Shown here: positions 1 through 64,000 of the stretch, one piece after another
How the letters are laid out: the number at the start of each line of letters is the position of its first letter
How positions within the stretch are numbered: the stretch's first letter is position 1
Source of the DNA: a virus
Taxonomy: Duplodnaviria > Caudoviricetes
IMG/VR virus record: IMGVR_UViG_3300005683_000068
Coordinates: 1-64,000 of that record
Length of the DNA stretch: 64,000 nt
Direction: 5' to 3' (one strand)
Notes under the pieces: model-generated
Databases searched by the model: none
Told to the model about the DNA's origin: nothing
Seen by the model: only the letters and a program-made list of their open reading frames with translations
Translations under genes and position numbers: made by a program

Positions 1-242
1 TCCTCATCATCCCAATCATCAATATCAGAATTATCCTCCTCATCCCCATCTTCTTCGTCCTCGTCCTCATCACCAGCATTCAATTCATCTCCTACCTGGT
101 CACAGATTTTCTTCATGTAAGGATCAGAAACACCCTCACCATCTGGCCAGCGGTAATCTTGTATATCAAGATTACCTTCATCATCAATGTCTGGATTATA
201 AAGTTGCTCTTCACTTAGTTTTGCGTCGTGTCTTACCGCCAT
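1..242 (-). CDS. Acidic (D/E-rich) hypothetical protein, runs off the left edge
   Basis: Not in the ORF track. ATG at 242 is preceded by GGAGG; frame is open to the edge (MAVRHDAKLSEEQLYNPDIDDEG...DEDEDEEDGDEED). Confidence 0.7.
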   Translation of the reverse strand, partial: MAVRHDAKLSEEQLYNPDIDDEGNLDIQDYRWPDGEGVSDPYMKKICDQVGDELNAGDEDEDEEDGDEEDNSDIDDWDDE

Positions 243-3200
243 TGTTATCCTCCTTCTTAGTTGAAGATAATGTGTTTAACCAAGGCTTCCATACTTCTGG
301 ATGAATATAACTCTTGAAAGCCATTCCAGGAGTATTATTTAGATGATCTGATACCATACCAGATAATTCAAGTTGTGCCTTTTTAAGAATTTTTACGTCC
401 TTTGCTTCATCACCAGTAAATTCAGGATGCTCATACTCATCAATTAGCTTTCTGGCAATCTGAGTGGCTTTGATTGTTCGGAGGTCCTTCACTGATATAT
501 CTTCAGAACCACCTACTTTATTGAAAATCTTTTTGAGAACTTCATTTGCATGACTGCTATTAGCCTCAGTAAATACAAAGTCTTTAGGCATTTTACCGGC
601 AAGCATTTCTTTTAGGAATGCTACATTGGTAGGATCCTTCACAGTTGTTTTGTTCAACACACCTTCCTTACCAACAAATCTCAATTGAACAGCATCCCCT
701 TTGATTGTGCAATGTCTGGCTTGGAGGGACGAGATTCCAAAATGACCATGCTTTACAGAATCAGCACTATCAGTTGGTCGTAATCCAGTCTCTCTAATCA
801 AATTAGCAATAGCGGCAGCCTGCCGTTCCCTAGATGAGAGTTGTTTCGTTTTCATTGCCTTGTCTAAGTAGGAATGCAATTTTGATAGATGAGGTTCAAT
901 AGTTGTAATTCTTTCCCACTTCTCATCCTGATTTTCTTCTCTTGTTTCTTTGGTGTATCTAGCCTGGTAAGAAAACCGTCCAGGTGTTTTCTCACTTTCT
1001 TGTCTCCAAGACAACAATGACTTCCCTTTGAGTTTTTCAGGCGGTTGTGACAAATCAGCCACCTTAATATCACTCATTGAAATATATGCTGGAGGAAATG
1101 TTCCTTCCATATCAAGGTCTTTAAGCTTCTTCTTTAGTTTCTCAGGCATTTGAGAACCGGGAGCGGTTCTTTTATCAGTAGGAAATCCATTAGCTTTTAG
1201 ACCAGCCTTAATATGCGGAGGTGGATCATAAGACTTCTTTGGTTTTTCTGTTGTCTTGTTTTTCTCTGATTTCTTAGCCAGTTTGGGATTAGCTTTGATA
1301 TGCCGAGCAACACTACCAGCCCGTAATTTTGCTTTGTCCTCTGGAGTCAAGGATTCAATAACGTCTTCTGGTATCCATTCTCCAGGAGCATACTTAACTC
1401 CATGAATAGTTACACCCCCTGGAGGAGCATGAAGTTTTCCTTGAGCATCACGCTTACCAAATCCCACACTCTCCTCATGCTGCTCAACTTTCTTCAATTT
1501 AGTGTAGTAATGTGGATCCTCAGTCAAATGGTCCATTGCTATTTCAAGAGCAATCTTAGGATCATTAGTATGCTCCATTTCTACTTTGATTCCCATTGCT
1601 ACTTGCTCTGGATCAAAGTCTTCTGGTTTGGCTTTATCCCCTTTACCTCCAGGAATCTTATCTTCCCTAAACTGTGCTGCTCCAGTTAAAGGAATAAAGG
1701 TATGGGTTCCATTCTTATCACTAAATACCAACCGATTGAAGACAGCGGCTTCACCATACAAACTATTTAGTTTGTTGGAATAATAAGGACCCAATCCAGG
1801 CTTCACATACGCAATAGTGATATGTGGTTTGTAGTCCGGGAATGTATCAGTGCATTCTAGGTTATCAGAAATGTACTTGTTGAGTTTTCGCAAGCCGCTA
1901 GATTCAACTTCCAATTTGACTACATCATAATCAGGCTTACCGTCCTTGTTTCTGCTTTCAAAGAAAGAACATCTGCCAATTTGAATTGCTACAGGAGCCT
2001 GTGATTGAACAACAGTACGGACTTCGTCCGCATCCTCAGTATGCAATCCATATTTAACTGTTACATGAGGATTGAGTACTCGCCCTGTAATACTATCATC
2101 CCCATAATCTGTTGGTTGCAAATCTACAAGATCAATCTGATCTCCAAGTTGACGAATCTTAAAGGTTAGATCACCAACAAGATTAAACTGGGTGCTTGAA
2201 AACTTGTGGGATGCTTCACCAAATTGAATGTTACCTTGTGGAGCAGCTTCTTGTTGTTGTGGTACTTCTTGCGGTACTTGTGAAGGCTGCCCACCTATCG
2301 CTCCACCTCCCATCGGACTACCAGCAGCATTTCCAGCAAATGATTTCACTAGATCAACTGGATCAATTTCAAACTCAACATCACCTCCCCAGTTCAACCA
2401 AGCCAAAGGACGCAAAACCTGATCCCGAATACATTGAACAATATCACTTGCTTCATTGTTACACACACTCAACAAGACAAGGAAAGGAATACTCCTGCCT
2501 GAGTAACCACTACCTGTATCTGCCGCTTTTACTACTTCAATTGGAACATCCGCACCTTTAAGAATATCATCATCACAATAATCAACCCAATTGAAAATAT
2601 CACTAGCACCAGGAACACCAGTTGGAGGATTATATCGAGTCAATTCTTTACCATTACTATCCAATAGTAATGGCAGAGTCAATGCAGCCCCAGATAATCT
2701 ATTCTCTCCAATTTCCCTCATCAAATCACGCCACGGAATAGTTTGTCCATTGGGCAATTGGGCATTTACATTCGGAGGATACCAAAAAATATCTCCAATA
2801 TAAGCATCCTTAATCATCCTCAATTGAACAAGCCGTTTGGCACCATGATCCATCCATTTCTCATACCAAGCAGGATATTGCCGACGTGTAACAGCATGAC
2901 CATACGGGCTGCCAAACTCCTCATTGAACTTCATCCACAAACACTGTGGATGGAACATAGGAATTCCTTTGATACGCTGTCCACATAGTTTATTCTTATA
3001 TTCAAGGGCACGGGCATCCTCTGGTGCAAAGTCTTTAAGCCCAGATACATCAATCAATCCAGTATGTTTATTCATCTTAAATAAACATTGGAGAGGTGCG
3101 AATCCCCATTTCTTTGCACTAACAACCCTAGTACGATGTTGATTCCAAAGGTAGTTCCATTGCTTCTTTACCCAAGTAGCTACTCTTTCATTCTTTGCCT

Positions 3201-3522
3201 TTACTGTAACCTCCAAAGCAGACAAGGCAGCATTGCGAACATTCAAGCTAAAATTGATAATAGGATCACTTGTCAACATCATTCTAGCAGTCCACAACCT
3301 CCACAAAGGAAGTCGTTGGACAAACAACTCACCATAGTAAGTATATCTTGTGCTCTTATAGTTCTCAGTAGGATCAGTAGTAAGAATCTGCTCCTTAATC
3401 TGAGAACGACTACGCCGACGTGTTTTCACTTCCATTGAAGTGGTCTGAGCGTCAGTATTATCTCCAGCAACAAGGATACTCTTATCCTTAAATTTATCAG
3501 TCTTTCCATTTGATTTGCTCAC
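211..3522 (-). CDS. Portal protein (Mu gp29/DUF935-like) fused to Acb1-like 2H phosphoesterase, DUF5661-like domain and type IB DNA topoisomerase
   Basis: aa1-~400 portal-like (KKWGFAPLQ, FGSPYG, YPAWYEK). 2H motifs HVTV and HITI (FPDYKPHITIAY). GIKVEMEHT...IAMDHLTEDPHYYTKL. TopIB catalytic set TGLR, FVGK, KDLRT, LNNT, KSYIHP. Confidence 0.8.
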   Translation of the reverse strand: MSKSNGKTDKFKDKSILVAGDNTDAQTTSMEVKTRRRSRSQIKEQILTTDPTENYKSTRYTYYGELFVQRLPLWRLWTARMMLTSDPIINFSLNVRNAALSALEVTVKAKNERVATWVKKQWNYLWNQHRTRVVSAKKWGFAPLQCLFKMNKHTGLIDVSGLKDFAPEDARALEYKNKLCGQRIKGIPMFHPQCLWMKFNEEFGSPYGHAVTRRQYPAWYEKWMDHGAKRLVQLRMIKDAYIGDIFWYPPNVNAQLPNGQTIPWRDLMREIGENRLSGAALTLPLLLDSNGKELTRYNPPTGVPGASDIFNWVDYCDDDILKGADVPIEVVKAADTGSGYSGRSIPFLVLLSVCNNEASDIVQCIRDQVLRPLAWLNWGGDVEFEIDPVDLVKSFAGNAAGSPMGGGAIGGQPSQVPQEVPQQQEAAPQGNIQFGEASHKFSSTQFNLVGDLTFKIRQLGDQIDLVDLQPTDYGDDSITGRVLNPHVTVKYGLHTEDADEVRTVVQSQAPVAIQIGRCSFFESRNKDGKPDYDVVKLEVESSGLRKLNKYISDNLECTDTFPDYKPHITIAYVKPGLGPYYSNKLNSLYGEAAVFNRLVFSDKNGTHTFIPLTGAAQFREDKIPGGKGDKAKPEDFDPEQVAMGIKVEMEHTNDPKIALEIAMDHLTEDPHYYTKLKKVEQHEESVGFGKRDAQGKLHAPPGGVTIHGVKYAPGEWIPEDVIESLTPEDKAKLRAGSVARHIKANPKLAKKSEKNKTTEKPKKSYDPPPHIKAGLKANGFPTDKRTAPGSQMPEKLKKKLKDLDMEGTFPPAYISMSDIKVADLSQPPEKLKGKSLLSWRQESEKTPGRFSYQARYTKETREENQDEKWERITTIEPHLSKLHSYLDKAMKTKQLSSRERQAAAIANLIRETGLRPTDSADSVKHGHFGISSLQARHCTIKGDAVQLRFVGKEGVLNKTTVKDPTNVAFLKEMLAGKMPKDFVFTEANSSHANEVLKKIFNKVGGSEDISVKDLRTIKATQIARKLIDEYEHPEFTGDEAKDVKILKKAQLELSGMVSDHLNNTPGMAFKSYIHPEVWKPWLNTLSSTKKEDNNGGKTRRKTK

Positions 3523-4063
3523 AACAACTTCTCCCTTTGTAGCTCTCTGAGTTTGACCGCCTCACGGGCTCTAATCAAAACCTGAGTTGCTAATTCCATG
3601 TTATCAGTTCTGGCAAGAATCTGATTGTATAATCCTTCAGGTGTTTTGTTATCTAACAGTGATAATTGCTCTTGTTCGTAAGCAAGCACAAACGGGATAT
3701 TAGCTATCCAACTTTCCTTCTCCTCTATTGTCCACTGCTGGAAATCACTGGGGATTCCTGGATAGTAACGGGCAAGGAGACAATCGCTTCTAATTTTTTT
3801 TTGCGATCATCCAATGATTTAATAATGCAACGATTTATACACTCAGTAAACTCCAACGCCATATTTTCAGCAAGATCACTATTACTCAACGACAATTTTT
3901 CAGCTAAGTAATCTATGATAAATCTGACCCGTCCACTTTGGGTAGGCTGCTGCTGAGCCTTCTCCAACATTCTACGAGCCTCAAAAATGTCAACCTTTAC
4001 TGAAGTTTCTCCATCCGGTGTTGTTAGTGTCAAAAACTCAGGTTTGCTAAGATGCAATTCCAT
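3519..4063 (-). CDS. -1 frameshift extended product (tail assembly chaperone GT-like)
   Basis: A9 slippery run at 3794-3802 (CGC AAA AAA AAA TTA). The -1 frame stays open (IRSDCLLARYYPGIPSDFQQW...REKLL) to a TGA overlapping the portal GTG. Confidence 0.7.
3725..4063 (-). CDS. Putative tail assembly chaperone (G-like, unshifted product)
   Basis: 112-aa ORF with a slippery site near its 3' end, in the structural operon. Confidence 0.55.
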   Translation of the reverse strand: MELHLSKPEFLTLTTPDGETSVKVDIFEARRMLEKAQQQPTQSGRVRFIIDYLAEKLSLSNSDLAENMALEFTECINRCIIKSLDDRKKKLEAIVSLPVTIQESPVISSSGQ

Positions 4064-4072
4064 ACATTCCTC

Positions 4073-5968
4073 TTACAACTCTAGGGGTTTAGAAGGATCA
4101 ATTGGAGTGGAAGACGACAACACAGTCCCAACATCCGTCTTGGCTTTATTAGGAACTCCTCGCAATCTGTAAATGTCGTAGCCTTTCACTTTGTAAACTT
4201 TACACCCAAATACCTCAAATGACAACTGAGGTGGTGTTTTCTTGCTTCCAACACAATCTAACTCACAATCAATATCAACCCCACCATAACTCTTAATCAA
4301 TGGAAAAACAGGGTAAGCACCATATCTCAGTGCTGCAAATTTAACAGCAACGTAAACAACAGGCAACCCTTGTCTTTCTGATATGTGTGCGTCCTGAGAA
4401 CTGACTGTTACTGGAGGGGCCGTTTCATTTCCGGGAAGCAAATCACCAGGAGATCCGACTTCAGAAAACACTGCTTGTTTATGATAATTGTTTCCTTCAA
4501 CTCTTCTCACTTCAATCTCTAACCCATAAGACAACCAACCAGCACTATGTAAGACCTTCCCATCTGCACCAGTAGGTAGTGGGGGGCATGTCATGGAAGG
4601 AAGGCCTTGTGACAACACAGGTCTTGGAACACTACTAGTATCACCTATTGTTTTCTCTTGTACCCCAGAACAATAATTCAAATAATCAACATCTTTAAGA
4701 ACAGTTCCAATTCCAGACACGCCTCTATTATTCCACAAAGGCTTCATTGAATTAGCCCAAGCATTATAATCCTGACTACCAAAAGAATCATAAACAGGAG
4801 GGCCTGTCAACGTGGTATTGAAGCCTTCAAACAAGTTACACGAATTCAAATTCTCCCAAAAGTTGTTTTGTACCATCCAAGTTATACTAGCCGAAGTGAC
4901 CCTACAATCATCAAACTTTTGATTTGACATTGTAAAATTCACAGGAATAACAACAATGGACTGCCCGCTGCTAGACCTTCTCACCGTTCCATCTGGATAA
5001 TGTGTAAGCTGCCTTTGTTTGCAAATCGCAGCCATTATGAAATACTGACCGGCTAGAGAACGAGCCACATAAGGACTGGTCTTGAGCACCATACTCATAG
5101 TCACAAATCCTTGTGACATGGTTGCGTTTTGAATGCCGCCACTGGAACTAAATTGCAACTCACCTTTTGCCAAAGTCATTCCAGTAGGTAAATCATCCCC
5201 AGGAAGATATTGGTCTATTACATTAAAGATCAGTTCGCTTTTATCATCAGTTTCATTCCAAGTATTACTAAGTCTTCTGAAATTTGGAGGGACTGTAATA
5301 GTCAACTTATCCCTCATACGATCAGCAGTAATTGTTCTATTGTTATTTTGGGTGTTTCGTTTTTGAACCACCTTAATAGAACCGCTTATGTTTCTTGTTG
5401 TGATACCTTCAAAATCATGGGACCAAGTGGTTGTGTAATTAAATGCCATCCAATACTGATAATCATAATCTGCTTCAACATCATGGCATTCAGAAGTAAA
5501 AAACTGCACAGACCAAGTCAATTCCCAGCAAATATCACTAATAGGAACCAGACTAATTTCTATAGGTTTAGGGCCATTATCCAAATCAGAATAAGTAACA
5601 ACAACTGCTTTAGATGAGTCATATCCAACGGCTCCCATACCTAAACCAAGATTAGATACTCTCAAAATCCTTCCTGGAGTTCCTAATAGTTTTCGTAGTG
5701 CTATCATATTCTCACCAAGATTAGAAGGGTTATCCTGAAACACCCAACATCTTACTGTGAGAACATTATCTATACCGATGATGTTTACATTTGCTCTGTC
5801 ATAACGAAATCTCTGTTTCATTTCATACATAGGAGGAGTTGCCCGAAAAACAACATTCCCTGATCCTATGATAGCAGTAACAGAAGCCGCATCACTTCCT
5901 CCAAACTGGACACCGTTGTATTCAACAGTATGGAAAGACAAAGGGGCGTTGAGAACATTGGTGGCCAT
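4073..5968 (-). CDS. Putative virion (tail/baseplate) structural protein
   Basis: 631 aa, beta-rich composition, directly after the tape-measure-like gene; no family recognised. Confidence 0.45.
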   Translation of the reverse strand: MATNVLNAPLSFHTVEYNGVQFGGSDAASVTAIIGSGNVVFRATPPMYEMKQRFRYDRANVNIIGIDNVLTVRCWVFQDNPSNLGENMIALRKLLGTPGRILRVSNLGLGMGAVGYDSSKAVVVTYSDLDNGPKPIEISLVPISDICWELTWSVQFFTSECHDVEADYDYQYWMAFNYTTTWSHDFEGITTRNISGSIKVVQKRNTQNNNRTITADRMRDKLTITVPPNFRRLSNTWNETDDKSELIFNVIDQYLPGDDLPTGMTLAKGELQFSSSGGIQNATMSQGFVTMSMVLKTSPYVARSLAGQYFIMAAICKQRQLTHYPDGTVRRSSSGQSIVVIPVNFTMSNQKFDDCRVTSASITWMVQNNFWENLNSCNLFEGFNTTLTGPPVYDSFGSQDYNAWANSMKPLWNNRGVSGIGTVLKDVDYLNYCSGVQEKTIGDTSSVPRPVLSQGLPSMTCPPLPTGADGKVLHSAGWLSYGLEIEVRRVEGNNYHKQAVFSEVGSPGDLLPGNETAPPVTVSSQDAHISERQGLPVVYVAVKFAALRYGAYPVFPLIKSYGGVDIDCELDCVGSKKTPPQLSFEVFGCKVYKVKGYDIYRLRGVPNKAKTDVGTVLSSSTPIDPSKPLEL

Positions 5969-5970
5969 TT

Positions 5971-7416
5971 TTAATCACCCAAAGATTCAGTCGTAATCCA
6001 AGGTTTTATAAAGTCCGGGAAGTCTTGAAGTTCATATTCTCTCCAATCCACCTCTGGTACTTGTGGGATAATATCCATGAAACCGCCTTGTATTTTTTCA
6101 TGGATGTTTACACCAGTTCCAGCATTACGAAGATTATCAATAACCTCCTCCCTAGCCCTTCTTAACTTCTCCCATTCTTCTCTAGCTGCTTCGGGACCTT
6201 CTCTAATTGCTATAAGAACATTGTTCCACGAATCCTTCCAATTAACAAAGAATTGCCCCCACCAATTATTAAAATCCCTCCATGAATCAGAAACTCTCAT
6301 AGCTTGCGATTCTGATGCAGCAATTTGAGGGCCATATTCCTGAGCGGTTTGTATGTTCCGCATCATGCGAGCAATATGAGATTCAGTTACAGCTATTGCT
6401 ACCTCTGGACTGTAACCCATTGTATCTTGAACACGCTGATTCTGAAAATAAGAACCAGCAGCAACACCAGCAGCCCCAATAGCACCAACAGCAGCTACAC
6501 CTCCCAATACTGTAGCTCCTATACCAACCGCTGTTGAAGATAACCCCAATGCCGCAGCAGCTTCGGCGGTAGCTGTAGAAGCAGCAGGTATCGCTGGACT
6601 AATAGTGCTTGTTATAGCTTGTCCTACTGGTCCGGATACATTCCCTGCTATGTTATTTATTCTACTTAATGCGTTCTGGACACCGTAGGAATCAATCTTC
6701 CCCTGCTCACTATCTCCTTCCCCTTGTACTGGAGGGGCTATTTTTTCTGATTCAGATATTATCTGTTCTTTTGTAAGAGGGGGTGGTTTTGGTATGTCAT
6801 ACTTGGCAGCACGCAACACCTCGTCTAATTCCTGTTGCTGCCTCATCCTAGCAGCCATTTCATCACGATGATCCTGAATCCGCGATTGCCTATCAAGTTC
6901 GGCTTGTTGTGCTAAGGAATCATTGTATTCCTTAGATGCTTGGCGTATCCGTTCCTCATCATTCAAATCTGTTTCTAAAGAACGTAAATATGGATCACGA
7001 TATGGTGCCTTTGGGAACTCATAACGCCGCATCTCATCCAAGATGTCATTTAAGGGTCTAGCCTCAGTGCGTATTTTTACATCTACCTGTGATTCTCTCT
7101 CAGCTATTTTTTGAAGATAGCTTTGAATTAAAGCATCATCTCCAGGTCTAGATAACTGATACGGAAAACTAGATTCCTGTGAAGGTTCTACTGAAGTGGC
7201 AATTGAAGGTATCTGAGGAATGGCAACAACCTGTTGCCACATTTGCCCTTTATCAACAAAGGCACCAACACCACCAGCAGACGTGTAAACCCCCTGGATC
7301 CCTTGAGCGTAATTAAGATCAGAGGGTGGATTGGGAAGGGGTCCAGTAGAACTATAACCAGTAGCCCCTACAGAAGATTCATCTTTGAATCTGATTACTA
7401 AGGAGGCTTCTTCCAT
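5971..7416 (-). CDS. Short tape-measure-like / ejection protein
   Basis: Helical charged segments plus an Ala/Gly hydrophobic stretch (AAAALGLSSTAVGIGATVLGGVAAVGAIGAAGVAAG); follows the tube-like gene. Confidence 0.45.
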   Translation of the reverse strand: MEEASLVIRFKDESSVGATGYSSTGPLPNPPSDLNYAQGIQGVYTSAGGVGAFVDKGQMWQQVVAIPQIPSIATSVEPSQESSFPYQLSRPGDDALIQSYLQKIAERESQVDVKIRTEARPLNDILDEMRRYEFPKAPYRDPYLRSLETDLNDEERIRQASKEYNDSLAQQAELDRQSRIQDHRDEMAARMRQQQELDEVLRAAKYDIPKPPPLTKEQIISESEKIAPPVQGEGDSEQGKIDSYGVQNALSRINNIAGNVSGPVGQAITSTISPAIPAASTATAEAAAALGLSSTAVGIGATVLGGVAAVGAIGAAGVAAGSYFQNQRVQDTMGYSPEVAIAVTESHIARMMRNIQTAQEYGPQIAASESQAMRVSDSWRDFNNWWGQFFVNWKDSWNNVLIAIREGPEAAREEWEKLRRAREEVIDNLRNAGTGVNIHEKIQGGFMDIIPQVPEVDWREYELQDFPDFIKPWITTESLGD

Positions 7417-7417
7417 T

Positions 7418-8044
7418 TTAGGTATCGTTAAAGAATCGTGCTTGACTAGTTGCTAGACCACTGGCATTGACAATGGCAGAATCTGCTTCATCTATCACAG
7501 GAAGACAAGCCACAGCTACAACCACATTTCGTTCCATTGCCCCCATAATAATTTCTAGATTATGAGTAGGAAGCACTGATACAAAAGGATATGTCCTAGT
7601 AATAGGTCCATAAGTTGCGGCTTGTGATCCAGGTAACGCAGTTAAAGTCAATGGGGCACAGAATTGATGCAGCATCGTTCCAGGACGAGGCATCAAACCA
7701 TGATCAGGATTTGCAGTTAGGGAGGGTTTTCCTGTAGTGGTGTTAAAACCACCAAATGGCCACAAGAATCGTCTTGTATTAGTAGTCCACTCCTTAATGG
7801 TAAGCAGTCCATAGCAACCACCTCCTTGAATCACCCAATCAATAATAGTCTGTCCCCATTGACTAGCCCTGACAGGAATGCCTTCCACTCTTTGTTGGAG
7901 ACGAACCACACCTTCCAACAAACCTATATTGAGAGCACCTCCAGTTAATTGGGAACTGCCCCAAGTAGCATGATAAGGTCCAGAAGGAATCAGAGGTCCG
8001 TCATTAGTAACCCCAGCACCGGAATAAATAATACTCTGTGTCAC
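7418..8044 (-). CDS. Putative tail tube protein
   Basis: 208 aa, G/T/P-rich beta-type sequence (LNIGLLEGVVRL...WGQTIIDWVIQGG); position after the neck genes. Confidence 0.45.
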   Translation of the reverse strand: MTQSIIYSGAGVTNDGPLIPSGPYHATWGSSQLTGGALNIGLLEGVVRLQQRVEGIPVRASQWGQTIIDWVIQGGGCYGLLTIKEWTTNTRRFLWPFGGFNTTTGKPSLTANPDHGLMPRPGTMLHQFCAPLTLTALPGSQAATYGPITRTYPFVSVLPTHNLEIIMGAMERNVVVAVACLPVIDEADSAIVNASGLATSQARFFNDT

Positions 8045-8054
8045 AAACTAACTC

Positions 8055-8351
8055 CTATGCAAGAGGATTCACATGAAGACCACGAGATTCCAAAGCCCCA
8101 GCAATGTCCTCATTGGTTACATTTACAATTGATGCTCCTTCACAACCATCAACAAAAACTGCCAGTTTGTGAAGATCATCCAATTTCATACCATCAAGAA
8201 CATAACCATAATGAGACAAACCAAATTCAGGATTCCAAGCAACAGGACTAACCTTCAAAGGCTGCCCTTTCAAAAACCCAGTCAAACCACCCTGATCCAA
8301 AAGATCAGCATTGGTATTCGCCTTACGAACTAAAAGAATCTTCATACACAA
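8055..8351 (-). CDS. Hypothetical protein
   Basis: ORF tightly packed in the operon. Confidence 0.6.
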   Translation of the reverse strand: MCMKILLVRKANTNADLLDQGGLTGFLKGQPLKVSPVAWNPEFGLSHYGYVLDGMKLDDLHKLAVFVDGCEGASIVNVTNEDIAGALESRGLHVNPLA

Positions 8352-8367
8352 CTCCTCTTTTTGTCAA

Positions 8368-8871
8368 TCATTTACACAATACATCACCAGTCTCAGGATT
8401 GAATTCAAGAGGCTGATCCGGCACAGTCTCTTGAAGCATCTTCATGGACACTTTGATGTTGTCTGTGAAGTATTCGGTATTGCGTTCCGAAAATTGGATC
8501 GCATGTTTGATCTGACTGTGTTTGGCATGATACTGCTTGATATTACTCACCAGATCATGCTGACGTTGGGTTTGAGGTTCAAATAGCTTGAGCATTGTTT
8601 GCTCCTGTTCAGAGTGTGCGGTTGTTTTAGGAAGTCTATAACAACCTTGTGAAGAAAACATGCATTTTCCACCTTGCTTTTGAATATGATTAGCCAATGA
8701 CTTAGAACTAACACCTTCAACATCAAAGTGGTTAATGTGAGACAACGTGTTTTGTATTGTTCCTACACGCTTGTTCTTTTCCTTGATATGTGTTGTGTGT
8801 TCTCCGTCGTGATCTAATTCAAAACCAGCCTTCTCAAGATGGTTTTTATGTGCATCTAGCCAGTGTGGCAT
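8368..8871 (-). CDS. His-rich putative internal head protein with QFSE motif
   Basis: His-rich; contains IQFSE (8485-8496), the motif shared with the portal and protease linkers. Confidence 0.45.
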   Translation of the reverse strand: MPHWLDAHKNHLEKAGFELDHDGEHTTHIKEKNKRVGTIQNTLSHINHFDVEGVSSKSLANHIQKQGGKCMFSSQGCYRLPKTTAHSEQEQTMLKLFEPQTQRQHDLVSNIKQYHAKHSQIKHAIQFSERNTEYFTDNIKVSMKMLQETVPDQPLEFNPETGDVLCK

Positions 8872-8875
8872 GTTG

Positions 8876-9445
8876 TTACCCTTGTGCTCCAGAACGTAAG
8901 TTCTGTTCTCTGTCTAAACCACGGAAAGTTAATACATATCCAAACCATGCCGATGTTGAATTATCATCGGCGATGCCTAATGTTTCAATTCTGCCGCGTC
9001 CTTTGTAAAACAACGGACGATTGAACTGTACTCCCATTTCTGAATTTGCAAGACTGAAGTAGGCATTCAATGCTTGCATAAACAGGTAGTTGGCGTGTAA
9101 TCCATTCCAACTTGGTAACATCACCCTTTGATAATAATCCGTCAGCATGAAGGATCGTATCAAATAAGGATCATTGGTTATTTTCAGTGTTCCTCGAAGG
9201 TCTTTGATTGCTAGATGTTCCGGTCTCATCCAAATAGCAACATTGATCCTCAGTATTTCTTTGATGCTATCGGTAAGTTCGTTTCCAACTTCTATACCAG
9301 CATCATCAATTGCAATGTAAAAATTACCAGCATCTAATGCCGGTTTGTATTCATACTGGACACCACATTCATTTGCCTTCCAACCATTCTTCTTCCTAAA
9401 CCAATCCTGGCAGTATTCCAACGCCATAGACATTCCCATACTCAT
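8876..9445 (-). CDS. Putative tail terminator/completion protein
   Basis: Size and position after the Mu gpG-like gene. Confidence 0.4.
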   Translation of the reverse strand: MSMGMSMALEYCQDWFRKKNGWKANECGVQYEYKPALDAGNFYIAIDDAGIEVGNELTDSIKEILRINVAIWMRPEHLAIKDLRGTLKITNDPYLIRSFMLTDYYQRVMLPSWNGLHANYLFMQALNAYFSLANSEMGVQFNRPLFYKGRGRIETLGIADDNSTSAWFGYVLTFRGLDREQNLRSGAQG

Positions 9446-10269
9446 GGCGTTCCTCCTTGATAAATTTCACCTATACGAGCCAGTCCAGAAATAGCCATGC
9501 CAAGAATTTGTCTCCACCAATCATTAGGAAACTTCTCAGGCCACAATCTACGTCGTTTGTTTTTGTTCTTAGCATTATGATGGTAACTCATGTACTTCAC
9601 ATTTGTACCAACCACAATACAATCTGGCTCAACATCAAATCTTTGTTCACTGCCACCCTTACCTCCGGGTTTCTCATACTTAGCTTTAGGACCATTTTCA
9701 TATAAGATGCCTGGAGTTAAACTACCCCGCCCGCGTCCTGTGTCCACTAGAATCTGTACTTTGCGATTACCATACACTTCCAACTTAGTTTTAGCCCCAC
9801 GCTCCTTCATAATAATCCATGCAACAGCAGCGGCATGGGACTTGGCTTCTTGTTCTGTATGTCCCCTCAACATATATCTAGCAAGATAACGTGAGTAGAT
9901 TTGTCTCCATTCTTTATACTGCTGAGATGTTAGTAATCCTTTCTTATTACCAGGGCCATAATGATGAGCACGCCCTAGCCCTGCTTCTTTCTTCAAAGAA
10001 GCCATTTCGCCTTGACCAAATCTACGTCCGTAAGCAAGATATTCTTTAGAGAGAGGAGGCCAAACAGTTCCATCTGCACCTTCAAAACCACGAGACAGTT
10101 CTTCAAAGTTGAACTTTACTAGTTCCAAAACCTTAAAACCAATCCGTAGCTTAAAGCCTTCAGCTATTTGGTTTTCATCACTAATGCGGCCAGAAAGAAT
10201 CCCAGGCAAGTTGCGGATTAGAGCACGCAAAGCTGGTTTGTTATCTGAAGTAATAACAGCTTCTGGCAT
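9442..10269 (-). CDS. Phage virion morphogenesis protein (Mu gpG / tail completion-like)
   Basis: Motifs WPPLS..Y, ILVDTGR.RGS, VGTNVKY..YH. Confidence 0.7.
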   Translation of the reverse strand: MPEAVITSDNKPALRALIRNLPGILSGRISDENQIAEGFKLRIGFKVLELVKFNFEELSRGFEGADGTVWPPLSKEYLAYGRRFGQGEMASLKKEAGLGRAHHYGPGNKKGLLTSQQYKEWRQIYSRYLARYMLRGHTEQEAKSHAAAVAWIIMKERGAKTKLEVYGNRKVQILVDTGRGRGSLTPGILYENGPKAKYEKPGGKGGSEQRFDVEPDCIVVGTNVKYMSYHHNAKNKNKRRRLWPEKFPNDWWRQILGMAISGLARIGEIYQGGTP

Positions 10270-10273
10270 GACA

Positions 10274-10783
10274 TTACCACAGTCCCGGCATACCTGCTGG
10301 ATTACGTTTCACTCCATCGACAGGGTAAGCTCTTGTGCTTTCCTCAAGATCAACTCTAATCGGTGCATCCACTTTCGATACTTCTGGTTTGAAGTTGGTC
10401 ACGGATGGTAAATGATCGAAACTAGGATTCTGCTCTGGTACTTCAAACCTACCAAACTTTATCTCAGCTAATTGTTGCCGATAAGTTTGAACCTCATCAA
10501 TGATTGCCGGAGGTGGTGGATTGCCCCGCCTGGCGATTAGATACCAACAAGCCAAATAAGCATTACACCATTTACACCATGCATTCCCTGACAATTGACT
10601 CAGAATGTACTGCTTGCAAAGACTTTGATTCATCTCAACCGCAGCACGTTCTATAGCCCCTGTAATGTATGCCGTCTGTGCTGGAGATTCTACTCCTGTT
10701 CTGTCATCATCAATACAAGCTAGAATAAAAGGTTCACCAATGATACTAGCAATATCATTTCGATTGCAGTAGGTTGTGGTCAT
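10274..10783 (-). CDS. Head-tail adaptor (Mu gp36/DUF1320-like)
   Basis: YCNRNDI...AIERAAVEMNQSL...LACWYLIARR...YRQQLAEIKFG pattern; downstream of the capsid gene. Confidence 0.65.
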   Translation of the reverse strand: MTTTYCNRNDIASIIGEPFILACIDDDRTGVESPAQTAYITGAIERAAVEMNQSLCKQYILSQLSGNAWCKWCNAYLACWYLIARRGNPPPPAIIDEVQTYRQQLAEIKFGRFEVPEQNPSFDHLPSVTNFKPEVSKVDAPIRVDLEESTRAYPVDGVKRNPAGMPGLW

Positions 10784-11142
10784 TAGGTCTTTCCTACTAC
10801 ATCAACTGTACCATTAGTATTTGGAACAAGTTTGATAAAACCAAACGGATGGATTTTAGTAATATCAAACACATTCCATTTAGATGCAACTACTGTAACC
10901 ACACCATTAGTTCCAATGCTATCAACCAGTACATAGGTTCCAGCAGCAGCATCAGAAGCATACACAGAAAGACTAGTAATGCCGGCTGAAGGCTTGGCTG
11001 CAATAGCCTGATAGTCTCGAATGTCAATCTCATCACAACTGCCAAGGGTTGTATTAACTACGGCACCAAGAACTGTACCGTATCGACGCTTAATTGTCTC
11101 TGCACCAGGAGAATTAACAGGAACTAAAGTAACCACAGCCAT
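10783..11142 (-). CDS. Hypothetical structural protein
   Basis: ORF coupled to its neighbours in the head operon. Confidence 0.55.
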   Translation of the reverse strand: MAVVTLVPVNSPGAETIKRRYGTVLGAVVNTTLGSCDEIDIRDYQAIAAKPSAGITSLSVYASDAAAGTYVLVDSIGTNGVVTVVASKWNVFDITKIHPFGFIKLVPNTNGTVDVVGKT

Positions 11143-11165
11143 TGATTTACTCTTTATTCAAAAAT

Positions 11166-11214
11166 GTGCGAGGGGGAGGCGAGGAGTTGCAAATACAAGC
11201 CTTCCCCCTCGCAC
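11166..11214 (-). terminator. GC-rich hairpin with T-tract (intrinsic terminator/attenuator)
   Basis: GTGCGAGGGGGA / TCCCCCTCGCAC inverted repeat followed by ATTTTT on the minus strand, intergenic after the capsid block. Confidence 0.65.
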
Positions 11215-11230
11215 CAGGCGAACATCCTTC

Positions 11231-11545
11231 TTATTTCTTTTTTGGAGCATTAGAAGGCATAGGGTGCATTACTTTCTTTTCCACTTCGGGCTGGGGAGCA
11301 GGCTGAGGAGTTGGCTTCTCATCCTTTGTTCCCCAATACCCATCAATCTTCTCCATAGTACCACTAGGCATCTCTTTCCTAGCATTACTAAGAAACACAT
11401 CCAAACTATCTGTCTCACTGCCAAGTTCTAAAAGTCTTGTGAGTTTACTTTTTCCTGTTCCGGTCTTGCTCAAATGACTCACCAAATCAGAAACCTCAGG
11501 CATTGTCTTAGACAGATCATATTCCTTCTTCTTCTCCACAGCCAT
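11231..11545 (-). CDS. Hypothetical protein downstream of the major capsid gene
   Basis: Probable start MAVEKKK at 11545 with GAGGAG RBS (ORF track starts at 11644). Confidence 0.6.
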   Translation of the reverse strand: MAVEKKKEYDLSKTMPEVSDLVSHLSKTGTGKSKLTRLLELGSETDSLDVFLSNARKEMPSGTMEKIDGYWGTKDEKPTPQPAPQPEVEKKVMHPMPSNAPKKK

Positions 11546-11643
11546 ACAAAGAACTCCTCTTAAGAAAATAAAAAGCAGGGCCGATAGCTTTGCTACCCTA
11601 GATAGCCGTTTATCGACCCTGCCCTCTCCACCGCTACACCTCA

Positions 11644-12783
11644 TTACGGCACAACATCAGCAGTAGCAATTGCAGCCGGAACGTACAATGCAGGGAATCC
11701 ATTGTGGACCGTACAAAGATTCCATCCAGAAGGATCCCAAGTAGGATAACCATAAGGATAGAAACCGCTACGGAAAGCACGAACCCCCATCGGTCCTTCC
11801 GTCACCACTTCACCACCATTGAGATACTGAACCCACATTTGATTTGGTGAAGGGATGAAAGACACTTGATCATTCCCAATCAAGTGATCCAGTGCATAAG
11901 CACTACCATTCCAAATGTTGAGTTGGTAATCAACAACATGCCACATCAACCACGGAATGGCCCGCAGTTTGAATTCAAACCGACCAGGCCCATCCCGTGT
12001 AATCGTCTCAAACGGCGACTGAGAGGTCCCAGCCTGTGCTTTCACATAGTCATTGTTGAGAACATATTGGATACCAACACTGTTGCAAATGGCATGTTCA
12101 ATGCCCATACCAGTAAGAGCATTCATTGCATCATTGACTGAATAACAATGTGCAGGAATGTTAGTAGTGGTTGTTGCCCATGAAGCACCAATGATGTTAC
12201 CCGCTCCCAACATATTCAACTGGTTCTTGTTTCCAGTAGGAACTTGGAAGTCAATGGTCTCATCACCACCTGTGAATCCTTGGCGAAGTTCATCACCATT
12301 CTGATCGAATGTATAACTGCCACGCAAAAGAGCGGCAGTTTGGAATTCGATCATATTGGCAACCTTCTCAGCCAGAAACCGTTTCTGACGCATGATGTAG
12401 TTTTCACCCATGCTATCAACAACGGTTACAGCCTGCCCGATCTGGCGACGGTTCACCAAATCCTCATCCGTAAGAGGGATTCGTTCTGCACTGCGAGGAA
12501 TAGTAAACCGAACACGTCCAACCTTTTGAGGTTTGGTGTTCATGTTTGCCGCTCCTGGCATACGACCGGATGCCAAATCCTGCGTCCGGTTAAAAACATC
12601 ATAAGACCCTTCACGCAACGGGTAATCAATCATATTACCCGATTGATTTGCAGGATCGCGAGCAGTCATTCCCCAACCGAACAGGTCAGCTAGAACCGTG
12701 CCCGGAAGTTGAATGCGGGTTACTTCTCGAAGGATTACTTCAGGAGCGAGAATCTCCTGCACACTACGACCGGCCATAATCAA
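11644..12783 (-). CDS. Major capsid protein (HK97 fold, lambda gpE-like)
   Basis: 379 aa; gpE-like pattern (YDVFNRTQDLASGR, IEFQTAALLRG, IDFQVP, SGFYPY, FPALYVPAAIATADV); follows protease and decoration genes. Confidence 0.8.
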   Translation of the reverse strand: MIMAGRSVQEILAPEVILREVTRIQLPGTVLADLFGWGMTARDPANQSGNMIDYPLREGSYDVFNRTQDLASGRMPGAANMNTKPQKVGRVRFTIPRSAERIPLTDEDLVNRRQIGQAVTVVDSMGENYIMRQKRFLAEKVANMIEFQTAALLRGSYTFDQNGDELRQGFTGGDETIDFQVPTGNKNQLNMLGAGNIIGASWATTTTNIPAHCYSVNDAMNALTGMGIEHAICNSVGIQYVLNNDYVKAQAGTSQSPFETITRDGPGRFEFKLRAIPWLMWHVVDYQLNIWNGSAYALDHLIGNDQVSFIPSPNQMWVQYLNGGEVVTEGPMGVRAFRSGFYPYGYPTWDPSGWNLCTVHNGFPALYVPAAIATADVVP

Positions 12784-12812
12784 GCTCTCCTATTCAAATT
12801 GATATTCAAAGA

Positions 12813-13601
12813 CTAAGCAACGGTCATTGTAGTACCACCAAGGTTCTCAACGATCCATCGCAAGGTCCCGGCAGTATCAATGTAAACACACGTAACACGA
12901 CACCTACTCCCAATCTTCTGAGATGCAGTGCTATAAGTTACAGTGTCAGCACCAGCATCACCAAAAGCAATAATATCGTCAGCCGAACCAGCAGACGAAA
13001 TTACCATGTTATTATCCGTCGTTTGTAGAAACTCAAACGACAATCCATTTGCCTTAGTGGGCAATGTAAATGTTGCCGCACCAGTAGCAATGAACAAGTC
13101 TCCATCGTCAGCAGCAACCACTGTGTAGTTAGTTGATTTGATCTGACGCTTACGATGCCTGACCAAAAACAAACTGCCGTGTGGCTCGGCCTGCATCAAG
13201 TGAAAACCCGTCCTGAGCAGAACTGCAAGGGCTTGGTTATCAGAACCAACAAGATCAGCGGTGTTCTGAATCAAACCCCCCTTCAAGATACTCTTAACCT
13301 TATCAGCAGCAACACCATACCGATCAAGCATGGTAGTGCCTTGTTCCAGAAAACCAACAGGGACCTGAGTTCCATCGTCAGCATCAGGATCATATGCATA
13401 ATCCAATCCATCAGAAGCCTTGCGTCCAAGCAAGAAACCACCACGCAAGGTAGTGGTAGGAGTATTACCAGAATCAACCGTAGTTGACTTGATATGAATT
13501 TTCTGAGTAAACCGCTGATGTTGATTGTCAGGACCGGAACCCCAAAGTTGGTATTCCTCAGTCTCTTTGATAGTATCAAATCCCGGAGTCTGGTCTGGCA
13601 T
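12813..13601 (-). CDS. Head decoration protein with extra C-terminal beta domain
   Basis: TLRGGFLLGR...YDPDADDGTQVPVGFL resembles gpD-like decoration proteins; second domain STNYTVVAADDG...FTLP. Confidence 0.65.
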   Translation of the reverse strand: MPDQTPGFDTIKETEEYQLWGSGPDNQHQRFTQKIHIKSTTVDSGNTPTTTLRGGFLLGRKASDGLDYAYDPDADDGTQVPVGFLEQGTTMLDRYGVAADKVKSILKGGLIQNTADLVGSDNQALAVLLRTGFHLMQAEPHGSLFLVRHRKRQIKSTNYTVVAADDGDLFIATGAATFTLPTKANGLSFEFLQTTDNNMVISSAGSADDIIAFGDAGADTVTYSTASQKIGSRCRVTCVYIDTAGTLRWIVENLGGTTMTVA

Positions 13602-13652
13602 GGTTCGGCTCCCTTTCTATTGTGAGTACGCTTGCCAGCGATTAAAACGAAA

Positions 13653-16112
13653 CTAACGACGCATGGTAGTCGGCGGAGGCAGTTGCATACTGCCCCTAGG
13701 ATTCACAAGTCCAATTGGACTATGTTTCACAAGTTCTTCTGCCCTAGCAGGATCAACGTGCATTGCTCCTAGCAATTGTCCATCGGGTGTTGTTTCAAAG
13801 AATTGTGTTGAATTTGCTTCCTCACGATATACAGCATTCCCATAAGCATCAGTGCCTACTTTAATCTGACCCTTTGGTGATTCTGCTTCTTTTACATCCT
13901 CTACCTCAAACTGGAGTGAAGGAGGCAAACTAGATGCCAACATCTCTGCAACCTCAACACCTGAGAAGGATGGTTTTTCCTTACCTTCAGAAAACTGGAC
14001 ACAGTTATCACTTGATTGATAGGAAGCAAGCAACCTATTCTTTAGTGTGGGTGGAATTTTGGCTGCATTGATTTTTGAAACAGCCTCATTTCTTGCCGTC
14101 TCATTACGGAGGTTTTCTTTCTCCTCCTCATATTGCTGAGCCTTTAGTTCAGCTTGCTTACGTTTTTCCCTCTCCTGCTGCAATTGTTCTTGCTCACGCA
14201 AGATTGCTTGTCTAACTCTAACCGGCAACGCGGCCAGGTCCTCTTCAGAGAATGGCATGGGAGCATCAGTGACATTTGCTTTGTTGTCTTCATCGTCAGG
14301 CTCCGCCTCTGCTTCAGCTTCCATTTCAGCCTTAATGCTAGAGTTAATAGCAGCAAGCAGAACATCAATACTGTGTTCATCATCAAAACAGAAATCACTA
14401 GGAAGAACAATACCTTTCTGGTTAAGACCAGCAAGCACAGCAGACAACTTGCTCTTGTCTGTTGCCTTAGGAGGCATGTCCGGATTGGTGTTCACATCCG
14501 GCTGCATTGTCTCAGGAGGTGTTGAGGATTCTGATTCGGCTGATTCCTCAGTATCCAAATCCTCAGCCTTCTTCTTCTTGGTCTGTTCATCCATTGGATT
14601 GTTGTCCTTTGGATCTTCCGCGTGCTGAGATTGCTTGTTCACTTTGCCTCCCATTTTCTTGTAAACGGATGTTACGACAGCCCAATACTTCCTGTTACCC
14701 TCGCCGCCGTATCTGTTGCCGATCACCTTCTTGGCTTTGGACCAGATTCCTTCGTCCTCTACCCAAGGGGCAGGATTACCAGTGGAACCAAATGGTTCCT
14801 TCATCATGTGCTGGCCACCATGTTGTTTATGGAACATGGCTTCTTCACCTAGTTCATTATCTTCATCTGTCAGTCCAGCTTCAATCTTAGCTAGGACTTT
14901 ATTGTGTTCTTGGACTGTGAGGTTGTCCCAATCAATACTTTCATCTTCCCCACTGGGATTGGTAACACCTGGCTTGTGAGCATCTACACTGAGGGAATTC
15001 TTATAGTGCTCATCAGGAGGCATGGTAGAAGGCGGTGTTACGTTATCCATATCCTCACCGTGTTGGGACGCTAAGGACCTCAAGTGGTTGTGAAGATCGG
15101 TATGTCCTTGACCTTCTTTAACCAGCTTGCCTCCATTGTAGTGATTCCAAGAGCCGTTGGAATAATGCTCTATCAAGCCATGCTTACCATGAGAAAAACT
15201 CCTCATGGTATCGGCTTTGCCCGTCCCCAATTGCTTAGAGGACATCTTAAATCCGTGCTTCTGAAGCAGCTTATGTCCAGTGTTACCTTCTTCATAGAAC
15301 TGCTCAGAATCATCCATATCCTCACCGTGTTGGGAATCTTCCGCTGTATGGTAATGAGCATTTTTGCAAAGATGATCGCCAGTACAAGTAATGTTTCTGG
15401 CACTCTCACTATTGAACTTACCATGCAATTTCCCACGGTAAGTTGTCTGTTCTTTAGAATATCGTTTTGGAATAATGCTGGAAAATGTTGCTGATTTGCC
15501 AGCGTGTTCCCCACTATGGAACTTCACATGGAATGTTCCATAGTGATCTTTGTTAGCAACTGGTTTACCAACCTCATTGAATTGCTCAGCATCCAATGGT
15601 TCACATTCACCCTCAGTGAACTGCCAGCAATCCTCGCTCAGGGCAAGGGTTTCAATCTCGCCCTGGTGAGGATTACCCGGCAACGGAGTAAACGCGAAAT
15701 GACGGATGACTGGTCCTTCATACACACCAGCCTTCTCACAGACATAGTGTGGACGGAACTCAGGACTGGTAAATCTTAGAGTACCAGCTTCCTTAGCTTT
15801 CAATACCGCTTCTGGAACATCTTTTGCTTCCCAAGCGATAGCTCCATCCTCAATTGCTACACTAGTAATCCAGCCGGCTCCCTTTCCATCAGCAGAAGCA
15901 AACTGCTCAGTTTCATCATCACTTGCATTGATAGGAGCGTGCTTCAAAAGCAATGGAATAGGGACACCGGCCTTGATTGCTTTGTTCGTTCCTTCAACAA
16001 AGGAACGCAATTTTTCCAAGGAGAGTCGATGCCCACGATAGACACCAGGGCCAAAAGCTGATTTTTGTTTAAGGATTGCCATGTGATTATTATATGTCCA
16101 ATGGTTTAACAA
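13653..16112 (-). CDS. Prohead protease (Mu gpI-like)-scaffold polyprotein with inserted modules
   Basis: N-term GPGVY, PLLLKH, GWI, FTSPEF, HFAFTPLP; C-term coiled-coil scaffold; eight Q[FHY]xE motifs. Confidence 0.75.
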   Translation of the reverse strand: MLNHWTYNNHMAILKQKSAFGPGVYRGHRLSLEKLRSFVEGTNKAIKAGVPIPLLLKHAPINASDDETEQFASADGKGAGWITSVAIEDGAIAWEAKDVPEAVLKAKEAGTLRFTSPEFRPHYVCEKAGVYEGPVIRHFAFTPLPGNPHQGEIETLALSEDCWQFTEGECEPLDAEQFNEVGKPVANKDHYGTFHVKFHSGEHAGKSATFSSIIPKRYSKEQTTYRGKLHGKFNSESARNITCTGDHLCKNAHYHTAEDSQHGEDMDDSEQFYEEGNTGHKLLQKHGFKMSSKQLGTGKADTMRSFSHGKHGLIEHYSNGSWNHYNGGKLVKEGQGHTDLHNHLRSLASQHGEDMDNVTPPSTMPPDEHYKNSLSVDAHKPGVTNPSGEDESIDWDNLTVQEHNKVLAKIEAGLTDEDNELGEEAMFHKQHGGQHMMKEPFGSTGNPAPWVEDEGIWSKAKKVIGNRYGGEGNRKYWAVVTSVYKKMGGKVNKQSQHAEDPKDNNPMDEQTKKKKAEDLDTEESAESESSTPPETMQPDVNTNPDMPPKATDKSKLSAVLAGLNQKGIVLPSDFCFDDEHSIDVLLAAINSSIKAEMEAEAEAEPDDEDNKANVTDAPMPFSEEDLAALPVRVRQAILREQEQLQQEREKRKQAELKAQQYEEEKENLRNETARNEAVSKINAAKIPPTLKNRLLASYQSSDNCVQFSEGKEKPSFSGVEVAEMLASSLPPSLQFEVEDVKEAESPKGQIKVGTDAYGNAVYREEANSTQFFETTPDGQLLGAMHVDPARAEELVKHSPIGLVNPRGSMQLPPPTTMRR
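15045..15335. repeat. 24-bp exact direct repeat (15045-15068 and 15312-15335) encoding SQHGEDMD
   Basis: atccatatcctcaccgtgttggga occurs twice, 267 bp apart. Confidence 0.9.
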
Positions 16113-16125
16113 AAGACGTTAAAGT

Positions 16126-16446
16126 TCACCATTGCAAATCTTGGGTTGCTATTCGCAAAACATCATCAAGACTTGCTTTTGATAGCTTTGTAAATGAATC
16201 CAACCCAGAGCGTTTCAAACATTCCATTGCAATCTCTGCATCCTTAAATCGAGCAAATCTCAAATCAATAATCGAATGCCATTGATGACTTGTTCTGGTG
16301 TTTCGTTTGAAATGGGCTTCTATGTAATAACCAGGACCATTAGATTTCACAATTTTGATGCCGTGTTTTTTATCAACTTTCTCATGGTACTTTACTCGCA
16401 GCATCTTCTTCTCCTTGCGGCTTCCTAATCCCTTTACGAATCTCAT
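16126..16446 (-). CDS. Hypothetical protein
   Basis: ORF in operon; start may be the internal MLRVKY. Confidence 0.55.
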   Translation of the reverse strand: MRFVKGLGSRKEKKMLRVKYHEKVDKKHGIKIVKSNGPGYYIEAHFKRNTRTSHQWHSIIDLRFARFKDAEIAMECLKRSGLDSFTKLSKASLDDVLRIATQDLQW

Positions 16447-16714
16447 CTACTTGATCCGTAATCCTAAAATTGTATTGGATTATATGATTCTGATTCTCCA
16501 ATATCTTTGATTGTCTATCAATCACAAGCCACATCCCAATACAAACTAGGAGAATAATAATGATGAGGAATATACCCAACATCACTATGATTAGATGCAC
16601 AAAGTAAGCAAGCCAATCAGACACTTTGTACTGCCTGAAATAATTGAGAAACTTGTCTTCTTCAAGAATCGCTTCCGTCATCACTATCGGTTCGTCTTTC
16701 ATTTTGACCACCAA
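16382..16714 (-). CDS. Membrane protein (possible lysis component)
   Basis: One long hydrophobic helix (WLAYFVHLIIVMLGIFLIIIILLVCIGMWLVI) followed by a coiled segment. Confidence 0.6.
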   Translation of the reverse strand: MVVKMKDEPIVMTEAILEEDKFLNYFRQYKVSDWLAYFVHLIIVMLGIFLIIIILLVCIGMWLVIDRQSKILENQNHIIQYNFRITDQVDEIRKGIRKPQGEEDAASKVP

Positions 16715-17105
16715 AGATTGTTGTAGCTGCTTTGATATTCAACAATACCTCCTCTTTTACTCCGAGTCTTTTTCGTGTCTCTATATCAGTAAGATGCAGC
16801 TCAACAGCCCTTAAGGCATACGCTGTTCCAGTCCTAGCTCTCCTTGTATCAGAATGCAGTCTCTGCAAAGACTCATTAAGTGTGTCCAGTAGCTTTCCTT
16901 CATTCTCAAGGTATTTACATACCTTGTCATGGCTATCTATACTTTTTTGAAACCAAACAGGTATCCACTTCTTAAACAAACTCACCAAAACAAAAGCGAC
17001 CCAAATCCACAACAGTAAAAAAGAGGTAAGAAATACAACGGCTATTCCATAGCTCGCTGTGAATTGAAGAATCCTGTCTAACGAATCTATAGGCACGTCT
17101 TGCAC
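16662..17105 (-). CDS. Membrane protein (holin-like)
   Basis: N-terminal TM segment (YGIAVVFLTSFLLLWIWVAFVLVSLF). Confidence 0.55.
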   Translation of the reverse strand: MQDVPIDSLDRILQFTASYGIAVVFLTSFLLLWIWVAFVLVSLFKKWIPVWFQKSIDSHDKVCKYLENEGKLLDTLNESLQRLHSDTRRARTGTAYALRAVELHLTDIETRKRLGVKEEVLLNIKAATTIFGGQNERRTDSDDGSDS

Positions 17106-17118
17106 GATTTTATCCTAT

Positions 17119-17412
17119 CTAAGGGGACCTATCAGCAACCGCAGGAAACTTACGCTGGTCATCTCTAATAGCTTTCAGCAAATCAGTCTGCTTTGACTGC
17201 TCTTGTGTTTGTTTGGTTACATCAAAGGCAATGGATTTCATTACCTCTTGCTCTGCCTCTAGGAATTTAATGTGCTGAGTCACCAAAGGTGAGAAGATAT
17301 GATCGGCTGTCCAGCTTCCAGTCTTGTAAATAGCCAGACACAAAATCAAAACAAACATCGTAGGAATGCCTAGCTTCTCAGCAACCCATTTCCAATTCTC
17401 TGCACTAAACAT
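17119..17412 (-). CDS. Membrane protein (holin-like)
   Basis: AEKLGIPTMFVLILCLAIY TM segment plus soluble helix. Confidence 0.55.
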   Translation of the reverse strand: MFSAENWKWVAEKLGIPTMFVLILCLAIYKTGSWTADHIFSPLVTQHIKFLEAEQEVMKSIAFDVTKQTQEQSKQTDLLKAIRDDQRKFPAVADRSP

Positions 17413-17435
17413 AAAAAGGACCCTTGTGTAAAGAA

Positions 17436-17485
17436 CTCCTAGACTACGCCACAGAGCGAAGAATCCGTTAAACGTAGTCTAGGAG
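17436..17485 (-). terminator. 13-bp inverted repeat hairpin (terminator or processing stem)
   Basis: ctcctagactacg (17436-48) / cgtagtctaggag (17473-85), followed by TTCTTT on the minus strand; intergenic. Confidence 0.55.
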
Positions 17486-17500
17486 GGCATTCAAAACGAT

Positions 17501-17851
17501 TTAATCATCCTTTCGGTATTTCCTTTGTTTCCTACGGACAAACATCAAAGCAGCATCCTCAACCGAATTAGGATTATAGGCTTTGAAGTCTCCGCTATGT
17601 CCTATGTTTAGATGACAGTTGCGACTAGGATACTCGCATAGTGTTTGGAAGTTGGTTTCATCTAGTTCCAATTCGGGAAATAGGTGAAACGGCTTTTTGT
17701 GATGAACCCTTACGTACCTCTTATCCGTTTCGCCGCAAGCCTCGCAAGCCGGGTGAAGAACAAGGTATCGGTTTCTAGCTTCCTCCCAATCGGGGGAACG
17801 ACCTTCCAGATTGGGATAGACAAACCAAGTAAATAACCTAAGTAAGTTCAT
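17501..17851 (-). CDS. HNH endonuclease
   Basis: CEACG...VHHKKP...NFQTLC...CHLNIGH. Confidence 0.85.
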
Positions 17852-18065
17852 CGCAATGACACCAATCGGTAGCCAGCATATCTGTCTGGCTTGCTAACCA
17901 CGGGACTAGATCGCCCTGAGCGGTTTTCATGTAGATATACGGTAGCGTCATCTTGGAATGGGAGTCCGGTATTTGTAGCTCCAAGTACATACCCTTTCCA
18001 TTCCATCCGGTACGCCAGACCCTACCCCCTCTCTTCAAATGCTCTAGGGCTTGACCAAAGTTCAT
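17838..18065 (-). CDS. DUF2829 family protein (Tad2-like anti-Thoeris/CBASS sponge candidate)
   Basis: [28 protein letters not shown]...[16 protein letters not shown]; true start at 18065, immediately after the upstream TAA. Confidence 0.8.
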
Positions 18066-18066
18066 C

Positions 18067-18405
18067 TTAGCGTCTCCTATTTCTGGGAAGGATCGCAAAC
18101 CGGCGTCCTCCACGAAACACCCCGCTACGATACTGCTGAGGAGCTTGAGCCGGCATTGCACAACTACCACTCGAACATCCTCCTTGAAAGGTTGTAGAAA
18201 CGAACTGCGGGGATTCCTCAGCAGTCTTAACCGGTTCCTCCTTAACTGGTTCGGGCTTCGCTATAGGCAATGTCTGTTCTATCTCCGGTACTGGCGTAAG
18301 TATCGGAGTTGAAGGAGAGGCTACCGCCTTCGGTTCCAGCGTAGTATCGCTTAGTACAAGCAAGCCCAAAGCAATCGGAATACAATACAGCATGTCTTTT
18401 ATCAT
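18067..18405 (-). CDS. Secreted/membrane-anchored low-complexity protein
   Basis: Signal-like N-terminus, P/E-rich linker, GGCSSGSC motif, Arg-rich tail. Confidence 0.6.
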
Positions 18406-18414
18406 GACCCACTC

Positions 18415-19245
18415 CTAGATAGACACTGAGTATGCCGTCATTTGCATTAGAGCAAAGCCACTAGACGGCGTGTAGCGGCCTTCCCTACCTACGGCGAACC
18501 CTCCAAATCCTAGTTCGTTTTTAGCCCCCCAACCATCTGACCAAGAATTACGAAGTCTAGGTCCGAATGAGTTTGCTTCAATCTCTACCGGATCAGCAAG
18601 ATAAACTACGTGACGCCACCAGTTGTAGGCTACCGGACACGGAAAGCCTAGTAGCAACATAGTGAAGAATTCATCGAAGTCTCCTAAGTCAACCCACTTC
18701 GTACACTTATAATTCTCGGCATCCTGTCGGTTAGCGTCATTGTCATACTGACGATTGAGGGAATTCTCTGGCCACTTATCAACTGTCGTAGCCCCGCGAG
18801 ACCGCAAGACTTCTAAGGCTTCTCCTTCCCAACCGCCTCTAGACCTAAATCCAGAAGCAATACAACCTACACTGGCTGCGGATAGTTGCTTGAACGGATG
18901 CCCTTGCTTACGTCGGAAGTTAGCCGCCGCTTGGGTAGGCCCAAAGCACCAACAGTAAGGTAATCCATTCTGGTCATACGCTTTGAAATCGCAGTAATCA
19001 GAGCAGCGGGCTTTCTTCTCCTCTAGCTCTTTAATACGTGCGGACCATTCATGTCGGGGTATCTTTTTAATTCCCGACTGGGCAAATGAAATAGCATAGC
19101 CCGTAGTTACGGCATCAATAGGTCTCGGAATAGCCGAGAGCAATCTACCCTCACCACCGGCTATTACTTGATTACCGTCACCGATCAGACTCTTGTAGTT
19201 TGAGTCATCCCAAACCACTTCGCCTCGGTAGAGTTGACTTGGCAT
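18415..19245 (-). CDS. Papain-like (C1) cysteine peptidase
   Basis: DQNGLPYCW (Q...CW), HVV, RNSW catalytic pattern. Confidence 0.8.
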   Translation of the reverse strand: MPSQLYRGEVVWDDSNYKSLIGDGNQVIAGGEGRLLSAIPRPIDAVTTGYAISFAQSGIKKIPRHEWSARIKELEEKKARCSDYCDFKAYDQNGLPYCWCFGPTQAAANFRRKQGHPFKQLSAASVGCIASGFRSRGGWEGEALEVLRSRGATTVDKWPENSLNRQYDNDANRQDAENYKCTKWVDLGDFDEFFTMLLLGFPCPVAYNWWRHVVYLADPVEIEANSFGPRLRNSWSDGWGAKNELGFGGFAVGREGRYTPSSGFALMQMTAYSVSI

Positions 19246-19246
19246 A

Positions 19247-19675
19247 TCACTTTCCTAGGGGCTTAAGAACTTTTAGAGTTTCGACAGTGTCTTTTGGAAG
19301 GGGTTGAACTACGCCCCTGGTAGGATTAGCCGCTGCCAAGATAGGCGGTTGGACATTCTTATCCTTAGCTACTTGCCAAGCATCCTGTACCCATTGTAAA
19401 TCGCGGGTAGGCTTCTCGCTATTATCAAGGACTCTCATTTCCCCGCTTTGGGATTTTACCCAATCACGTACAGACCCCGGAGCAGAAGCATCAAGAATAG
19501 TCAACTGTTCCTTAGTTAGCTGTTCCCTACGCAATACGTCTTCAAAGATAGCTACACTCAGCTTATCCGTTTTGAAAGGGGCCGTAATCGGAAAGGGAAT
19601 TGGACCTTTACCGACTAGTAGGAACAGACCGCCGCCTACTAGTAGTAACCAAAAGAAGGGAAATGATCGTTTCAC
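19247..19675 (-). CDS. Exported/membrane-anchored protein
   Basis: N-terminal hydrophobic signal followed by a soluble domain. Confidence 0.55.
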   Translation of the reverse strand: MKRSFPFFWLLLVGGGLFLLVGKGPIPFPITAPFKTDKLSVAIFEDVLRREQLTKEQLTILDASAPGSVRDWVKSQSGEMRVLDNSEKPTRDLQWVQDAWQVAKDKNVQPPILAAANPTRGVVQPLPKDTVETLKVLKPLGK

Positions 19676-19932
19676 TTCTCATCCCCTTCCGTGTGCCAAA
19701 AGTGCTGAAGACACAGAGTAGAAGCGGCTAGACCTTCCTTACACCCAATCCGCTCAAAACGCTTATGTACACGAGATAGGGCTTGGAAGTCTAACGTATC
19801 CTCGTCGGGACTATTCCCACCTACACTAACCTTGCTTTTGACCCAACCCGCTAAAGAGCCGCCGTAGTGGCTTAGCAAACCAAGACCGCCTACGCCCATC
19901 AAAGCATAAGCTAGTAGATGCTGTAAGTCCAT
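19672..19932 (-). CDS. Small membrane protein
   Basis: N-terminal TM segment (LLAYALMGVGGLGLL). Confidence 0.55.
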   Translation of the reverse strand: MDLQHLLAYALMGVGGLGLLSHYGGSLAGWVKSKVSVGGNSPDEDTLDFQALSRVHKRFERIGCKEGLAASTLCLQHFWHTEGDEK

Positions 19933-19942
19933 ATCCTATTCC

Positions 19943-20380
19943 TTATTGATTACACAACCAAAGAAGGGTATTCATCCACCAATTATTCCACCCGCTAAGA
20001 ATGCAGTAGTTGCGATTGAACTTTCCGTTATGGTGAACAGCATGATGTTTCGGATGAATAATAACTCTGGTTGCTTGAAGTAGTCTTACTACCCTTCCTG
20101 ATTTGTCGCTATGGTGAGCTAGGTAATGAGGAACCTGAGCGACGCAACCAAACAAAGACGCAGAGGTCAGAAACAGACTGCGATTCCACGCCCCTAGAAC
20201 CAGCAGAGGAATAGCTACTACCAGAGGTTGCCAATCGAATCCTTCCATCGTATTCGTCCTATGGTGCTCCTCAAACAAGTCAACCTGATGCTGTAAGTTA
20301 AACCCCTTATCCGTCATTAAGTGGTAGATACCCGTTAAAGCATCTACCACTAGGTAAGCAAATAGAATCTCTATCATCAT
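19943..20380 (-). CDS. Lipid desaturase, CarF/TMEM189 (PEDS1)-like
   Basis: DxxTGxxHxxxD, FEEHH, HYLAHH, HHAVHH, YCILSGWNN. Confidence 0.8.
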   Translation of the reverse strand: MMIEILFAYLVVDALTGIYHLMTDKGFNLQHQVDLFEEHHRTNTMEGFDWQPLVVAIPLLVLGAWNRSLFLTSASLFGCVAQVPHYLAHHSDKSGRVVRLLQATRVIIHPKHHAVHHNGKFNRNYCILSGWNNWWMNTLLWLCNQ

Positions 20381-20391
20381 CCTTCGTCCCT

Positions 20392-20721
20392 CTAGGAAGC
20401 TGCCAATCGTTCCAAGATAGCAGTTACCACGGAAATCAAAATACCGCGAAGGGCCAAAAAAGAAGCTATTGGGCCGAGAGGAAACAATACACCAAAGATA
20501 CGCACTACTTCTTCTGCTACTGCCTTACGTTCCTCAGGCGTGTCGATTAGTTCTTTTCCTTGTCCCATAATGACCTTAATCATTGCGGACAGCACGTCTG
20601 AAACCTGACCCTCCATTGGCTTACCTGCCAATGCTGCTTGCTCAGCGGCAACCTCCATTGCTGGAGCTAACGCTGCATTCAATTGTGATGCGTTCAACGG
20701 TTCCATTTTCAACTCCTTCAT
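20392..20721 (-). CDS. Hypothetical protein with hydrophobic C-terminus
   Basis: ORF in operon. Confidence 0.55.
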   Translation of the reverse strand: MKELKMEPLNASQLNAALAPAMEVAAEQAALAGKPMEGQVSDVLSAMIKVIMGQGKELIDTPEERKAVAEEVVRIFGVLFPLGPIASFLALRGILISVVTAILERLAAS

Positions 20722-20767
20722 GAATTAAACAACATTCATTTTACAGTTAGGGGCTTAACAAATTATG

Positions 20768-21109
20768 TTAAGCTCCAAAACAACCATTGCGTCTTTTTAG
20801 ACGCAAGAATCTTCTCAATCTAACTTCGGATCTCGGTGAGTCATCAATCGGAGTTCTAGCTAGAACATGGGACTGTATTTGATTTCTCACCTCCTTTATT
20901 CTTTCAGCAATAAGAGTGTCCATCTCCTTCAACTCTTTTTCTGATCTTGGTTCTACAATAGAACCTATGTTTTGTCCGTTGTTTTGTTTCCTTTCTTCAT
21001 TTAGTGCAACACGATAACTGTTAGCACATTCCACACTGCAAAATCTTCTGTTAAGATACTTATAAAATCTCTCATTGCAGTGTTCGCATCTGCGATAAGA
21101 TAATTTCAT
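20768..21109 (-). CDS. Zinc-finger protein
   Basis: CEHC...FCSVEC motif. Confidence 0.6.
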   Translation of the reverse strand: MKLSYRRCEHCNERFYKYLNRRFCSVECANSYRVALNEERKQNNGQNIGSIVEPRSEKELKEMDTLIAERIKEVRNQIQSHVLARTPIDDSPRSEVRLRRFLRLKRRNGCFGA

Positions 21110-21115
21110 TTTCCC

Positions 21116-21490
21116 TTAGTCCTCTTTACGTGGCACAATAGCTACACAATCACGTCCAGACATACACAAATAGCTCTTGCCTTTCAAAACTACTTTGAAA
21201 GGTGCTCGCATTCCCATAAAGAATACCATGTCCCCTACCTTTATTGGATTAGGAACAAATGTTCCACTATCACGATAAGCACCAGGACCAGACTTCACCA
21301 CAACACCTTTCTGAGTATCATCTACTCCTACCTTGATGTTATCTGGTAAAGCTACGCCTCCTCTCGTCTTAGTTTGAATAATAGGATCAATCAAAATGTA
21401 ATCCCACAACGGCTCAAACTCTTCATAACCAACTTCTGTCTTTCCGTTTTCCATTTCACAACTCCTCAGGTAAATAGAAATCAAACCCAA
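21116..21490 (-). CDS. groES: GroES-like co-chaperonin
   Basis: FEPLWDYILI...TRGGVALP...GVVVKSGPG...IKVGDMVFF. Confidence 0.85.
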   Translation of the reverse strand: MGLISIYLRSCEMENGKTEVGYEEFEPLWDYILIDPIIQTKTRGGVALPDNIKVGVDDTQKGVVVKSGPGAYRDSGTFVPNPIKVGDMVFFMGMRAPFKVVLKGKSYLCMSGRDCVAIVPRKED

Positions 21491-23133
21491 CCACCCATAA
21501 ACTCTTTGCCAAATGAGCGTTTGAATTGTCTCTCAGTGTTCTCATCTTCTTCATCACGAATTGTTTGTAATGGATCAAATGGCAATGTAATGCTGCCACC
21601 AGTGAAACCACCACACACAATAGCAGCATAGGATGCCATATCTATCTGATCATTGGTCTCATCCTTCAATCCCATCCAACGCAACCATTCTGATTCAAGA
21701 TCAAATCTCCATGTTCCTTCGTGCTTTGGTAAATAAACTTGTCCTGCTTCAAGCATATTAGTAAAGGGGGCGGCCCTCACCACCTTATCAACAATGCCGG
21801 ATGAGATCATTTGAATCGGCATCTTGCGTTTGAGATCATCCACTACTGCTGGACCCATAGCTTTGTTTTCAACGTGGGTCATGCTTGGCTTCCAAATATA
21901 ATGAATGTTCTCTATTGCATCTCTGATTGCTGTATAACCCACTCCCTGCAATCTAAGAACGTGTTTCGCTATTAGTGCTCTGAAATTACCAGAGATGTAA
22001 TAATCCCAAACACCAATAGCAGTGTGGCTAAGTGATTTGCCTCTGTGCTCACGTTCTATATCTTCAACACCACCAGCAGTATCCACTGTCACAAACCGCC
22101 TTGCTTCCTGCTCATTAAATGAAAGCAAAACCTCTGCTGTATGAAGAATGTTTCCGTCACCGTCATTACGTGAGATCAACAGATTTACCATTCGATCCTG
22201 CATCACATAATAACGCAACCATTCTGGCTTAATCAAACCAGTTGGCATAATTGTCCAGTCGCCATTCATCAAGCGTTCTCTGATGACTGGCGAAAGATGC
22301 ATCAGATTCCTGATATAATCATCCGGATCAACAGCAGGATTGTCTCTAATTTTGGATGGCACAAATACACGTTTAGAGCCATCGTGGGTGCATTCAGTTT
22401 CATATATATCTCCAATGTTGCCAGTCTTTAGATCATTCTCAGCTTGCTTGGAGATGAATCTTGACTTAACCCAATCATGTCCTTTACCACCAGGGTTAGT
22501 AGCTGACCTCATTCGATAAGGAGCATCAATGCTAGTCTTTTTACGAAGACGCGAGAACAGGAACAAATAATCCTCTTCAGTGAATTCTGTCAGCTCATCA
22601 AAGCCAATGAACTGATATTCAGACGAACCATAACGATACTTGTCAAATTCACTAGAGATGTACCCAAATTGAAGTGTGGCACCAGATTTGAATGACCACA
22701 TAAAATTGCTGCCATTCCATTTACATTCACCTCTAGCAGCAGCGGGAGCCAGCCATTCATGGGACCTAGGGATCAAACCACCGGCTAGGCGTAATCGCTG
22801 CAAATCTGTTCTAACAATCAACGCCGAATAGCCAGGTACATGGGCATACTGTAATGCTGCTCGCAATAGACTATCACTCTTACCCCCACCAGCAGCACCA
22901 CCAAACAACACCTCAAGATTAGGTAGTTTTAGAAAAACATCTTGTTTATGCCAATGTGGATACTTACACCACTTGCTCACAGGATCCTTCGAGTATAATT
23001 CCAACTTTCTCAGATTCCCTAACAGCTTCGGCAACTGAGATTTCTCTACCGTCGATAATAAGTTTTTCTGCTCCGAGGACTTCAGCGAGTTGAAGTATTG
23101 ATAATGTTCTAGACTGAGAATTTCCTTTGTCAT
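21481..23133 (-). CDS. terL: Terminase large subunit
   Basis: GGAAGGGKS Walker A, IGFDEL Walker B, ATNPGG, VTVDTA, NDQIDMAS nuclease motifs. Confidence 0.92.
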   Translation of the reverse strand: MTKEILSLEHYQYFNSLKSSEQKNLLSTVEKSQLPKLLGNLRKLELYSKDPVSKWCKYPHWHKQDVFLKLPNLEVLFGGAAGGGKSDSLLRAALQYAHVPGYSALIVRTDLQRLRLAGGLIPRSHEWLAPAAARGECKWNGSNFMWSFKSGATLQFGYISSEFDKYRYGSSEYQFIGFDELTEFTEEDYLFLFSRLRKKTSIDAPYRMRSATNPGGKGHDWVKSRFISKQAENDLKTGNIGDIYETECTHDGSKRVFVPSKIRDNPAVDPDDYIRNLMHLSPVIRERLMNGDWTIMPTGLIKPEWLRYYVMQDRMVNLLISRNDGDGNILHTAEVLLSFNEQEARRFVTVDTAGGVEDIEREHRGKSLSHTAIGVWDYYISGNFRALIAKHVLRLQGVGYTAIRDAIENIHYIWKPSMTHVENKAMGPAVVDDLKRKMPIQMISSGIVDKVVRAAPFTNMLEAGQVYLPKHEGTWRFDLESEWLRWMGLKDETNDQIDMASYAAIVCGGFTGGSITLPFDPLQTIRDEEDENTERQFKRSFGKEFMGGWV

Positions 23134-23590
23134 TCATCACCCCTACTTGCTGATTGATATTCACGGTGTTTTTCTCACGGGCTTCCTCTGCCCAGCGTTT
23201 CTTCCATCTAATTTTCAACTTCCATGCCGCAGCACGCCAATCAGCATCAGCAGCATCATCTACACGCTGGACATCAGCCGCTTCGCCTTCAGCTAATGCC
23301 TGGATTACTTGCTTATAGCACTGAAGGTATAGTTTCTGGTCTGAATTCTTTATGACCAATTCAGGATCGGCTTCTACTAGTTTTGATAAAGCCTTACCTT
23401 GTTTCATCCATTGACCTATGGTATTTGCATGGACTCCTAATGCTCTAGCAGCAACAGAAATCCAGCAGCCTGCTCTAAGCAGGCTGCATAGTTGATCAAG
23501 TCTCTCTGGTGTTAGAGCAGACTTTGGCCCAGGTTTAGTCCGCTTGATAGCAGACCTATCTCGTTTCACTCTTTCTTTTTCCTTGGGCAT
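22964..23590 (-). CDS. terS: Terminase small subunit
   Basis: PGPKSALTPE...HTH...DWRAAAWKLK pattern; upstream of terL, overlapping it by 170 nt. Confidence 0.75.
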   Translation of the reverse strand: MPKEKERVKRDRSAIKRTKPGPKSALTPERLDQLCSLLRAGCWISVAARALGVHANTIGQWMKQGKALSKLVEADPELVIKNSDQKLYLQCYKQVIQALAEGEAADVQRVDDAADADWRAAAWKLKIRWKKRWAEEAREKNTVNINQQVGVMNDKGNSQSRTLSILQLAEVLGAEKLIIDGREISVAEAVRESEKVGIILEGSCEQVV

Positions 23591-23617
23591 CTTTGTTCGC
23601 CTTTCAATTAGTTACTA

Positions 23618-23758
23618 CTACTTCTTCTTCTTCTTTTTAAGAATGGCTTTCTTTCCACCACCCTTTTTTGAAGCAACCTTCTTCCTGCCACCGCCACCTT
23701 TCTTACCACTAGTGTTGGCAGTACCACGAACAGGAAACGAATGTGAACCACGCATCAT
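23618..23758 (-). CDS. 46-aa Gly/Lys-rich basic peptide
   Basis: Not in the ORF track. AAGGAGG RBS; MMRGSHSFPVRGTANTSGKKGGGGRKKVASKKGGGKKAILKKKKKK; triple stop TAG TAG TAA. Confidence 0.75.
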   Translation of the reverse strand: MMRGSHSFPVRGTANTSGKKGGGGRKKVASKKGGGKKAILKKKKKK

Positions 23759-23760
23759 GA

Positions 23761-24183
23761 CTAATCCTCCTTAGGGATTAAAGGGGTTAATGCCGAATCA
23801 GATCGGCGTGCTTTCAACGTGAATTGTTCTTTAGGTAATTTGATACCTAATTTTTCAGCGAGTCCAATTCCATCCACAAAGGTATTTGTCTTATCCATAA
23901 AATCATGCCACTCTGACTCTCTAACAAACGCCCTGGCTTGATTCCCGCTGGCAAATACCATTACTACATAGTAATCACAGTCCTTAGCCGCCTTCACGGC
24001 AGCCGTTGCTTGTTTCATCATCTTGGCTATTTCAGAAACCTCTCTAGCATCATCCTTCTCTATACTCCCCGAAGTTTCTTTGCTGTGTATTGGATGGTCC
24101 TTGATTTTAGGACCTTTGAATTTTGGAGCAAGACGTAACTTAGTCTCGCGGCTGTTTAATTTTAATCTGCCCATGCTTAACAC
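23761..24183 (-). CDS. Hypothetical protein, partner of the PAPS-reductase-like gene
   Basis: C-terminal DYYVVMVFASGNQARAF...FVDGIGLAEKLG. Confidence 0.6.
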   Translation of the reverse strand: MLSMGRLKLNSRETKLRLAPKFKGPKIKDHPIHSKETSGSIEKDDAREVSEIAKMMKQATAAVKAAKDCDYYVVMVFASGNQARAFVRESEWHDFMDKTNTFVDGIGLAEKLGIKLPKEQFTLKARRSDSALTPLIPKED

Positions 24184-24850
24184 CCCATTTAGCTCTCAAC
24201 AACTCCGCACGTTGTAGCGGAAACCACTCTAGTATCTTTTTGTAGTCCTCAGGGTAATCAGTTCTAATAGGCTCAAGAAACCTATAGTCTATACCGTCGA
24301 AGCTACGACCAAACATCCTGTAATCATCTGGAACTGGAGTTTTGTTTTGTGTGAGTATATTAACCACATCCTGTTTTGTGGCTTGCCATATAGGGTAGAT
24401 TCTATTCTGTATTCTCCAGTGTTTAATTCGCATTCTTCGCAAGACACTATCCCTAACTCTGATTCCTACTGCAACAACGGTATCTTGCGGTACTCCTGCT
24501 GTTATACATACTCCTTTTGCTACGTCTGTATATTCAAAGCGAGGAAGTTCCAAGTAATTTATTACTGGTATCCTATGTAAAGGTTGTGCTGTTCCTGTCC
24601 TCAACATCTGGTAAAAATCAGGATGTACCGTAATATAAACATGCTGTTTGAAATGCTCTTCACAGTGTTTAATTGCCTTCCTAACAAATGACAATCCTGG
24701 AACTATTTCCATATAGAAAGGGATTACTTTGATCTTGTAGTGTCTCAATACCTCCCATAATGCCAATGAATCCTTACCACCAGAGAAAGATAACAATACC
24801 TGTTCCTGTTGTTTCAAGTATTCTACAATCTCTGATTCTGGAAGGTACAT
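24140..24850 (-). CDS. PAPS reductase-like adenine nucleotide alpha-hydrolase (PP-loop)
   Basis: LLSFSGGKDS PP-loop, GIRVRDS..RR, YPIWQ. Confidence 0.8.
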   Translation of the reverse strand: MYLPESEIVEYLKQQEQVLLSFSGGKDSLALWEVLRHYKIKVIPFYMEIVPGLSFVRKAIKHCEEHFKQHVYITVHPDFYQMLRTGTAQPLHRIPVINYLELPRFEYTDVAKGVCITAGVPQDTVVAVGIRVRDSVLRRMRIKHWRIQNRIYPIWQATKQDVVNILTQNKTPVPDDYRMFGRSFDGIDYRFLEPIRTDYPEDYKKILEWFPLQRAELLRAKWGVKHGQIKIKQPRD

Positions 24851-24895
24851 TATAACCTACTTGGTAAACCGCATAACTATTTTGTTCAGTAGGAG

Positions 24896-25150
24896 TTACA
24901 ACGAGTTCTCTTTCACAGAATTATCCCTATCCGCATCCATCAATCTTCTAGTGGCTCCTATGATCTCTGATGCCACAGTTCTGTGAGGATCAAGAGCAAC
25001 CAAATGCTCACCTGATGTTGTATGAATCTTCGTCACCTTAATATCTTTAATGACTGTTTCAACTAAAGTGGTAACTCGCAATGGATCAACTGAAACATAT
25101 CTATTGTTGTCTGGGTTTGGATCATAAGCAGGATAGGTAAGCAGCTTCAT
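24896..25150 (-). CDS. Hypothetical protein
   Basis: ORF with GAAGGAGG upstream. Confidence 0.6.
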   Translation of the reverse strand: MKLLTYPAYDPNPDNNRYVSVDPLRVTTLVETVIKDIKVTKIHTTSGEHLVALDPHRTVASEIIGATRRLMDADRDNSVKENSL

Positions 25151-25293
25151 ACATCCTCCTTCTTCACCTTAGCGTGCTTTGGCAATTTGGTTCCTAGTTT
25201 CTTTTTGATCAATGCTCTAGCTTCTGATTTGGTATTTGCTTGCACACGGAAGGAAGAATAAGTCCACCACGGTTGATTATTTGCTGTGCTCAT
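25147..25293 (-). CDS. Small basic hypothetical protein (48 aa)
   Basis: Not in the ORF track. MSTANNQPWWTYSSFRVQANTKSEARALIKKKLG...; ATGA overlaps with both neighbours. Confidence 0.55.
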   Translation of the reverse strand: MSTANNQPWWTYSSFRVQANTKSEARALIKKKLGTKLPKHAKVKKEDV

Positions 25294-25610
25294 TTGTTTT
25301 CGCTTATCCTAATTAAGCCCTGTTTATTGAGATCAAATAATTCACATTCCACACAAAGCAATGATTTAGTTGCCAACAGAACTGAATTGCCGCAGCATCT
25401 GCATTTGAATCCAGGAGTGGTTCTCAACAGGCATAAAGAATTTATAGTAAGGTCTTTCTTATTATTATGGCGTTGACCATGTTTAATTTGATGAACACTG
25501 GCTGGGGATCTACCTACTATTCTTGCAGTTTGGGAGATGCTATGGGTCTTAAGCAACTGCCTGATTCTAGCCACTACTTTAGCAGACTCAATGGATTCTC
25601 GTTTGGTCAT
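25290..25610 (-). CDS. HTH/Zn-ribbon DNA-binding protein
   Basis: SISQTARIVGRSPASVHQIK HTH plus CxxCG...CVEC. Confidence 0.6.
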   Translation of the reverse strand: MTKRESIESAKVVARIRQLLKTHSISQTARIVGRSPASVHQIKHGQRHNNKKDLTINSLCLLRTTPGFKCRCCGNSVLLATKSLLCVECELFDLNKQGLIRISENK

Positions 25611-25954
25611 GTTGATTGTGATTCTCCTGTTCTAGTGATCACATCAACAAAAGAGCGGTACGTGGCTTTCTTTCCACTCTTTATTGCTACCATCACAAAT
25701 TGGTAGGCAAGGGTGTAATTGATATTCCATCCAAGGTCACAACGGTATCTACCTCCAGAACCTACTGCTGTTGCTGTTCCTGAAGCTAAAGTATTTCCGC
25801 TTGAATCAAGAAGTGTCCAGGTTACATCAGCATCATTTATCCACTTAGGATCACCGTTAGTTTCTTTAGGATCGGTTTCATCCAAGAATCCTTCTAGATA
25901 AACGCTATTGTCGCTGGCTTCTCCCAAATTGATACGCTTACTCATTTCTGACAA
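25607..25954 (-). CDS. Ig-like hypothetical virion protein
   Basis: Beta-strand pattern (VTWTLLDSSGNTLASG...GRYRC). Confidence 0.45.
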   Translation of the reverse strand: MSEMSKRINLGEASDNSVYLEGFLDETDPKETNGDPKWINDADVTWTLLDSSGNTLASGTATAVGSGGRYRCDLGWNINYTLAYQFVMVAIKSGKKATYRSFVDVITRTGESQST

Positions 25955-28010
25955 CTCCTTGATACCTAAAACTGCTTCTTAGACTGCCTTTTAATTCCCT
26001 AGCAAATGTATTGCCAGCAGGAAGTAAAGTAGCTGCTTTAGGAGTGAGCACAAGAGGCAGTGAAGAAGCTGTAATCTTACGTCTCAACAAAAAGGAATGA
26101 CTCTGTGCTACAAGTGTAACAGTTGCACCCGCAAAACTCAGTTTACGCCCAGTACGTAAACCCGCTGTAAACGCATTAGCAAGCGTTTGGCCGGGGTTTG
26201 CTGTCAAAACCCGCCGCCAAGTCAGGGTCCTATCATTTGCTGTAATAGAAAGCGTGAGGGGGCTTGCTGTCAATGGAGTATGAACACGAATCAAAGAAGT
26301 GCTTGGAGATGTTAATGTCAACGTAAGAGCACTAGCACCAATCTTACGTGCTGGACGAATAGTGTGATTGCCTCCGGTAAGCACCAGAGTTGCTTTTGAA
26401 GCTAAGATGCCTTTACCATGCTTTAGAGTTAAGACACCTCCACTCAATCCTAATGCACCTGCTATAGCATTTAATTTTCCCTGCTTTGTAATCAAGGCAT
26501 ATTTTGCTTCAAGAACAAAATCCTTCTTATCAGCAGTTAATCTATATCCATATCTCAAAGGCACATCTAGTGCAGTCAACGTAATAACAGGCTCAACTGC
26601 CTCAATGTATTTACCATGTGCTAGGATATTATTTGTACCTAACACAGTAAGAGCAGCAGGCGACGCTGCAATGCGATAGCCCTTCAAAAGATTAGCGTTC
26701 TTACCAAGAATACTAATCTCATAAGGAGGTTGCCCAATCCTTATTACTCTATTCCATTTCAGAGTAGCAGCAATTCCAGCCAAAACAAGAGATGCTTCAT
26801 CAACAACAAGAGGCTTTGTTCTTGTAAAAGTACGATCAGAAGCAACAAGAACAAGAGTAGATTTGGTAACAGGAAACTTGTATCCTCTCAAAATACCTGT
26901 ATCTAATCCTGATAGCACCATTGATGCTGGCCCAGCAATTAGATTATTTAGGTTGTATTTGAGATTTGCAACTGTGCCATTCAAAACAAGACTAGCTGGA
27001 GAAGCTACTAACTTCAATCCACGTCTTAATGTAACCTCTCCGGCTAATACAAGAGATGCCGGCGATGCTGTAATGTGCTTTCCATACACAAAAGAAGCTG
27101 AACCACCAGCTATTGTCAAACCACCAGCACTTGTGGCCATTCCTTTACCACGAACTAATCCATGCTGTTCTGCTGTTAATAGCAAAGCTGTTGCATCAAC
27201 TGGTAATTTCCATTTATGCAAAATGGAATGGCTCTGAGCAGACAGAGCAAGAGCAGCTTTATCAACCTGGAGTGTTGCTTTGGTTTTTATTCCAGTAAGA
27301 GTAAGACTAGCTGGGGAAGCTGCTAATTTTCGTCCATACAACAAACCAGCGGCCTGGCCACTAAGAACTAAGGAGGCTGCTGATGCTGTAAGATATCCTC
27401 CAGGAGAATCTCGTAGATTTACACCAGTAATTGCCCAAGCTGTATTAGCATCATTAGTCCATTTGAAGTTGGAAGCACTTGAGGATGTTACATGGTCATG
27501 AGAAGCCACTCCTAATGAACCAGATGCAGTCCCTACATTTATCCTTTCTACTGGGTTCAGCCCTACATCTACCGCACTAATTGATGAATCATAAGCATTA
27601 ACTCCAACTACAGGTAGTCCTAAAACAAAACCAAAGGTTGTTATATCACCAGATGTACCAGTATTGGAGCCAATAGCACTATTGTAAGGACTTGACTGAT
27701 GAACGCTATTAAAAGACAAGGCCCCTGCTATTGAATCTTGTGCTGCCGCTAATGTAACAACAACATTGTGGGTCCCAGTATCAGGATTAGATAACCCCCA
27801 AACCTCAAGAGCACCGCTTCCATAATCAGCACTTTGCTGGAACGTTAAAGAAACTCCGTTATAAGTAATGGAAGAAACAGTGCTGCCCCCAAACCTACTA
27901 ACAAATACCAACAAGTGGCGGTTGCTGCCACTACAAGTATGACTGAAAGAATAAGAACTTCCAGTTTGTAATCCTGAATTAGAAACCGCATCCAATGTAG
28001 GCACAGACAT
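25938..28010 (-). CDS. Repeat-rich virion/fibre-like protein (~22-aa repeats)
   Basis: N-terminal beta domain, then about 20 repeats of xAxPASLVLxG...Lxx(G)xxL. Confidence 0.6.
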   Translation of the reverse strand: MSVPTLDAVSNSGLQTGSSYSFSHTCSGSNRHLLVFVSRFGGSTVSSITYNGVSLTFQQSADYGSGALEVWGLSNPDTGTHNVVVTLAAAQDSIAGALSFNSVHQSSPYNSAIGSNTGTSGDITTFGFVLGLPVVGVNAYDSSISAVDVGLNPVERINVGTASGSLGVASHDHVTSSSASNFKWTNDANTAWAITGVNLRDSPGGYLTASAASLVLSGQAAGLLYGRKLAASPASLTLTGIKTKATLQVDKAALALSAQSHSILHKWKLPVDATALLLTAEQHGLVRGKGMATSAGGLTIAGGSASFVYGKHITASPASLVLAGEVTLRRGLKLVASPASLVLNGTVANLKYNLNNLIAGPASMVLSGLDTGILRGYKFPVTKSTLVLVASDRTFTRTKPLVVDEASLVLAGIAATLKWNRVIRIGQPPYEISILGKNANLLKGYRIAASPAALTVLGTNNILAHGKYIEAVEPVITLTALDVPLRYGYRLTADKKDFVLEAKYALITKQGKLNAIAGALGLSGGVLTLKHGKGILASKATLVLTGGNHTIRPARKIGASALTLTLTSPSTSLIRVHTPLTASPLTLSITANDRTLTWRRVLTANPGQTLANAFTAGLRTGRKLSFAGATVTLVAQSHSFLLRRKITASSLPLVLTPKAATLLPAGNTFARELKGSLRSSFRYQGVVRNE

Positions 28011-28018
28011 AAATCATC

Positions 28019-28345
28019 CTAACAAGGGTTTGTGCCCACTTCAGCAGGATCAAGTCTGGCCATCATGTGCCGAAGTCCTTGAGGATCAATATGCATTGCC
28101 AGCAAATCTGCTTGGGCATAGACACCTGCTGGTAGTCCTACTTCGGGGACAACACTACAACCTAACTTACTAGATGGAAAACGATATTTCTCTCTATGAG
28201 CAATATGCACTTCCCCTGCCTCATTCTTTACAATGGTATTACTACGATCAGTAGTAATCCACTCAATAATCAGCAAAACAGAACCCCCATCCTCAATGAT
28301 AGGGGTTATTTTAGGACGAAGAAAGAACTCAGGGTTCTCGTTCAC
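28019..28345 (-). CDS. Hypothetical protein
   Basis: ORF in operon. Confidence 0.55.
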   Translation of the reverse strand: MNENPEFFLRPKITPIIEDGGSVLLIIEWITTDRSNTIVKNEAGEVHIAHREKYRFPSSKLGCSVVPEVGLPAGVYAQADLLAMHIDPQGLRHMMARLDPAEVGTNPC

Positions 28346-28375
28346 TGCTCAACTCCTCTTTGCAATTCACAAGAA

Positions 28376-28900
28376 CTAAGTTAGTGTCAAAACACCACCA
28401 CTATTATCAATGGTAAATGTTTCATTCACTGCCAAGACAACACCCGATCCATAATCCCAGTACATCAACAATGGATCATTGGCAGCGGTATCGTTGTAGA
28501 GAACAACGTACCGAAATGTGGCCATAGAACCACCCGTTGCTGTAAAGATTGTCACAGCAGACATGGTCATAGTGCCAGTGCCGGCAGTCTGACTATATGC
28601 CTGGGTGCCATCATTCTTACCACCAGCAGTATATCCATTCGCTGCGGTAATCTGAGTAATATCGGCAAGAGTTGCACCAGTAGAGGCTACTGGTGCAGTA
28701 TTTGTCAAAGCATACTTGAACGTGTTGCCATTCAAGTTATGAACTGCACGGCCTAGGTCTTGCTTAAAAGCATGAAAAACAACGGCAGATGCCAAGGTTG
28801 ATCTCCTTACAAATTTTGCAGCAACTCCACTTAACTTTATTAAAGCTGTCTGAGAACATTTACTCAATTCGCCTTGGCCCACAGGCAGCTTACGCCGCAA
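28376..28900 (-). CDS. Conserved phage virion structural protein
   Basis: FKYALTNTAP...GYTAGG...FRYVVLYNDT...YWDYG...ETFTI pattern; the true start is probably internal. Confidence 0.55.
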   Translation of the reverse strand: MRRKLPVGQGELSKCSQTALIKLSGVAAKFVRRSTLASAVVFHAFKQDLGRAVHNLNGNTFKYALTNTAPVASTGATLADITQITAANGYTAGGKNDGTQAYSQTAGTGTMTMSAVTIFTATGGSMATFRYVVLYNDTAANDPLLMYWDYGSGVVLAVNETFTIDNSGGVLTLT

Positions 28901-28925
28901 ATTTTATTAAATCTGCCTTAACGTG

Positions 28926-29117
28926 TCAATGCTTCTCACTTTCTAAACCAGAAGCAGCTCTATCATCATCCAATGTCAATTCCGTTCTCCTGATCAAAAC
29001 ATCTTTTGGAGCCTCTATAGCTAATGAAACCCTGTGTCCATCAATTTTCGTTACTCGCACCACAATACCACCACCAATCACAATACTCTCACCAACCCGA
29101 CGCGATAGCACTAGCAT
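28926..29117 (-). CDS. csrA: Carbon storage regulator CsrA/RsmA
   Basis: MLVLSRRVGESIVIGGGIVVRV...VSLAIEAPKDVLIRRTEL. Confidence 0.92.
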   Translation of the reverse strand: MLVLSRRVGESIVIGGGIVVRVTKIDGHRVSLAIEAPKDVLIRRTELTLDDDRAASGLESEKH

Positions 29118-30430
29118 TGAAATTCCTTTCTTAAAGCAGATTCAATGTCACTAAACACCTGACCCCAACACCCTCGATAACGCTGTCTGAACAGCCTCAT
29201 TGAGGGATACCACGGTGAATCATGTCTATCGAGCAACCACCTCCAATTTGCTACATAAGGTAAACACACCCAAACAGGAACACCCATCGCACCAGCCAAA
29301 TGAGCGATTGAAGTGTCATTAGTAATAACTAAATCCATGCTCATCATTACAGCAGCCGTATCCATAAACGACTGAGCATCATACTCTTTCAACTCTGCTG
29401 AAGGATTGATCATTCCATTTTGGAGTATGTCTTTCTGTAAATTAACAAGCACAAAAGGACTAACTCCAGGAGTGCCTACTAAGGGCTGAAACAACTCAAC
29501 TGGTATATCTCTAGCAGCCATCATACCAGTATAAATCTTGATTCCAGGATATGCCTGTGGGGCCTCACCTCCCCTTCCCTTCCAATTAACTCCAATCTTG
29601 ATCTTGTTTAATCCTTGAAAGTAGTCCTTCCAGTAATCAACCAGTTCTGGATTAGCTTTAATATAACCAACCTCCCCAGGAATATCCTCAACATACTGAG
29701 TTAATATGCCAGGAATAGACATTAAAGGAATCTGATAATCAAACTCAGGAAGAACATCATCATAAGTAAACAGATCAATAAAAGTCTCTGACAGCAAAGA
29801 CACAAGCTGCTTCTGTACCTCACTTATAACCTTAAAGCCACATTCATTCTCCAGCATCCTTACATATCTAATAAACTGCATTGTGTCGCCCAATCCTTGT
29901 TCAGCATGAACAAGGATTGTTTTCCCTTCTCCTGATTCTCCCCACCATCTAGGTTTATTGTATCTCGGATCAACTGCCTTCATGCCTACCGGAGGCCGTG
30001 CTTCATAATAAGCAAAGCCAGTCTCAAAATCACCAAGATGAAGCCTCAATTCCCCAAGGTTATAGAACAACAGCAAATGATTAGGGTCAATCTTAATACC
30101 CTTCTCATAACAATCCTCGGCAAGTTCATACTGCCCCCATTCATAAAAGTTGCGGCCACGGTTGCACCAAAAATGAGGATTGTTAGGTTCCAAATCACAA
30201 GCCTTTTTGTAAGACTCGTCTGATTCCTCAAATTTATCTTGGAGATGCAAACAAAAACCAAGATTGTAAAACAACACACCTGATTCAGGATCACAATCAA
30301 TTGCTTGTCTTAATAAAGTCTCAGCCCTTACCAAATTATTAGACTTCATGTGACGCAGGGCTCTGTCACAATGATAAGCAGCAACTTTCCTACGCTCTAT
30401 TCTTGTCATTTGATCCTCTTCTTCTTTCAC
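29111..30430 (-). CDS. TPR-repeat glycosyltransferase (GT-B, GT9-like C-terminus)
   Basis: N-terminal TPRs; AEQGLGDTMQFIRY, MDLVITNDTSIAHLAGAMG, WRWL...SPWYPSMRLFRQ. Confidence 0.85.
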   Translation of the reverse strand: MKEEEDQMTRIERRKVAAYHCDRALRHMKSNNLVRAETLLRQAIDCDPESGVLFYNLGFCLHLQDKFEESDESYKKACDLEPNNPHFWCNRGRNFYEWGQYELAEDCYEKGIKIDPNHLLLFYNLGELRLHLGDFETGFAYYEARPPVGMKAVDPRYNKPRWWGESGEGKTILVHAEQGLGDTMQFIRYVRMLENECGFKVISEVQKQLVSLLSETFIDLFTYDDVLPEFDYQIPLMSIPGILTQYVEDIPGEVGYIKANPELVDYWKDYFQGLNKIKIGVNWKGRGGEAPQAYPGIKIYTGMMAARDIPVELFQPLVGTPGVSPFVLVNLQKDILQNGMINPSAELKEYDAQSFMDTAAVMMSMDLVITNDTSIAHLAGAMGVPVWVCLPYVANWRWLLDRHDSPWYPSMRLFRQRYRGCWGQVFSDIESALRKEFQC

Positions 30431-30562
30431 AACTTGTAGTAATGGTTTTGCTGTGCTGAGTTTAAGTAGGCAATTGCGAGAATAGCAGCAAATTCGCTAG
30501 TGCTTGTGGGGTTGTGCGTCCAATTGCGGGCAAATTCGTACACAGGCGATTCGTGGCAGATT

Positions 30563-31246
30563 TCACAACTCCACCACCTTTCCTGTTTGTAGATCGGGGT
30601 CATGTGTTACCATAATGAATTGAATTTTAAGATCATCAGCAAGAGCCTCTAACAAACATCTAATCCTTGGACGGTAATTCTTACTAAGATGCTTAAATGG
30701 CTCATCAAGCACAAGCAATCTCCTACTAGGTGGAGATTTAAGAATCAGACAAGCTAACCTCAAGGCAAAACCACAAACATCTATCACACCCCCTCCAGCA
30801 GCATCCATTGGGTCAATTTCAAAACCATCGCGTAGAAAAACCAACTTCGCTTCTGTTTTGCCTCGCTTACGTTCAAATTGAATCTCAAATTCATAAGCAT
30901 CGTCACCAAACACAGTATCCAAACATCTGGTAACAACTTCAGCAATGCACTTATGAACTTGTTGCTGAGTTTGCTGTGCCAACCTCTGGAGAATTTCTTG
31001 TGCTTCAAGTACAGCATTTAATCTACGATTTGCTCTGGCTAACTCCTCGCGTTCTATTCCTATTTGTTTTTTGGCATGATTTCTCTCCTGTACTAGAGTC
31101 TGAATCTTTCTCTCGTAATGATTCAGACCATTTTCGTTCAAACTGTTTAACTGCCTGTCTGTATTTCTGTTCGGCATCTTTCTCCTCATGTTCAAGTCTC
31201 TGAAAGAGTTTCTTTGCTTGGGATACTGACTTGCAACTAAACTCAT
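30563..31246 (-). CDS. SbcC/Rad50 C-terminal half (signature + Walker B)
   Basis: AAGGGVIDV signature, LLVLDEPF, IMVTH; start uncertain. Confidence 0.8.
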   Translation of the reverse strand: MSLVASQYPKQRNSFRDLNMRRKMPNRNTDRQLNSLNENGLNHYERKIQTLVQERNHAKKQIGIEREELARANRRLNAVLEAQEILQRLAQQTQQQVHKCIAEVVTRCLDTVFGDDAYEFEIQFERKRGKTEAKLVFLRDGFEIDPMDAAGGGVIDVCGFALRLACLILKSPPSRRLLVLDEPFKHLSKNYRPRIRCLLEALADDLKIQFIMVTHDPDLQTGKVVEL

Positions 31247-31337
31247 TCCTTAGCTGATCAAGTAATTGACCAAGCCGTCCCTCAGCACGGGCATGATCAC
31301 GTTCCAATTGCTCAACCTGCTCTTTAAGATTGTTCAT
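31023..31337 (-). CDS. Coiled-coil protein (probable SbcC arm fragment)
   Basis: Heptad-rich; overlaps the SbcC C-half in another frame. Confidence 0.55.
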   Translation of the reverse strand: MNNLKEQVEQLERDHARAEGRLGQLLDQLRNEFSCKSVSQAKKLFQRLEHEEKDAEQKYRQAVKQFERKWSESLREKDSDSSTGEKSCQKTNRNRTRGVSQSKS

Positions 31338-31558
31338 TTCTTATCTCCCTTTAATTTAAGGCGTCTTTCTTCCAACTCCACATCTTTCAACATCCTCTTG
31401 AACATCTTAGCTGCCTTGTCAGCCTCAATCTCTGACTTGTGTAATCTTTTATACTCATTCTTCTGAAGCCATACTTGTCTCCTATATGCTTGGCGTTGTT
31501 GTTGCCAAGGGCTCCGCATAGACACAACAACGAACAACAACACAAAAAGAATCTTCAT
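31334..31558 (-). CDS. Hypothetical protein
   Basis: ATGA-coupled ORF. Confidence 0.5.
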   Translation of the reverse strand: MKILFVLLFVVVSMRSPWQQQRQAYRRQVWLQKNEYKRLHKSEIEADKAAKMFKRMLKDVELEERRLKLKGDKK

Positions 31559-31830
31559 TTTGTTGGCTCCGCATGTTCTGGTTTCATTTCATTCCTCATA
31601 GGTCGATCTTTTAACCACCTACTAGGAACCCACGTCAAAGTATAGTCACAAGACTCCTGCACAAGAGTCACCTCAACACCTGCTAGTGAAAAAGTGACAG
31701 GCCAAGAACACAACTTTGGCAAGATAACTACTCTTCCTGTATGAAAACCATCATCGTCGTCTTGCCATTCAACATGCTTTCCTAAATTCTGATCATTCAT
31801 TTGGAATCCCCAATGCTGTCCAAAGCTCAT
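31555..31830 (-). CDS. Hypothetical protein
   Basis: ATGA-coupled ORF. Confidence 0.5.
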   Translation of the reverse strand: MSFGQHWGFQMNDQNLGKHVEWQDDDDGFHTGRVVILPKLCSWPVTFSLAGVEVTLVQESCDYTLTWVPSRWLKDRPMRNEMKPEHAEPTK

Positions 31831-32773
31831 CTTTTACATCACTAGTAAAATCACCATGATCTATACAATCACGGACCATCTTCTCAAAATCAAAGCCACT
31901 CCCACCAGTCATTTGTTTAAGCATCTTAACAAACAACGCTGCATCAAACGCCTCCTGCAAATCATTTCCTAGGTCTCTAATATCAGACCATTTATCATTA
32001 GCTGTTGGTAAATACATCCTAACAACAGCTCCAGATTGACAAAGCAACCACACACTAGGTTGAATGATTCTCTCATCAAGTCTCCTAGGCATGAAAGCAC
32101 CACAATTGATTAACTTACCTGCCTGAAACGGAATATGATTATCACCAAAGAAAGCACAGGTGAAATGCTCTAGTTTGTCTCCATAAGAAACAAAGTGTCT
32201 TTCCTGTGGGGCGTCCTTAAAACCACAACCTTGCTTCCAAACATAAGCATGGACTATAGCTACACACTTAACCCCTTCTGGTTTTTTCATTCCTTTACCA
32301 ATCTCATCCAACCAGTTGTATCCAAAGTAAACATAATCACCATAGCGAACTGGTTTTTCTAATAGCTTTACTGCATCCGATTCAATCAAAGTCCCCAAAG
32401 CAGATTTATGCAAATCAGAGAACTTGTGATAAGGAAGATCATGCTGTCCCGCTACCACCCAAGTATCAGTAGGCATATTTCGCATTGCAAAGGTTATCAA
32501 TTCTGGTGGACTGTTCCATTTGTGAAAAACATCACCAGAAATAAACACCGGACACTGATACTTCCTTTGTAAGTTGCACAATTCATTCAATTGACGTTCC
32601 ATTACTGGATACCAATCCACTTCCTCCCTAGCAAGTGGTTTAGTATGTGACAGGTGAATGTCCGAGCAGTGGATGCTCACTACGTTATCAATTGCTTGCA
32701 TGTTGGGCATACCTTTAGTTTTCGCAACTGTTTGATTGCTTGATTCAATCTCCGCTGTAACTGACATACACAC
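31793..32773 (-). CDS. SbcD/Mre11 metallophosphoesterase nuclease
   Basis: SDIH, SGDVFH, AGQHD, VH, FFGDNH motifs. Confidence 0.85.
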   Translation of the reverse strand: MCMSVTAEIESSNQTVAKTKGMPNMQAIDNVVSIHCSDIHLSHTKPLAREEVDWYPVMERQLNELCNLQRKYQCPVFISGDVFHKWNSPPELITFAMRNMPTDTWVVAGQHDLPYHKFSDLHKSALGTLIESDAVKLLEKPVRYGDYVYFGYNWLDEIGKGMKKPEGVKCVAIVHAYVWKQGCGFKDAPQERHFVSYGDKLEHFTCAFFGDNHIPFQAGKLINCGAFMPRRLDERIIQPSVWLLCQSGAVVRMYLPTANDKWSDIRDLGNDLQEAFDAALFVKMLKQMTGGSGFDFEKMVRDCIDHGDFTSDVKDELWTALGIPNE

Positions 32774-33564
32774 TCCTCCTCTTTGAGAATTTTCAAAATC
32801 AACAACTCCAAATCTTGTCTTGTCTTGGAAGTATCATAATAGAACTCCTGAAGCTCTAAACATGATTTTCCGTAGTCAATCACCTCCTGTGCATTAGCAC
32901 GCAAAGCCTGTGCATTTTCAATTTCACCTAACAAAACCCCAAGTTTAGTCCTTGTGCCCCGTAAATCGCTTGCTAATGCGTTTAACGACGTTATTTCACT
33001 GTAATCTGACGCTAGTTCTTTTACCCATTTGAGACTCTTATAAGTAGCCGTCACAGCAGATAATCTTTCTTCTGCTGCTGCTACTCTCGTCTTAACATCT
33101 CTAAGACGGCTTCCAACTCTAGACAAAGATGCATCCATCTGATCTAAATTCACAACCTGATTTAATTCCCTACTTACTTGTCCTGGTGATTTTGAGAACC
33201 AGAAGGGAGCATCGTGTTGTTGTTGGAAGTTAAGTTCGCTGACGTTGATTTGTTTGGAAATCGTTTCAGGAACGTCGGAACCAATAGCAGTGTAGGTGTG
33301 CTTAATGCCAAAGACATACTTGTTTTCCCTTCCCTTAACACGGGATATACTTTTGCCGTCCAGTAACAAAGTGACTTTGACATATTTGGATCCTTTGCGT
33401 TGAAATGCTTTTATTGATCCCTTATTAAGACATACCCATCTAAGAGCACGAAGTACAGCACTTTTCCCAACATCACTCGATCCGATAATACAAGTGATGT
33501 TACCAAACTCAACTTCAAGGGATTTATGAGCTTGAAAGTTGTTTAATCCAATCTTTGTAATCAT
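32680..33564 (-). CDS. SbcC/Rad50 N-terminal half (Walker A, Q-loop, coiled coil, Zn hook)
   Basis: MITKIGLNNFQAH, GSSDVGKS, NFQQQHD, terminal CPTC. Confidence 0.85.
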   Translation of the reverse strand: MITKIGLNNFQAHKSLEVEFGNITCIIGSSDVGKSAVLRALRWVCLNKGSIKAFQRKGSKYVKVTLLLDGKSISRVKGRENKYVFGIKHTYTAIGSDVPETISKQINVSELNFQQQHDAPFWFSKSPGQVSRELNQVVNLDQMDASLSRVGSRLRDVKTRVAAAEERLSAVTATYKSLKWVKELASDYSEITSLNALASDLRGTRTKLGVLLGEIENAQALRANAQEVIDYGKSCLELQEFYYDTSKTRQDLELLILKILKEEECVCQLQRRLNQAIKQLRKLKVCPTCKQLIT

Positions 33565-34111
33565 TGTCCAAGAGCCCTTCAATGTCCTTTCTATGCACAT
33601 TCACAACAAAATCATCCAATCTACAACAGGAAACCTTAGATACATCTCCTTGTTTAATAGCACCATAAGTAATAACAGATCGTTCCACAAATTTTAATGG
33701 AAGCAATCTGAACACTAGGAAAGGAATGAAAATTAAAGCATCCCTTCTATCTCTCTTGTGGATCAACAACCAACTCCGACTACCTGCCAATGTAGATGTA
33801 GCTTCAGCTTTCTTAAACCAATCAAGATAACGTGAATTTTGAGAATCCAATATATCAACAGCGGTGCTACTTGGATAACCACGCTTCAACTCCACAGTGA
33901 AGGCATGGACTAATGGAAGACCAATCGGATCAACAACAGCTATATCCCCATAGGAACCAAATGTCTTTTTATTAACCTTGCTCCTAATTGTCGCTCTGGC
34001 ACCAGAGCAAGCTGTTCTCCAAAACACATCTTCCCTTTTACCACCAGTCCACCACAAAGACAAAAACCTACACATCTCACGTTCGTAAGCACCTCCTTTA
34101 CTAGTCTTCAT
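33524..34111 (-). CDS. Holliday junction resolvase (PD-(D/E)xK, Hjc-like)
   Basis: KGGAYERE...SGA...GDI...ELKRG. Confidence 0.75.
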   Translation of the reverse strand: MKTSKGGAYEREMCRFLSLWWTGGKREDVFWRTACSGARATIRSKVNKKTFGSYGDIAVVDPIGLPLVHAFTVELKRGYPSSTAVDILDSQNSRYLDWFKKAEATSTLAGSRSWLLIHKRDRRDALIFIPFLVFRLLPLKFVERSVITYGAIKQGDVSKVSCCRLDDFVVNVHRKDIEGLLDNDYKDWIKQLSSS

Positions 34112-34404
34112 CTCTTCCTCCCATCAGTTCTTTAAGAACCATAGAAAGAAACCAGCACAACAAAAACAACGTCGCAATCAACATAATAGGAACCATAAAG
34201 CACCTTTACTAAAGCACCCATAACAAGAACACGATCAATGTCTCTTTCTAAATTCCTCAACAGCAGCATCAGCAACGATGGCAATGTTCCTTATCAATTC
34301 AAGAATTGATGGTGCTACTTGTATTGGTATTCTTAGCCCGGCTTCATAACCAGCTACAAACACCTTACACCACAAATCAACCTCTGATTGCTGTTCTAGT
34401 TTCA

Positions 34405-35322
34405 TCACACTAAATCCCTCAAAGATCGAATCCCCAATTCATCACACAAGGCACGCCAAGCATCACGATTGATGCTATCGGACACAAGTTTGAAATTAGG
34501 ACACCCGGCATACGGAAGTTTCACCAAATGACGATTACTATTCCAAACGTCATTCCCTTCTACTATGCTCCTAAATACCTTAGTAGTGTTTTTGAGTTTG
34601 CCTGTCAGAAACTTAGATGCCGTGACCTCTCCAACACCCTTAATGCCAACAATACCATCGGATTTGCAACCAGCAATGGCTTTCACGTCTATCCACTGGG
34701 GAGGGGAAACACCATACTCCCTTGATAAAGATAATTCGTTATAAGACCGCTTCTTGTTTGGATCCCACAATATCACTCTCTTACCAAGTAACTGGTAAAA
34801 ATCCTTATCTGATCCAACAATAATAGCATCATCCTTCTTTGGTAGATTCAAGCAAATTGATGCAATCACATCGTCGGCTTCATAGCCAGGAGCATAACAA
34901 ATGTTTCTGAATCCCAAATCAAACAATCGTTCTTTCCTCAACAGTAAAAACTGTTGTTCCATTTTCCTTACCAAGGATTTCTGTTCATACGATAAGGCAT
35001 ATCTCTGCTCAACCCTATTCGCCTTATAGTCAGGATAATCTCTCTCACGGAGATATGGTCCACAATCAAAACAAAAAACAAGATGATTAGAACCCAATGT
35101 CTCCTGAAATTGAATGATGTCTCTTAGAAAACCATAAGTAACACCAGTAGGAATTTCGTTATGAGAAAGATTCCCAGTGCTGTAAAAAGCACGCCATGCA
35201 AGATAATTACAATCGAGCAATAACCATGTCTTACTCATCTGATGATTCTCCTCCAAATGGAATCCAACCCAACTCATACAAGAACAGAAACAAAAAGTAA
35301 TCACCAAGATGCAATAACACAT
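34405..35322 (-). CDS. 5'-3' exonuclease / flap endonuclease (T4 RNase H-like)
   Basis: LDCNY, YKANR, GYEADD, SDKDF, H3TH (AIAGCKSDGIVGIKGVGEVTA); probable start 35238. Confidence 0.9.
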   Translation of the reverse strand: MCYCILVITFCFCSCMSWVGFHLEENHQMSKTWLLLDCNYLAWRAFYSTGNLSHNEIPTGVTYGFLRDIIQFQETLGSNHLVFCFDCGPYLRERDYPDYKANRVEQRYALSYEQKSLVRKMEQQFLLLRKERLFDLGFRNICYAPGYEADDVIASICLNLPKKDDAIIVGSDKDFYQLLGKRVILWDPNKKRSYNELSLSREYGVSPPQWIDVKAIAGCKSDGIVGIKGVGEVTASKFLTGKLKNTTKVFRSIVEGNDVWNSNRHLVKLPYAGCPNFKLVSDSINRDAWRALCDELGIRSLRDLV

Positions 35323-35411
35323 TCTGAGAGACCAGCAACGAATGTTGCGTAGTCATAATAACAGCTTTTGTCCTCACTTCTTCATCTATCATGTCATAAA
35401 TACCTCTATCA

Positions 35412-36488
35412 TCATACATACCTTGGTTTCCTTTCCACCTTGCAAGCATCTTCAATCCTATTCCACACTTCAGAGACAATGCGGTGGAGTTGCTTCTCTA
35501 AATTGTTTTCTTCAATGTAGGCAATGAGGTCTTTCTCCTCCATTGATGCATCAAACTCCTCAGCACGGATATTACCTCCTTTCTTTACCCAATGCTTCTC
35601 ATCTAGTAGATATTTTACACAGCAACCTACATCATCAATACCAGCACTGTGATAAATAGGAAACTCCACTGCCCTATCCTTGCCGGCTATTCTGTTTTTC
35701 TTGACTCTGGCTTTGACTAGAATGCCAAGCTGACGGTCCTTGTCTTTGTACTTCCTCTTAATCTGCTGCCTCACAGAAGTCCATATTTCCAATGTGGCAT
35801 AAAATTTCATAGAGTGACCACCACTCCTTGTCTTTGTTTCAAACATGGAGTTTATAGCGTCCCTGGTTTGAGCAACTACGATTAGAATGCTGCCAGTTTT
35901 CTTTAACTCAGAAACAGCACGTCTAAGATTACCAGAATTCGATTTGGCCTTACCATCACCAAACGATCCTTTTATCTCTTTGTCCTTTCGTGCCCGTTTC
36001 TTATTCTCCACAAACTTCTTATCGTCGGCTTCTGAAGTCAACGAATCCATACTGTCAAGAATACAAACAAATGGGTTGCCGACTTCCCGCAAGTCATCCA
36101 GATAGTAGTAAAACTCCTCTATAGTGCCTAAATACTTAAAGGTTATTCTATCAGCTAGTTTGCTACCAAAGAATTTCCTTACATCCATGAGAACACCCCG
36201 CTCTACATCAATGTAGATCAGGTCATAGTCCTCAAAGTTTGGGTTGTTGGCAGCTTCTGCCAAAGCACTAAGACACAACCAAGTCTTGCCGCTGTTACTA
36301 TCTCCTACATAGAGATAGTAATGTCCTTTGACAAATGTTCCAGTACGCTTACCTGTGCAAGCTAGATTGAGTGTAGTACATCCGCTACTAAGCAAATCAG
36401 CAATCTTCAATTCCGATGAATTACACTTCTTTCTCAGGGCAGTTTTTAATTTGTCCACATCAGTCATGCTGCTTGTCCTTTCTGCCAT
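35412..36488 (-). CDS. RecA/UvsX-like recombinase
   Basis: GDSNSGKT, IDVERG, ILDSMDSL, RSGGHSMKFYA. Confidence 0.85.
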   Translation of the reverse strand: MAERTSSMTDVDKLKTALRKKCNSSELKIADLLSSGCTTLNLACTGKRTGTFVKGHYYLYVGDSNSGKTWLCLSALAEAANNPNFEDYDLIYIDVERGVLMDVRKFFGSKLADRITFKYLGTIEEFYYYLDDLREVGNPFVCILDSMDSLTSEADDKKFVENKKRARKDKEIKGSFGDGKAKSNSGNLRRAVSELKKTGSILIVVAQTRDAINSMFETKTRSGGHSMKFYATLEIWTSVRQQIKRKYKDKDRQLGILVKARVKKNRIAGKDRAVEFPIYHSAGIDDVGCCVKYLLDEKHWVKKGGNIRAEEFDASMEEKDLIAYIEENNLEKQLHRIVSEVWNRIEDACKVERKPRYV

Positions 36489-36739
36489 TTCTTATGATTC
36501 AAATAAATCTCCAATTCAACTGCCTTGCACAATTTAAGCAATGTGCTGCTACGAATGTCAATTATGCCAACCTGTTGTTCAAAAACACGACGCAGTTTTG
36601 ATATTGTTGAAGGAGATAATCCAGCCTCTTCCGCCAGTTCTTTATTTGTCCACATCCAAAACTTGTCGGACAGATCAAAAACTTGATTGAGTATTTTTTG
36701 ACGTTGTTCATCAACACTAAACCGATTCATTCGTTTCAT
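36464..36739 (-). CDS. XRE-family HTH protein
   Basis: TNKELAEEAGLSPSTISKL...TLLKLCKAV. Confidence 0.75.
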   Translation of the reverse strand: MKRMNRFSVDEQRQKILNQVFDLSDKFWMWTNKELAEEAGLSPSTISKLRRVFEQQVGIIDIRSSTLLKLCKAVELEIYLNHKKWQKGQAA

Positions 36740-36787
36740 TTTAGCACCTAGACTACGAAAAACAGACCTGGCAGTTCACAATAAGAC

Positions 36788-36841
36788 GGCCCCGGTAGTC
36801 CCGCAATCATTCCCGGAGCCCCTGCAATGATCAAGGGACGC
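36788..36841 (-). other. Putative pseudoknotted RNA element
   Basis: GTCCC/GGGAC and ATCATT/AATGAT stems; loop GGCTCCGG is complementary to downstream CCGGGGCC. Confidence 0.4.
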
Positions 36842-36852
36842 AGTACACACGT

Positions 36853-38094
36853 TTAGCCTTTTTTAGACTTAGGTTTAGCTTTCTCATCAACAATCTTACA
36901 ATCATCAGGATCAACAATGTAAGGATCAGAACGATCCTTACACATCACATGGAAGAGTCCGTTGCGAATTCGCTTGATCTTTCCTGTGTGCCATTCTCCT
37001 CTGTATTTGAACTTGACAGTAGTTCCGACTGTGAGGTCCCCAGATTCTCCTCCAGAATCATCTTCATCTCCTTCATCATCTTCGTCCTCATCTTCTTCCT
37101 CGTCATCAGCTTCCTCGTCATCATCCTCCACTTCCTCATCATCTTCGTCCTCATCTTCTTCCTCGTCATCAGCTTCCTCGTCATCTTCATCTTTCACCTT
37201 ACCTTTCTTCTTAGATTGCTTTGATTTTGCATTCGCCTTCGGCTCATCCTCATCCTCATCCTCGTCCTCTTCCTCGTCCTCGTCATCATCCTCCACTTCC
37301 TCATCCTCAGATTCCTCATCCTCAGATTCCTGAAGGAAGATTTTTTTCAACTCGGCATAACCAAGTTCACGAATCATCTCATCCAAGTTATAAGCATCAT
37401 CAATAACACCTTCTCCTAACTGGGACTTTCTTTCCTTAAATTCAATGTTTGAACAATCATAATAACTGTACCCCTTGCCAGATTCCTCAGACGCACCAAC
37501 ACGCAATGACAATCCTTTTTCAGGATCATGGAAATTGTCATATCGTTCTTGATCCTCATCATCAGCCTCGTTAATCTTCTTAGACAAGTGCCTGCCGAAC
37601 AAATGGTAGCTCTCATCCCAAACCTGAACCACCCCAGCATTATCTCCATCAAGAGGTATTACATTGAACAACTGCCGCTTCTTAGGTGCAAGGCTCTGCA
37701 ACAAATCTTCGTCCACTTCTGGATCACGGGCCAGCTTTGCACGGTGCTCACAAATAGGACATTTCTTACCACTGTTTTTTGACGGGCAAACATAGCTCTC
37801 GTTGTTAGCACCTACTCCACGATGAACATAAAACGTACGCTCAAAATGCAAGACTCCTGGATCGGCATTCGGATTGCCTTTCTGAGTCACTTCATACGGA
37901 ATGACATTCAAACGATACACACCCTCCTTCTTTGGTTTGAAAAAGGTACAACCTTCTGGCACGTTAAGGCTGGTTCGTTCAAATGAACCACTCTTTTTCG
38001 CAGTCTCACGGGCACTACTCAACCGACGCTCACGCTTTGCTTTCTTAGTAGCCATTTCCATCCTCACTTTCATTGGAATTCCGATCACGCTCAA
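36853..38094 (-). CDS. Single-stranded DNA-binding protein (gp32-like) with long acidic linker and C-terminal KOW/SH3-like domain
   Basis: CP...CPICE zinc motif, VQVWDES, D/E tract; probable start MATKK at 38055. Confidence 0.75.
   Translation of the reverse strand: MSVIGIPMKVRMEMATKKAKRERRLSSARETAKKSGSFERTSLNVPEGCTFFKPKKEGVYRLNVIPYEVTQKGNPNADPGVLHFERTFYVHRGVGANNESYVCPSKNSGKKCPICEHRAKLARDPEVDEDLLQSLAPKKRQLFNVIPLDGDNAGVVQVWDESYHLFGRHLSKKINEADDEDQERYDNFHDPEKGLSLRVGASEESGKGYSYYDCSNIEFKERKSQLGEGVIDDAYNLDEMIRELGYAELKKIFLQESEDEESEDEEVEDDDEDEEEDEDEDEDEPKANAKSKQSKKKGKVKDEDDEEADDEEEDEDEDDEEVEDDDEEADDEEEDEDEDDEGDEDDSGGESGDLTVGTTVKFKYRGEWHTGKIKRIRNGLFHVMCKDRSDPYIVDPDDCKIVDEKAKPKSKKG
37073..37185. repeat. 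50-bp direct repeat (63-bp period) in the SSB acidic tract
   Basis: Identical copies at 37073-37122 and 37136-37185. Confidence 0.8.
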
Positions 38095-38198
38095 ACAACT
38101 CGCCTGCTTGCAGATAGGCGTACCTACCTAGCTTCACACAAAAGAACACTAACACTGGAAGCAACAAAAACCCCAGCAGACCCACTCCAATTAGCAAT

Positions 38199-38708
38199 TC
38201 AATCATTTGAATTCTCCTTTGAGTGGCGTTTTCGCTGTCCCCGCTTCATTGTCATCCGATCTTTGGCCTCAGTCATAGCTTCACGATCTTCCTCCTTTCT
38301 TGCTCTGGGTTCGGCAAAATAACTCTGACCATGTAAGTCAACAAGATTCTCCAAAGCACGTTTTCGATGATCTAAAGCATTTACAAATGCCTGAAGTACA
38401 TCTACCTTATGCTTGGCGTCAATCAATGCATTGTTAGCAACCTGATACCGTTTGAGAGTTGGAATACAATTCTTGATTGCATTCTCAGTCACCTTCTCCC
38501 CTATATCATGCCCCTCTGGATCGGCCCGAATGTCAGCATCGAGTTCCGCTACAGTAAGTTCCAATTCGCTCTTTGACAAGTCGAGATCACGTCTGGCATC
38601 GGCCAGCTTCGCAGCATACTCCAAATAAAGTTTGGGTTGGTTTACCCATTCTTCATCCAACCTAAGTTGATTGATTTCCAAAACGGATTCATCGCGTTTC
38701 ATAAACAC
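38199..38708 (-). CDS. UvsY-like recombination mediator
   Basis: LEINQLRLDEEW..QPKLY...KVTENAI...ALDHRKRALENL. Confidence 0.65.
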   Translation of the reverse strand: MFMKRDESVLEINQLRLDEEWVNQPKLYLEYAAKLADARRDLDLSKSELELTVAELDADIRADPEGHDIGEKVTENAIKNCIPTLKRYQVANNALIDAKHKVDVLQAFVNALDHRKRALENLVDLHGQSYFAEPRARKEEDREAMTEAKDRMTMKRGQRKRHSKENSND

Positions 38709-38740
38709 ACTCCTCCCATATACTTAATATCGTAACACAA

Positions 38741-39667
38741 TCACTTCTTATTTGAATAAATTTCATAACATGACAAGATCAATCCGGGTCGCCCACAATC
38801 ATAAAAATGATCCCTCATTACTTGTCCAATGAAATATGCTCTGGCTGCTAGTTTGCCTCCACCAAGCACCACAGAGGACATATAGCCTAGCAGCATACGA
38901 CGGATTTGCTCTGGTTCATCATCTATAATTCTTAGCAAGTTCGCTATCACTGCCCATTTAGATTGTGGATTCAACATTGCCCGTGCCAAGTCGATCATAG
39001 GTTTCTTTGATCCACCAGCATGAACTACCTCTAACTGCTCATCCTCTGTCTCCAACAAAGACACCTGATTCAGAAACACAAGTGCCTTGCGTGCTGAGCC
39101 TGCCGCTGCTTCCACAATGGCATCTCGTACCGTCTCCAGGATTTTGATCTTCTCTTTCTGGCACACTTCTTGGAGTAACTGCTCCATGTGCTTTGGAGGT
39201 AATGCCTTTACCCGCACTTCATTACAACGGTTGACTACGGTTTCCTTCAACTTACCTGGATTGGTTGTGGCCAGCATGAAATACACATGACTAGGCGTAT
39301 CCTCGAGCATCTTCAACAGAGCATCTTGAGCATCCCCAGTCAACTGGTGTGCTTCATCTATCAACCAAATACGGCACAGTCCATTCATTGGAGATAGTTT
39401 CATCCTGCTCCGTATGTCCCGCACCGTGTTAATTCCATTGAAGTCAGCACAGTTGACCTCAAAGAAATCAGAATCCCCACATGACAATTTATGCTGAAGA
39501 ATTCTGGCTAGAGTTGTCTTGCCACAACCAGATGGGCCGGTAAACAACAACGCATGAGGGAATCGTTCTTTGTTCTTCAATAGCTTTTGGAGTGATGCTA
39601 CAGCAGCATCTTGTCCAACCACTTGCTTAAATAATTTGGGTCGGTACTTAAGATAAAACTCAGACAT
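38741..39667 (-). CDS. Clamp loader, DnaX (gamma/tau)-like AAA+
   Basis: KYRPKLFKQVVGQ, GPSGCGKTT, IDEAH, ALLKMLED, TVVNRC. Confidence 0.9.
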   Translation of the reverse strand: MSEFYLKYRPKLFKQVVGQDAAVASLQKLLKNKERFPHALLFTGPSGCGKTTLARILQHKLSCGDSDFFEVNCADFNGINTVRDIRSRMKLSPMNGLCRIWLIDEAHQLTGDAQDALLKMLEDTPSHVYFMLATTNPGKLKETVVNRCNEVRVKALPPKHMEQLLQEVCQKEKIKILETVRDAIVEAAAGSARKALVFLNQVSLLETEDEQLEVVHAGGSKKPMIDLARAMLNPQSKWAVIANLLRIIDDEPEQIRRMLLGYMSSVVLGGGKLAARAYFIGQVMRDHFYDCGRPGLILSCYEIYSNKK

Positions 39668-41043
39668 TATTTTGGGAACTCCACTTGTTTCTTGTCATAC
39701 CAAGAACCACCTTCTGGACAAACCTCGGCCTCAATCTCTAGTGGTACTATGATCCATTTCCATAGTTTAGGAACCACTACTGTTGTCACCTCCTTTACCA
39801 AGGACAAGTATTCATTTAGCTCATCTACTCTTACATCAGCCAAAATACTGTCATGGATTTGTCCAATCACCTTACTCCGCATCCTCAACTTTCGCATTCG
39901 TCTGAGCAGTATAATTAGACTCTTAAGCAACAAATGAAAGGATGATCCTTGATTGGCCATGTTGATTACTTGATTGCGTCGCATGATGCCACGCAACACA
40001 AATCCAGTAAGTGTTTTTACATAACCACATTCCAAATAGTTACTCCACACATCTCTACGCCACTTAGCATACACATGAAACTTGTTCCAGAATCGTTCCT
40101 CCACTTCTTTAATGTGTCGCTCGAATGTTCCCTTCTTTGGTATTTTATTAGGATCAAGATCACCTAATTCTTTAATGCCCCTCTTTGCTAAAACATCACC
40201 AATTGGAACACCATCATTTGTTTGCAGTCCCATATCTAATATCGCTTGCCACAACTCCGCAGCACAATCAACATAGTAACTACCATAGAACTCTGGGAAC
40301 ACAAACTTATTCTTCGCACAATATCTAGTATGTTTGTTTACCTGATCTACTGGCAAGCAATAGCACTCAGAAGCCATGTCACGATGCATATCCTTGGTTG
40401 GATCCTTGATATAATCTATCAACACCGGGTCTTTGCAATAGCAAGCTATACCACGTACCTCAATACCACCAAAGTCGTTTTCAACTAGAACACTGTTCTT
40501 TCTAGCTATCACGCAAGTTCTAATCGGCTTGCCCATCACAGGATCACGGACTGGGATGTTCTGCCAGTTAGGCAGCTCGCCACTAGAGCGATAGCTCGAC
40601 ACTGTGTTCAGATTAAACACTGGATGCAAAAAACCATTCGCATCTACTTCACGGCGAATGTTCTCAAGGTACGTTCCACGCATCTTTTGCTTCTTGGCCA
40701 GCAAGAAGTAGGTTTTTACAAACGAATGATCCACATGATTAAAGGCTTCTTCATCATTGTTTCCTTTAGTACGGTCGAATCCAAGTACATCAAACACAAT
40801 CGCTCCAAGCTGCCTGCGATTGCCCAAAACAGCCTTCTGTCCAAAACGCTTAGTCCATAGCTTCCATACTTTGTCATTGCGGAGTTCCTGTTCCAGTGTA
40901 AGGATTTCATTTTCAACATCCTTAATCGCTTTGTTGAGATACTTGGTATCTATCCTAATACCATTAGCCTCAATCTCTGCAAAAGCGATACTGCCTTCTC
41001 GCAGCAGATCATAGGCTTCTGGTGTCGCTGGAATCATTTTCAT
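39667..41043 (-). CDS. Family A DNA polymerase (polymerase domain only)
   Basis: Motif A DFGGIEVR, motif B RYCAKNKFVFPEFYG, motif C QIHDS. Confidence 0.9.
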   Translation of the reverse strand: MKMIPATPEAYDLLREGSIAFAEIEANGIRIDTKYLNKAIKDVENEILTLEQELRNDKVWKLWTKRFGQKAVLGNRRQLGAIVFDVLGFDRTKGNNDEEAFNHVDHSFVKTYFLLAKKQKMRGTYLENIRREVDANGFLHPVFNLNTVSSYRSSGELPNWQNIPVRDPVMGKPIRTCVIARKNSVLVENDFGGIEVRGIACYCKDPVLIDYIKDPTKDMHRDMASECYCLPVDQVNKHTRYCAKNKFVFPEFYGSYYVDCAAELWQAILDMGLQTNDGVPIGDVLAKRGIKELGDLDPNKIPKKGTFERHIKEVEERFWNKFHVYAKWRRDVWSNYLECGYVKTLTGFVLRGIMRRNQVINMANQGSSFHLLLKSLIILLRRMRKLRMRSKVIGQIHDSILADVRVDELNEYLSLVKEVTTVVVPKLWKWIIVPLEIEAEVCPEGGSWYDKKQVEFPK

Positions 41044-41064
41044 CGTAATTGAAATCCTGGATTC

Positions 41065-42285
41065 TTATTGATCTTGATTGCCCGTCGCTTTATAGAACAC
41101 CTTTTGCTTCTGATAAAGTTTGTACTCTAGCAATGAGTCAAGTCCATTGTAGAGTAGAAGTTCTTTCATATCACATTTATCAATGGTGTTTACTTTGGTG
41201 TTTCCTTTCGCTTTCAAGTAAGGTTTTATGTGTTGATCGTAGCTCTCGAATCCCAATCTCACAAACGATTGAAACTTCAGTCCAGTAATATCAGGTCTGT
41301 TATCTTCAATATGAGCAGCCAGTATAGTATCCCAATGCCAATTCCTTACTGGATGTCCAAGCACAGCCCTGGTCCAGCGTTCTTCAAACTTGAGATTGCT
41401 GGCTATTTTATTTAGTGGCCCACGCAGTAACTCACTCATTTGTTGGATCACCTCACCACGCCAAGGAAACGCCATTGTGTGCTTCCCATCAAAACACACT
41501 GAGCATGATACGATCCTCGCATAAAGATCATCTGGTTTGAGGCAATTGGTTTCATAGTCGAAGGCTAGATCAACCGCCCCTTTAGACCATTCCAGCAACA
41601 ACCTAGCGGCATGGTTGGGATCGTACTCAATATGTACCTTCGATTTCCAATCAGGTACTTTCTTCCAAGGACGACCGGATAGCTTAAAAGCCTCCTTGAG
41701 ATGATGAGTCATATACATCTCAGTCATGGGGTCCTTGCCACGTAGCAAGAACGCTGGATGATATGTAGGACAGATCCAAGCGTTGGGTTTCTGACAAGGG
41801 ATTTGCCAACCTACCCATCTACCTATAGCTCCTATGTCCTCCTTCCATATACCACCAATCAAAGATTTTACCGCTGTGCCTCCAAGCGGGATAATTATCT
41901 CCGGTTGAAGTTCTTGGATGGTGTTGAACAAATTGGGCCGGCAGTATTGGATCTCCTTGTCATCTGGAGTTCTGTTATCTTCTGGACGGCAAATAATAGC
42001 ATTGGTTAGCCAACAATCCCGCCTCATATTCACACCAAACCTAAGCAGCAAATCCATCAGGTATTGACCTGAGTTGCCCACCAATTGCTTACCTTGCTCA
42101 TCTTCATTTTTACCAGGAGCCTCTGCAACAATCAAAACCCTGCGTTCTCCTTTCCCTGTTGGTTTCATCTTAGGAGATATGCAATGTTTGTAGAGACCGC
42201 ACTTCCCACACAAAGGAGTTTTTGGCATCTCCTCTTCTTTGACCATATAACGTGATGAGAAAAAACCTTGCCTCATCCCAACCAT
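41065..42285 (-). CDS. Family-4 uracil-DNA glycosylase fused to DnaQ-like 3'-5' exonuclease (N-terminal part of split PolA)
   Basis: CxxC..., AEAPG.NED.QG..LVG.SG, TYHPA; exonuclease motifs DYET, NLKFE, YNGLD. Confidence 0.85.
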   Translation of the reverse strand: MVGMRQGFFSSRYMVKEEEMPKTPLCGKCGLYKHCISPKMKPTGKGERRVLIVAEAPGKNEDEQGKQLVGNSGQYLMDLLLRFGVNMRRDCWLTNAIICRPEDNRTPDDKEIQYCRPNLFNTIQELQPEIIIPLGGTAVKSLIGGIWKEDIGAIGRWVGWQIPCQKPNAWICPTYHPAFLLRGKDPMTEMYMTHHLKEAFKLSGRPWKKVPDWKSKVHIEYDPNHAARLLLEWSKGAVDLAFDYETNCLKPDDLYARIVSCSVCFDGKHTMAFPWRGEVIQQMSELLRGPLNKIASNLKFEERWTRAVLGHPVRNWHWDTILAAHIEDNRPDITGLKFQSFVRLGFESYDQHIKPYLKAKGNTKVNTIDKCDMKELLLYNGLDSLLEYKLYQKQKVFYKATGNQDQ

Positions 42286-42710
42286 TTGATAAGCTCCTGT
42301 TCACTCACCATGAAACAATCGCTGGCTGTCTGATCAAATCGAAGAATATAAACCCAACCAGACGCATCAACCCCTTTTATCTTAATGTTATTAGGACCCC
42401 ACTCCATGCCACAAATCACAGCAGAACAATCATCACAGACTTCATTTGAAACCCTGACAATTTGCCCTATGCTAAATTTAGCTGCTGGAGGTTTTGGTAT
42501 TCGTTTTAGCCATTCTGGCATCCTTCCTTCATTCGCTTTGAATGCCTTGATACTATCCAACAATTCCTTTTGCTCTCGTTTTGTTACTACAGTTTCATCT
42601 AATTCCTTCGCTCTCCTTCCACCAAGCATAGCCTTCCTTGTTAAAACATCCATAGAGATTTCTGACACGTCTTTACTCTTCTTCACTGGTTCCTTTTTCT
42701 TCTTGATCAT
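42273..42710 (-). CDS. Hypothetical protein with KOW/SH3-like (HspQ/YccV-like) C-domain
   Basis: AKFSIGQIVRV motif; AGGAG RBS before ATG 42710. Confidence 0.45.
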   Translation of the reverse strand: MIKKKKEPVKKSKDVSEISMDVLTRKAMLGGRRAKELDETVVTKREQKELLDSIKAFKANEGRMPEWLKRIPKPPAAKFSIGQIVRVSNEVCDDCSAVICGMEWGPNNIKIKGVDASGWVYILRFDQTASDCFMVSEQELIKWLG

Positions 42711-43725
42711 TGTCATTCTCCTTAGGGGTTTTTTCAAGACAAGCAATGTAAGTATAGTTTCCGCCATTCACCTTCAAACGATCCTTGGTAATCTCACACT
42801 CATGGTATCTTTTACATAGCTCACTAAGTAGCTTTGGCGATACCATGAACGACAGCGGTTCCCCTTTGTAGGCAAGTTTTTTAGATTCGCTGTACCAGCC
42901 TGACACACCGATGCCTTTGATCCGTAGCTTGCCAGGACGTAACTCTACTAACACTTGATTGGTTTCAGTGTTCTCAGAACTAAACACCTCTGCTTTCTCG
43001 GCTGCATCAGACAAACCTTTAGGCAGCACAGTAGAAGTGCCTTTTACCTTGAGCAGTTCAGTAAGATCAGGATACTGCTCAATATACTTGCGACAAGACA
43101 CAATCAAACCTGTCTTGTTCTTGAAGTGAATCCAAGATTCCGTCACACTAAACTCCTTCAAATCGAGCACAGTCAGGCATTTTATAGCATAACTTCTCAC
43201 CAAAATAGCTTCACTAACACCAACAACCATCTTGTATCTGCTCAATTGGAAGTTATCACAAGCCTCAATCCACTTTGGACTGATATTCACACAAGTTGCC
43301 CAAAACTGAGACTCGTCCTTACCAGCACATTCATGAACTAAGGACACAGCCTCAGTAAAACCTTCTGGAACCGGCTGCCAGTTTTTTGGCTTGTCCACAT
43401 TCTTAAGAGGCAGCAGAACATCCTTATCCATCCTAATCCCTGCTTGCCGACGTTTACCTACAATCACAAGCTCTGATTCATTGGGTATTAGCTCGATGCT
43501 TTCCTCAGCCAGTTTCTGCAAGATAGAAACCAATGGCTTTGCCTGTACAACACCAGTAAACTTCAGATTGGTTTTCTGACGGCACGACACCTCATCATTG
43601 TAAGTGATTAGATTTCCTTCCTGAAACACAAAACAACTTGATTGTTCTATCACCTCACGGGAAGACAATCCCGGAGCAACAGCATCAAGTTGTTCCAACA
43701 GTTCTTGTCTATTAACTACAATCAT
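42673..43725 (-). CDS. Sliding clamp (DnaN/beta-like)
   Basis: About 330-aa three-domain pattern (VNRQELLEQLDAV...ITYNDEV...IEACDNFQL); next to DnaX and PolA. Confidence 0.75.
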   Translation of the reverse strand: MIVVNRQELLEQLDAVAPGLSSREVIEQSSCFVFQEGNLITYNDEVSCRQKTNLKFTGVVQAKPLVSILQKLAEESIELIPNESELVIVGKRRQAGIRMDKDVLLPLKNVDKPKNWQPVPEGFTEAVSLVHECAGKDESQFWATCVNISPKWIEACDNFQLSRYKMVVGVSEAILVRSYAIKCLTVLDLKEFSVTESWIHFKNKTGLIVSCRKYIEQYPDLTELLKVKGTSTVLPKGLSDAAEKAEVFSSENTETNQVLVELRPGKLRIKGIGVSGWYSESKKLAYKGEPLSFMVSPKLLSELCKRYHECEITKDRLKVNGGNYTYIACLEKTPKENDNDQEEKGTSEEE

Positions 43726-44657
43726 TCTTGATCCTTCCTAAAAACAAGGACGTTTTGATGACTACGAACAAGCTTCTTGTTCCCTCTATCAAAAATAGAA
43801 CTAGTTCTCAAACAAGCTGTTCCAACAGGGGTACAATACACGGCATCTGTATGATACACACAACCAGCTTCCTCAAAAGCACGAATGCTATCACCTACAA
43901 AGTCACGACACTTCTTAAACTTCCTATCATAAAAGGGGGCTACTACCCAAACAGCAAAGCCGCCCGGCTTCAATCGTCTCACAACCCGTTTAACAATAGC
44001 ACGATGCACCACTTCAAATTCTTCATATACCAATCTGGATATATCTCCATCCAATTTGGAATACACCTCTATGTTCCCATAAGGAGGGCATGAGAACAAC
44101 AAATCACACTCTGGAGCCTTCTTTGATGCCTTAAGGCTGTCACCAACTACCCATTCTGGCCTTGGAACGTCCAACTTAGGACAAGGGCCGTTCTCCCAAT
44201 TAGCCTCATTGGCTTTTATTTGATCTGGGCGAATATCAATGCCGTAGTAATTGAGATCCATCATGGATGCCACAATACCACGGACACTACCACCACAGAA
44301 AGGATCAAACACCATCCCTCCCTTCTCTGGCCCCCACCACCTATAGATGAGTTCACACAAGACTGGATCAAACACTGACACAAAGGAAATAGCAGTACGC
44401 CCATACTTCTCATTGAAGAAGTTATGAGTACGATCGTAGATGCGAGATTCCTTTGTATCACCACGTCCCTCATCACTCTTGATGTTAAGCCACTTCAACC
44501 AGCGGCGTTTGCATACAATCCAATCATAGTCCCTACCATTCAGAACAGAAAATGGCGGAACTCCATACCTCCCAACTAAAGCACCTCTAGCCGGAGGTAC
44601 ATATTCTGTGACCAGTCCCTTGCGAACTGTTTGTAGGTCCTTGTTCTTGCTTCGCAT
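43722..44657 (-). CDS. SAM-dependent DNA amino-methyltransferase-fold protein
   Basis: VFDPFCGGSVRG (motif I), YGIDIR, LFSCPPY, LKPGG. Confidence 0.8.
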   Translation of the reverse strand: MRSKNKDLQTVRKGLVTEYVPPARGALVGRYGVPPFSVLNGRDYDWIVCKRRWLKWLNIKSDEGRGDTKESRIYDRTHNFFNEKYGRTAISFVSVFDPVLCELIYRWWGPEKGGMVFDPFCGGSVRGIVASMMDLNYYGIDIRPDQIKANEANWENGPCPKLDVPRPEWVVGDSLKASKKAPECDLLFSCPPYGNIEVYSKLDGDISRLVYEEFEVVHRAIVKRVVRRLKPGGFAVWVVAPFYDRKFKKCRDFVGDSIRAFEEAGCVYHTDAVYCTPVGTACLRTSSIFDRGNKKLVRSHQNVLVFRKDQE

Positions 44658-44673
44658 GGTATTCCCCTATACC

Positions 44674-45456
44674 TTAATATCGTTTCCACTCACCACGACA
44701 CCCAGTCACCCACAAACAATCCCCGTCCTTTACAAAAGGCATGGCTTTCGCTGCATAAAACGGATCAAGAATATCACCATCAGGGAGCCTGATGTCTAAC
44801 ATGGGCTTCTCGTAAGGAATCCTCAACTTTACAAATTCAAGTCTTGGAACCTCCTTAACATACTTGAGTGCTGTCTCTATGATCTTCTCTTTACTTGCCA
44901 AGCTCGAAACAGCAACAGCAATCACCTTAACATCACTACCAGCCAATCCAACCAAAACACCAGCGGCCACCAATCCCGATCCAGTTGGGACTATCACTCT
45001 GCGAATATCACTTGGCAGATTGTTTGTTTGTACTGCGGTATCCAACACAGCTAGTTTTGGATTCCATCTAACACAACCCCCAAGTCCCCGAGCAAATTCT
45101 TTTGCTCTAGAACGATATACAGAAGGATATCCAGGGCGAACTTCATGAACCTCGGCCCCCATATCAATGGCCCATTGGGTTGATCTGGTACGCTTAGCAC
45201 GAGCAGGAACAAAAACAATACCCCTCGTGTTGCATCGCTTAGCAGCATCAGCCACATATACTTGTTGTGCTGAAGATGCTGAACAACCAACCACCATCGG
45301 TGTTCCTTTTGGACAGTCTTTTGCCATTGCAAGATACTGTCTCACCTTTGAACCGCTAGGCATATCAGCTGAGATGAAACATGCCTTGTCATCTCTCTTG
45401 GCATACCATCCATCAAAAACATCAACTCTGGTCAGCACATCAACCTTAGGTTTCAT
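44674..45456 (-). CDS. Fold-type II PLP-dependent enzyme (ACC deaminase/D-Cys desulfhydrase-like)
   Basis: KRDD...SGSKVRQ (PLP lysine), VPTGSG, LDPFYAAKA, WVTG. Confidence 0.8.
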   Translation of the reverse strand: MKPKVDVLTRVDVFDGWYAKRDDKACFISADMPSGSKVRQYLAMAKDCPKGTPMVVGCSASSAQQVYVADAAKRCNTRGIVFVPARAKRTRSTQWAIDMGAEVHEVRPGYPSVYRSRAKEFARGLGGCVRWNPKLAVLDTAVQTNNLPSDIRRVIVPTGSGLVAAGVLVGLAGSDVKVIAVAVSSLASKEKIIETALKYVKEVPRLEFVKLRIPYEKPMLDIRLPDGDILDPFYAAKAMPFVKDGDCLWVTGCRGEWKRY

Positions 45457-45531
45457 TGAAAGTTCTCCGAACGAAAAAACCCCCATAAGGATTTCTTATG
45501 GGGGTCTAAGAGGCACAATCATAACCGAAAA

Positions 45532-46299
45532 CTAGGCTTTCAACAAGTAGCCTCCGTCCTTGGCCTTCTTCACATGTCCAGCCTCGATCAACTTGTTCAT
45601 GTGATTGTAACAAGTGGTTTCCAAACCAGCCTTCTTGAGGATGTCCGTCATCTTGAAGGATTTGCCTTTGGAGCCCAACTTGACAACTGCCACATTGATA
45701 GCAGCCGCATTGGTCCCCTCACGAGCACCGAACTCATCACGCTCCACACTGCTCTCCTTCTTTGCCTTGGCTGGCTTCTTCTTAGATGCCTTGGCCGGCT
45801 TCTCATCCTCTTCTTCGTCTTCGTCCTCGTCCTTGGCCTTCTTGGATGCCTTGGCTGGCTTCTTCTTCTTGGCCGGCTTCTCATCCTCTTCTTCGTCTTC
45901 GTCAGCCTCGGCTTCCTCCTCTTCATCCTCCTCTTCGTCCTCGTCCTCGTCCTCATCCTCCTCTTCGTCCTCGTCCTCATCTTCGTCTTCGTCCTCATCT
46001 TCTGCCTTGGGCTTGCCCTTGCTCTTGGCAGCGGCCTTCTTAGCCTTCTTGGCTGGCTTCTCCTCTTCCTCTTCGTCATCCACTTCAATTTCCAATTCGT
46101 CAAGCAAGGACGGTGTCTTGGCCAGCTTACTCAGTAGTTTCTTGGCCTCCTCGTCTTCGATCTCGCTGATGGTCTCCTCGTCGATCTTGGGCAGGACAGC
46201 CTTCAGCTTGGCGATGCACCGCTCAGCCGTCATCTTCTCAGCGTCCTTGTAGCCGAGTTCGGTCAGGACGGACACAACCACGTTCTTCGCAGTCTTCAT
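45532..46299 (-). CDS. Acidic/Lys-Ala-rich protein with C-terminal winged-HTH-like domain
   Basis: GAGGAG RBS before ATG 46299; D/E tracts alternate with KPAKK repeats; GC3-rich codons; own promoter. Confidence 0.7.
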   Translation of the reverse strand: MKTAKNVVVSVLTELGYKDAEKMTAERCIAKLKAVLPKIDEETISEIEDEEAKKLLSKLAKTPSLLDELEIEVDDEEEEEKPAKKAKKAAAKSKGKPKAEDEDEDEDEDEDEEEDEDEDEDEEEDEEEEAEADEDEEEDEKPAKKKKPAKASKKAKDEDEDEEEDEKPAKASKKKPAKAKKESSVERDEFGAREGTNAAAINVAVVKLGSKGKSFKMTDILKKAGLETTCYNHMNKLIEAGHVKKAKDGGYLLKA

Positions 46300-46360
46300 A
46301 ACAAACTCCTCACAAAACAAAAGGAACAAAACTTGCGGATAACACATCCGCTAAGTGACT

Positions 46361-46389
46361 AACTTAATATCGTTCTAGAACTTTGTCAA
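46361..46389 (-). promoter_or_regulatory. Sigma70-type promoter
   Basis: TTGACA-17 bp-TAAGTT in an intergenic gap. Confidence 0.65.
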
Positions 46390-46429
46390 GAGGGTAGAAC
46401 TAAAAACATTTCCAGAAATTCCCTGGAAA

Positions 46430-47836
46430 TCACAGGATACTAACAATCGCCGGGTTCGCTATGGCCAAACAACCAGCAATGTGAACGCATTTTTCCATAT
46501 CGCAAACTTCGTTTCTTCGAACTATCCAATTCCAACGCATAATCCCAGCACGCCTCTCATCAACCGATGAATTCAAACCAATCATTCCAGTCACATGGGC
46601 CAGCTTACGCTTGTCCTCAGAGAAGTCCTCCATTCCTAAAAGATCCTTGTCCTTTTTGTAAGCAGCGGCCTTAGTTTGTGTAGCTGTAACAACCAAGCAA
46701 TGTAAATCAAGCGAAATGCGACGTAAGTATTCCCAAGTCTCATTTACCTGATCTCTAGACTCTGCCCGCTTTGTCATCGGGGCTAACAGATCAGCATAAT
46801 CAAGAATTATTACATCCGGGGTCCATTCTTCCTCATCGGCTGTTCTTTGCAACTCAGCCAATACACCCTCAGCACTAATTTCTCTAGCTGTGTAACAATG
46901 CAAATGAAGATAATCCCTACCCCGAACCCTGGCCACCTTCATAAACCTCTCAACAGCCAAATCCCACCTAAGAGGTTTGGTGTTACGATCCCTATAACCA
47001 GTTACAATCGCACTTCTTCCTTCCAAATCAATTCCTTTGGGAATTGAAAAACTACCACCTCTTAATGGACGCTGACAAGCCCTTGCTGCAAATCTTCTAA
47101 TCGTTGCTTCTTGCCCCAAATCTCCTAGTTCAAAATAAGCCACTCTACGCTTCTGAAGCAAGGCCCGCCAAGCCAAATCAAGCAACACAAAACTCTTGCC
47201 TCTTTTTTCAGGTCCTAAAAAGGAAATGAAACTCTCAGATCGAAAATCCTCCCCCAAATACAAACCAAGATCACCAGGATACTCCACAAGCGGCGGCTCA
47301 AATGATTTCTCAAAGGCGTTTCTAACAGCATCTTGATCATCAAGTAAATTGATGTACTGCCCTTTTCCAAGTCTAATGGGTTTGTGCTTCTTATGCAATT
47401 CTAAGGCTTCATCGATCTTCTCTGCATCAACCAAATCCATCATTTCATTGCTGATGTTCCTAAACGCCACAGCATTAAACAACCTGCCAGCAACATCAAC
47501 AAGATACTCGCTACTAACTTCCAACCCGTGCTCATACTCACTGGACAGGTCCTCAAGAAACCCCTCCACATAATCTAAGGTTTCCTTATCTTTCGTTCTT
47601 TCAGCCCAATCATCAAACATCGCCTGGATAGCTCTTTTTGGTGCTTGATCATTCTGATTGCAGTATTGAATGCACCATTTGGCAATGGTGTTCGCCCATT
47701 TGTTCGCAAACAAACCTGTAGGAATCCATTTTGATTTAACCAATCTAAGAAACTTTGTATCAACAATCATACCAATCAACACAAGACGTTCCTTTGAACC
47801 ACGCTTACTATGATCTGTTCGCTTCATACTTCTCAA
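46430..47836 (-). CDS. Replicative helicase (DnaB/SF4)
   Basis: GPEKRGKS, FELGD, ILDYAD, VTATQ, FSEDKRK. Confidence 0.85.
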   Translation of the reverse strand: MRSMKRTDHSKRGSKERLVLIGMIVDTKFLRLVKSKWIPTGLFANKWANTIAKWCIQYCNQNDQAPKRAIQAMFDDWAERTKDKETLDYVEGFLEDLSSEYEHGLEVSSEYLVDVAGRLFNAVAFRNISNEMMDLVDAEKIDEALELHKKHKPIRLGKGQYINLLDDQDAVRNAFEKSFEPPLVEYPGDLGLYLGEDFRSESFISFLGPEKRGKSFVLLDLAWRALLQKRRVAYFELGDLGQEATIRRFAARACQRPLRGGSFSIPKGIDLEGRSAIVTGYRDRNTKPLRWDLAVERFMKVARVRGRDYLHLHCYTAREISAEGVLAELQRTADEEEWTPDVIILDYADLLAPMTKRAESRDQVNETWEYLRRISLDLHCLVVTATQTKAAAYKKDKDLLGMEDFSEDKRKLAHVTGMIGLNSSVDERRAGIMRWNWIVRRNEVCDMEKCVHIAGCLAIANPAIVSIL

Positions 47837-49238
47837 TCCCTTTCATCATAATGTCCCACGATTGAAAACGAGAAGTCTCAGATAGATAGCACTGAAATCT
47901 AACTGAATTTGGATCGAACACCATACACTTAACACCACCCTTCCATTTTTGTTGTCTCTCTACAATAATATAACAATACGTACTCCACCATTCAGTGAAC
48001 CAGTCAAGAATGAACGAAACAGGATCAAGGTAAGCACGTGACCATATAGCCGCTGCTTGTGTAATACCACGATTGTTTTTCCTTCTGTGAGCATAATCAA
48101 CAGCATCCTGCTTATATGTCTCTCTAGCCTCTTTGAAATCAGCTTCGGAAATATGATGAAACAAAAACGACTCTATTCTGTCATTGAGATGCTTAATGTT
48201 GTTGTAAGATTCAACAACCACCTTCGTTATTTCTTGACTGGCGGCAGGCCATTCTTTAGTGAGTATTTTTTCTACCAATCGTTTGGTGTCTTCATTAAGC
48301 ACCAGTGAATTTTGCTTTGTTGTGTTTTCAAGAAGACTCCAATCATCCCATCTCTGTTTAAGTTGAAGGCAATTCTTCAATTTGAGTTTGATTGATCTAC
48401 CAGCATCAGAACAATACCAATCAATTACCTTCTGGACATTGTCCTTGCCTACTTTCTTTCTTAACTGAGCAATGTACTTTGCTTGTTTTGAAGGATTCCA
48501 AAGATGCGATTTAATCCAACCTTCTTTGATACATAGCTTTTTAAGTTGCTTGGCACAGGCAATATCAAACTTTGTTATCTGAGGATTTGTTTTGTCTAAT
48601 TTTGATCTTGGTGAATTGTTTTTGTTTAAGAAAGGCATAGAAGAAATCCCCTTGTTGGTGTCGTTTTCGCAGAAAACGACTTCATCACTTTCTTTATTGT
48701 CCCTATATACTATACTATGGTATGCGTTTTCGCCTACATCCTGTAGGCGTTTTCGCCTACATCCTGTAGGCGTTTTCGCACACACCCCCTCATCCAACAA
48801 CTCATCAATCAATACTGTCCTTCCTTTCCTCATAAGGAAAGTGTTTCTTGGACTCAAAGCACTTATCAACAATCTCTGTCTGCCACTTCGAGTTTTTCTA
48901 AACCCGATTTGTTTTACCAATCCTAATTTAACCAATTGAGAGATGATTTTAGACACTCTCAGTTTGGTTACGCATAATTCTCCTGCAAGCCATTTATTGG
49001 TTCCAAAGAATGGCTCCTTTGATGACGTGTTGATTTTGGTTATAAGAGAAAGAGTAGCAGCTTCTATCCAACTTAACTTACCTTTCTTAATCAACTCTCT
49101 GGTAAGAGATGTGAAATACAATCCTGGTTTTTCTTTTGGAGTGTTTTCTTCCTCACATTCTCTTTCAAATTGTTCTAAATCTTCCTCTGATGTTATTTCA
49201 TGTCGTTTCATTTTTGGGCTCCTGCTTTGGTCCAACAA
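47808..49238 (-). CDS. Replication initiator-like protein (N-terminal HTH)
   Basis: FFGTNKWLAGELCVTKLRVSKIISQLVKLGLV wHTH; internal iteron-like repeats; upstream of DnaB. Confidence 0.65.
   Translation of the reverse strand: MLDQSRSPKMKRHEITSEEDLEQFERECEEENTPKEKPGLYFTSLTRELIKKGKLSWIEAATLSLITKINTSSKEPFFGTNKWLAGELCVTKLRVSKIISQLVKLGLVKQIGFRKTRSGRQRLLISALSPRNTFLMRKGRTVLIDELLDEGVCAKTPTGCRRKRLQDVGENAYHSIVYRDNKESDEVVFCENDTNKGISSMPFLNKNNSPRSKLDKTNPQITKFDIACAKQLKKLCIKEGWIKSHLWNPSKQAKYIAQLRKKVGKDNVQKVIDWYCSDAGRSIKLKLKNCLQLKQRWDDWSLLENTTKQNSLVLNEDTKRLVEKILTKEWPAASQEITKVVVESYNNIKHLNDRIESFLFHHISEADFKEARETYKQDAVDYAHRRKNNRGITQAAAIWSRAYLDPVSFILDWFTEWWSTYCYIIVERQQKWKGGVKCMVFDPNSVRFQCYLSETSRFQSWDIMMKGIEKYEANRS
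48662..48779. repeat. Iteron-like repeats (putative origin)
   Basis: 23-bp unit gcgttttcgcctacatcctgtag x2 plus a partial copy (48724-48779); CGTTTTCGC core x4; AT-rich flanks. Confidence 0.7.
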
Positions 49239-49593
49239 ATTCTGTTGGGGGCAGTGGAATGGACCTATTCTGCGGACGCCACAAATGCAAGCAGTATGGA
49301 TGGTGATTTACATATTCGCTTTTAGCCGGATGGAGTTGCATCACTACCTCATGAGGTTCAAAGAACAAATCCTTCACCCAACACATTTCTTCCCAAGTTG
49401 GGCAGCGATTCTTAAGAGATACAGAAACATGATCCCAACCCTCGCCATCACTAACTATTATTCCTAATAAGGTAGCACCACTAAATCTATATGGAACCAT
49501 AAATGCTCCATTGTTACCATAAGATTTATCACTGGATAGCCTGCCTTCCTTAATGCGATATTGTTCAATCAATACAGTAGCGTCGGGTTTCAT
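49198..49593 (-). CDS. Conserved phage protein (DUF7694-like)
   Basis: GWDHVSVS...CPTWEEMCWVKDLFF...HP..SEYVNHHPYCLHLW. Confidence 0.7.
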   Translation of the reverse strand: MKPDATVLIEQYRIKEGRLSSDKSYGNNGAFMVPYRFSGATLLGIIVSDGEGWDHVSVSLKNRCPTWEEMCWVKDLFFEPHEVVMQLHPAKSEYVNHHPYCLHLWRPQNRSIPLPPTEFVGPKQEPKNETT

Positions 49594-50456
49594 TCCAATT
49601 CCTTTCTTAGGAGTTTAATTTCTTTCTCTGAAGCTGAACCAGGGTCTTTAGCATCTAAGACAATGTTAATAGTTACACCTGGACGAACAGCCAACAGATT
49701 AACAAGAGCAAGTGCTCGTTTCTGTGCTTCTTTCTCATTGTCAAAAACAACCACCCGCTTTGGATACTCAGCTATTCGATTAGCCTGAGTTTGATTCCAA
49801 TTAACACCAAACAAAGCCACAGCACCAGGACCGATACGCATAGCATCGAAGGGACCTTCGCAAACAAGAACCACGTCATGGCAGTAATCCTCTCCATAAA
49901 GTAAATGACGAAGTGGAATCAACTCCTCTGTAGGTTTAGCCGAAACATATCTAGGCTCAGCATCACCAATTGTTCTTGTTGTCCAACTAACTATCCTCCC
50001 ATGAAAATGAACCGGAATAAACACTCTCCATTGTAAATGCTGTGCAACGCTTATAGCCCCCAATTGCCACAAAGTACGTGCTTGCGTCGCATTGACCCCG
50101 CGAGACGCTATAAAACGCTTGTGCGGGGCTTGTAGTGGGGTTATACAGCGTGGCAATACTAGTGTTTTTGACACCTTCCTTTCAATTGCGGTTTTTCGTG
50201 AAACATTGCTCAGAGATTGATAACACACGGCCAATGAGACTTTGGTAAGTAAAGACAAGGTCTCTGCTGCCTTGTGATAGCCACACTGCCAGCAAGAACA
50301 GTAGTTGCCATCCATGTTGTATCCACAGTACAACTTGTTTGGATCACTCCCGCCACCGCAATGCGGACATTGGAACTGAATCCAACCAGTTCTTGTACCT
50401 TTACCCTCTGTCTTGAAATGAACATTATATTCCATCAATAGTTCTTGGAAGGTCAT
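49590..50456 (-). CDS. DNA primase (Zn finger + TOPRIM)
   Basis: CPHC...CWQC; VCEGPFDA, VFDNE. Confidence 0.88.
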   Translation of the reverse strand: MTFQELLMEYNVHFKTEGKGTRTGWIQFQCPHCGGGSDPNKLYCGYNMDGNYCSCWQCGYHKAAETLSLLTKVSLAVCYQSLSNVSRKTAIERKVSKTLVLPRCITPLQAPHKRFIASRGVNATQARTLWQLGAISVAQHLQWRVFIPVHFHGRIVSWTTRTIGDAEPRYVSAKPTEELIPLRHLLYGEDYCHDVVLVCEGPFDAMRIGPGAVALFGVNWNQTQANRIAEYPKRVVVFDNEKEAQKRALALVNLLAVRPGVTINIVLDAKDPGSASEKEIKLLRKELE

Positions 50457-50617
50457 TTCATTCCCTCAATAGTGCGTTTCATCAGATCAACAATTTGTTG
50501 ATGCATAGTGATGCCATTCGCGGCACACCATGCCTTGAATTGGTTTTTGATCTTATCAGGGACATCCCTAATGTAGAGTGTGCTGTATTTATCTTTCTTA
50601 GGTTGCTTTATAGGCAT
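50453..50617 (-). CDS. Ribbon-helix-helix DNA-binding protein
   Basis: TLYIRDVPDKIKNQFKAWCAANGITMHQQIVDLM; RBS AAGGGA before ATG 50617. Confidence 0.7.
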   Translation of the reverse strand: MPIKQPKKDKYSTLYIRDVPDKIKNQFKAWCAANGITMHQQIVDLMKRTIEGMK

Positions 50618-50633
50618 ATTATTCCCTTTCTGT

Positions 50634-50918
50634 TTAACCGGAACGACGTGGTTTACGAGCAACATCAAACGGAGCAGAGAAGATAACCCAATCAATTTGT
50701 ATTTCGTTGTCCTCATAGTATTGAAACAAGTCCTCTTTGCTTTCAATATCATCAAGGACCCAATGTTCCACTTCTCCATTTGAACAAAGGGTGGCAAAAA
50801 CCACGCCTTGAGCAAGATCGTGTCTAACAGCAGTAGTGCATCCAAACGCCTTAAATCCAAAATATGTACGGATGGCAGAAAGGTCTCGCGATTTGAACAC
50901 AGAACGGTTTTCTCTCAT
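50634..50918 (-). CDS. Hypothetical protein
   Basis: AAAGGTAG RBS-like sequence; fills the gap between neighbours. Confidence 0.55.
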   Translation of the reverse strand: MRENRSVFKSRDLSAIRTYFGFKAFGCTTAVRHDLAQGVVFATLCSNGEVEHWVLDDIESKEDLFQYYEDNEIQIDWVIFSAPFDVARKPRRSG

Positions 50919-50933
50919 GGTACTACCTTTGAA

Positions 50934-51182
50934 TCACTTGGAATGGATACAATGAACCACTGCATAAAAGTCAGCCTCCTTCTTTAGTTCGTTGCAGAAG
51001 TGTAGGTATTTTAACTTCAGTTCAGTCTCTACTACCTCTAATTTAATTAGAGTACCAGTACCGGCAGTGTATTCAATTATGCTTTTAGATTTTGGTATTT
51101 CGCCTATGGTTTGAAGTTTGACATAGGAGGTCTTCCTAGTAAAATCTTCAAATGTTCGGTAGATGTAGAAAATCAAGTTCAT
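50934..51182 (-). CDS. Hypothetical protein
   Basis: ORF coupled to the helicase stop. Confidence 0.55.
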   Translation of the reverse strand: MNLIFYIYRTFEDFTRKTSYVKLQTIGEIPKSKSIIEYTAGTGTLIKLEVVETELKLKYLHFCNELKKEADFYAVVHCIHSK

Positions 51183-52538
51183 TTAGGTATTCCTTATGCT
51201 TTGGATTAGCTCGTCAAACACATTACCAGAATGCTTGGGTTGTTTGCCATCAAGCACTCCAGTCAAGACTTTCTGTTTCTTGTGCAACAGTTTGCAAGTT
51301 TTATCCTCAATAGTATCTCTGCCAACAAGATAATAACACGTCACATGATCTTTCTGTCCAATGCGATGAGCACGATCCTCCGCTTGGATATGTTCACCTG
51401 GAGTCCATCCTAGTTCACAAAAGGCTACAGCGGTGGCGGCTGTCCCGTTCCAGCCCACACCAGCAGCTTGTATATTGCCAATAAATAAGCGGCAGTTAGG
51501 ATCATGTTGGAACTTGTCAATCGCATTCTGTCTCCGTTTATTATTGACACTACCATCAACAACGACACTAAGAGGCTTAAAATGTCCATACAATTCTCCT
51601 ATGATCTTTTTGTGAATGCCAAACAGAATTAACTTGCCGGTACTCTCAGCAAGGAAATTTTCTACCCATTCTATTACAGATGGTAATTTCAATTCAGCAA
51701 CAAGCCGCTTAAGATAACCAGCTTTTGCTAGTTCTTCGGCCTTCAGTGCTGCTCTGGCTTTACTCGGATGAGCGGTTCTCAACCAATCTACAAAATCAAC
51801 CAGTGCTTTTTTATACTCATGAGGCTTTGACAGCTTCATGGGCACAACGGCTCTGATTTTGTTTGGTAGGTCTTGTAGTACCTCTTTTTTGAGTCTGCGT
51901 ACCATACAAGATCGTTTCAAAATCCTATTGAGTTCCTTCACCTTGGTAGCACCATTGAACTTCCAACCCCAAGGCGTGAATTCAGGTTTGCAGTACCTAA
52001 ATCCAAATGCCTTATAACTAGTAAATTCTTTAGGCCAGAGCATGTTGAGAATGGGCCATAATTCAATTGGGCGATTGATTAGTGGTGTCCCACTAAGGGC
52101 CAAAACATGCTCCACTCCCTTGCAAAGCATCCGACAGGCTTTTGTCCTTCGTGTGCTTCTTGACTTGGTATAATGAACCTCATCAAGGATAACCAATTGT
52201 GGTTTTAGTTTTTTAATAACCGGCAACCACTTATGAAGAATATCATAGTTGAGAATGATTAACTCCGGTTTGTTCAAACTCCACTTGGCCTGTGGTACTT
52301 TTGTACCCTCAAGAACCTCAGCCCGTAAATTAACATGGAGAGCAGCTTCTCGCTCCCAGTTATACTTAATACTGGCTGGGCAGACTACAATAATTGGTTT
52401 GAGTTTCCTTCGTTTGGCAAAAGACAATGCCAAGAAAGTTTTACCCAATCCCATTTCCCATGCTACTAGAGCACGACCATTGTAAACCTCATCTATACGA
52501 TTGAGGTCTTCAAGTTGAAACGGATAAGGATTAGTCAT
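51183..52538 (-). CDS. SNF2/HARP-like SF2 helicase
   Basis: EMGLGKT, LDEVH, LSGTP, QAEDRAHRIGQ. Confidence 0.9.
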   Translation of the reverse strand: MTNPYPFQLEDLNRIDEVYNGRALVAWEMGLGKTFLALSFAKRRKLKPIIVVCPASIKYNWEREAALHVNLRAEVLEGTKVPQAKWSLNKPELIILNYDILHKWLPVIKKLKPQLVILDEVHYTKSRSTRRTKACRMLCKGVEHVLALSGTPLINRPIELWPILNMLWPKEFTSYKAFGFRYCKPEFTPWGWKFNGATKVKELNRILKRSCMVRRLKKEVLQDLPNKIRAVVPMKLSKPHEYKKALVDFVDWLRTAHPSKARAALKAEELAKAGYLKRLVAELKLPSVIEWVENFLAESTGKLILFGIHKKIIGELYGHFKPLSVVVDGSVNNKRRQNAIDKFQHDPNCRLFIGNIQAAGVGWNGTAATAVAFCELGWTPGEHIQAEDRAHRIGQKDHVTCYYLVGRDTIEDKTCKLLHKKQKVLTGVLDGKQPKHSGNVFDELIQSIRNT

Positions 52539-52562
52539 ACAAGTTCCAGATTCCTTTTATTG

Positions 52563-52805
52563 TTAAGATACAAGACGCATGGCATCTCCCAAACTGCAAG
52601 AATACTCATATTCAGTAATCACATTCTCATTTCTAAGCCATTTAAGAATTTCCGGCAGAGAATACACAGGACCCATTGCAAGTTCCACAACAGGTTTAGG
52701 AAAGGTAGGATAACGACTCCTCCAAACACAAACAAGTGTTCTACTACAACGAGCTATTTTGGCAATTTCGGTATTGCCTACCAAATGTTGAGGTTTAATC
52801 ATCAT
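52563..52805 (-). CDS. AlpA/excisionase-like HTH protein
   Basis: LVGNTEIAKIARCSRTLVCVWRSRYPTFPKP. Confidence 0.65.
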   Translation of the reverse strand: MMIKPQHLVGNTEIAKIARCSRTLVCVWRSRYPTFPKPVVELAMGPVYSLPEILKWLRNENVITEYEYSCSLGDAMRLVS

Positions 52806-53320
52806 TGCAGTACCTTTCTGATTTCTAGGAATGATTCTGTAATCCTATTTTTGGTCCATCCCAAAGAATACAAATATCTTCGTAACACTTGGCGGATAGT
52901 AGCAGGTTTCTTTCCTACTATATCCTTGCGGAGCCCTGGTGGAGTCCGCAGTACCAACTTGACTATTTTTTGAGCATCTTTGCTAAGGTCTTCCAAAAGT
53001 ACAAACAAGTGGAATTCCTTATCCTCGTGCAAGTCTGGATCAAGTTCCATGAAGATAACCCTTGCGTGGAGTTTGCTTTCCTTGCGTCTGTAATCCAATA
53101 GGACATGCCACAACACAAAGCGAACATAAGTGGCAAAGGACGTTCCGTGTTTAGGATCATAGCGTCTGTAAGCCATTACAAATGCCAATCCTGCCTGTTC
53201 TAATAAGTCATAGAAGTTACCTCCATACTTGGCTCTGAACTTGTGGATAGTGTAATAGATCAGTTTCTCCACATCGTAAAACTGATCTTGTATTATGTGA
53301 TTTTCAAGCAATACATTCAT
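52802..53320 (-). CDS. Phage sigma factor-like protein
   Basis: DLLEQAGLAFVMAYRRYDPKHGTSFATYV (sigma70 region 2). Confidence 0.75.
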   Translation of the reverse strand: MNVLLENHIIQDQFYDVEKLIYYTIHKFRAKYGGNFYDLLEQAGLAFVMAYRRYDPKHGTSFATYVRFVLWHVLLDYRRKESKLHARVIFMELDPDLHEDKEFHLFVLLEDLSKDAQKIVKLVLRTPPGLRKDIVGKKPATIRQVLRRYLYSLGWTKNRITESFLEIRKVLQ

Positions 53321-53355
53321 GGTTGTTTCCTACGAGTAATCCTCTTCAATCACCA

Positions 53356-53664
53356 TCAATGACTATAGCCAAGTTTTGCAAGCGGGATGTCGTAATCTGT
53401 TCCGCATTTACCGTCCGTTTTGCGACGGTTCTCGGCGGGGGTCCAATAGCATCGGCCTCCTTGCCACCAAAAACTGTCGCCGATCTTGATTGTAACTTGC
53501 CCGCCGTCGTCTAAGCGTCGTTCATTTGTGTAAACGCAGCATGTGTCTGGTCGCGGACACTCATTACCACGGCCATGTTTGGGATAGTGTGGGCAGCTAG
53601 CCACGTGAACGTGCGTTTTTCCGTCGGACGCACGAGATAAGCCGATAATAACACCTCCTACCAT
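53356..53664 (-). CDS. Cys-rich hypothetical protein
   Basis: GGAGG upstream; ORF. Confidence 0.55.
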   Translation of the reverse strand: MVGGVIIGLSRASDGKTHVHVASCPHYPKHGRGNECPRPDTCCVYTNERRLDDGGQVTIKIGDSFWWQGGRCYWTPAENRRKTDGKCGTDYDIPLAKLGYSH

Positions 53665-53716
53665 TTGCTACCCTCCAGTCGGACAACGCGGCGGTCCACG
53701 TCAGAGATGGTATTGC

Positions 53717-55399
53717 TCACGAGTAATCATCCTCAATCACTCTGGTAGTGGTTTTGAGAATTGCTTCCAGTTCCTCCACTCGCTTACGAAGTTTGTTGTT
53801 CTCATTTTCTGAGTGCGACTTCTGTGACAACTTACTTTGAACCCCCTCAATCTTGTTCAAGGCTTTTTGCATTTGGAAAACATTCCTACCGAACCAGAAT
53901 GCGGCTTCTGAACATCCCCAGTTATAAAGGTCTTTGATTGCCGTCTCGGCATAGTGACACCGCTCGCGAAGCTCGGCAATCTCATTTCCAGCCCACGTCG
54001 CCAGCACACTGAGCGGAGCGTTTGAGCCTGGATTGGCTGAGGTATAGCAGGCTTCAAGTGCTTCGGTTGCGTGACGGATTTGCTCGTGGAGCTTGGCGTT
54101 CTCAGCTTCCAGTTCTGCATACGACTTCCACGGGCCGCCGGCACACATACGCTGCTTGATAAACCGCTTGCAATTTTCGAGCATTACTTCGGGGTCGCCG
54201 ATGCAGCGAGCCGTCGTTTCCGGCAGCGGCACGACCGAGTAGAGCTTGCTGTCATCTTCCCAGCAGCGGTCATCGGCTTTCTGCTCCCAATGGGTGCGGA
54301 TGGCGGTTTCTAATTCCTTCACTCGCATCTCGGCATAGTGACACCGCTTACGTGCCGCATCGAGGTCCATCTCTAGCTCGCAGATGGTCTTGTCAAGCCG
54401 TTTGTTTTCTTCCGTGAGTTCCTTCACACGGGCTTCGGCTGTCTGGGCTCGATTTATTGCCAGGAACGTATCGCGAGCTGTTTTCAAGGACGGGAGTTCG
54501 GGGGCACTGATCAAAGCGTAACAAGAGGGCCGTGAGTGTCCTCTACCCCGGTTTGGCTTCCAGATCGTCGTAGCCCGATATTCAAACACCGTCCCGTTGT
54601 CTCGGAGAATGCATTCCAAGACATGCGATCCTTCCGGCCACTTGTTGGCCTCGTCAATAGAACACCACGAATGAACTGCTTGTGATCGCTCTCGTTCGGC
54701 TTTGATTTCTTCGCACGCCGAATGAAGCTGGTCCTCTAGCTCCTTCACACGGGTGCCGAGATTTATTTCGCAACCTCTTGCAAGAGCTTCGGCGTCGTCC
54801 GCACGCTTCTCAGCAGCCTGAATTTCGTACGCTTGAGAAAGAAACTGGCAGCCTCCCTCTTTACAATTGGCAGCGAAGAACTTGTGGCGAGTCAGATCGC
54901 CGACCGCGAGCTTAGCGATAAACGCCTCAAGCGGGCCAATCTGGTCCCAACCAGCGTCAATTGCTGCTTGAACAATACGGCCTAGGGAGACTTCTGTTTT
55001 CTCCAGTTGCTCTTGAAGAGACTTCTGTTTGGTCAGATACTCTCTCAGCCACGCCACCCTGGTTCCGAGAGAGTATTCCGCAGGCTCTTCGTATTCCCTT
55101 GGTCGCGACTCTTTCGCTACGTTAGCAAGGTCGCAGAGTTCATGTATGACGTTCTCTAACTTTTTCACATCGGCCGGGGTAGCGCCGGTTGCTTCGACCA
55201 GCGGGCCGACGAAGTTGGAAGCACGATTGTCAATCCGATAGGTACACGCCATGTCTCCATACAGGTCATTGCAGTTCCACCAACCCGCTCGCCGATTGCC
55301 GGGAAGATTTATACCGGGAACAGTTAAGTCGAACTCGTACCAGCCCACAGGGCAGGTTGCGTCAAGTTTCTCTCGTTTCATTGTAATTTTCACTTTCAT
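53717..55399 (-). CDS. Mosaic coiled-coil hypothetical protein
   Basis: Recurrent RVKEL and RCHYAE segments with matching DNA repeats. Confidence 0.6.
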   Translation of the reverse strand: MKVKITMKREKLDATCPVGWYEFDLTVPGINLPGNRRAGWWNCNDLYGDMACTYRIDNRASNFVGPLVEATGATPADVKKLENVIHELCDLANVAKESRPREYEEPAEYSLGTRVAWLREYLTKQKSLQEQLEKTEVSLGRIVQAAIDAGWDQIGPLEAFIAKLAVGDLTRHKFFAANCKEGGCQFLSQAYEIQAAEKRADDAEALARGCEINLGTRVKELEDQLHSACEEIKAERERSQAVHSWCSIDEANKWPEGSHVLECILRDNGTVFEYRATTIWKPNRGRGHSRPSCYALISAPELPSLKTARDTFLAINRAQTAEARVKELTEENKRLDKTICELEMDLDAARKRCHYAEMRVKELETAIRTHWEQKADDRCWEDDSKLYSVVPLPETTARCIGDPEVMLENCKRFIKQRMCAGGPWKSYAELEAENAKLHEQIRHATEALEACYTSANPGSNAPLSVLATWAGNEIAELRERCHYAETAIKDLYNWGCSEAAFWFGRNVFQMQKALNKIEGVQSKLSQKSHSENENNKLRKRVEELEAILKTTTRVIEDDYS

Positions 55400-55598
55400 T
55401 TAGAATATGATTACAAACGACACATGTTATTTGCGACATAACCGCAAGTACGTCATCAGGTAATGGAGAAGGATTTCTTTCACCTAAAGCGATTAGTCTT
55501 GTAAACTCTCTAAGTTGCTGTAAGCCCTCTTTACCTTGTGAATCATACTTCAATACTTTTCGGTAGTCATCTAGTATTTCTTCAAGTGAAGGGATCAT
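55362..55598 (-). CDS. Hypothetical protein
   Basis: ORF. Confidence 0.5.
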   Translation of the reverse strand: MIPSLEEILDDYRKVLKYDSQGKEGLQQLREFTRLIALGERNPSPLPDDVLAVMSQITCVVCNHILNESENYNETRET

Positions 55599-55634
55599 AA
55601 AATCGCTTTAGTTCAAGGCGCATCGCATTGTCTA

Positions 55635-56045
55635 TCATTGATCCACATTGCCGATTTCGTCTTCGTCTCGGAAGTAAGCCTTGTCCGTTAGTCTGTCGAG
55701 CTTACGGCTAACTCCGGCAGAGATTCCTCTGATCTCTTTTATCTCCTGAGCCAACTCCAAAGAATGTTGTTGTAGCGACTTGTTCGTCTCCATCAAAACC
55801 GCTACGAGGTTAAGAAGCATCCGCACCTCCTCTTTGTCCATATCCCGAACGTTAGCCCTAAGGAGTTCGGGACGCTGACACAATAACGCTACGGATAAGC
55901 CTACCGGCAGCTTAACCTCCTCCACCAGCTCATTCCAGGCTCCTAGTTGGGAAGCGCATCCTGTACCTCCACAAACCATACAAGGTTCTTTGTGTTCAAG
56001 GAAAGGCTCATAGCCTAAACCGTTACACGCTTTGCATTCGTTCAT
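55635..56045 (-). CDS. Hypothetical protein with N-terminal DnaJ-like Zn-finger repeats
   Basis: MNECKACNGLG...CMVCGGTG; the track start at 56174 lies inside the tRNA-like element. Confidence 0.6.
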   Translation of the reverse strand: MNECKACNGLGYEPFLEHKEPCMVCGGTGCASQLGAWNELVEEVKLPVGLSVALLCQRPELLRANVRDMDKEEVRMLLNLVAVLMETNKSLQQHSLELAQEIKEIRGISAGVSRKLDRLTDKAYFRDEDEIGNVDQ

Positions 56046-56120
56046 TTTCGGTCTCCGATTGGAAGGAAAGGAAACTACAGTAGGCTCCTCTAGTTCTATT
56101 ATCTCCGAGCTAGAGGACAG

Positions 56121-56450
56121 GAGTGCGGGTAGGAATCGAACCTGCCAGTGCTTCGTCGCCTTAAGGCTCCACACTCACCATGCACACTATGAACTGTTGC
56201 TTGTGGATCGTCATCCACTTGCTGGAGGCTTTCCAGATTGACTAGATTAACATGCCGTTGAACATTCCACTTGATGTTTCAGCAAAACTAATCAGAGCCA
56301 TCGCTCTAACCCTTACTGGACGGGCGTTATGATAAGTACACCTCCGATCAATCTTCTAATATGTAGTTATCTAACCCGACGGCATTGTGTTATTCTGTTG
56401 AAGTGGCAACAGGATAACTATTTCTGGCAACCGTCCACCAGTCTTTATTC
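56121..56450 (-). ncRNA. Candidate structured ncRNA ending in an anticodon-less tRNA-like domain
   Basis: Several hairpins plus a long-range ATGCCGT/ACGGCAT pair; T-arm GCAGG-TTCGATT-CCTAC and 7-bp acceptor-like stem at 56121-56176. Confidence 0.5.
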
Positions 56451-56453
56451 CTG

Positions 56454-57071
56454 CTAGCCTTTAACCCACAATTCCGGGCAATCAGACCATTCAGGAACAA
56501 GTAACGAACGCTTCCTTGTATATCCAAGAAGTAACTTCTTGATTGGTTGAACCAAGGAGTTGCTCATTGTAGAGATTTTGAAGTATTTACCGAAGCACCG
56601 TTGCATTTCTGCATATGCCTTGTCTCTTCCTTCATAAGTCAGCATCCTATCCAGGAATAAGGCGAAGTATTCCCTGTGTTGTTTTGTGTTGTCGATTGAT
56701 ACCTCAAAGAACCTACGGAACTTCTGGATGTTTCCGATGCAGACAACATTGCTGTACTCGCGTGCTGCATCCAAAGCATCAGAAGTATCCCCATGAATCT
56801 TCCCGGTATCGAAAACAACCTGACGGTTCCACCAAGCACATTCGTATCGTGCCTCCCGTGGGAGATACAATTCCTTGGTCCTAGCCCATTGGATACTTTC
56901 AGTGTGCCCAGAGCCAAGACTGGAGAAATGGAACCAGGACCGGATACGTTTGCCCCAGTCATAAATTTTTCCGAGTCCCCATTGGAGTCGGGATTCAGTT
57001 GATCCGCCACCTTGGCTCGTCGGATCATCGTCAATGTGATACTGAACAGTGGAATGGAACGGCTCGCACAT
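56454..57071 (-). CDS. Hypothetical protein
   Basis: AGGAG RBS; 205 aa. Confidence 0.6.
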   Translation of the reverse strand: MCEPFHSTVQYHIDDDPTSQGGGSTESRLQWGLGKIYDWGKRIRSWFHFSSLGSGHTESIQWARTKELYLPREARYECAWWNRQVVFDTGKIHGDTSDALDAAREYSNVVCIGNIQKFRRFFEVSIDNTKQHREYFALFLDRMLTYEGRDKAYAEMQRCFGKYFKISTMSNSLVQPIKKLLLGYTRKRSLLVPEWSDCPELWVKG

Positions 57072-57111
57072 TGTCTAAGCTCCTTTCGCGAATTGAAACA
57101 AAAAACACAAT

Positions 57112-57185
57112 AGGGACCGGTAGGGCTTGAACCTACAACCAAAGGATTATTAGTCCTCTGCTCTAACCAATTGAGCTACGGTCCC
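57112..57185 (-). tRNA. tRNA with AAU anticodon (Ile-decoding by anticodon); CCA not encoded
   Basis: GGGACCG/CGGTCCC acceptor; GCTC/GAGC D arm; GAGGA-CTAATAA-TCCTT anticodon arm; GTAGG-TTCAAGC-CCTAC T arm. Confidence 0.88.
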
Positions 57186-57232
57186 TAGAGGTCAGTCCAG
57201 TTCAACCGTGGCCAGCGGTATCATTTTCGGTT

Positions 57233-57487
57233 TCATTGCCATTTTTCCTTCTTGATGGGAAGACGCAAATCATCACAAATACAGGCAAGGATGTTACTCG
57301 CCTTCTCATAACTATCATCTTTGTTGTCCAAGAACTCATGTGCTAATGCCAAGCACATATCATCCAGCAATTGATAGAGTTCCTTGGTAGCAACAGATTT
57401 GAGTTTGGAACCATAAGCTAGTTCCAAACCCTTGTGAAATGCAAAGGCTACTTGTTTGGTTGTGCAGTGCATCCTGTATCTCCACAT
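57233..57487 (-). CDS. Hypothetical protein
   Basis: ORF. Confidence 0.5.
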   Translation of the reverse strand: MWRYRMHCTTKQVAFAFHKGLELAYGSKLKSVATKELYQLLDDMCLALAHEFLDNKDDSYEKASNILACICDDLRLPIKKEKWQ

Positions 57488-57669
57488 CGTAAGTCAGCCA
57501 ATAATTCCTTAGCCATTTGGGCTATGCGATACTTCCGGTCCACTGTCCAATACGGATTCTCGCACAGTGCTATGATCTTTAGCGGCTTTTGTTGTGGAGA
57601 CTCCTCTGTAGGGGTTCCAACGAAGTGGAGTGTCATGTTCTTCCTTTGGTAAGAGAATAAGGGACTCAC
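57448..57669 (-). CDS. Hypothetical protein
   Basis: ORF; true start probably the internal MTLHFVG. Confidence 0.45.
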   Translation of the reverse strand: MSPLFSYQRKNMTLHFVGTPTEESPQQKPLKIIALCENPYWTVDRKYRIAQMAKELLADLRCGDTGCTAQPNK

Positions 57670-58021
57670 AACTGATCCTGGTCTTGTACAGTTTGCCGTT
57701 TAGGGTCACGACAACCTTGAGAGCGGCTCCATAGCCATTACCTTGATCGGACTGCTCACAAGCTGTTCCTTCTAAACCATGAAGTTCTGCACAATAATGA
57801 TTGTTCCTGATTTTGATAGGATCGCCTGGTTTAATCATCCAAAAACTCAATCCATTGAACTTCTTATAAACCTCCTTTGGTTTACCTTTGTAGGCATCCA
57901 ATTCCAAGCAATCACAATCGCCGCAGTGTGTACCATTAGCATCAGTAATGATATTTGCACTACGGCATTCTTTGCAACAGATGGTCCACTTCTTCATTTG
58001 TAGCTCCTTAGAAAATAACAT
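57509..58021 (-). CDS. Zn-ribbon + SH3/KOW-like hypothetical protein
   Basis: CCKEC...CGDC; IKPGDPIKI. Confidence 0.5.
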   Translation of the reverse strand: MLFSKELQMKKWTICCKECRSANIITDANGTHCGDCDCLELDAYKGKPKEVYKKFNGLSFWMIKPGDPIKIRNNHYCAELHGLEGTACEQSDQGNGYGAALKVVVTLNGKLYKTRISCESLILLPKEEHDTPLRWNPYRGVSTTKAAKDHSTVRESVLDSGPEVSHSPNG

Positions 58022-58337
58022 CGCCTGGTTTCCAATCTCTATTCAACATGCCATCAAGTATGGCATGGACATCTTTTTTGGTAAGTCCTACCCACTTCTT
58101 ATAATCTTTAAGGAAGGCTTGATTATGATAAGTGGGTCCAGTCCGAGCATCCTCAATGGCAAGGGAAATGTAAGACACACCAACAGCCAGTAATTGAATC
58201 TCAGTCTGCCCAAGATATTTGTATGTCTTGGATTTGACCTTTGGACGAGCGAATTTCTTTCTGATCGACAAAGGTAATTCCAACAACAACCCAAGCAACT
58301 TGGGTTCGGTCATACAAGTTATCATTTTAGCTTCCAT
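58008..58337 (-). CDS. Hypothetical protein
   Basis: ORF. Confidence 0.5.
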   Translation of the reverse strand: MEAKMITCMTEPKLLGLLLELPLSIRKKFARPKVKSKTYKYLGQTEIQLLAVGVSYISLAIEDARTGPTYHNQAFLKDYKKWVGLTKKDVHAILDGMLNRDWKPGDVIF

Positions 58338-59392
58338 CCTTTCTCAGTTTTGAGAATGTAATCCTGGAAATACAGGCTCTTGAGGTGCTTCTTGCATTCA
58401 AGTCCACACTCCTGCTGTACCATTTCAGTAGTCACAACAGCTTTGTGTGATCCAGAGAGTTTAACCAAAGCAGCGTTGATCTTGCCCTGGTCACTATCAA
58501 TCAAGTCTCCAAACTGATCAAACAACACTCGTTTCTTCTTGGTTGGTTTTGTCTCTTTCTCTTTGGGTTTGTCCACTTGTGATAGCGGAACACCATCAAT
58601 GAGTGGTTCCATCTTCCGATGCAGTTTCACAGCCTCTTTGAGAATACGAATTGTTACCATTGACTCATCAATGCCGTACCTATCCAATTCAAACTTGGTT
58701 GGGTCCTTACCAAGTAATTTGATGTACTTGGGCAGCTTGCTGAAGATGATGGGTGAGACTTCAAGCTGTTTGGCCAAGTTGGCAAGACGGTCAGCCAATC
58801 CCATTTCTCCAGGACCTAAAGGGTCTTGTTTCTCCTCTTTCTTGGTGATCGGTTTTTCCAATTCCTTTTGAACTCCATTGCTACTCATAAAAGACTTGTA
58901 GAGATTGGTATAGGACCGCTGTTCCTTAGCAGCATGATCCCGTGCTGATTTGAGCAGTGCTTCATATTGCTTATTGGACAACTTGTCATAATGACCAACA
59001 AGATGACCAACTCGGATATGATGGTCAGCATTGTCCCGTGAGTACATCACAATGACAAAGTTACTCCATTCCTCTGTGCCATCACTGTATTTGATGAACC
59101 AGCGTGGTAAGGTGTGCTCACTGGGCTTCTTCATTCGCAAGTCAACAATGGTTTTAGTCTTGTCTGTAACCCATGTGAAATACCCATTGCGTTGTTCCTT
59201 GCGAAGTTTCTTCGCTGCCTTCTTAGCTTTGGCTTCTGCCTTCTTAGCTTTGGCTTCTGCCTTCAAGTCCTTCTCAGTAACCTCAACAGCATGAGCAGAG
59301 TCTCCGATTGCTTGCAGTTTGGGTACATGATCTTTGGGGACCGGATCCACTGGGAACACCTCGGCAAGCGTCGGCTTGGTTTTCTTTGTCAT
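58322..59392 (-). CDS. Hypothetical protein with C-terminal wHTH-like domain paralogous to 45532-46299
   Basis: DQFG...INAALVKL...GLE...HLKSL...GWKLK; AGAGGA RBS before ATG 59392. Confidence 0.6.
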   Translation of the reverse strand: MTKKTKPTLAEVFPVDPVPKDHVPKLQAIGDSAHAVEVTEKDLKAEAKAKKAEAKAKKAAKKLRKEQRNGYFTWVTDKTKTIVDLRMKKPSEHTLPRWFIKYSDGTEEWSNFVIVMYSRDNADHHIRVGHLVGHYDKLSNKQYEALLKSARDHAAKEQRSYTNLYKSFMSSNGVQKELEKPITKKEEKQDPLGPGEMGLADRLANLAKQLEVSPIIFSKLPKYIKLLGKDPTKFELDRYGIDESMVTIRILKEAVKLHRKMEPLIDGVPLSQVDKPKEKETKPTKKKRVLFDQFGDLIDSDQGKINAALVKLSGSHKAVVTTEMVQQECGLECKKHLKSLYFQDYILKTEKGWKLK

Positions 59393-59409
59393 GGTACTGA
59401 TCCTCTTGG

Positions 59410-59625
59410 TTAGTGACAAACCTTGCGAGTAATTTCGTCAGCAATTGCATTGCGACAAGCAACGCAAAACGGTGAGTCGATTGTCTCACCCATACGAGAC
59501 ATAACATGGTTTGGTCTTGGCAGGAGTGCTTGGCACTCTAAACAAGTCCCTTTATAAATGGCTTCTTGTGCCAGTCGCTTGTTTTGTTCCCTTGCACGTT
59601 GCAAGTATTCTTCAGCAATGCTCAT
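59410..59625 (-). CDS. Zn-finger hypothetical protein
   Basis: CLEC...CVAC. Confidence 0.55.
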   Translation of the reverse strand: MSIAEEYLQRAREQNKRLAQEAIYKGTCLECQALLPRPNHVMSRMGETIDSPFCVACRNAIADEITRKVCH

Positions 59626-59876
59626 TTTCTATCCCTTTGAGTAGAACAACCAATGCCCGTCAAAGTGACGGGCAGCCTCTTCTCTGTTCCATTCCAAAAA
59701 CCCGGACGATGCTCAGCAAAAGCCTGCTCGTTCGTGATTGTGTTTGACTTGTTGATCCCCAAGAGACATGCTCTCTTTCACAACAAGTCAGGAACACTAG
59801 GCGTCAAAAGGCTACACCTCACGCCGGGTCTGGCACTGACTATTCAAAGAAGATGCTCCTTGCAAACGGCACTTGA

Positions 59877-60128
59877 TTACAACGGATATACTGCCCGCTC
59901 AAGTCCCTCCGCATGGGCAGTTGTGAGAAGGGCAAGCACATCAGCATCAAACTGATTGCGATGCGGGGTCCAGTTTTTGATGACGTGCTTGAGCAAGTCC
60001 AAGTCGTCAAGCTGCTCGTCCTGTGAACGCTCACATGCCCCGGTAACAGTCATGTGGACGTCCAAGGCAATCTGCAACACAGATCGTCCTTTGGCTTGAT
60101 CCACCCACCAATCTGGTCTGTAACTCAT
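59877..60128 (-). CDS. Hypothetical protein
   Basis: ORF. Confidence 0.5.
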   Translation of the reverse strand: MSYRPDWWVDQAKGRSVLQIALDVHMTVTGACERSQDEQLDDLDLLKHVIKNWTPHRNQFDADVLALLTTAHAEGLERAVYPL

Positions 60129-60142
60129 TTTTCAAATCTCCC

Positions 60143-61000
60143 CTATTGAACTTGGAATACCCCAGCCAATTGCGTGCGGACCCACTGAATCGCAGCAGTT
60201 TTGTTCCACACTTCCTTACACACCAAGACGTTCTTGTCCTGGGAAATGTAAGGGACGATTCGATCAAAGCCTGTCACAACACCCAAGCCTGTAACGGGCG
60301 GTGAGTTGCTTACGCAATACGTTCCGAAGAACATAGTGCGATAACACCAGCCGCTCACACCATTGATCAACGTGCTAACATCAAGTGGATCACCGGCACA
60401 CTTGTAACGTACAGCAGCCCCAAAAGACCTGCCATTGTGAAATGCCCTGAGGCAATGAGTAGCGGCCCACAATTCAACTCTGTAGCCGGCCCTTTCAAGC
60501 AACTCAGTAAGCAGCACTGCCGCCGCTCCACGCCACAAAATTTTATCATGGTTCACGAAGGCGGATGTGGAAATATCTGTAATGATCGTTACACTAACTG
60601 GGCCTGGACGTGTTTCTCTGTAAGAGTCTTCCAAGTAAGCCTGTCCGCGTAGCAAGCGATCGATGTTGAGTTCGTCGCCTCGATCTTCACTCCATCGTCT
60701 TTGACGTTTGATCGCTTTGGGTTGTGGCAGTTTCTCATCCCGCAATTCGTTCATCATGGACTCATAAATCTTGAGTCCATTTTCCCAAGCCTCACCAAGT
60801 GCTTGGGATACATCATTCCATGTGTTGAAACGACGGCCAATGAAACCTTCACGCTGAATAACACGAGGCTCCCAAGCCTGATAAGTCGATGAGCAGCCTT
60901 TGTGTTTCAGCACATTAGCCAGCACGTCCGTCGATTGTTCATTCTGCGAGTCAAAGCGGTAGAACTCAGTGTTGATGTCCGGGAGATATTCAAAGTACAT
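60143..61000 (-). CDS. vWA-like partner of the MoxR/CobS-type ATPase
   Basis: IITDISTSA...WRGAAAVLL.ELLERAGYRVELW; adjacent to the AAA+ gene. Confidence 0.65.
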   Translation of the reverse strand: MYFEYLPDINTEFYRFDSQNEQSTDVLANVLKHKGCSSTYQAWEPRVIQREGFIGRRFNTWNDVSQALGEAWENGLKIYESMMNELRDEKLPQPKAIKRQRRWSEDRGDELNIDRLLRGQAYLEDSYRETRPGPVSVTIITDISTSAFVNHDKILWRGAAAVLLTELLERAGYRVELWAATHCLRAFHNGRSFGAAVRYKCAGDPLDVSTLINGVSGWCYRTMFFGTYCVSNSPPVTGLGVVTGFDRIVPYISQDKNVLVCKEVWNKTAAIQWVRTQLAGVFQVQ

Positions 61001-61036
61001 GATCTAGCTCCTTTTGGTTGAAATGAGAAAACAGAC

Positions 61037-62407
61037 CTAGCAGCCACTCTTGACCTTGCGAACCTCGTCCTCCCGCCAACCAGCAAACAGCATCTTCTCA
61101 ACGTAGTCCATGTCCTTGCCATGCTGAGTCCAGTTGAACGCCCTCTTGATGAATCGCGTTCCGATAGTCCGCTCCACGCGATTCTTGTACAAGTTATCGC
61201 GATAGGAGTGCAGCTTGTTGACCCCTTCTTCCCAGCCAGGGCACAAAGCGAGTTCCAGCCCCTTGTCATAGTCCATTGCGATTTGGACAAAGCGGTCGAT
61301 AAACGCACCGTCAAGTTGATTCCGTCCGCAGTATTGACGGTCAGAGCCATTGCCCCAAGTGTTTGCCGCAGCCATCGCATAGAAGTCCTTGTGCCTCTTG
61401 GCAATAGGCTTCTTGGGTCGATCAATCGGCAACTCGCCATCTTCCAAGCCACCATTGAGACTCAGCAGCACATTGGGATCGGCGGCATCTACTTCGTCCC
61501 ATAGAAACAATCCACCGCCCTCCCACAAGTCAACGCAAAGCGTTGATTGGTAATGATGTGTCCCCTTGGTGATGTTTGGACTGACACGACCAAAAATTTT
61601 GCCCTCAGTGACCCCACCGCTGAGACTCATCATCCCACAAGGAACACCAAGTACACGGGCAGCTTGTTTAGCCAAATATGTCTTGCCGCATCCCTTGGGG
61701 CCGACTAGCATCACATTGTCTCCAACCCTCAAATGGAACAGGACTTGCTCCATAATGGGATGCGTACGCTCCTCAAACACCTCGTCCTTCTTGCCGGGTT
61801 CCTTGATGACAAGTTCAACCCGCCGAGCCTCATCCAAGTGCTTGATCTTGTTGTTGAGAGCAACCACAGTTGCTTCCAGTTCATCCAACTTGGACTGCAA
61901 AGCCTTGTTGGACGCATCCCTGTCACTGTCCCCTTTCGGCTCCTTGCTGTCATCACCAAACTCCAGTTCGTAATTCTGGATCAGGTGTTTGATGACAGCA
62001 ACTTTGCCAGCCGGATCAAACCGCCACTTCTGTTTTTCAGGTTCCCAAACACCACCAGCAGCGGATAGCGCTGCACGATGTTCGTAAGTGTTACCAGTAA
62101 CATAAGCCACGCCGATGTCTTTCGAGTAGGCCACAAACAAGGGCTTCTGTTGTTGTTGCCGTGCAGTCGCCATCGGGTTGTCCTTGTTGTACTCCTTGTT
62201 GATCAACTTCCAGAGATACTTCTTGTGCCCACGACGTTCCAGGACCCCACGAGCTGTCAGCAGTTTAAGCACACTGCGATACTGCTCTCGCTGCGGATTG
62301 GACCAATCCAAACCCAGAGCGGTGAAAACCTCTTCGGTTGATCGGAAGCAGTATGTGTTCTGTTCCAAGTATTCGCAAGCCTTAATTGCAAAGTCACGGC
62401 GGTTCAT
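61037..62407 (-). CDS. MoxR/CbbQ/CobS-like AAA+ ATPase with N-terminal extension
   Basis: GPKGCGKT, LWDEVDAA, AANTWGNG, RNQLDGAFIDRF. Confidence 0.85.
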   Translation of the reverse strand: MNRRDFAIKACEYLEQNTYCFRSTEEVFTALGLDWSNPQREQYRSVLKLLTARGVLERRGHKKYLWKLINKEYNKDNPMATARQQQQKPLFVAYSKDIGVAYVTGNTYEHRAALSAAGGVWEPEKQKWRFDPAGKVAVIKHLIQNYELEFGDDSKEPKGDSDRDASNKALQSKLDELEATVVALNNKIKHLDEARRVELVIKEPGKKDEVFEERTHPIMEQVLFHLRVGDNVMLVGPKGCGKTYLAKQAARVLGVPCGMMSLSGGVTEGKIFGRVSPNITKGTHHYQSTLCVDLWEGGGLFLWDEVDAADPNVLLSLNGGLEDGELPIDRPKKPIAKRHKDFYAMAAANTWGNGSDRQYCGRNQLDGAFIDRFVQIAMDYDKGLELALCPGWEEGVNKLHSYRDNLYKNRVERTIGTRFIKRAFNWTQHGKDMDYVEKMLFAGWREDEVRKVKSGC

Positions 62408-62488
62408 CTTGTCATCCTTTTGTTAAGCGTTGAAATCAAAAATGACCCCAAGTTTGGGGCCAGCCTCTTCTCTGTCCCGAATGTTCAT

Positions 62489-62698
62489 CTAGTGCGGCCC
62501 ACCAGCATCCCGTTTGTTGCTGGGGGTTTCAAACTCACAGCCTTCTGGAAGTCCAAAGTGCTCAGACTTCAAAGTCCACCCTCCCTTGCCACCCCTTTCA
62601 AACAGCATGGACTCTTCCAACCCCCGATGGTAAATCAGCATCCAATCATCATCTTCACTGAAACTAACTTCGCATGATTTGCAAATGATGAATTTCAT
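62489..62698 (-). CDS. Hypothetical early protein
   Basis: AAGGGAG RBS. Confidence 0.55.
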   Translation of the reverse strand: MKFIICKSCEVSFSEDDDWMLIYHRGLEESMLFERGGKGGWTLKSEHFGLPEGCEFETPSNKRDAGGPH

Positions 62699-62760
62699 AA
62701 CGGACTCCCTTTTGAAACATGGCTTGAATCGTCAGCACCCAAGTAGCCAACTTGGAATGT

Positions 62761-63094
62761 ATGCTGTGCTTTTGTTTTGGGGCGGCGGGTTGCGGGTTGA
62801 CTAAAACACTTTCAAAATCTGTTCAGGGCTGTCCAATTGGACATACTCATACTGAGGAAGACCAATACATAACCAGGAATAGCTATCGCCAAGATTTGGC
62901 ACAAACTGTACCAGTTGCGGTTCAGTATCAGTCCACCCAACCAATCCGAACTTGCCGCGTAGCTTTTTGACCATCTTCTTGGTGAAGGTCTTTTGATCGG
63001 CAAACGGCTGATCAAGAACGATTGTCTTGTTGAGGTTCAACTTTTTCATGTTTCATTCCTTTTGTAAAACCGCCCCAAAACAAAAGCACAGCAT
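62761..63094. repeat. 25-bp perfect inverted repeat bracketing one gene
   Basis: atgctgtgcttttgttttggggcgg (62761-85) / ccgccccaaaacaaaagcacagcat (63070-94). Confidence 0.9.
62801..63049 (-). CDS. Hypothetical early protein inside the inverted repeat
   Basis: AAGGA RBS; 82 aa. Confidence 0.6.
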   Translation of the reverse strand: MKKLNLNKTIVLDQPFADQKTFTKKMVKKLRGKFGLVGWTDTEPQLVQFVPNLGDSYSWLCIGLPQYEYVQLDSPEQILKVF

Positions 63095-63139
63095 TTCATC
63101 TCTGTTGTTTCAAATTGTGATGCAATGGGGCATTGCGTG

Positions 63140-63304
63140 TACGCTTCACAGCGTTCAAAGAATCATATTCCGTGTATGGTCTTCACCGTCCGGCTTTCGT
63201 CTAACTCACTCCCCATGCCACACAGCACTAGCGGTACTTGTTTCCCAAAAGGTACTTGTTTCCCAGCGTGCCCTTTAAGATCGCGTCATACGCTTCACAG
63301 CGTT
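63140..63304 (-). repeat. Leader repeats: 16-nt GNRA hairpin x2 and 15-nt tandem repeat x2
   Basis: tacgcttcacagcgtt at 63140-55 and 63289-304; ggtacttgtttccca at 63233-47 and 63251-65. Confidence 0.8.
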
Positions 63305-63567
63305 TCATTGCGATCCTGCATCCGCTGTCTGCCGCTTAGCTTGCGGTCTTACTTCTGCGGTGGATCGGGAGGGTGTGAGCATCAAGACTTGATTCTCGCC
63401 CCATTGCTTGCAGCCTTCAATCCGCTGCCGATACACTTGCGGTTCCCTTTGCCCCCTGTCCTTGTGCTGTCATCACGACGCTGGACCTGCGGGACGTGGT
63501 CGCCTCGACCAAGTGATTGTCGCATCTCGTTGCGACTGACGAACTGGATTGCGAATGAACTTCGTTC

Positions 63568-63596
63568 ATTTTAGACACCGTTACATACGTTGTCAA
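63568..63596 (-). promoter_or_regulatory. Near-consensus sigma70 early promoter
   Basis: TTGACA-17 bp-TAAAAT. Confidence 0.8.
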
Positions 63597-63713
63597 GTAC
63601 GTAAACGTTAGAAATGTTGCGTGTTGTTTGTACAGTAGTTCTCAATCTGCACCTGTTTTGTAGCAATTTGCCGTGAAACACCCGGCAAAATTAAGAACTC
63701 TTTAAGAAGTGTT

Positions 63714-64000
63714 CTATGGATATTGGAACACTTTGTCTGCCGGTCTGTCACCAGACAACGATAAATAAACGTCCTCTAGTCTCGTCTTTGGAACTGTGCG
63801 AGTGTATTTACCAGCGGCATTCTTTTTCCAATAAGCTGCAATGATCTTGCCATAGTTACCACTGCCATTGTTTTGAACACTCTCGATCACCAGCCGATTC
63901 GCTCCATTGATTAGCAAAGACATATTCAAAGCCACAGTCGGATCAAACAAGGCAGGGGTAATTGGAATGTTTGAATCTGCACCACCAAGAGTAATCGTGT
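63714..64000 (-). CDS. C-terminal part of a probable structural protein running off the right edge
   Basis: Frame is open to the edge (TITLGGADSNIPITPALFDPTVALN...). Confidence 0.55.
   Translation of the reverse strand, partial: TITLGGADSNIPITPALFDPTVALNMSLLINGANRLVIESVQNNGSGNYGKIIAAYWKKNAAGKYTRTVPKTRLEDVYLSLSGDRPADKVFQYP

Follow-up and report, generated by a model that had tools for sequence, protein, structure and literature searches.

The UL26 protein of herpesviruses carries a release site and a maturation site and is cut at Ala-Ser, while the capsid protein stays uncut. In phages, T4 gp21 and the head proteases of giant phages cleave after Glu in x-x-E motifs; they process themselves at the C-terminus and introduce several cuts in scaffold and internal proteins, and the ejection proteins of phiKZ, 201phi2-1 and SPN3US are cut at (A/S/G)-x-E (PMC5694885, PMC9958956). 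For polyvalent proteins—multi-domain effectors fused to portal or MuF—delivery together with the DNA has been proposed (PMC5512222), with zincin-like metallopeptidase domains as the suggested processing enzyme (Iyer, Burroughs, Anand, de Souza and Aravind 2017, PMC5512222). This zincin-like domain is a common theme of polyvalent proteins rather than a strict requirement.

Our window is a stretch of 64,000 nucleotides (positions 1 to 64,000 of IMG/VR record IMGVR_UViG_3300005683_000068) from an uncultured phage with a genome of ~74 kb, the source type being activated or digested sludge. Its relevant features are given below; residue numbers of the protease-scaffold refer to the 819-aa ORF, whose real start is probably the ATG at 16082 (Met11), giving a protein of 809 aa and shifting residue numbers by -10.

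211-1470, minus strand: C-terminal part of the portal fusion, aa 685-1103, comprising a type IB topoisomerase preceded by a small beta domain and a Lys-rich linker
1471-1662, minus strand: DUF5661 cargo of the portal fusion, aa 621-684, ending in QHEE at aa 681 (1471-1482)
1663-2214, minus strand: 2H phosphoesterase cargo of the portal fusion, aa 437-620, ending in QFRE at aa 617 (1663-1674)
2215-3522, minus strand: portal domain, aa 1-436, whose Q/P/G-rich linker closes with QFGE at aa 433 (2215-2226)
8368-8871, minus strand: variable-slot protein of 167 aa with QFSE at aa 126 (8485-8496), a candidate free-standing cargo
11644-12783, minus strand: lambda gpE-type major capsid protein (Pfam and PHROGs), without motif
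12813-13601, minus strand: gpD-like decoration protein (Pfam and PHROGs), without motif
13653-14615, minus strand: conserved scaffold part of the protease-scaffold, aa 500-819, present in all homologues
13794-13805, minus strand: scaffold motif QFFE, aa 770, the family's most conserved site
13986-13997, minus strand: scaffold motif QFSE, aa 706
14124-14135, minus strand: scaffold motif QYEE, aa 660
14616-15053, minus strand: cargo module M3, aa 354-499, ending in QHAE (aa 496)
15054-15290, minus strand: cargo module M2, aa 275-353, motif-bounded, ending in QHGE (aa 350)
15291-15302, minus strand: motif QFYE, aa 271
15321-15572, minus strand: cargo module M1, aa 181-264, His/Lys-rich, motif-bounded, ending in QHGE (aa 261)
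15573-15584, minus strand: motif QFNE, aa 177
15612-16082, minus strand: predicted prohead protease domain, aa 11-167, with the first motif, QFTE (aa 164), at its end
21481-23133: terminase

With the T4 (IPI-III, Alt) and phiKZ-type systems, this locus has in common the protease fold and a short motif ending in Glu and, in the mechanism we propose below, protease self-processing, multi-site cutting of the scaffold and internal proteins delivered with the DNA. The motifs differ, however, in that Gln occupies P4 and an aromatic residue or His occupies P3 here. T4 internal proteins are free and bear a short N-terminal leader, whereas here the cargo is serially fused, both within the protease-scaffold and on the portal C-terminus; free cargo of the T4 type, with a 10-20-aa N-terminal leader removed at a protease site, was not found at this locus. 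The ~74-kb genome, the lambda-type capsid with its decoration protein, and a capsid protein devoid of the site further set this phage, known from sequence alone, apart from those systems. Since the capsid protein lacks the motif, the protease would act on internal proteins only, a point that we count against the cleavage reading.

The domain repertoire (2H, ART, InPase, GNAT and LPD domains) is that of polyvalent proteins, and the portal is joined to at least two unrelated effector domains (portal + 2H + DUF5661 + TopIB) in a phage that also encodes a terminase. Unlike in polyvalent proteins, every junction carries a defined tetrapeptide that also occurs in the scaffold of the head protease, and TopIB is not discussed as cargo in the text of the polyvalent-protein paper (PMC5512222). 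When Pfam was searched for a zincin-like metallopeptidase, the portal had no peptidase domain and the protease-scaffold none other than the gp21-fold domain. The layout of the latter protein is closer to that of herpesvirus UL26-type proteins: an assemblin-fold protease at the N-terminus and a scaffold at the C-terminus of one protein, with one site directly after the protease and another near the C-terminus, resembling the release and maturation sites. Yet the site sequence differs from that of UL26, and in this family unrelated cargo of up to about 1,500 aa lies between protease and scaffold. The nearest named sequence families are those of phage Mu gpI/gpZ and gp29, with a weak match for the protease, a match above cut-off for the portal and a MuF after the portal. 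In Mu I, portal and F themselves, Q-[FHY]-x-E does not exceed chance and cargo fusions are absent; the code accordingly does not extend to Mu-like heads as a whole.

What joins the head modules of this phage and its relatives is one conserved four-residue tag, Q-[F/H/Y]-x-E. Each of the twelve copies that the original prediction had listed was found, residue and nucleotide alike; its count of eight for the protease-scaffold proved one short, as all eight are present and QFFE at aa 770 makes nine. Measured against 20,000 shuffles per protein, these nine copies compare with a mean of 0.35 expected (none of the 20,000 shuffles reached nine) and the three copies of the portal with 0.25 (P=0.0014), while the remaining 103 ORFs of the genome hold six copies versus 4.6 expected. 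Enrichment over shuffled controls, as predicted, is thus confined to portal and protease-scaffold, with chance level elsewhere in the genome. It amounts to ~25-fold over both carriers here and all 47 protease-scaffold homologues. Every one of these homologues (47/47) carries 5-16 copies, with a pooled count of 452 versus 17 for 48 sequences including that of the window, and the window's portal together with 89 homologues gives 291 versus 36.5 (~8-fold); these pooled counts are not independent events because the homologues are mutually related. The highest number in a single protein is 27 copies.

An unbiased scan of all 'a-b-x-c' patterns put QFxE, QHxE and QYxE in first place or close to it, and at the second motif position the preference is F>H>Y. 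Only four positions are conserved around the motif, with one free position between and variable flanks, which gives it the look of a short protease site. This conservation spans proteins of 30-70% identity.

In the portal, the motif lies at domain borders. The portal domain itself was recognized by Portal_Mu (PF06074, aa 79-222; 27.6 bits versus a cut-off of 23.9) and by PHROG 113 (portal), and its AlphaFold model is folded over aa 34-403 and followed by a linker (404-439) with pLDDT <50. QFxE or QYxE occurs at aa 408-440 in most portal homologues, whereas aa 1-385 of 89 portals contain no motif versus 7.8 expected, indicating avoidance within the folded domain. The 2H domain (aa 483-574) matches 2_5_RNA_ligase2 (PF13563; E 1.3e-7, 32.3 bits versus a cut-off of 27) and, weakly, Acb1 in Pfam; it has two H-x-T motifs (H-V-T and H-I-T), and the cargo segment is modelled as folded over 440-617 with pLDDT >90. 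Motif-bounded segments of ~180 aa recur in 25 portals. DUF5661 (Pfam, aa 637-681, E 8e-12) is bracketed by motifs in P0056, P0070, P0073 and P0100 as well. The type IB topoisomerase is defined by Topoisom_I (PF01028, aa 859-1052; E 6.7e-22, 78.4 bits versus a cut-off of 23.7), and a K-S-Y-I-H-P stretch near the C-terminus of the fusion is presumably its active-site Tyr region. According to AlphaFold, the C-terminal part is folded over 691-733 and 786-1095 with an intervening linker (734-785) that lacks the motif; the low-confidence linkers 404-439, 618-636 and 673-690 each contain or abut one.

Across portal homologues, which carry two to five further domains each, the cargo between motifs varies and includes 2H, DUF5661, TopIB, sigma factor, GNAT, zeta toxin, ART, InPase and MuF domains. 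In nine portals, all Pfam domains sit between successive motifs and no motif falls inside a domain. The motif is therefore kept at junctions while the intervening cargo differs, as had been anticipated.

For the 819-aa protein, the earlier assignment of the N-terminal domain as a protease agrees with its predicted structure. The model of aa 6-145, of which aa 11-145 have pLDDT >90, is best matched by T4 gp21 (5jbl_B; rmsd 3.5, 119 aligned residues) at Z 8.1, a score close to the level that the comparison tool calls common for unrelated folds. The matches ranking after gp21 are almost all herpesvirus proteases, 1vzv and 4v08 among them, with Z of 4-6; Foldseek likewise placed T4 gp21 and herpesvirus proteases first, at E 0.08-0.3. 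H58, S116 and H138 are invariant across 48 sequences, and the gene order is protease-scaffold, decoration protein, major capsid protein. At the sequence level, Pfam Mu-like_Pro (PF10123) matches two of the 48 homologues, below cut-off (E 0.0012 or weaker), and does not match the window's protein; a profile search of PDB sequences with the protease-scaffold alignment returned a spurious spectrin match only. The T4 gp21/herpesvirus protease fold thus being its best match, we regard this domain as a predicted protease.

Behind the protease domain, a motif is always present at aa 150-180 (48 protease-scaffolds). In the conserved scaffold part, Q706, F707 and E709 are invariant across the homologue alignment and Q770, F772 and E773 nearly so, which places a near-invariant QFFE ~55 aa before the C-terminus. 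The AlphaFold model shows long helices over 553-603 and 631-683 in this part, and the conserved sites at aa 660 and 706 fall in predicted helical or well-ordered regions, which counts against their being cleaved. Cargo-less relatives of ~400 aa, whose protease domains are as little as 30-45% identical, retain both the QFxE after the protease domain and the scaffold part with one to six QFxE copies. This retention indicates, from sequence comparison, that the motif is older than the cargo.

The modules between protease and scaffold are small and mobile. Pfam gave no match above noise (E up to 5) for M1, M2 or M3, for the N-terminal portion of the slot protein or for four modules of relatives, and M3 is shared by a single homologue. 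A HicA-like reading of the small modules with L-x-K-H-G-[FWY] was dropped, the sole HicA_toxin match among 48 proteins having E 0.095, and Pfam gives no support to a ChaB-like reading of M3. Homology breakpoints fall within 6 aa of a motif in 37% of cases versus 9% for random positions, and motif-bounded segments group into families end to end. Scaffold P0022 (305-381) and portal P0100 (745-813) share one module that is flanked by motifs at either end, and a homologue of M1 forms segment 2 of a slot polyprotein (L001:20765-21631). Judged by these sequence relationships, modules do move among portal, scaffold and the variable-slot gene.

This variable slot lies between conserved genes for proteins of 189 and 98 aa, and in three related loci (L001, L002 and L003) it encodes proteins of 288, 362 and 439 aa with three, four and five motifs. 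In the window it is occupied by ORF 8368-8871, which had been proposed as a third head protein. Its QFSE was confirmed, 38 aa from the C-terminus, although one copy versus 0.16 expected (P=0.15) is not significant alone, and it is the slot position that points to a head role and makes the protein a candidate cargo. No homologue was found in five related loci, no Pfam match exceeded the cut-off, and in the ESM Atlas all query-normalised TM-scores were <0.4, leaving no usable relative.

We consider it probable that Q-[F>H>Y]-x-E is the P4-P1 recognition site of the lineage's own prohead protease and that cargo is freed by it in the head. Small modules are inserted between the N-terminal protease and the scaffold in the C-terminal third of one protein, and the portal C-terminus, bearing the 2H phosphoesterase, DUF5661 and the type IB topoisomerase, would face the capsid interior. 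During prohead assembly, the shell would enclose both carriers and probably a variable-slot protein too. Cutting after each Glu, the protease would then release itself, cut the scaffold down to 35-60 aa fragments able to exit the shell, and detach the cargo modules; scaffold-derived cargo would approach the copy number of the scaffold, and portal-derived cargo would amount to 12 copies. The detached modules would be retained by the head and pass into the cell together with the DNA. The central claim of the original prediction, that enzymes are fused to portal or scaffold and released by the head protease, is supported on sequence grounds; cleavage of the motif, the cut after Glu, retention of the fragments in the head, packaging and ejection are steps that we infer.

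The same tag could instead be a docking or targeting peptide that stays uncut and recruits cargo into the prohead by binding to the scaffold, the protease or the inner face of the capsid, so that the polyproteins are whole in the virion. Conserved short peptides in disordered linkers can indeed be binding motifs, and the capsid-targeting sequences of T4 combine targeting with cleavage. For docking, however, one tag per protein would suffice, whereas here both sides of every module are tagged, with up to 27 copies per protein, and the motif also parts the protease from the remainder and splits the scaffold into 35-60 aa pieces, which fits scaffold clearance by cutting. As the fixed final Glu moreover agrees with the cutting rule of proteases of the gp21 fold, we judge docking unlikely. 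Were the motif cut by another enzyme—a host protease or a different phage protease—the Peptidase_C14 (caspase-like) gene in the head module of L001 would be a candidate, and catalysis by the N-terminal domain is, after all, a prediction from its model. But this gene occurs in just one of five related loci, the genome's non-virion proteins carry the motif at the frequency expected by chance, and only the gp21-fold domain accompanies the motif in every homologue, the ~400-aa minimal forms included; cutting by another enzyme is quite improbable in our view.

That the motif acts mainly at the DNA level, as microhomology for module shuffling with no role for the peptide, would account for a perfect direct repeat of 24 nt (15045-15068 and 15312-15335) that encodes the motif and flanks M2, and for module transfers between carriers that occur exactly at motifs. 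Conservation is nevertheless at the protein level, with four fixed residues and variable flanks; the motif is avoided within the folded portal domain, and scaffolds without cargo, which have nothing to shuffle, retain it. Microhomology is better read as a side effect that facilitates shuffling, and we rate a purely DNA-level role as very unlikely. An artefact of composition would be conceivable given linkers rich in Gln and Glu, yet the observed count was matched by none of 20,000 shuffles, motif forms of the same composition in permuted order occur 2-47 times versus 439 (10 to 100 times rarer), and the motif persists across proteins of 30-70% identity, which reduces chance to a negligible explanation.

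If the motif is a cleavage site of the prohead protease, the injected proteome of an uncultured lineage could be read from sequence, whereas virion-carried, injected proteins are usually found by virion proteomics only. Dozens of small modules without a family would become candidate early effectors or anti-defence proteins, polyvalent proteins fused to portal or MuF could be processed without a metallopeptidase, and the ~150-aa protease domain with its four-residue tag might serve as a capsid-loading tool, like the T4 capsid-targeting sequence. More tentatively, and with slightly less than even confidence, we suggest that the tetrapeptide serves as a loading-and-release code of general and portable use, by which any flanked module in the scaffold, the portal C-terminus or the slot gene is packaged and freed. 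Scaffold modules would then be delivered at high copy number and portal modules in 12 copies, and the cargo would represent a first-minute toolkit, protein supplied before gene expression: whole sigma factors, zeta-toxin kinases, Acb1-like 2H enzymes, a type IB topoisomerase and numerous small His-rich proteins. Sigma factors and a type IB topoisomerase, if packaged, would add new kinds to the proteins that phages deliver; no description of either was found in the literature searched.

Two further proteins with the motif were set aside as substrates. QYKE in a 275-aa protein (9442-10269) is absent from three orthologues in L001-L003 and was therefore treated as chance. The product of a separate MuF gene (genome 72586-74163) carries the motif twice, once within the MuF domain, and was not counted. 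Among 50,697 deposited phage records, tblastn with the protease-scaffold returned no match and the portal matched through its cargo domains only; IMG/VR, scanned by pattern, yielded no relative either. One homologue, P0118, lies on an NCBI contig of 1.4 Mb and may belong to a prophage. A clade of ~52-kb genomes, in which the variable slot is empty, has motif variants that may fit a relaxed P4 in both proteins, too weak a pattern to count as proof: R-F-x-E stands at the portal end, and the short scaffolds mix RFSE, NFSE, AFSE and QFxE.

The 74,217-bp phage genome is a single contig, of which the window covers the first 64 kb, and its minus strand carries nearly all genes. Along this strand, the head module is arranged as follows:

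21481–23133, minus strand: large terminase, first in the module
13653–16112, minus strand: 819-aa protease-scaffold ORF, after the terminase
minus strand, after the 819-aa ORF: gpD-like decoration protein, then lambda gpE-type capsid protein
minus strand, between capsid and portal: small conserved genes, a Mu gp36-like adaptor among them
211–3522, minus strand: 1103-aa portal fusion, after the small conserved genes
72586–74163 of the genome (L006:8586–10163), minus strand, outside the window: separate 525-aa MuF (head morphogenesis) gene

The contig end separates the portal from the MuF gene, which follows immediately downstream. ATG 16082, rather than TTG 16112, is probably the true start of the 819-aa ORF, since this Met opens the consensus of the homologues and the protein is 809 aa long in the database; the protease-scaffold residue numbers of the original prediction, retained here, are thus probably 10 too high.

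Each previously listed copy of the tetrapeptide Q-[F/H/Y]-x-E was found at its residue and nucleotide position, and the eight copies reported for the 819-aa protein became nine with QFFE at aa 770. Counted genome-wide against shuffles, as had been suggested, the motif occurs nine times in the 819-aa protein against 0.35 expected (0 of 20,000 shuffles reached nine) and three times in the portal against 0.25 (P = 0.0014), with six copies in the other 103 ORFs together against 4.6 expected. Only the two large head proteins are therefore enriched.

No similar sequences were found among 50,697 deposited phage genomes or in IMG/VR; a large metagenomic protein collection yielded 47 homologues of the 819-aa protein (477–1180 aa) and 89 of the portal (607–1891 aa), many of them from contigs of 46–77 kb. 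Among the protease-scaffold homologues, conservation covers only the N-terminal 150–160 aa and the C-terminal third, while the middle differs. All 47 carry the motif, in 5–16 copies each (452 against 17 expected when the window's protein is included), with one copy always at aa 150–180 and QFFE usually ~55 aa before the end. The family's largest cargo array seen is that of P0149, a protease-scaffold relative of 1,717 aa with 27 copies against 0.8 expected. The window portal and its 89 relatives together hold 291 copies against 36.5 expected, the first of which, in most portals, ends a Q/P/G-rich linker at aa 408–440, right behind the portal domain. Conservation is limited to the Gln, the Phe/His/Tyr, a third position that favors small residues, and the Glu; in an unbiased scan of all a-b-x-c patterns, QFxE, QHxE, and QYxE ranked at or near the top, and forms of the same composition but permuted order were 10 to 100 times rarer. 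A clade of ~52-kb phages (L004:10001–13486, L005:10001–12889, P0099–P0111, P0122) has R-F-x-E in place of Q-F-x-E at the portal-domain end and a mixture of RFSE, NFSE, AFSE, and QFxE in its short protease-scaffolds (406–412 aa), variants that may point to relaxed constraint on the site's first position.

The AlphaFold model of the window portal consists of folded blocks (portal 34–403, 2H 440–617, DUF5661 637–672, a small beta domain 691–733, and TopIB 786–1095) joined by low-confidence linkers, of which 404–439, 618–636, and 673–690 each contain or abut a motif and 734–785 is without one. In eight other portals with Pfam coordinates, consecutive motifs enclose every domain (2H/Acb1, GNAT, DUF5661, sigma-70 regions 2 and 4 together, InPase, zeta toxin, TopIB, and MuF), and all Pfam domain envelopes are free of motifs. 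Likewise, the folded portal domain of the 89 homologues has no motif against 7.8 expected, which fits selection against stray sites. Over all homologue pairs, 37% of internal local-alignment ends lie ≤6 aa from a motif compared with 9% of random positions, and the median breakpoint-to-motif distance is 11.5 aa compared with 43.5 aa. Segments cut at the motif fall into families of tight length (reciprocal coverage ≥70%), including one of 25 members of ~180 aa each, the 2H module among them, and one of 29 members of ~349 aa each. Homologues thus keep the motif while the cargo that it brackets varies, as the original prediction had anticipated.

A complete sigma-70-type factor (regions 2 and 4) is present in six portals (P0063, P0064, P0072, P0073, P0075, and P0077) and forms a single motif-bounded module in all three with Pfam coordinates (P0063, P0064, and P0073); such a portal-borne module would mean that a sigma factor is shipped in the virion. 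Other portal homologues contain a zeta-toxin kinase, GNAT, ADP-ribosyltransferases, InPase, ParB, or an intein.

A ~73-aa module is common to a scaffold (P0022, 305–381) and a portal (P0100, 745–813) and is motif-flanked in both. Module 1 of the window protease-scaffold (aa 181–264) reappears in the related locus L001 as segment 2 of a separate protein, which occupies a variable slot with a conserved gene on either side (8876–9445 and 8055–8351 in the window). Proteins in this slot have 288 aa and three motifs in L001, 362 aa and four in L002, and 439 aa and five in L003; the slot is empty in the ~52-kb clade and holds ORF 8368–8871 in the window. The latter had been proposed as a third head protein. 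Its one motif is there (0.16 in shuffles, P = 0.15), and a head role is plausible rather than established, the case for it coming solely from the slot and its motif-rich occupants in the relatives. Small His-rich modules starting with L-x-K-H-G-[F/W/Y] form a family without a Pfam entry that spans scaffold, slot protein, and relatives (window 15054–15290 and 8485–8871; L001:20765–21040; L002:10230–10451); their HicA-like look was not supported. Within the head-tail module of L001, we also noted a caspase-like Peptidase_C14 gene and a weakly SNase-like gene (L001:18954–20155).

Residues 11–145 of the 819-aa ORF, within the putative protease domain, were modeled with pLDDT >90. T4 gp21 and herpesvirus proteases took the top Foldseek ranks, at weak E-values, and a second structural aligner returned gp21 (Z 8.1, rmsd 3.5, 119 residues) and a long list of herpesvirus proteases (Z 4–6). 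His58, Ser116, and His138 are invariant among the homologues, and Pfam Mu-like_Pro gave a weak match in two of 48 family members. The C-terminal third is modeled mostly as long helices, as would be typical of a scaffold. When the protease domain was searched exhaustively against 1.84 billion representative proteins, only 169 clusters emerged: nearly all of the 39 closest are long and cargo-bearing (P0149 among them), and those further away are ordinary protease-scaffolds of 400–500 aa, most with 1–6 QFxE in the scaffold part against ~0.1 expected. The motif is therefore part of the scaffold of the protease family itself and was reused as a linker by the cargo-bearing clade.

In portal structures generally, the C-terminus points into the capsid, which would place fused cargo within the head. 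Gp21 and the head proteases of giant phages cleave after the Glu of short x-x-E motifs, process their own C-terminus, make several cuts in scaffold proteins so that the pieces can exit the shell, and also trim internal proteins destined for ejection (PMC5694885, PMC9958956). In the same register, Gln would be P4, Phe/His/Tyr P3, the small residue P2, and Glu P1 of the putative site. The protease would free itself at QFTE 164–167, cut the scaffold at aa 660, 706, and 770, and release three small modules from the scaffold protein; the portal would yield a 184-aa 2H phosphoesterase, a 64-aa DUF5661 piece, and a 419-aa TopIB product. Enrichment, junction position, varying cargo, and the gp21-like fold all support the predicted release by the protease, and the proposed role of the motif as a processing site for head cargo is backed by every test that sequence data allow.

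Were the motif instead a docking tag that is never cleaved, its copies flanking each module on either side, like its division of the scaffold into short pieces, would be hard to square with that function. Cleavage by another protease is unlikely, as the gp21-fold domain is the motif's sole constant partner. The exact 24-nt direct repeat at 15045–15068 and 15312–15335 (267 nt apart, encoding S-Q-H-G-E-D-M-D) brackets one 89-codon unit of the protease-scaffold. It resembles the footprint left when a module was recently inserted or duplicated through recombination at the stretch coding for the motif, and it suggests that recombination is helped by this conserved coding sequence. Nevertheless, conservation at the protein level, with flanks that vary, contradicts a shuffling signal that acts purely at the DNA level, as does the occurrence of the motif in scaffolds that have no cargo.

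It is textbook knowledge that in T4 a gp21-type protease processes proteins inside the head, and the same is documented for phiKZ-like phages (PMC5694885, PMC9958956). There, the cargo consists of free proteins with N-terminal leaders and other motifs, whereas here it consists of fused modules. Herpesvirus UL26 has a similar layout of protease, site, scaffold, site, and C-terminal tail; phage Mu lacks the motif. Fusions of portal and MuF proteins to 2H, ART, InPase, and similar domains have been described as 'polyvalent proteins', with zincin-like metallopeptidases proposed as processing enzymes (Iyer et al. 2017); comparable portal fusions occur here, but the zincin-like metallopeptidase domain is absent. 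Our literature search, which covered few subscription journals, found no published description of the Q-[F/H/Y]-x-E tetrapeptide, of cargo inside a protease-scaffold, or of portal-TopIB or portal-sigma fusions. The cultured Vibrio phage vB_VpaM_VPs20 (Chaseviridae) encodes, between the large terminase and a DUF2184 gene, an annotated DUF2213 protein (L008:5338–6606) with DUF5661 in its middle region and no Q-F-x-E. We read it as a protease-scaffold, in which case embedded cargo would not be confined to the uncultured lineage. The region of the window portal that follows the third motif (aa 685–733, 1321–1470), a small beta domain, matches the vB_VpaM_VPs20 protein and carries an H-A-P-P-G-G-V-T stretch also present in portal P0108.

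Follow-up and report, generated by a model that had tools for sequence, protein, structure and literature searches.

The window analysed was the whole 64,000-nucleotide stretch (positions 1 to 64,000) of IMG/VR record IMGVR_UViG_3300005683_000068, from the 74-kb genome of a tailed phage. The phage is uncultured, and its hosts are probably planctomycete bacteria. The open reading frame at window positions 211-3522 on the minus strand, which the original prediction had described as uninterrupted, was confirmed as 1103 codons running from a GTG start at 3522, which overlaps the TGA upstream, to a stop at 211-213. Approximately 75 stops were expected in this frame from shuffles of the same bases, and none was found. 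The features of this gene, the start of the next gene, and a more distant gene considered below are as follows, with the basis of each given in brackets.

211..3522, minus strand: portal-cargo precursor, 1103 aa (ORF; identical product in Logan contig SRR2106649_1225)
2323..3522, minus strand: Mu-type portal core, aa 1-400, folded from about aa 34 to 400 (Pfam Portal_Mu, PHROG 113 portal, AF2/Foldseek)
2227..2322, minus strand: disordered linker rich in Gly, Gln and Pro, aa 401-432 (pLDDT below 50 and sequence)
2215..2226, minus strand: border motif 1, QFGE, aa 433-436, candidate protease site (sequence; portal-core end in relatives)
1675..2214, minus strand: 2H phosphoesterase module, aa 437-616 (Pfam PF13563, AF2 pLDDT 90, structural alignment)
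2059-2067, minus strand: HxT motif H486-V-T (sequence)
1816-1824, minus strand: HxT motif H567-I-T (sequence)
1663..1674, minus strand: border motif 2, QFRE, aa 617-620, candidate site (sequence; low-pLDDT linker)
1483..1662, minus strand: DUF5661 module, aa 621-680, three helices (Pfam PF18905, AF2 model)
1471..1482, minus strand: border motif 3, QHEE, aa 681-684, candidate site (sequence; end of DUF5661)
1138..1470, minus strand: leader module and Lys-rich linker, aa 685-795 (phmmer of modules against relatives; charge)
214..1137, minus strand: type IB topoisomerase (TopIB), aa 796-1103 (Pfam PF01028, PDB alignments)
778-780, minus strand: TopIB catalytic R915 (alignment to 2f4q)
667-669, minus strand: TopIB catalytic K952 (alignment to 2f4q)
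478-480, minus strand: TopIB catalytic R1015 (alignment to 2f4q)
334-336, minus strand: TopIB catalytic N1063 (alignment to 2f4q)
307-309, minus strand: TopIB catalytic Y1072 (alignment to 2f4q)
3..242, minus strand: strongly acidic leader that opens the next gene, 33 D/E in 80 aa (sequence)
13653..16082, minus strand: protease-scaffold polyprotein of 809 aa, starting with the Met at 16082 (hhalign; motif count)

The whole protein matched Portal_Mu (PF06074) in Pfam at aa 79-222 with 27.6 bits, above the cut-off of 23.9; in the six-frame search the domain by itself scored 20.4 bits. The N-terminal region also matched PHROG 113 portal. The N-terminal part had been predicted to model as a portal, and it did so: using the AF2 model (pLDDT 78), Foldseek returned 130 PDB matches at E <= 0.001, the best with an E value of 8e-12, and all top matches listed were portals, including Mu gp29 at 1e-7. 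PF06074 was matched once in the 74-kb genome and was the sole portal-family match; profile searches of the same genome with PF04860, PF05133 and PF06381 gave no match. The gene after the portal encodes a MuF protein, which is the Mu-type portal-then-MuF synteny, and the terminase lies approximately 18 kb upstream. The ORF is the only portal protein of this phage and is of the Mu gp29 type.

The limits of the 2H domain that had been predicted (aa 437-616) were accurate, and both of its HxT motifs are present. Within it, 2_5_RNA_ligase2 (PF13563) matched aa 483-574 with 32.3 bits against a cut-off of 27. The AF2 model (pLDDT 90) was compared with known structures using VIA-align, which gave Z 15.3 to 11 for many 2H structures; the highest-scoring were TT0787 (Z 15.3), drCPDase, YjcG, and E. 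coli LigT (Z 13.9). The domain had also been called Acb1-like. Acb1 (T4 57B; phage FBB1 structure 7t26) is an anti-CBASS 2H phosphodiesterase, and the resemblance to it was borderline. What stood was the second HxT block, in which FPDYKPHITIAY aligns near-identically with YPDYRPHITLSY of 7t26 (E only 0.16), together with the highest identity of any structural match (21-22%, 135 of 137 residues covered, Z 12.2). Orthologous modules in relatives scored 24-30 bits against Acb1, and two of them exceeded the cut-off (P0009, 28.4; P0015, 30.2). What counted against family membership was the score of the module itself, 21.1 bits against the Pfam Acb1 (PF23474) cut-off of 27, over profile positions 69-110 only; named viral Acb1 models ranked 16th or lower in BFVD, and LigT/ThpR-type structures gave higher Z scores. 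The module is also longer than Acb1 (about 180 versus about 140 aa) and is made within a structural polyprotein, whereas Acb1 is a free early protein. The module is LigT-like, and because its likeness to Acb1 is borderline, anti-CBASS activity is one option among several. The chances are about even that it acts elsewhere, either as an RNA-end or 2',3'-cyclic phosphate phosphodiesterase of LigT/ThpR type in RNA repair or an RNase-like role, or as a degrader of another messenger such as 2'-5' oligoadenylate-like or cyclic oligoadenylate signals. The structural ranking, the Pfam score and the BFVD ranks argue for such a role, as does the division of viral 2H phosphodiesterases into many clades of differing specificity (bioRxiv 10.1101/2025.08.21.671373; PMC13728456), while the identity and coverage, the second HxT block, and the P0009 and P0015 scores argue for Acb1. 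With this module, 2H enzymes gain a structural-protein-borne clade between LigT and Acb1.

DUF5661 (PF18905) matched aa 637-681 with 45.8 bits against a cut-off of 27. The leader and Lys-rich linker that follow have a net charge of +10; aa 685-795 matched no Pfam family and no Atlas entry, and phmmer placed the leader module ahead of a large enzyme cargo in 26 relatives. Topoisom_I (PF01028) matched aa 859-1052 with 78.4 bits against a cut-off of 23.7 (82.5 bits in the six-frame search), and the PDB matches included archaeal 6z01 (E 1e-12) and bacterial 2f4q (E 1e-11). The R-K-R-N-Y set of the original prediction is complete: R915, K952, R1015, N1063, and Y1072 pair with R137, K174, R239, N280, and Y289 of the D. 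radiodurans enzyme (2f4q), the fourth residue being Asn as in bacterial TopIB. This pentad is kept in P0002-4, P0070, and P0101, and the enzyme is apparently active. Its N-domain is short, with a segment FPPAY...GR.S.Q.RYT that is kept in relatives.

Approximately 70 proteins were found that share the portal core (47-74% identity) and differ in their C-terminal modules, which include MuF, sigma-70, GNAT, Zeta, ART, ParB, InPase, and TopIB, and also NUDIX; in Pirellulaceae MAGs, prophage-like relatives carry only a bare portal of about 400 aa. Unrelated effector domains are thus carried on a virion anchor in an architecture that varies among orthologues, which places the ORF product among the phage polyvalent proteins described by Iyer 2017. 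Fusions of portals with 2H, PBECR, and InPase have been described, and 2H domains fused to portal or MuF proteins were proposed there as injected effectors, predicted to degrade defence nucleotides (PMC5512222). The portal-2H fusion and the predicted immune-nucleotide role are already published, but no topoisomerase was found as portal cargo in the literature searched, and in the text of PMC5512222 'sigma' does not occur and 'topoisomerase' occurs only in a reference title. The polyvalent proteins of that study likewise join a head domain to several unrelated enzymes in a highly variable architecture, but that study attributes their processing mainly to a zincin-like metallopeptidase (MPTase) domain, and this protein has none; the candidates for processing in this phage are a prohead protease of Mu gpI type and a short Q-[F/H/Y]-x-E code.

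The three border motifs follow this code. In 66 relatives there are 244 copies of Q[FHY]xE where 22 would be expected, an 11-fold enrichment. The motif closes the portal core in 54 of the 66 and DUF5661 in 10 of 10, and it directly follows the 2H module in 31 of 37. After the 2H module its offset is fixed at +1, so that it may there belong to the domain and not mark a protease site. In the AF2 models the sites lie within low-confidence linkers. Across the 74-kb genome, the portal protein has three copies, the protease-scaffold nine, and the MuF protein three, with single copies elsewhere. The N-terminal 165 aa of the protease-scaffold were aligned with Mu gpI homologues by profile-profile hhalign (probability 96.1%, E 3e-9, 102 columns). 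An invariant His/Ser/His set is present, whose His and Ser correspond to DYEH and YLS in Mu gpI, and the Atlas lead was Mu-like_Pro. The Pfam model PF10123 (Mu-like_Pro) matched neither this protein nor ten distant relatives, and single-sequence hhalign gave only 2% probability. By profile comparison, the N-terminus is a prohead protease of the Mu gpI type.

The Mu head module (gp29 portal, gp30 MuF, gpI protease/scaffold) resembles the one described here in portal family and fold, in the MuF protein as next gene, and in the fusion of a gpI-type protease to the scaffold. Virions of Mu contain gp29 without its last 124 residues, a loss attributed to protease I (PMC11915804); a corresponding cleavage is proposed here. 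The two differ in that the gp29 tail has no recognised enzyme, whereas the tail here has 670 residues and three modules, and in that the Mu portal adjoins the terminase. They differ also in the motif: Mu gp29, gp30, and T have no Q[FHY]xE, so site specificity is not transferable from Mu. A second parallel is provided by T4 internal proteins and the ejection proteins of phiKZ and SPN3US (AXE sites), which are head cargo freed by prohead proteases cutting after Glu, as would be the case here; the SPN3US portal is itself cleaved (PMC7411985), as this one may be. Those cargo proteins are encoded by separate genes with targeting propeptides, and the motif here is instead Q-aromatic/His-x-E in a protein whose cargo is joined in series to the portal, setting the dose at portal stoichiometry.

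The border motifs, the protease-scaffold homology, and the trimming of the Mu portal lead us to infer cleavage of the cargo, its packaging in about 12 copies, and its ejection. The explanation preferred, and considered moderately probable, is that a portal-cargo precursor is cut by the prohead protease and its cargo leaves the head with the DNA. The C-terminus of the portal would face the capsid interior and bear exchangeable modules, here a LigT-like 2H phosphodiesterase, DUF5661, and a basic leader with a bacterial-type TopIB, so that portal assembly would place about 12 copies of each in the prohead. The gpI-type protease would then cut after the Glu of the border motifs, as gpI does on the Mu portal, and the freed enzymes would exit with the DNA at infection. 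Inside the host, the 2H enzyme would destroy a nucleotide or RNA signal, for which cyclic-oligonucleotide immune messengers are one candidate, and TopIB, predicted to require neither Mg nor ATP, would relax the genome as it arrives, for early transcription or replication, as poxvirus virion TopIB does. The idea of delivery by the virion at portal stoichiometry is supported or plausible. Counting against this explanation are the short TopIB N-domain and the need for a folded fragment of about 420 aa to unfold on its way through the tail, as well as the missing PF10123 match, the low single-sequence hhalign probability, the lack of the motif in the Mu proteins, the fixed offset after the 2H module, and the few cases behind the acidic-leader association considered below.

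Alternatively, the cargo could stay covalently on the portal, with 12 tethered TopIB domains relieving torsion on phage DNA during packaging or ejection and with 2H and DUF5661 acting inside the head or only after lysis. Relief of torsion by TopIB during packaging or ejection had been suggested in the original prediction, which treated the protein as one 12-copy fusion. This alternative is rather unlikely. The single ORF with flexible linkers is consistent with it, and a cofactor-free TopIB could function within the capsid, but the border motif is independent of the module it adjoins, is shared with the protease-scaffold and MuF proteins, and is 11-fold enriched; protease I removes the C-terminus of the Mu portal (PMC11915804); and the same slot in relatives holds sigma-70, ART, GNAT, and Zeta, which are sensible only inside a host cell. 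The motifs, the gpI-type protease, and the Mu precedent point to a polyprotein cut into free cargo rather than a single 12-copy fusion, and with the cargo cut free, a role of TopIB at the portal during packaging is less likely than one after ejection.

A functional precedent for a virion-borne TopIB would be the poxvirus enzyme. Vaccinia TopIB is packaged in the virion and helps early transcription. The phage enzyme would likewise be a small, Mg- and ATP-independent TopIB present in the particle before viral gene expression, and the Arg-Lys-Arg-X-Tyr chemistry is common to both. Similarity to the vaccinia/variola enzyme (PDB 2h7f) is weak (E 0.008), however, with 2f4q and 6z01 nearer; the fourth position is His in poxviruses, and the poxvirus enzyme is a free core protein, whereas loading here is proposed to be by portal fusion.

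The next gene runs on over the record ends into the MuF-domain protein (G000 72586-74217). The record ends lie in a repetitive acidic region. Homologous acidic leaders follow TopIB in L030, L033, and L037; such a leader was found after TopIB in 4 of 4 readable cases and was absent from 3 of 3 relatives without TopIB, an association of four positive and three negative cases. The acidic leader may hold the basic TopIB fragment inert until delivery. The same pairing would fit an offensive effector, in which TopIB nicks or traps host DNA, the leader is an immunity-like inhibitor, and the phage genome receives no help. Toxin-like modules (ART, Zeta, NUDIX) accompany TopIB in relatives, and the leader tracks TopIB as described, but the full pentad fits religation-competent relaxation and some 12 copies in each infection would be little for a toxin; an offensive role is distinctly improbable.

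Beyond this locus, and combined with injection of cleaved cargo, a wider reading is possible and is offered tentatively. In a lineage of planctomycete phages, the inward C-terminus of the Mu-type portal would be a fixed-dose (about 12) dock for swappable enzyme cassettes, using a Q-[F/H/Y]-x-E code shared with the protease-scaffold and MuF proteins. The largest cassette, TopIB or sigma-70 according to the phage, would be injected to start infection, so that each phage would bring along an enzyme of its own to relax DNA or a factor of its own for promoter specificity, and the dedicated acidic partner of TopIB may keep it inactive until delivery. If the cleaved-cargo model is right, type IB topoisomerases are brought into cells within the particles of both poxviruses and tailed phages, which suggests that topology control of a naked incoming genome is needed generally. 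The portal would be a stoichiometric carrier of pre-made effectors, and border motif plus protease would give a testable rule for the disassembly of polyvalent proteins that have no metallopeptidase. The natural swaps at one position (TopIB, sigma-70, InPase, GNAT, ART) could reveal which functions a phage requires within the first seconds of infection, and the portal family could be used as a scaffold to bring chosen proteins into capsids.

Misassembly across the junctions had been raised with the original prediction. An independent Logan assembly (SRR2106649 contig 1225, 37,136 bp) carries the ORF without a letter changed and with an identical 1103-aa product, all junctions included, and the order from portal to TopIB recurs in three relatives from other runs (P0002, P0003, and P0004, the last present in two runs). 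Although the record is a metagenome assembly ending within the acidic repeats, an assembly or gene-calling artefact that joined separate genes is hardly credible given this second assembly, these relatives, the lack of stops where about 75 were expected, and the linkers and border motifs kept across relatives.

The portal-cargo open reading frame comprises 1103 codons on the minus strand (window 211-3522, stop codon at 211-213), and its GTG start overlaps the stop codon of an upstream 56-codon ORF; shuffling of the same bases placed approximately 75 stops in this frame. The product is a polyvalent portal precursor whose type IB topoisomerase (TopIB) cargo is unreported in the papers searched; a candidate protease code goes with it, as does a candidate acidic partner. 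All four Pfam families found in it exceeded their curated cut-offs, and the PHROGs matches were concordant (a portal family, an "RNA ligase" family and an unnamed family over the TopIB part).

Pfam families in the portal-cargo protein (window 211-3522, minus strand)
aa 79-222, Portal_Mu, 27.6 bits (cut-off 23.9)
aa 483-574, 2_5_RNA_ligase2, 32.3 bits (cut-off 27)
aa 637-681, DUF5661, 45.8 bits (cut-off 27)
aa 859-1052, Topoisom_I, 78.4 bits (cut-off 23.7)

The window is the first 64 kb of a 74,217-bp virus genome in IMG/VR, to which CheckV assigns 100% completeness. An identical 1103-residue product is encoded in the Logan assembly of run SRR2106649. The frame, the Pfam matches and this product confirmed the coordinates, the single ORF and the domain limits of the original prediction, which had left the minus strand unstated. 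Misassembly was rejected, given the identical Logan ORF together with the recurrence of the portal-to-TopIB order in relatives, and the fusion is very probably real.

The portal part (residues 1-432) was modelled from an alignment of 54 relatives with a pLDDT of 78. The top PDB matches of this model were all portals (best E-value 8e-12; Mu gp29, 1e-7), with 130 matches at E <= 0.001. The portal assignment rests on this fold search because the sequence profile of the family, when compared with PDB sequences, returned poly-Gln noise only. The stretch from residue 401 to residue 432 is a disordered Gly/Gln/Pro linker. A whole-genome search gave no match to other portal families, and a second, cargo-free portal was rejected, as no further portal-family match was present in the genome.

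Residues 437-700, which contain the 2H phosphoesterase and DUF5661 modules, were modelled with a pLDDT of 90. The HxT motifs of the 2H part are H486-V-T and H567-I-T, and the module was compared with known structures using VIA-align.

Structural matches of the 2H module (VIA-align Z)
TT0787, Z 15.3
drCPDase, Z 14.8
E. coli LigT, Z 13.9
Burkholderia phage BCSR5 phosphodiesterase, Z 12.3
Acb1 (7t26), Z 12.2, 135 residues aligned at 21% identity, the highest identity
Penguinpox cGAMP phosphodiesterase, Z 11.9

The module had been described as Acb1-like. LigT-type structures gave higher Z scores than Acb1, and the Pfam Acb1 model scored 21.1 bits, under the cut-off of 27. The orthologous 2H modules of relatives scored 24-30 bits with the same model, two of them above the cut-off, and in the viral-model ranking "2'-5' RNA ligase superfamily" proteins came first, with named Acb1 proteins in 16th place and lower. 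The Z scores, the Pfam Acb1 score and the viral-model ranks point to a LigT-sized enzyme bordering the Acb1 family, and a specifically anti-CBASS activity is possible though somewhat doubtful. The interpretation originally offered for the whole protein stands in part. DUF5661 (residues 621-680) appears as three helices in the model, where alignment depth is near zero; fold searches with the 437-700 model were filled by matches to the 2H domain, and a full-text literature search found no paper on this family.

The TopIB part was matched by phmmer to PDB entries of archaeal (6z01, E-value 1e-12) and D. radiodurans (2f4q, 1e-11) enzymes, and variola TopIB reached only 0.008 in the same search. 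In the alignment to 2f4q, residues R915, K952, R1015, N1063 and Y1072 correspond to R137, K174, R239, N280 and Y289, and the catalytic completeness claimed for this domain is real; the pentad is also kept in related phage TopIB modules. A tyrosine recombinase or telomere resolvase in place of TopIB was rejected, since the pentad has the Lys expected of TopIB and the hits in both Pfam and the PDB also fit that enzyme. A short N-domain with FPPAY lies ahead of the core and the net charge of the TopIB fragment is +23. Residues 685-795 consist of a basic leader and a Lys-rich linker, which recur before large enzyme cargo in 26 relatives; the ESM Atlas gave no usable match for this leader module (aa 685-800). 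Full-text searching found no paper on phage TopIB. Poxviruses carry a virion TopIB, the nearest functional analogue of the cargo found here.

A search of 5.8 billion proteins yielded 111 matches, approximately 70 of which have the portal core in common (47-74% identity) with differing C-terminal sets. The cargo among these relatives includes MuF, sigma-70 regions 2 and 4, GNAT, Zeta-toxin kinase, ADP-ribosyltransferases (ART), ParB, InPase, inteins, 2H and DUF5661. The portal-to-TopIB order recurs in three relatives, namely P0002 and P0003 (portal-DUF5661-InPase-leader-TopIB) and P0004 (portal-GNAT-leader-TopIB, seen in two runs). When the complete protein was compared by tblastn with 50,697 records of isolated phages, single-domain matches only were returned and no full-length relative. 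Portal-less TopIB fusions were found with NUDIX (P0070, after an HK97-type portal gene) and with 2H (P0076), and three different portal families carry a fused 2H module. The head block of an unrelated phage (L037, a contig of ERR3094279) consists of an HK97-type portal, a 263-aa gene, NUDIX-TopIB, an acidic leader fused to ART and a short MuF, which indicates that the same cargo modules move between head systems. A complete sigma-70 (regions 2 and 4, 28-60 bits) occupies the TopIB slot in P0005, P0009, P0010, P0012, P0013 and P0015 (e.g. L034:2501-5341).

Of the 15 GTDB relatives of the portal core (L014-L028), 13 were located in Planctomycetota/Pirellulaceae MAGs, and the portals of the Pirellulaceae MAG relatives are bare proteins of approximately 400 residues. 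These bare portals indicate that the cargo is an add-on to the portal, and the host is probably a planctomycete. One Pirellulaceae relative (L026) is probably a prophage, since it lies within a 1.02-Mb contig.

Phage polyvalent proteins were defined by Iyer et al. in 2017 (PMC5512222), who reported fusions of 2H, PBECR and InPase domains to portal and MuF proteins and predicted degradation of defence nucleotides by such 2H domains. Neither topoisomerase (apart from a reference title) nor sigma appears as cargo in that text, and a virion-delivered sigma factor is likewise absent from it.

The portal-cargo protein contains exactly three copies of the motif Q-[F/H/Y]-x-E (residues 433, 617 and 681), each of them at a module border, and these sites are located in low-confidence linkers of the models. 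In 66 relatives, 244 copies were observed, compared with 22 expected from shuffles; the motif ends the portal core in 54 of the 66, directly follows 2H in 31 of 37 and ends DUF5661 in 10 of 10. Within the genome, copies concentrate in three proteins of the head: three copies are in the portal, three in the MuF protein and nine in an 819-codon ORF (13653-16112, minus strand), with no more than one in any other ORF. For the N-terminal 165 residues of this 819-codon product, Pfam gave no match, nor did it for ten distant relatives, and a comparison of the domain with isolated phages also gave none. Using hhalign, a single Mu gpI sequence gave a probability of only about 2%; a probability of 96.1% (E-value 3e-9) was reached only when a profile of 159 relatives was aligned with one made from ten homologues of Mu gpI. 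The invariant His of the family and its invariant Ser, which lies in FTSPEF, align with DYEH and YLS of Mu gpI. This protease-scaffold gene encodes a cassette polyprotein, with relatives of approximately 400 to 1717 aa in which the gpI-like N-domain is constant.

The gpI-profile alignment, together with the MuF and portal genes, indicates a Mu-type head module in which the portal, MuF and gpI-like protease/scaffold are accompanied by a gp36-like match that is weak and lies under its cut-off. Use of the motif by Mu is not claimed, because Mu gp29, gp30 and T have no copy. Mu virions lack the 124 C-terminal residues of gp29, a loss that has been attributed to protease I (PMC11915804), and the SPN3US prohead protease, which cuts after AXE, also trims the portal (PMC7411985). 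Motif placement, the gpI-like protease and these two cases of portal trimming suggest that the cargo would be cut free in the prohead at the border motifs, that approximately 12 copies per module would be packaged and that the freed cargo would exit with the DNA. The full sequence of cleavage, packaging and ejection is moderately probable.

Position 242 (minus strand) is the start of the gene that follows the portal; this gene runs off the record start, and its continuation, which contains a MuF domain, lies at the other end of the full record (G000 72586-74217; L003:8586-10217, minus strand). The record ends overlap in a DWDDE repeat and the frames do not join exactly; the repeat probably broke the assembly. 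Since both ends encode this repeat, the record, although given as linear, probably represents a circular or permuted genome that was interrupted within the acidic repeat. This gene opens with some 95 extremely acidic residues, the last of them LQFNE. In the P0003 and P0002 contigs, the gene that follows TopIB begins with a homologous leader (44-46% identity) that has the motif Y..PD..G..DPY..KI...D.LN followed by poly-D/E, and the same leader, fused to an ART protein, follows the NUDIX-TopIB of the unrelated phage.

Acidic leaders, fused to MuF or ART
window 242->3
L030:3444-3773
L033:4060-4209
L037:5014-5200

An acidic leader was present after every readable TopIB cargo protein (four cases) and absent from MuF genes after sigma-70 or InPase portals that lack TopIB (three cases); with four cases against three, these sequences make the association a lead and not a rule.

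For genes neighbouring the portal within 3-10269, PHROGs, Pfam and NCBIfam gave nothing. Gene order across 211-23590 is unusual: TerS/TerL are followed by small membrane-type genes, the protease-scaffold, a decoration protein and the major capsid protein, and portal and MuF come only approximately 18 kb downstream of the terminase.

Other genes of the window
4073-5968, minus strand, 631 aa, upstream of the portal, without Pfam, PHROG or NCBIfam match
5971-7416, minus strand, 481 aa, likewise upstream and without match
23590-21481, TerS/TerL
24140-24850, minus strand, PAPS-reductase-like (PHROG 2302, E-value 7e-18)
29111-30430, minus strand, TPR protein with a weak glycosyltransferase-9 match (21.2 bits; cut-off 22)

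A gene of approximately 600 aa keeps its position just upstream of the portal in four relatives (L013, L034, L035 and L036).

Follow-up and report, generated by a model that had tools for sequence, protein, structure and literature searches.

A sludge phage carries, among its DNA replication genes, a gene for a predicted DNA-methyltransferase-type enzyme next to a gene for a pyridoxal phosphate (PLP)-dependent enzyme that is related to the only enzymes known to trim amino acids attached to phage DNA. The same two parts are adjacent or fused in many other viruses and thus probably work together on DNA, although the chemistry is unproven. The PLP enzyme is a remote, full-length homologue of gp52 from Pseudomonas phage M6, a proven decarboxylase of amino acids attached to DNA. 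Its partner displays a methyltransferase fold with a CPPY motif IV. An S-adenosylmethionine (SAM)-derived 3-amino-3-carboxypropyl (acp) or aminopropyl mark on DNA is a plausible but unproven product of the pair, and plain methylation assisted by a PLP helper remains a serious rival.

Organization of the gene pair

The analyzed window is a stretch of 64,000 nucleotides (positions 1 to 64,000 of IMG/VR record IMGVR_UViG_3300005683_000068) from a 74-kb phage genome that is rated 100% complete and whose probable source is a bioreactor-sludge metagenome. The features of the locus lie on the minus strand and are listed in Table 1. The initial annotation described a methyltransferase-fold gene and a PLP enzyme gene that are separated by 16 nt, an overlap of the methyltransferase gene with the clamp gene start, a CPPY motif in place of (D/N/S)PPY, and the absence of a hydroxymethylase, a kinase and an aGPT-type transferase. 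These observations are confirmed by our analysis. The PLP stop codon TAA is followed by the 16-nt spacer ggtataggggaatacc and then by the methyltransferase ATG at 44657. A longer PLP open reading frame reaches 45486 but starts inside a terminator hairpin, so that 45456, which is preceded by GGAG, is the real start.

Table 1. Features of the locus in window coordinates, with supporting evidence.
Position	Strand	Feature	Evidence
44674-45456	-	PLP-dependent fold-type-II enzyme, 260 aa; short ACC-deaminase/D-cysteine-desulfhydrase-like fold	PF00291, 3e-8; phrog_7093, 1.6e-12; phrog_3650, 8.9e-14; AF2 model pLDDT 94.9; Foldseek top hits 9jqf, 1j0a and 4d8t
45346-45348	-	Codon of the predicted Schiff-base lysine (K37 of the 260-aa form, in SGSKVRQY)	Invariant in 37 of 37 aligned homologues; aligns with the K of SFSKIRG in M6 gp52, named K36 in PMC8989533
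44971-44988	-	Glycine-rich PLP phosphate-binding loop (PTGSGL)	G159, S160, G161 and L162 invariant or nearly so; aligns with SSGTVAAG of gp52
44658-44673	-	16-nt spacer between the PLP stop and the methyltransferase start, with a Shine-Dalgarno-like AGGGGA	Read directly from the sequence
43722-44657	-	Class-I SAM methyltransferase-fold protein, 311 aa; amino-methyltransferase type, gamma-like motif order, no ParB domain	PF01555, 1.7e-9, matched in permuted order; phrog_12517, 7e-68; phrog_498, 4.5e-52; AF2 model pLDDT 81; Foldseek top hits Trm11, TrmN, PrmA, RsmC and METTL5
44289-44309	-	SAM-binding motif I (FDPFCGG, residues 117-123)	D118, F120, G122 and G123 invariant in 38 sequences
44079-44090	-	Motif IV, CPPY (residues 190-193; SCPPY, residues 189-193)	C190, P191, P192 and Y193 invariant; [ST]CPPY in 120 of 120 homologues
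42673-43725	-	Sliding clamp (DnaN-like); start overlaps the methyltransferase stop by 4 nt (ATGA)	phrog_947, 2.7e-28; PF00712, 6.3e-5; overlap read from the sequence
45477-45507	-	Intrinsic-terminator-like hairpin (13 pairs plus a T run) between the upstream acidic-protein gene and the PLP start; marks the PLP-methyltransferase-clamp run as a separate unit	
41065-42285	-	3'-5' exonuclease half of a split family-A polymerase, carrying the UDG domain
39667-41043	-	Polymerase half of the split family-A polymerase, as a separate ORF

The pair sits in the replisome module between the clamp and the replicative helicase. Clamp homologues also lie near the pair in several lineages (viral loci designated L002, L017 and L118 in our locus set). 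The genome does not encode the usual enzymes that install 5-hydroxymethyl-deoxyuridine (5-hmdU). Profile searches of the complete genome with PF00303 and PF02511 returned no hit while the control profiles did, tblastn with M6 gp51, gp53, gp54 and gp58 found nothing, and Pfam and PHROG scans of most other ORFs found nothing of that kind. No thymidylate synthase, ThyX, 5-HMUDK, aGPT-Pplase or radical-SAM homologue was found in this genome or in about 170 related loci. The initial annotation also proposed that a UDG-bearing polymerase and a YccV-like gene nearby may be related to the pair. However, no YccV-like domain was found anywhere in the genome (PF08755 gave no hit, whereas the controls did), and nothing ties the UDG domain to the pair.

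Coupling of the methyltransferase and PLP genes across viruses

Do the two genes belong together? Their co-occurrence in other phages, which had been named beforehand as a condition of the interpretation, was examined from both sides. Of 46 PLP clusters (90% identity) found in public contigs, 1 is fused to the methyltransferase, 11 abut it and 5 lie within 0.7-8 kb of it. These cases are spread over the deep branches of the PLP tree, and both gene orders occur. In contrast, 14 PLP clusters have no methyltransferase within 1.2-10 kb, a count that does not rest on whole genomes. Of the best 150 PLP-family representatives among 1.84 billion proteins, 56 are 450 aa or longer, and 53 of those carry this methyltransferase in three topologies. 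In 46 the PLP domain is inserted at one site in the methyltransferase, 3 are methyltransferase-then-PLP and 3 are PLP-then-methyltransferase. Most fused forms start with a ParB-type DNA-binding domain. When the search was started from the methyltransferase instead, 14 of 80 viral loci were found to carry a more divergent, gp52-like PLP gene, and 11 of these abut the methyltransferase gene. Thus, the two genes are clearly coupled and constitute a functional unit.

The module also occurs, in fused form, in the cultured Pseudanabaena phage Pam4 and Erythrobacter phages vB_EliS-R6L and ZS04, where public records call it simply a methylase or a PLP enzyme. Megablast of 12 kb of the window and tblastn of the PLP protein against a phage collection found no match. 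The PLP domains of the cultured phages are too divergent for that search and were instead found through the methyltransferase. A search for the methyltransferase in five IMG/VR records with only the PLP gene also found nothing, although those records are only 7-30% complete. In the PLP-only soil lineage, a conserved neighbour of 335-401 aa is not a methyltransferase (hhalign probability 0.1) and has no PHROG or Pfam hit. At one methyltransferase-less locus (L067), a Mom-like modification gene lies 1.3 kb from the PLP gene, but such a gene was found next to no other locus. No candidate installer is conserved next to the pair. A predicted complex of the methyltransferase with the PLP enzyme scored 0.01, which is not evidence either way.

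Relationship to known enzymes

The PLP enzyme groups with the phage PLP enzymes that tailor amino-acid-modified bases. M6 gp52 and Salmonella phage ViI gp226 are PLP-dependent decarboxylases that act on amino acid:nucleobase conjugates in DNA during thymidine hypermodification (PMC8989533). The window's enzyme resembles them as a short (about 260-280 aa), phage-encoded fold-type-II PLP enzyme with an ACC-deaminase-like fold, and the lysine, the glycine loop and the C-terminal FY..KA motif all align. It hits phrog_7093, which is inferred to be the PHROG of gp52 because both are annotated 'threonine dehydratase'. An hhalign comparison with gp52 yields a probability of 96.9% and an E-value of 1.6e-10 over 225 columns. 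With the same profile and the same Z, gp52 scores 31.6 bits, while the best solved cellular enzyme scores 25.6, ACC deaminase 23.9 and DcyD 21.3. Nonetheless, the homology is remote (about 25% identity), and the margin over cellular lyases is only about 6 bits. In the known systems, these enzymes are also sometimes fused to their installer genes. However, the 5-hmdU pathway partners (dUMP hydroxymethylase, 5-HMUDK, aGPT-Pplase and radical-SAM isomerase) are absent here, and the partner is a SAM-dependent methyltransferase fold, so that the substrate and the modified base must differ.

The best structural matches of the PLP enzyme model are ACC deaminase and D-cysteine desulfhydrase (PDB 1f2d, 1j0a and 4d8t) and Cj0600 (9jqf), with a Foldseek probability of 1.0 and a TM score of about 0.7. 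The LDP.Y..KA motif is shared with these enzymes. However, the phage enzyme is about 60-80 residues shorter, scores 17.4 bits against a cut-off of 289.4 for NCBIfam TIGR01275, and contains Ala after the conserved Tyr instead of the Glu or Thr of ACC deaminase and DcyD. Its PF00291 score of 33.8 bits is just under the cut-off of 35, although the Schiff-base lysine and the glycine-rich loop of the fold-type-II enzymes are present.

The methyltransferase scores 38.4 bits against PF01555, the N6/N4 DNA amino-methyltransferase family, above the gathering cut-off of 26.7. It shares SAM motif I and a PPY catalytic loop with these enzymes, which include the phage ParB-methyltransferase fusions (phrog_498), and its relatives in cultured phages are annotated as DNA methylases or ParB-domain proteins. 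It differs from them in that motif IV is CPPY, never D/N/S-PPY, and in that an extra N-terminal PPF[ST] module is present. The motif order is circularly permuted relative to the Pfam model, with profile positions 180-218 preceding positions 2-110 along the gene, and is not the beta-class order of motif IV before motif I. The window's copy has no ParB domain, and none exists elsewhere in the genome. We found no biochemical characterization of this subfamily. The nearest solved folds are those of the tRNA m2G methyltransferases Trm11 and TrmN and of the rRNA enzyme RsmC, which share the motif order I then IV but show a TM score of only about 0.45 and 16-18% identity. Those enzymes carry THUMP or other RNA-binding domains, while relatives of this protein carry ParB. 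Tyw2 (acp transfer) and spermidine synthase (aminopropyl transfer from decarboxylated SAM) demonstrate that a class-I methyltransferase fold can transfer other arms of SAM. Here the similarity is one of concept only. Neither appeared among the top 50 Foldseek matches, and since all class-I folds are distantly alike, this neither supports nor excludes such an activity.

Discussion

The initial annotation inferred that the methyltransferase-fold enzyme installs an acp or methyl group that the PLP enzyme decarboxylates or deaminates. This interpretation is supported in part. Our analysis shows that the methyltransferase-fold protein has an intact SAM site and a base-amine-type pocket (CPPY), that the PLP enzyme has an intact PLP site, and that the two are coupled across many viruses as neighbours in either order or as one polypeptide. 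The reaction itself is inferred, including any transfer of a group from SAM to DNA and any decarboxylation on DNA. As a tentative explanation, we propose that the two genes form one DNA-modification module that acts after replication. In this view, the methyltransferase-fold enzyme flips out a base and attaches the acp end of SAM to it rather than the methyl group, and the PLP enzyme, like its relative gp52, then decarboxylates that DNA-borne alpha-amino acid. The product would be a positively charged 3-aminopropyl base that blocks host nucleases. An equivalent route would give the same product if the PLP enzyme made decarboxylated SAM and the methyltransferase fold transferred the aminopropyl group, as spermidine synthase does. 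The position of the pair beside the sliding clamp, with translational coupling to it, suggests that it acts on newly replicated DNA. The coupling of the two genes, the kinship with a DNA-acting decarboxylase, the lack of another installer and the invariant Cys in motif IV are in line with this proposal.

Several results weaken this chemistry. CPPY is not a mark of special chemistry in this pair because it is invariant in 120 of 120 family members. The methyltransferase family is very large (more than 7,000 clusters), and most members have no PLP partner (66 of 80 loci). PLP-linked and PLP-less methyltransferases are interleaved in the tree (for example, those of loci L157 and L134), both carry [ST]CPPY, and no alignment column separates them. 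Therefore, either the whole family transfers something other than methyl, which would be a bold claim, or the PLP enzyme does not act on the DNA product of the methyltransferase. Moreover, no fold-type-II PLP enzyme and no PF01555-type enzyme is known to carry out the proposed steps on SAM.

Plain methylation with a PLP helper is nearly as possible as our proposal. The methyltransferase may put an ordinary methyl group on an exocyclic amine (m6A, m4C or m2G), while the PLP enzyme acts on a small amino-acid cofactor of that reaction, for example by destroying the inhibitory product S-adenosylhomocysteine (SAH) or by converting SAM, and so boosts or tunes methylation. This reading accounts for a catalytic core that is the same with and without the partner and for the many members that stand alone. 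It also agrees with the PF01555 membership and with public records that annotate relatives as DNA adenine methyltransferases. Because SAM and SAH are the only alpha-amino acids in a methyl-transfer reaction, we infer that fusion for channelling would make sense. However, a PLP enzyme that serves a methyltransferase is not known, the closest characterized relative acts on DNA adducts, PLP genes also occur with no methyltransferase within 8-10 kb, and the invariant Cys in motif IV is left unexplained.

It is less likely that an unidentified phage or host enzyme attaches an amino acid to a base, which the PLP enzyme decarboxylates and the methyltransferase then N-methylates at the new amine, or that the methyltransferase is merely co-located in a DNA-modification island. 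Amino-methyltransferase folds methylate amines of many kinds, the nearest structures include PrmA and METTL5, many ORFs in the window have no assigned family, and the Mom-like gene lies near one PLP gene. Yet that neighbour is a single case, no installer is conserved beside the pair, and insertion of the PLP domain inside the methyltransferase in 46 clusters argues for a closed two-part unit. A target other than DNA, such as RNA (tRNA, rRNA or a 5' end) or a protein amine, appears more doubtful still. The nearest solved structures are tRNA and rRNA m2G/m6A methyltransferases and a protein methyltransferase, but the ParB-type domain of most fused forms, the match to a permuted form of a DNA methylase family and the location between the clamp and the replicative helicase speak against it. 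We also considered that the pair degrades SAM through an ACC-like intermediate as an anti-restriction SAMase, and rejected this idea because a ParB domain and a base-flipping PPY pocket would have no role in it.

Literature searches on CPPY methyltransferases, on acp or aminopropyl DNA modification in phages and on methyltransferase plus PLP hypermodification found nothing on this module. All known phage hypermodifications that are tailored by PLP enzymes start from 5-hydroxymethyl-uracil. A SAM-dependent installer coupled to a PLP tailoring enzyme would be a second, independent route to amine-bearing DNA bases and would probably act on an exocyclic amine of A, C or G. In its boldest form, which is unlikely on present evidence but not excluded, the CPPY family is not a methylase here but transfers the acp arm of SAM to a DNA base, and the PLP enzyme decarboxylates that arm on the DNA. 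The resulting 3-aminopropyl purine or cytosine, made without the 5-hmdU pathway, would represent a class of phage DNA hypermodification not yet described. It would be widespread, because the PLP family alone has 1,136 clusters at 50% identity, and a third of the best 150 are fused to the methyltransferase. If true, this reading would add a new anti-restriction chemistry, a possible tool for enzymatic DNA amination, and a caution for methylase annotation and for nanopore or SMRT interpretation. If the pair instead performs plain methylation with a helper, a PLP enzyme serving a methyltransferase would still be new.

Genomic context of the PLP–methyltransferase pair

The phage genome is a single 74,217-bp virus record that is rated 100% complete by CheckV, and the window covers its first 64 kb. 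The DNA comes from a bioreactor-sludge metagenome. Nearly all of the genes are located on the minus strand, and the gene pair of interest lies in the replication module. The family-A DNA polymerase of this module is split into two ORFs that are 21 nt apart, and the two ORFs together match contiguous parts of phrog_17 (positions 471-825 and 828-1238, respectively). The very acidic protein that is encoded just upstream of the pair consists of 271 residues and contains long Asp/Glu runs interleaved with Lys-rich stretches. Its C-terminal end resembles a helix-turn-helix by inspection alone, and the protein has no family hit. It may be a DNA mimic or a histone-like protein. A 476-residue ORF between the DnaB-like helicase and primase genes has no Pfam, PHROG or NCBIfam hit, and a protein with a sigma-70 region 2 domain (PF04542, 3.2e-7) is encoded upstream of the replication genes.

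Coordinates of the features in the window and in comparison loci
Sequence	Coordinates	Strand	Feature
Window	52802-53320	-	Protein with a sigma-70 region 2 domain
Window	51183-52538		SNF2 helicase
Window	49590-50456		Primase
Window	47808-49238	-	ORF of 476 aa without a family hit
Window	46430-47836		DnaB-like helicase
Window	45532-46347	-	Very acidic protein
Window	45477-45507		Strong terminator-like hairpin
Window	44674-45456		Predicted PLP enzyme
Window	43722-44657		Methyltransferase-fold protein
Window	42673-43725		Sliding clamp
Window	41065-42285	-	UDG plus 3'-5' exonuclease half of a family-A polymerase
Window	39667-41043	-	Polymerase half of the same enzyme
Window	38741-39667		Clamp loader
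Window	36853-38094		gp32-like SSB
Window	35412-36488		RecA-like protein
Window	34405-35322		5'-3' exonuclease
L067 (soil-phage locus)	12189-12911	+	Mom-like DNA-modification protein
L002 (comparison locus)	6809-9106	+	Family-A polymerase with an N-terminal PPF[ST] module
L095 (Pam4)	5056-7545		Fused gene, gp70
L096 (vB_EliS-R6L)			Fused gene, ORF1

Everything that the initial annotation reported as seen in this region is present. The acidic-protein gene is followed by the terminator-like hairpin, and the PLP gene starts behind a GGAG. The PLP stop codon is followed by 16 nt containing AGGGGA and then by the methyltransferase ATG, and the methyltransferase stop and the clamp start share ATGA. 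The PLP, methyltransferase and clamp genes therefore look like one translationally linked unit. The methyltransferase-fold protein contains FDPFCGG as motif I and SCPPY as motif IV. Searches of the genome for thymidylate-synthase-type and ThyX-type enzymes gave no hit, while the controls were detected, and M6 gp51 (aGPT-Pplase), gp53 (radical SAM), gp54 (5-hmdU kinase) and gp58 have no counterpart. However, the YccV-like gene that the initial annotation placed nearby was not found in this genome.

Sequence and predicted structure of the two proteins

The PLP protein is predicted with high confidence (pLDDT 94.9) to adopt a fold of the ACC-deaminase/D-cysteine-desulfhydrase branch of fold-type II, given its Foldseek matches to 9jqf, 1j0a and 4d8t. 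The predicted Schiff-base lysine (K37), the PTGSGL phosphate loop and an LDP.Y..KA motif are conserved in 37 homologues. However, the protein is not a member of the cellular ACC deaminase/DcyD family according to the NCBI model (17 bits against a cut-off of 289). Structural relatives of the PLP domain in BFVD include a 739-aa 'pyridoxal-phosphate dependent enzyme' from a Megaviridae sample and a 241-aa protein of Serratia phage vB_Sru_IME250, and the fold therefore also occurs in giant viruses and in at least one further cultured phage.

The methyltransferase-fold protein passes the PF01555 cut-off, but in circularly permuted order. Its nearest solved folds are gamma-order base-amine methyltransferases, namely Trm11, TrmN, RsmC, METTL5 and PrmA. 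The methyltransferase family has an N-terminal PPF[ST] module, which is matched by the N-terminus of the family-A polymerase in locus L002 (67.7 bits, profile positions 10-80). This module therefore seems to be a separable unit and might be a DNA- or clamp-binding piece.

Coupling of the PLP and methyltransferase domains

The association of the two proteins is the firmest result of this analysis. The PLP family is found almost only in viral and metagenomic contigs. Ninety-three loci around PLP homologues were reduced to 46 clusters at 90% identity, of which one is fused to the methyltransferase, 11 abut it, 5 have it within 0.7-8 kb, 14 show none within 1.2-10 kb and 15 are too short to judge. 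Both gene orders occur. On the PLP tree, the linked forms occupy the deep branches, whereas the unlinked ones fall mostly in one derived soil-phage clade. At L067, a soil-phage locus in which the PLP gene has no methyltransferase within 10 kb, a Mom-like protein (phrog_1384, 1.3e-9) is encoded 1.3 kb downstream, although this is a single case among the loci examined.

A profile search of 1.84 billion representatives identified 1,136 PLP clusters, including 708 with an E-value of 1e-10 or better. Of the best 150 clusters, 56 are long proteins, and 53 of those contain this methyltransferase. In 46, the PLP domain is inserted at one site, between the motif II helix and motif III, whereas three are organized as methyltransferase-then-PLP and three as PLP-then-methyltransferase. 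When the search was instead started from the methyltransferase, 14 of 80 IMG/VR loci were found to carry a smaller, more divergent PLP gene, and 11 of these abut the methyltransferase gene.

The inserted form is also carried by cultured phages, in which public annotation names only one of the two enzyme parts. Pam4 gp70 is annotated only as a 'pyridoxal-phosphate dependent enzyme', whereas Erythrobacter phage vB_EliS-R6L ORF1 is annotated as a 'DNA modification methylase' and its counterpart in ZS04 is likewise annotated only as a methylase. The R6L paper did not notice the PLP domain, and its next gene is again a clamp.

Relationship to PLP enzymes of thymidine hypermodification

M6 gp52 and ViI gp226 are PLP enzymes that were shown to decarboxylate amino acids attached to thymine in DNA and were modelled on the same ACC-deaminase homologue, 1j0a (PMC8989533). 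The PLP protein of the window hits phrog_7093, the PHROG annotated 'threonine dehydratase' as gp52 is (1.6e-12), and aligns with gp52 over its full length with the lysines aligned (hhalign probability 96.9, E 1.6e-10). With the same profile, gp52 scores higher (31.6 bits) than any solved cellular enzyme (25.6 bits or less). The homology to gp52 is remote, which limits what can be inferred about the chemistry. The divergent PLP genes adjacent to the methyltransferase bridge the gap, and the PLP protein of one such locus, L118, is 34% identical to gp52. None of the 5-hmdU pathway genes accompany these pairs in about 170 loci.

Implications for the chemistry of the module

What reaction could the two enzymes carry out together? 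The initial annotation proposed that the methyltransferase-fold enzyme installs an acp or methyl group that the PLP enzyme then decarboxylates or deaminates, and this interpretation is only partly supported. The CPPY motif is not special to this pair. It is invariant across the family (120 of 120 members), which has more than 7,000 clusters, and most members have no PLP neighbour. Furthermore, PLP-linked and PLP-less methyltransferases are interleaved on the tree, in which the marked branches force at least 5 changes of state and the methyltransferases of loci L157 and L134 are close sisters, and no alignment column separates the two groups. A methyl group offers nothing for a PLP enzyme to act on. 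So either the family as a whole transfers an amino-acid-bearing arm of SAM, or the PLP enzyme acts on SAM or SAH, or it acts on an adduct made by another enzyme. We regard a SAM-derived amine-bearing adduct, formed by either of the routes considered, as a tentative possibility only, and the specific order of acp transfer followed by decarboxylation appears unlikely. Plain methylation assisted by a PLP helper is likewise doubtful, at only slightly lower weight than the adduct as a whole.

The gene arrangement, the conserved motifs and the recurrent adjacency or fusion of the two proteins are shown by the sequence analysis, whereas the joint function, the action on DNA, the group transferred and the step performed by the PLP enzyme are inferred. 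The module has not been described in the literature that we could search. On the present evidence, the functional coupling of the two enzymes is very likely. In addition, the module likely acts on DNA, given the ParB domain in relatives, the PF01555 ancestry, the replisome context and the nearby clamps.
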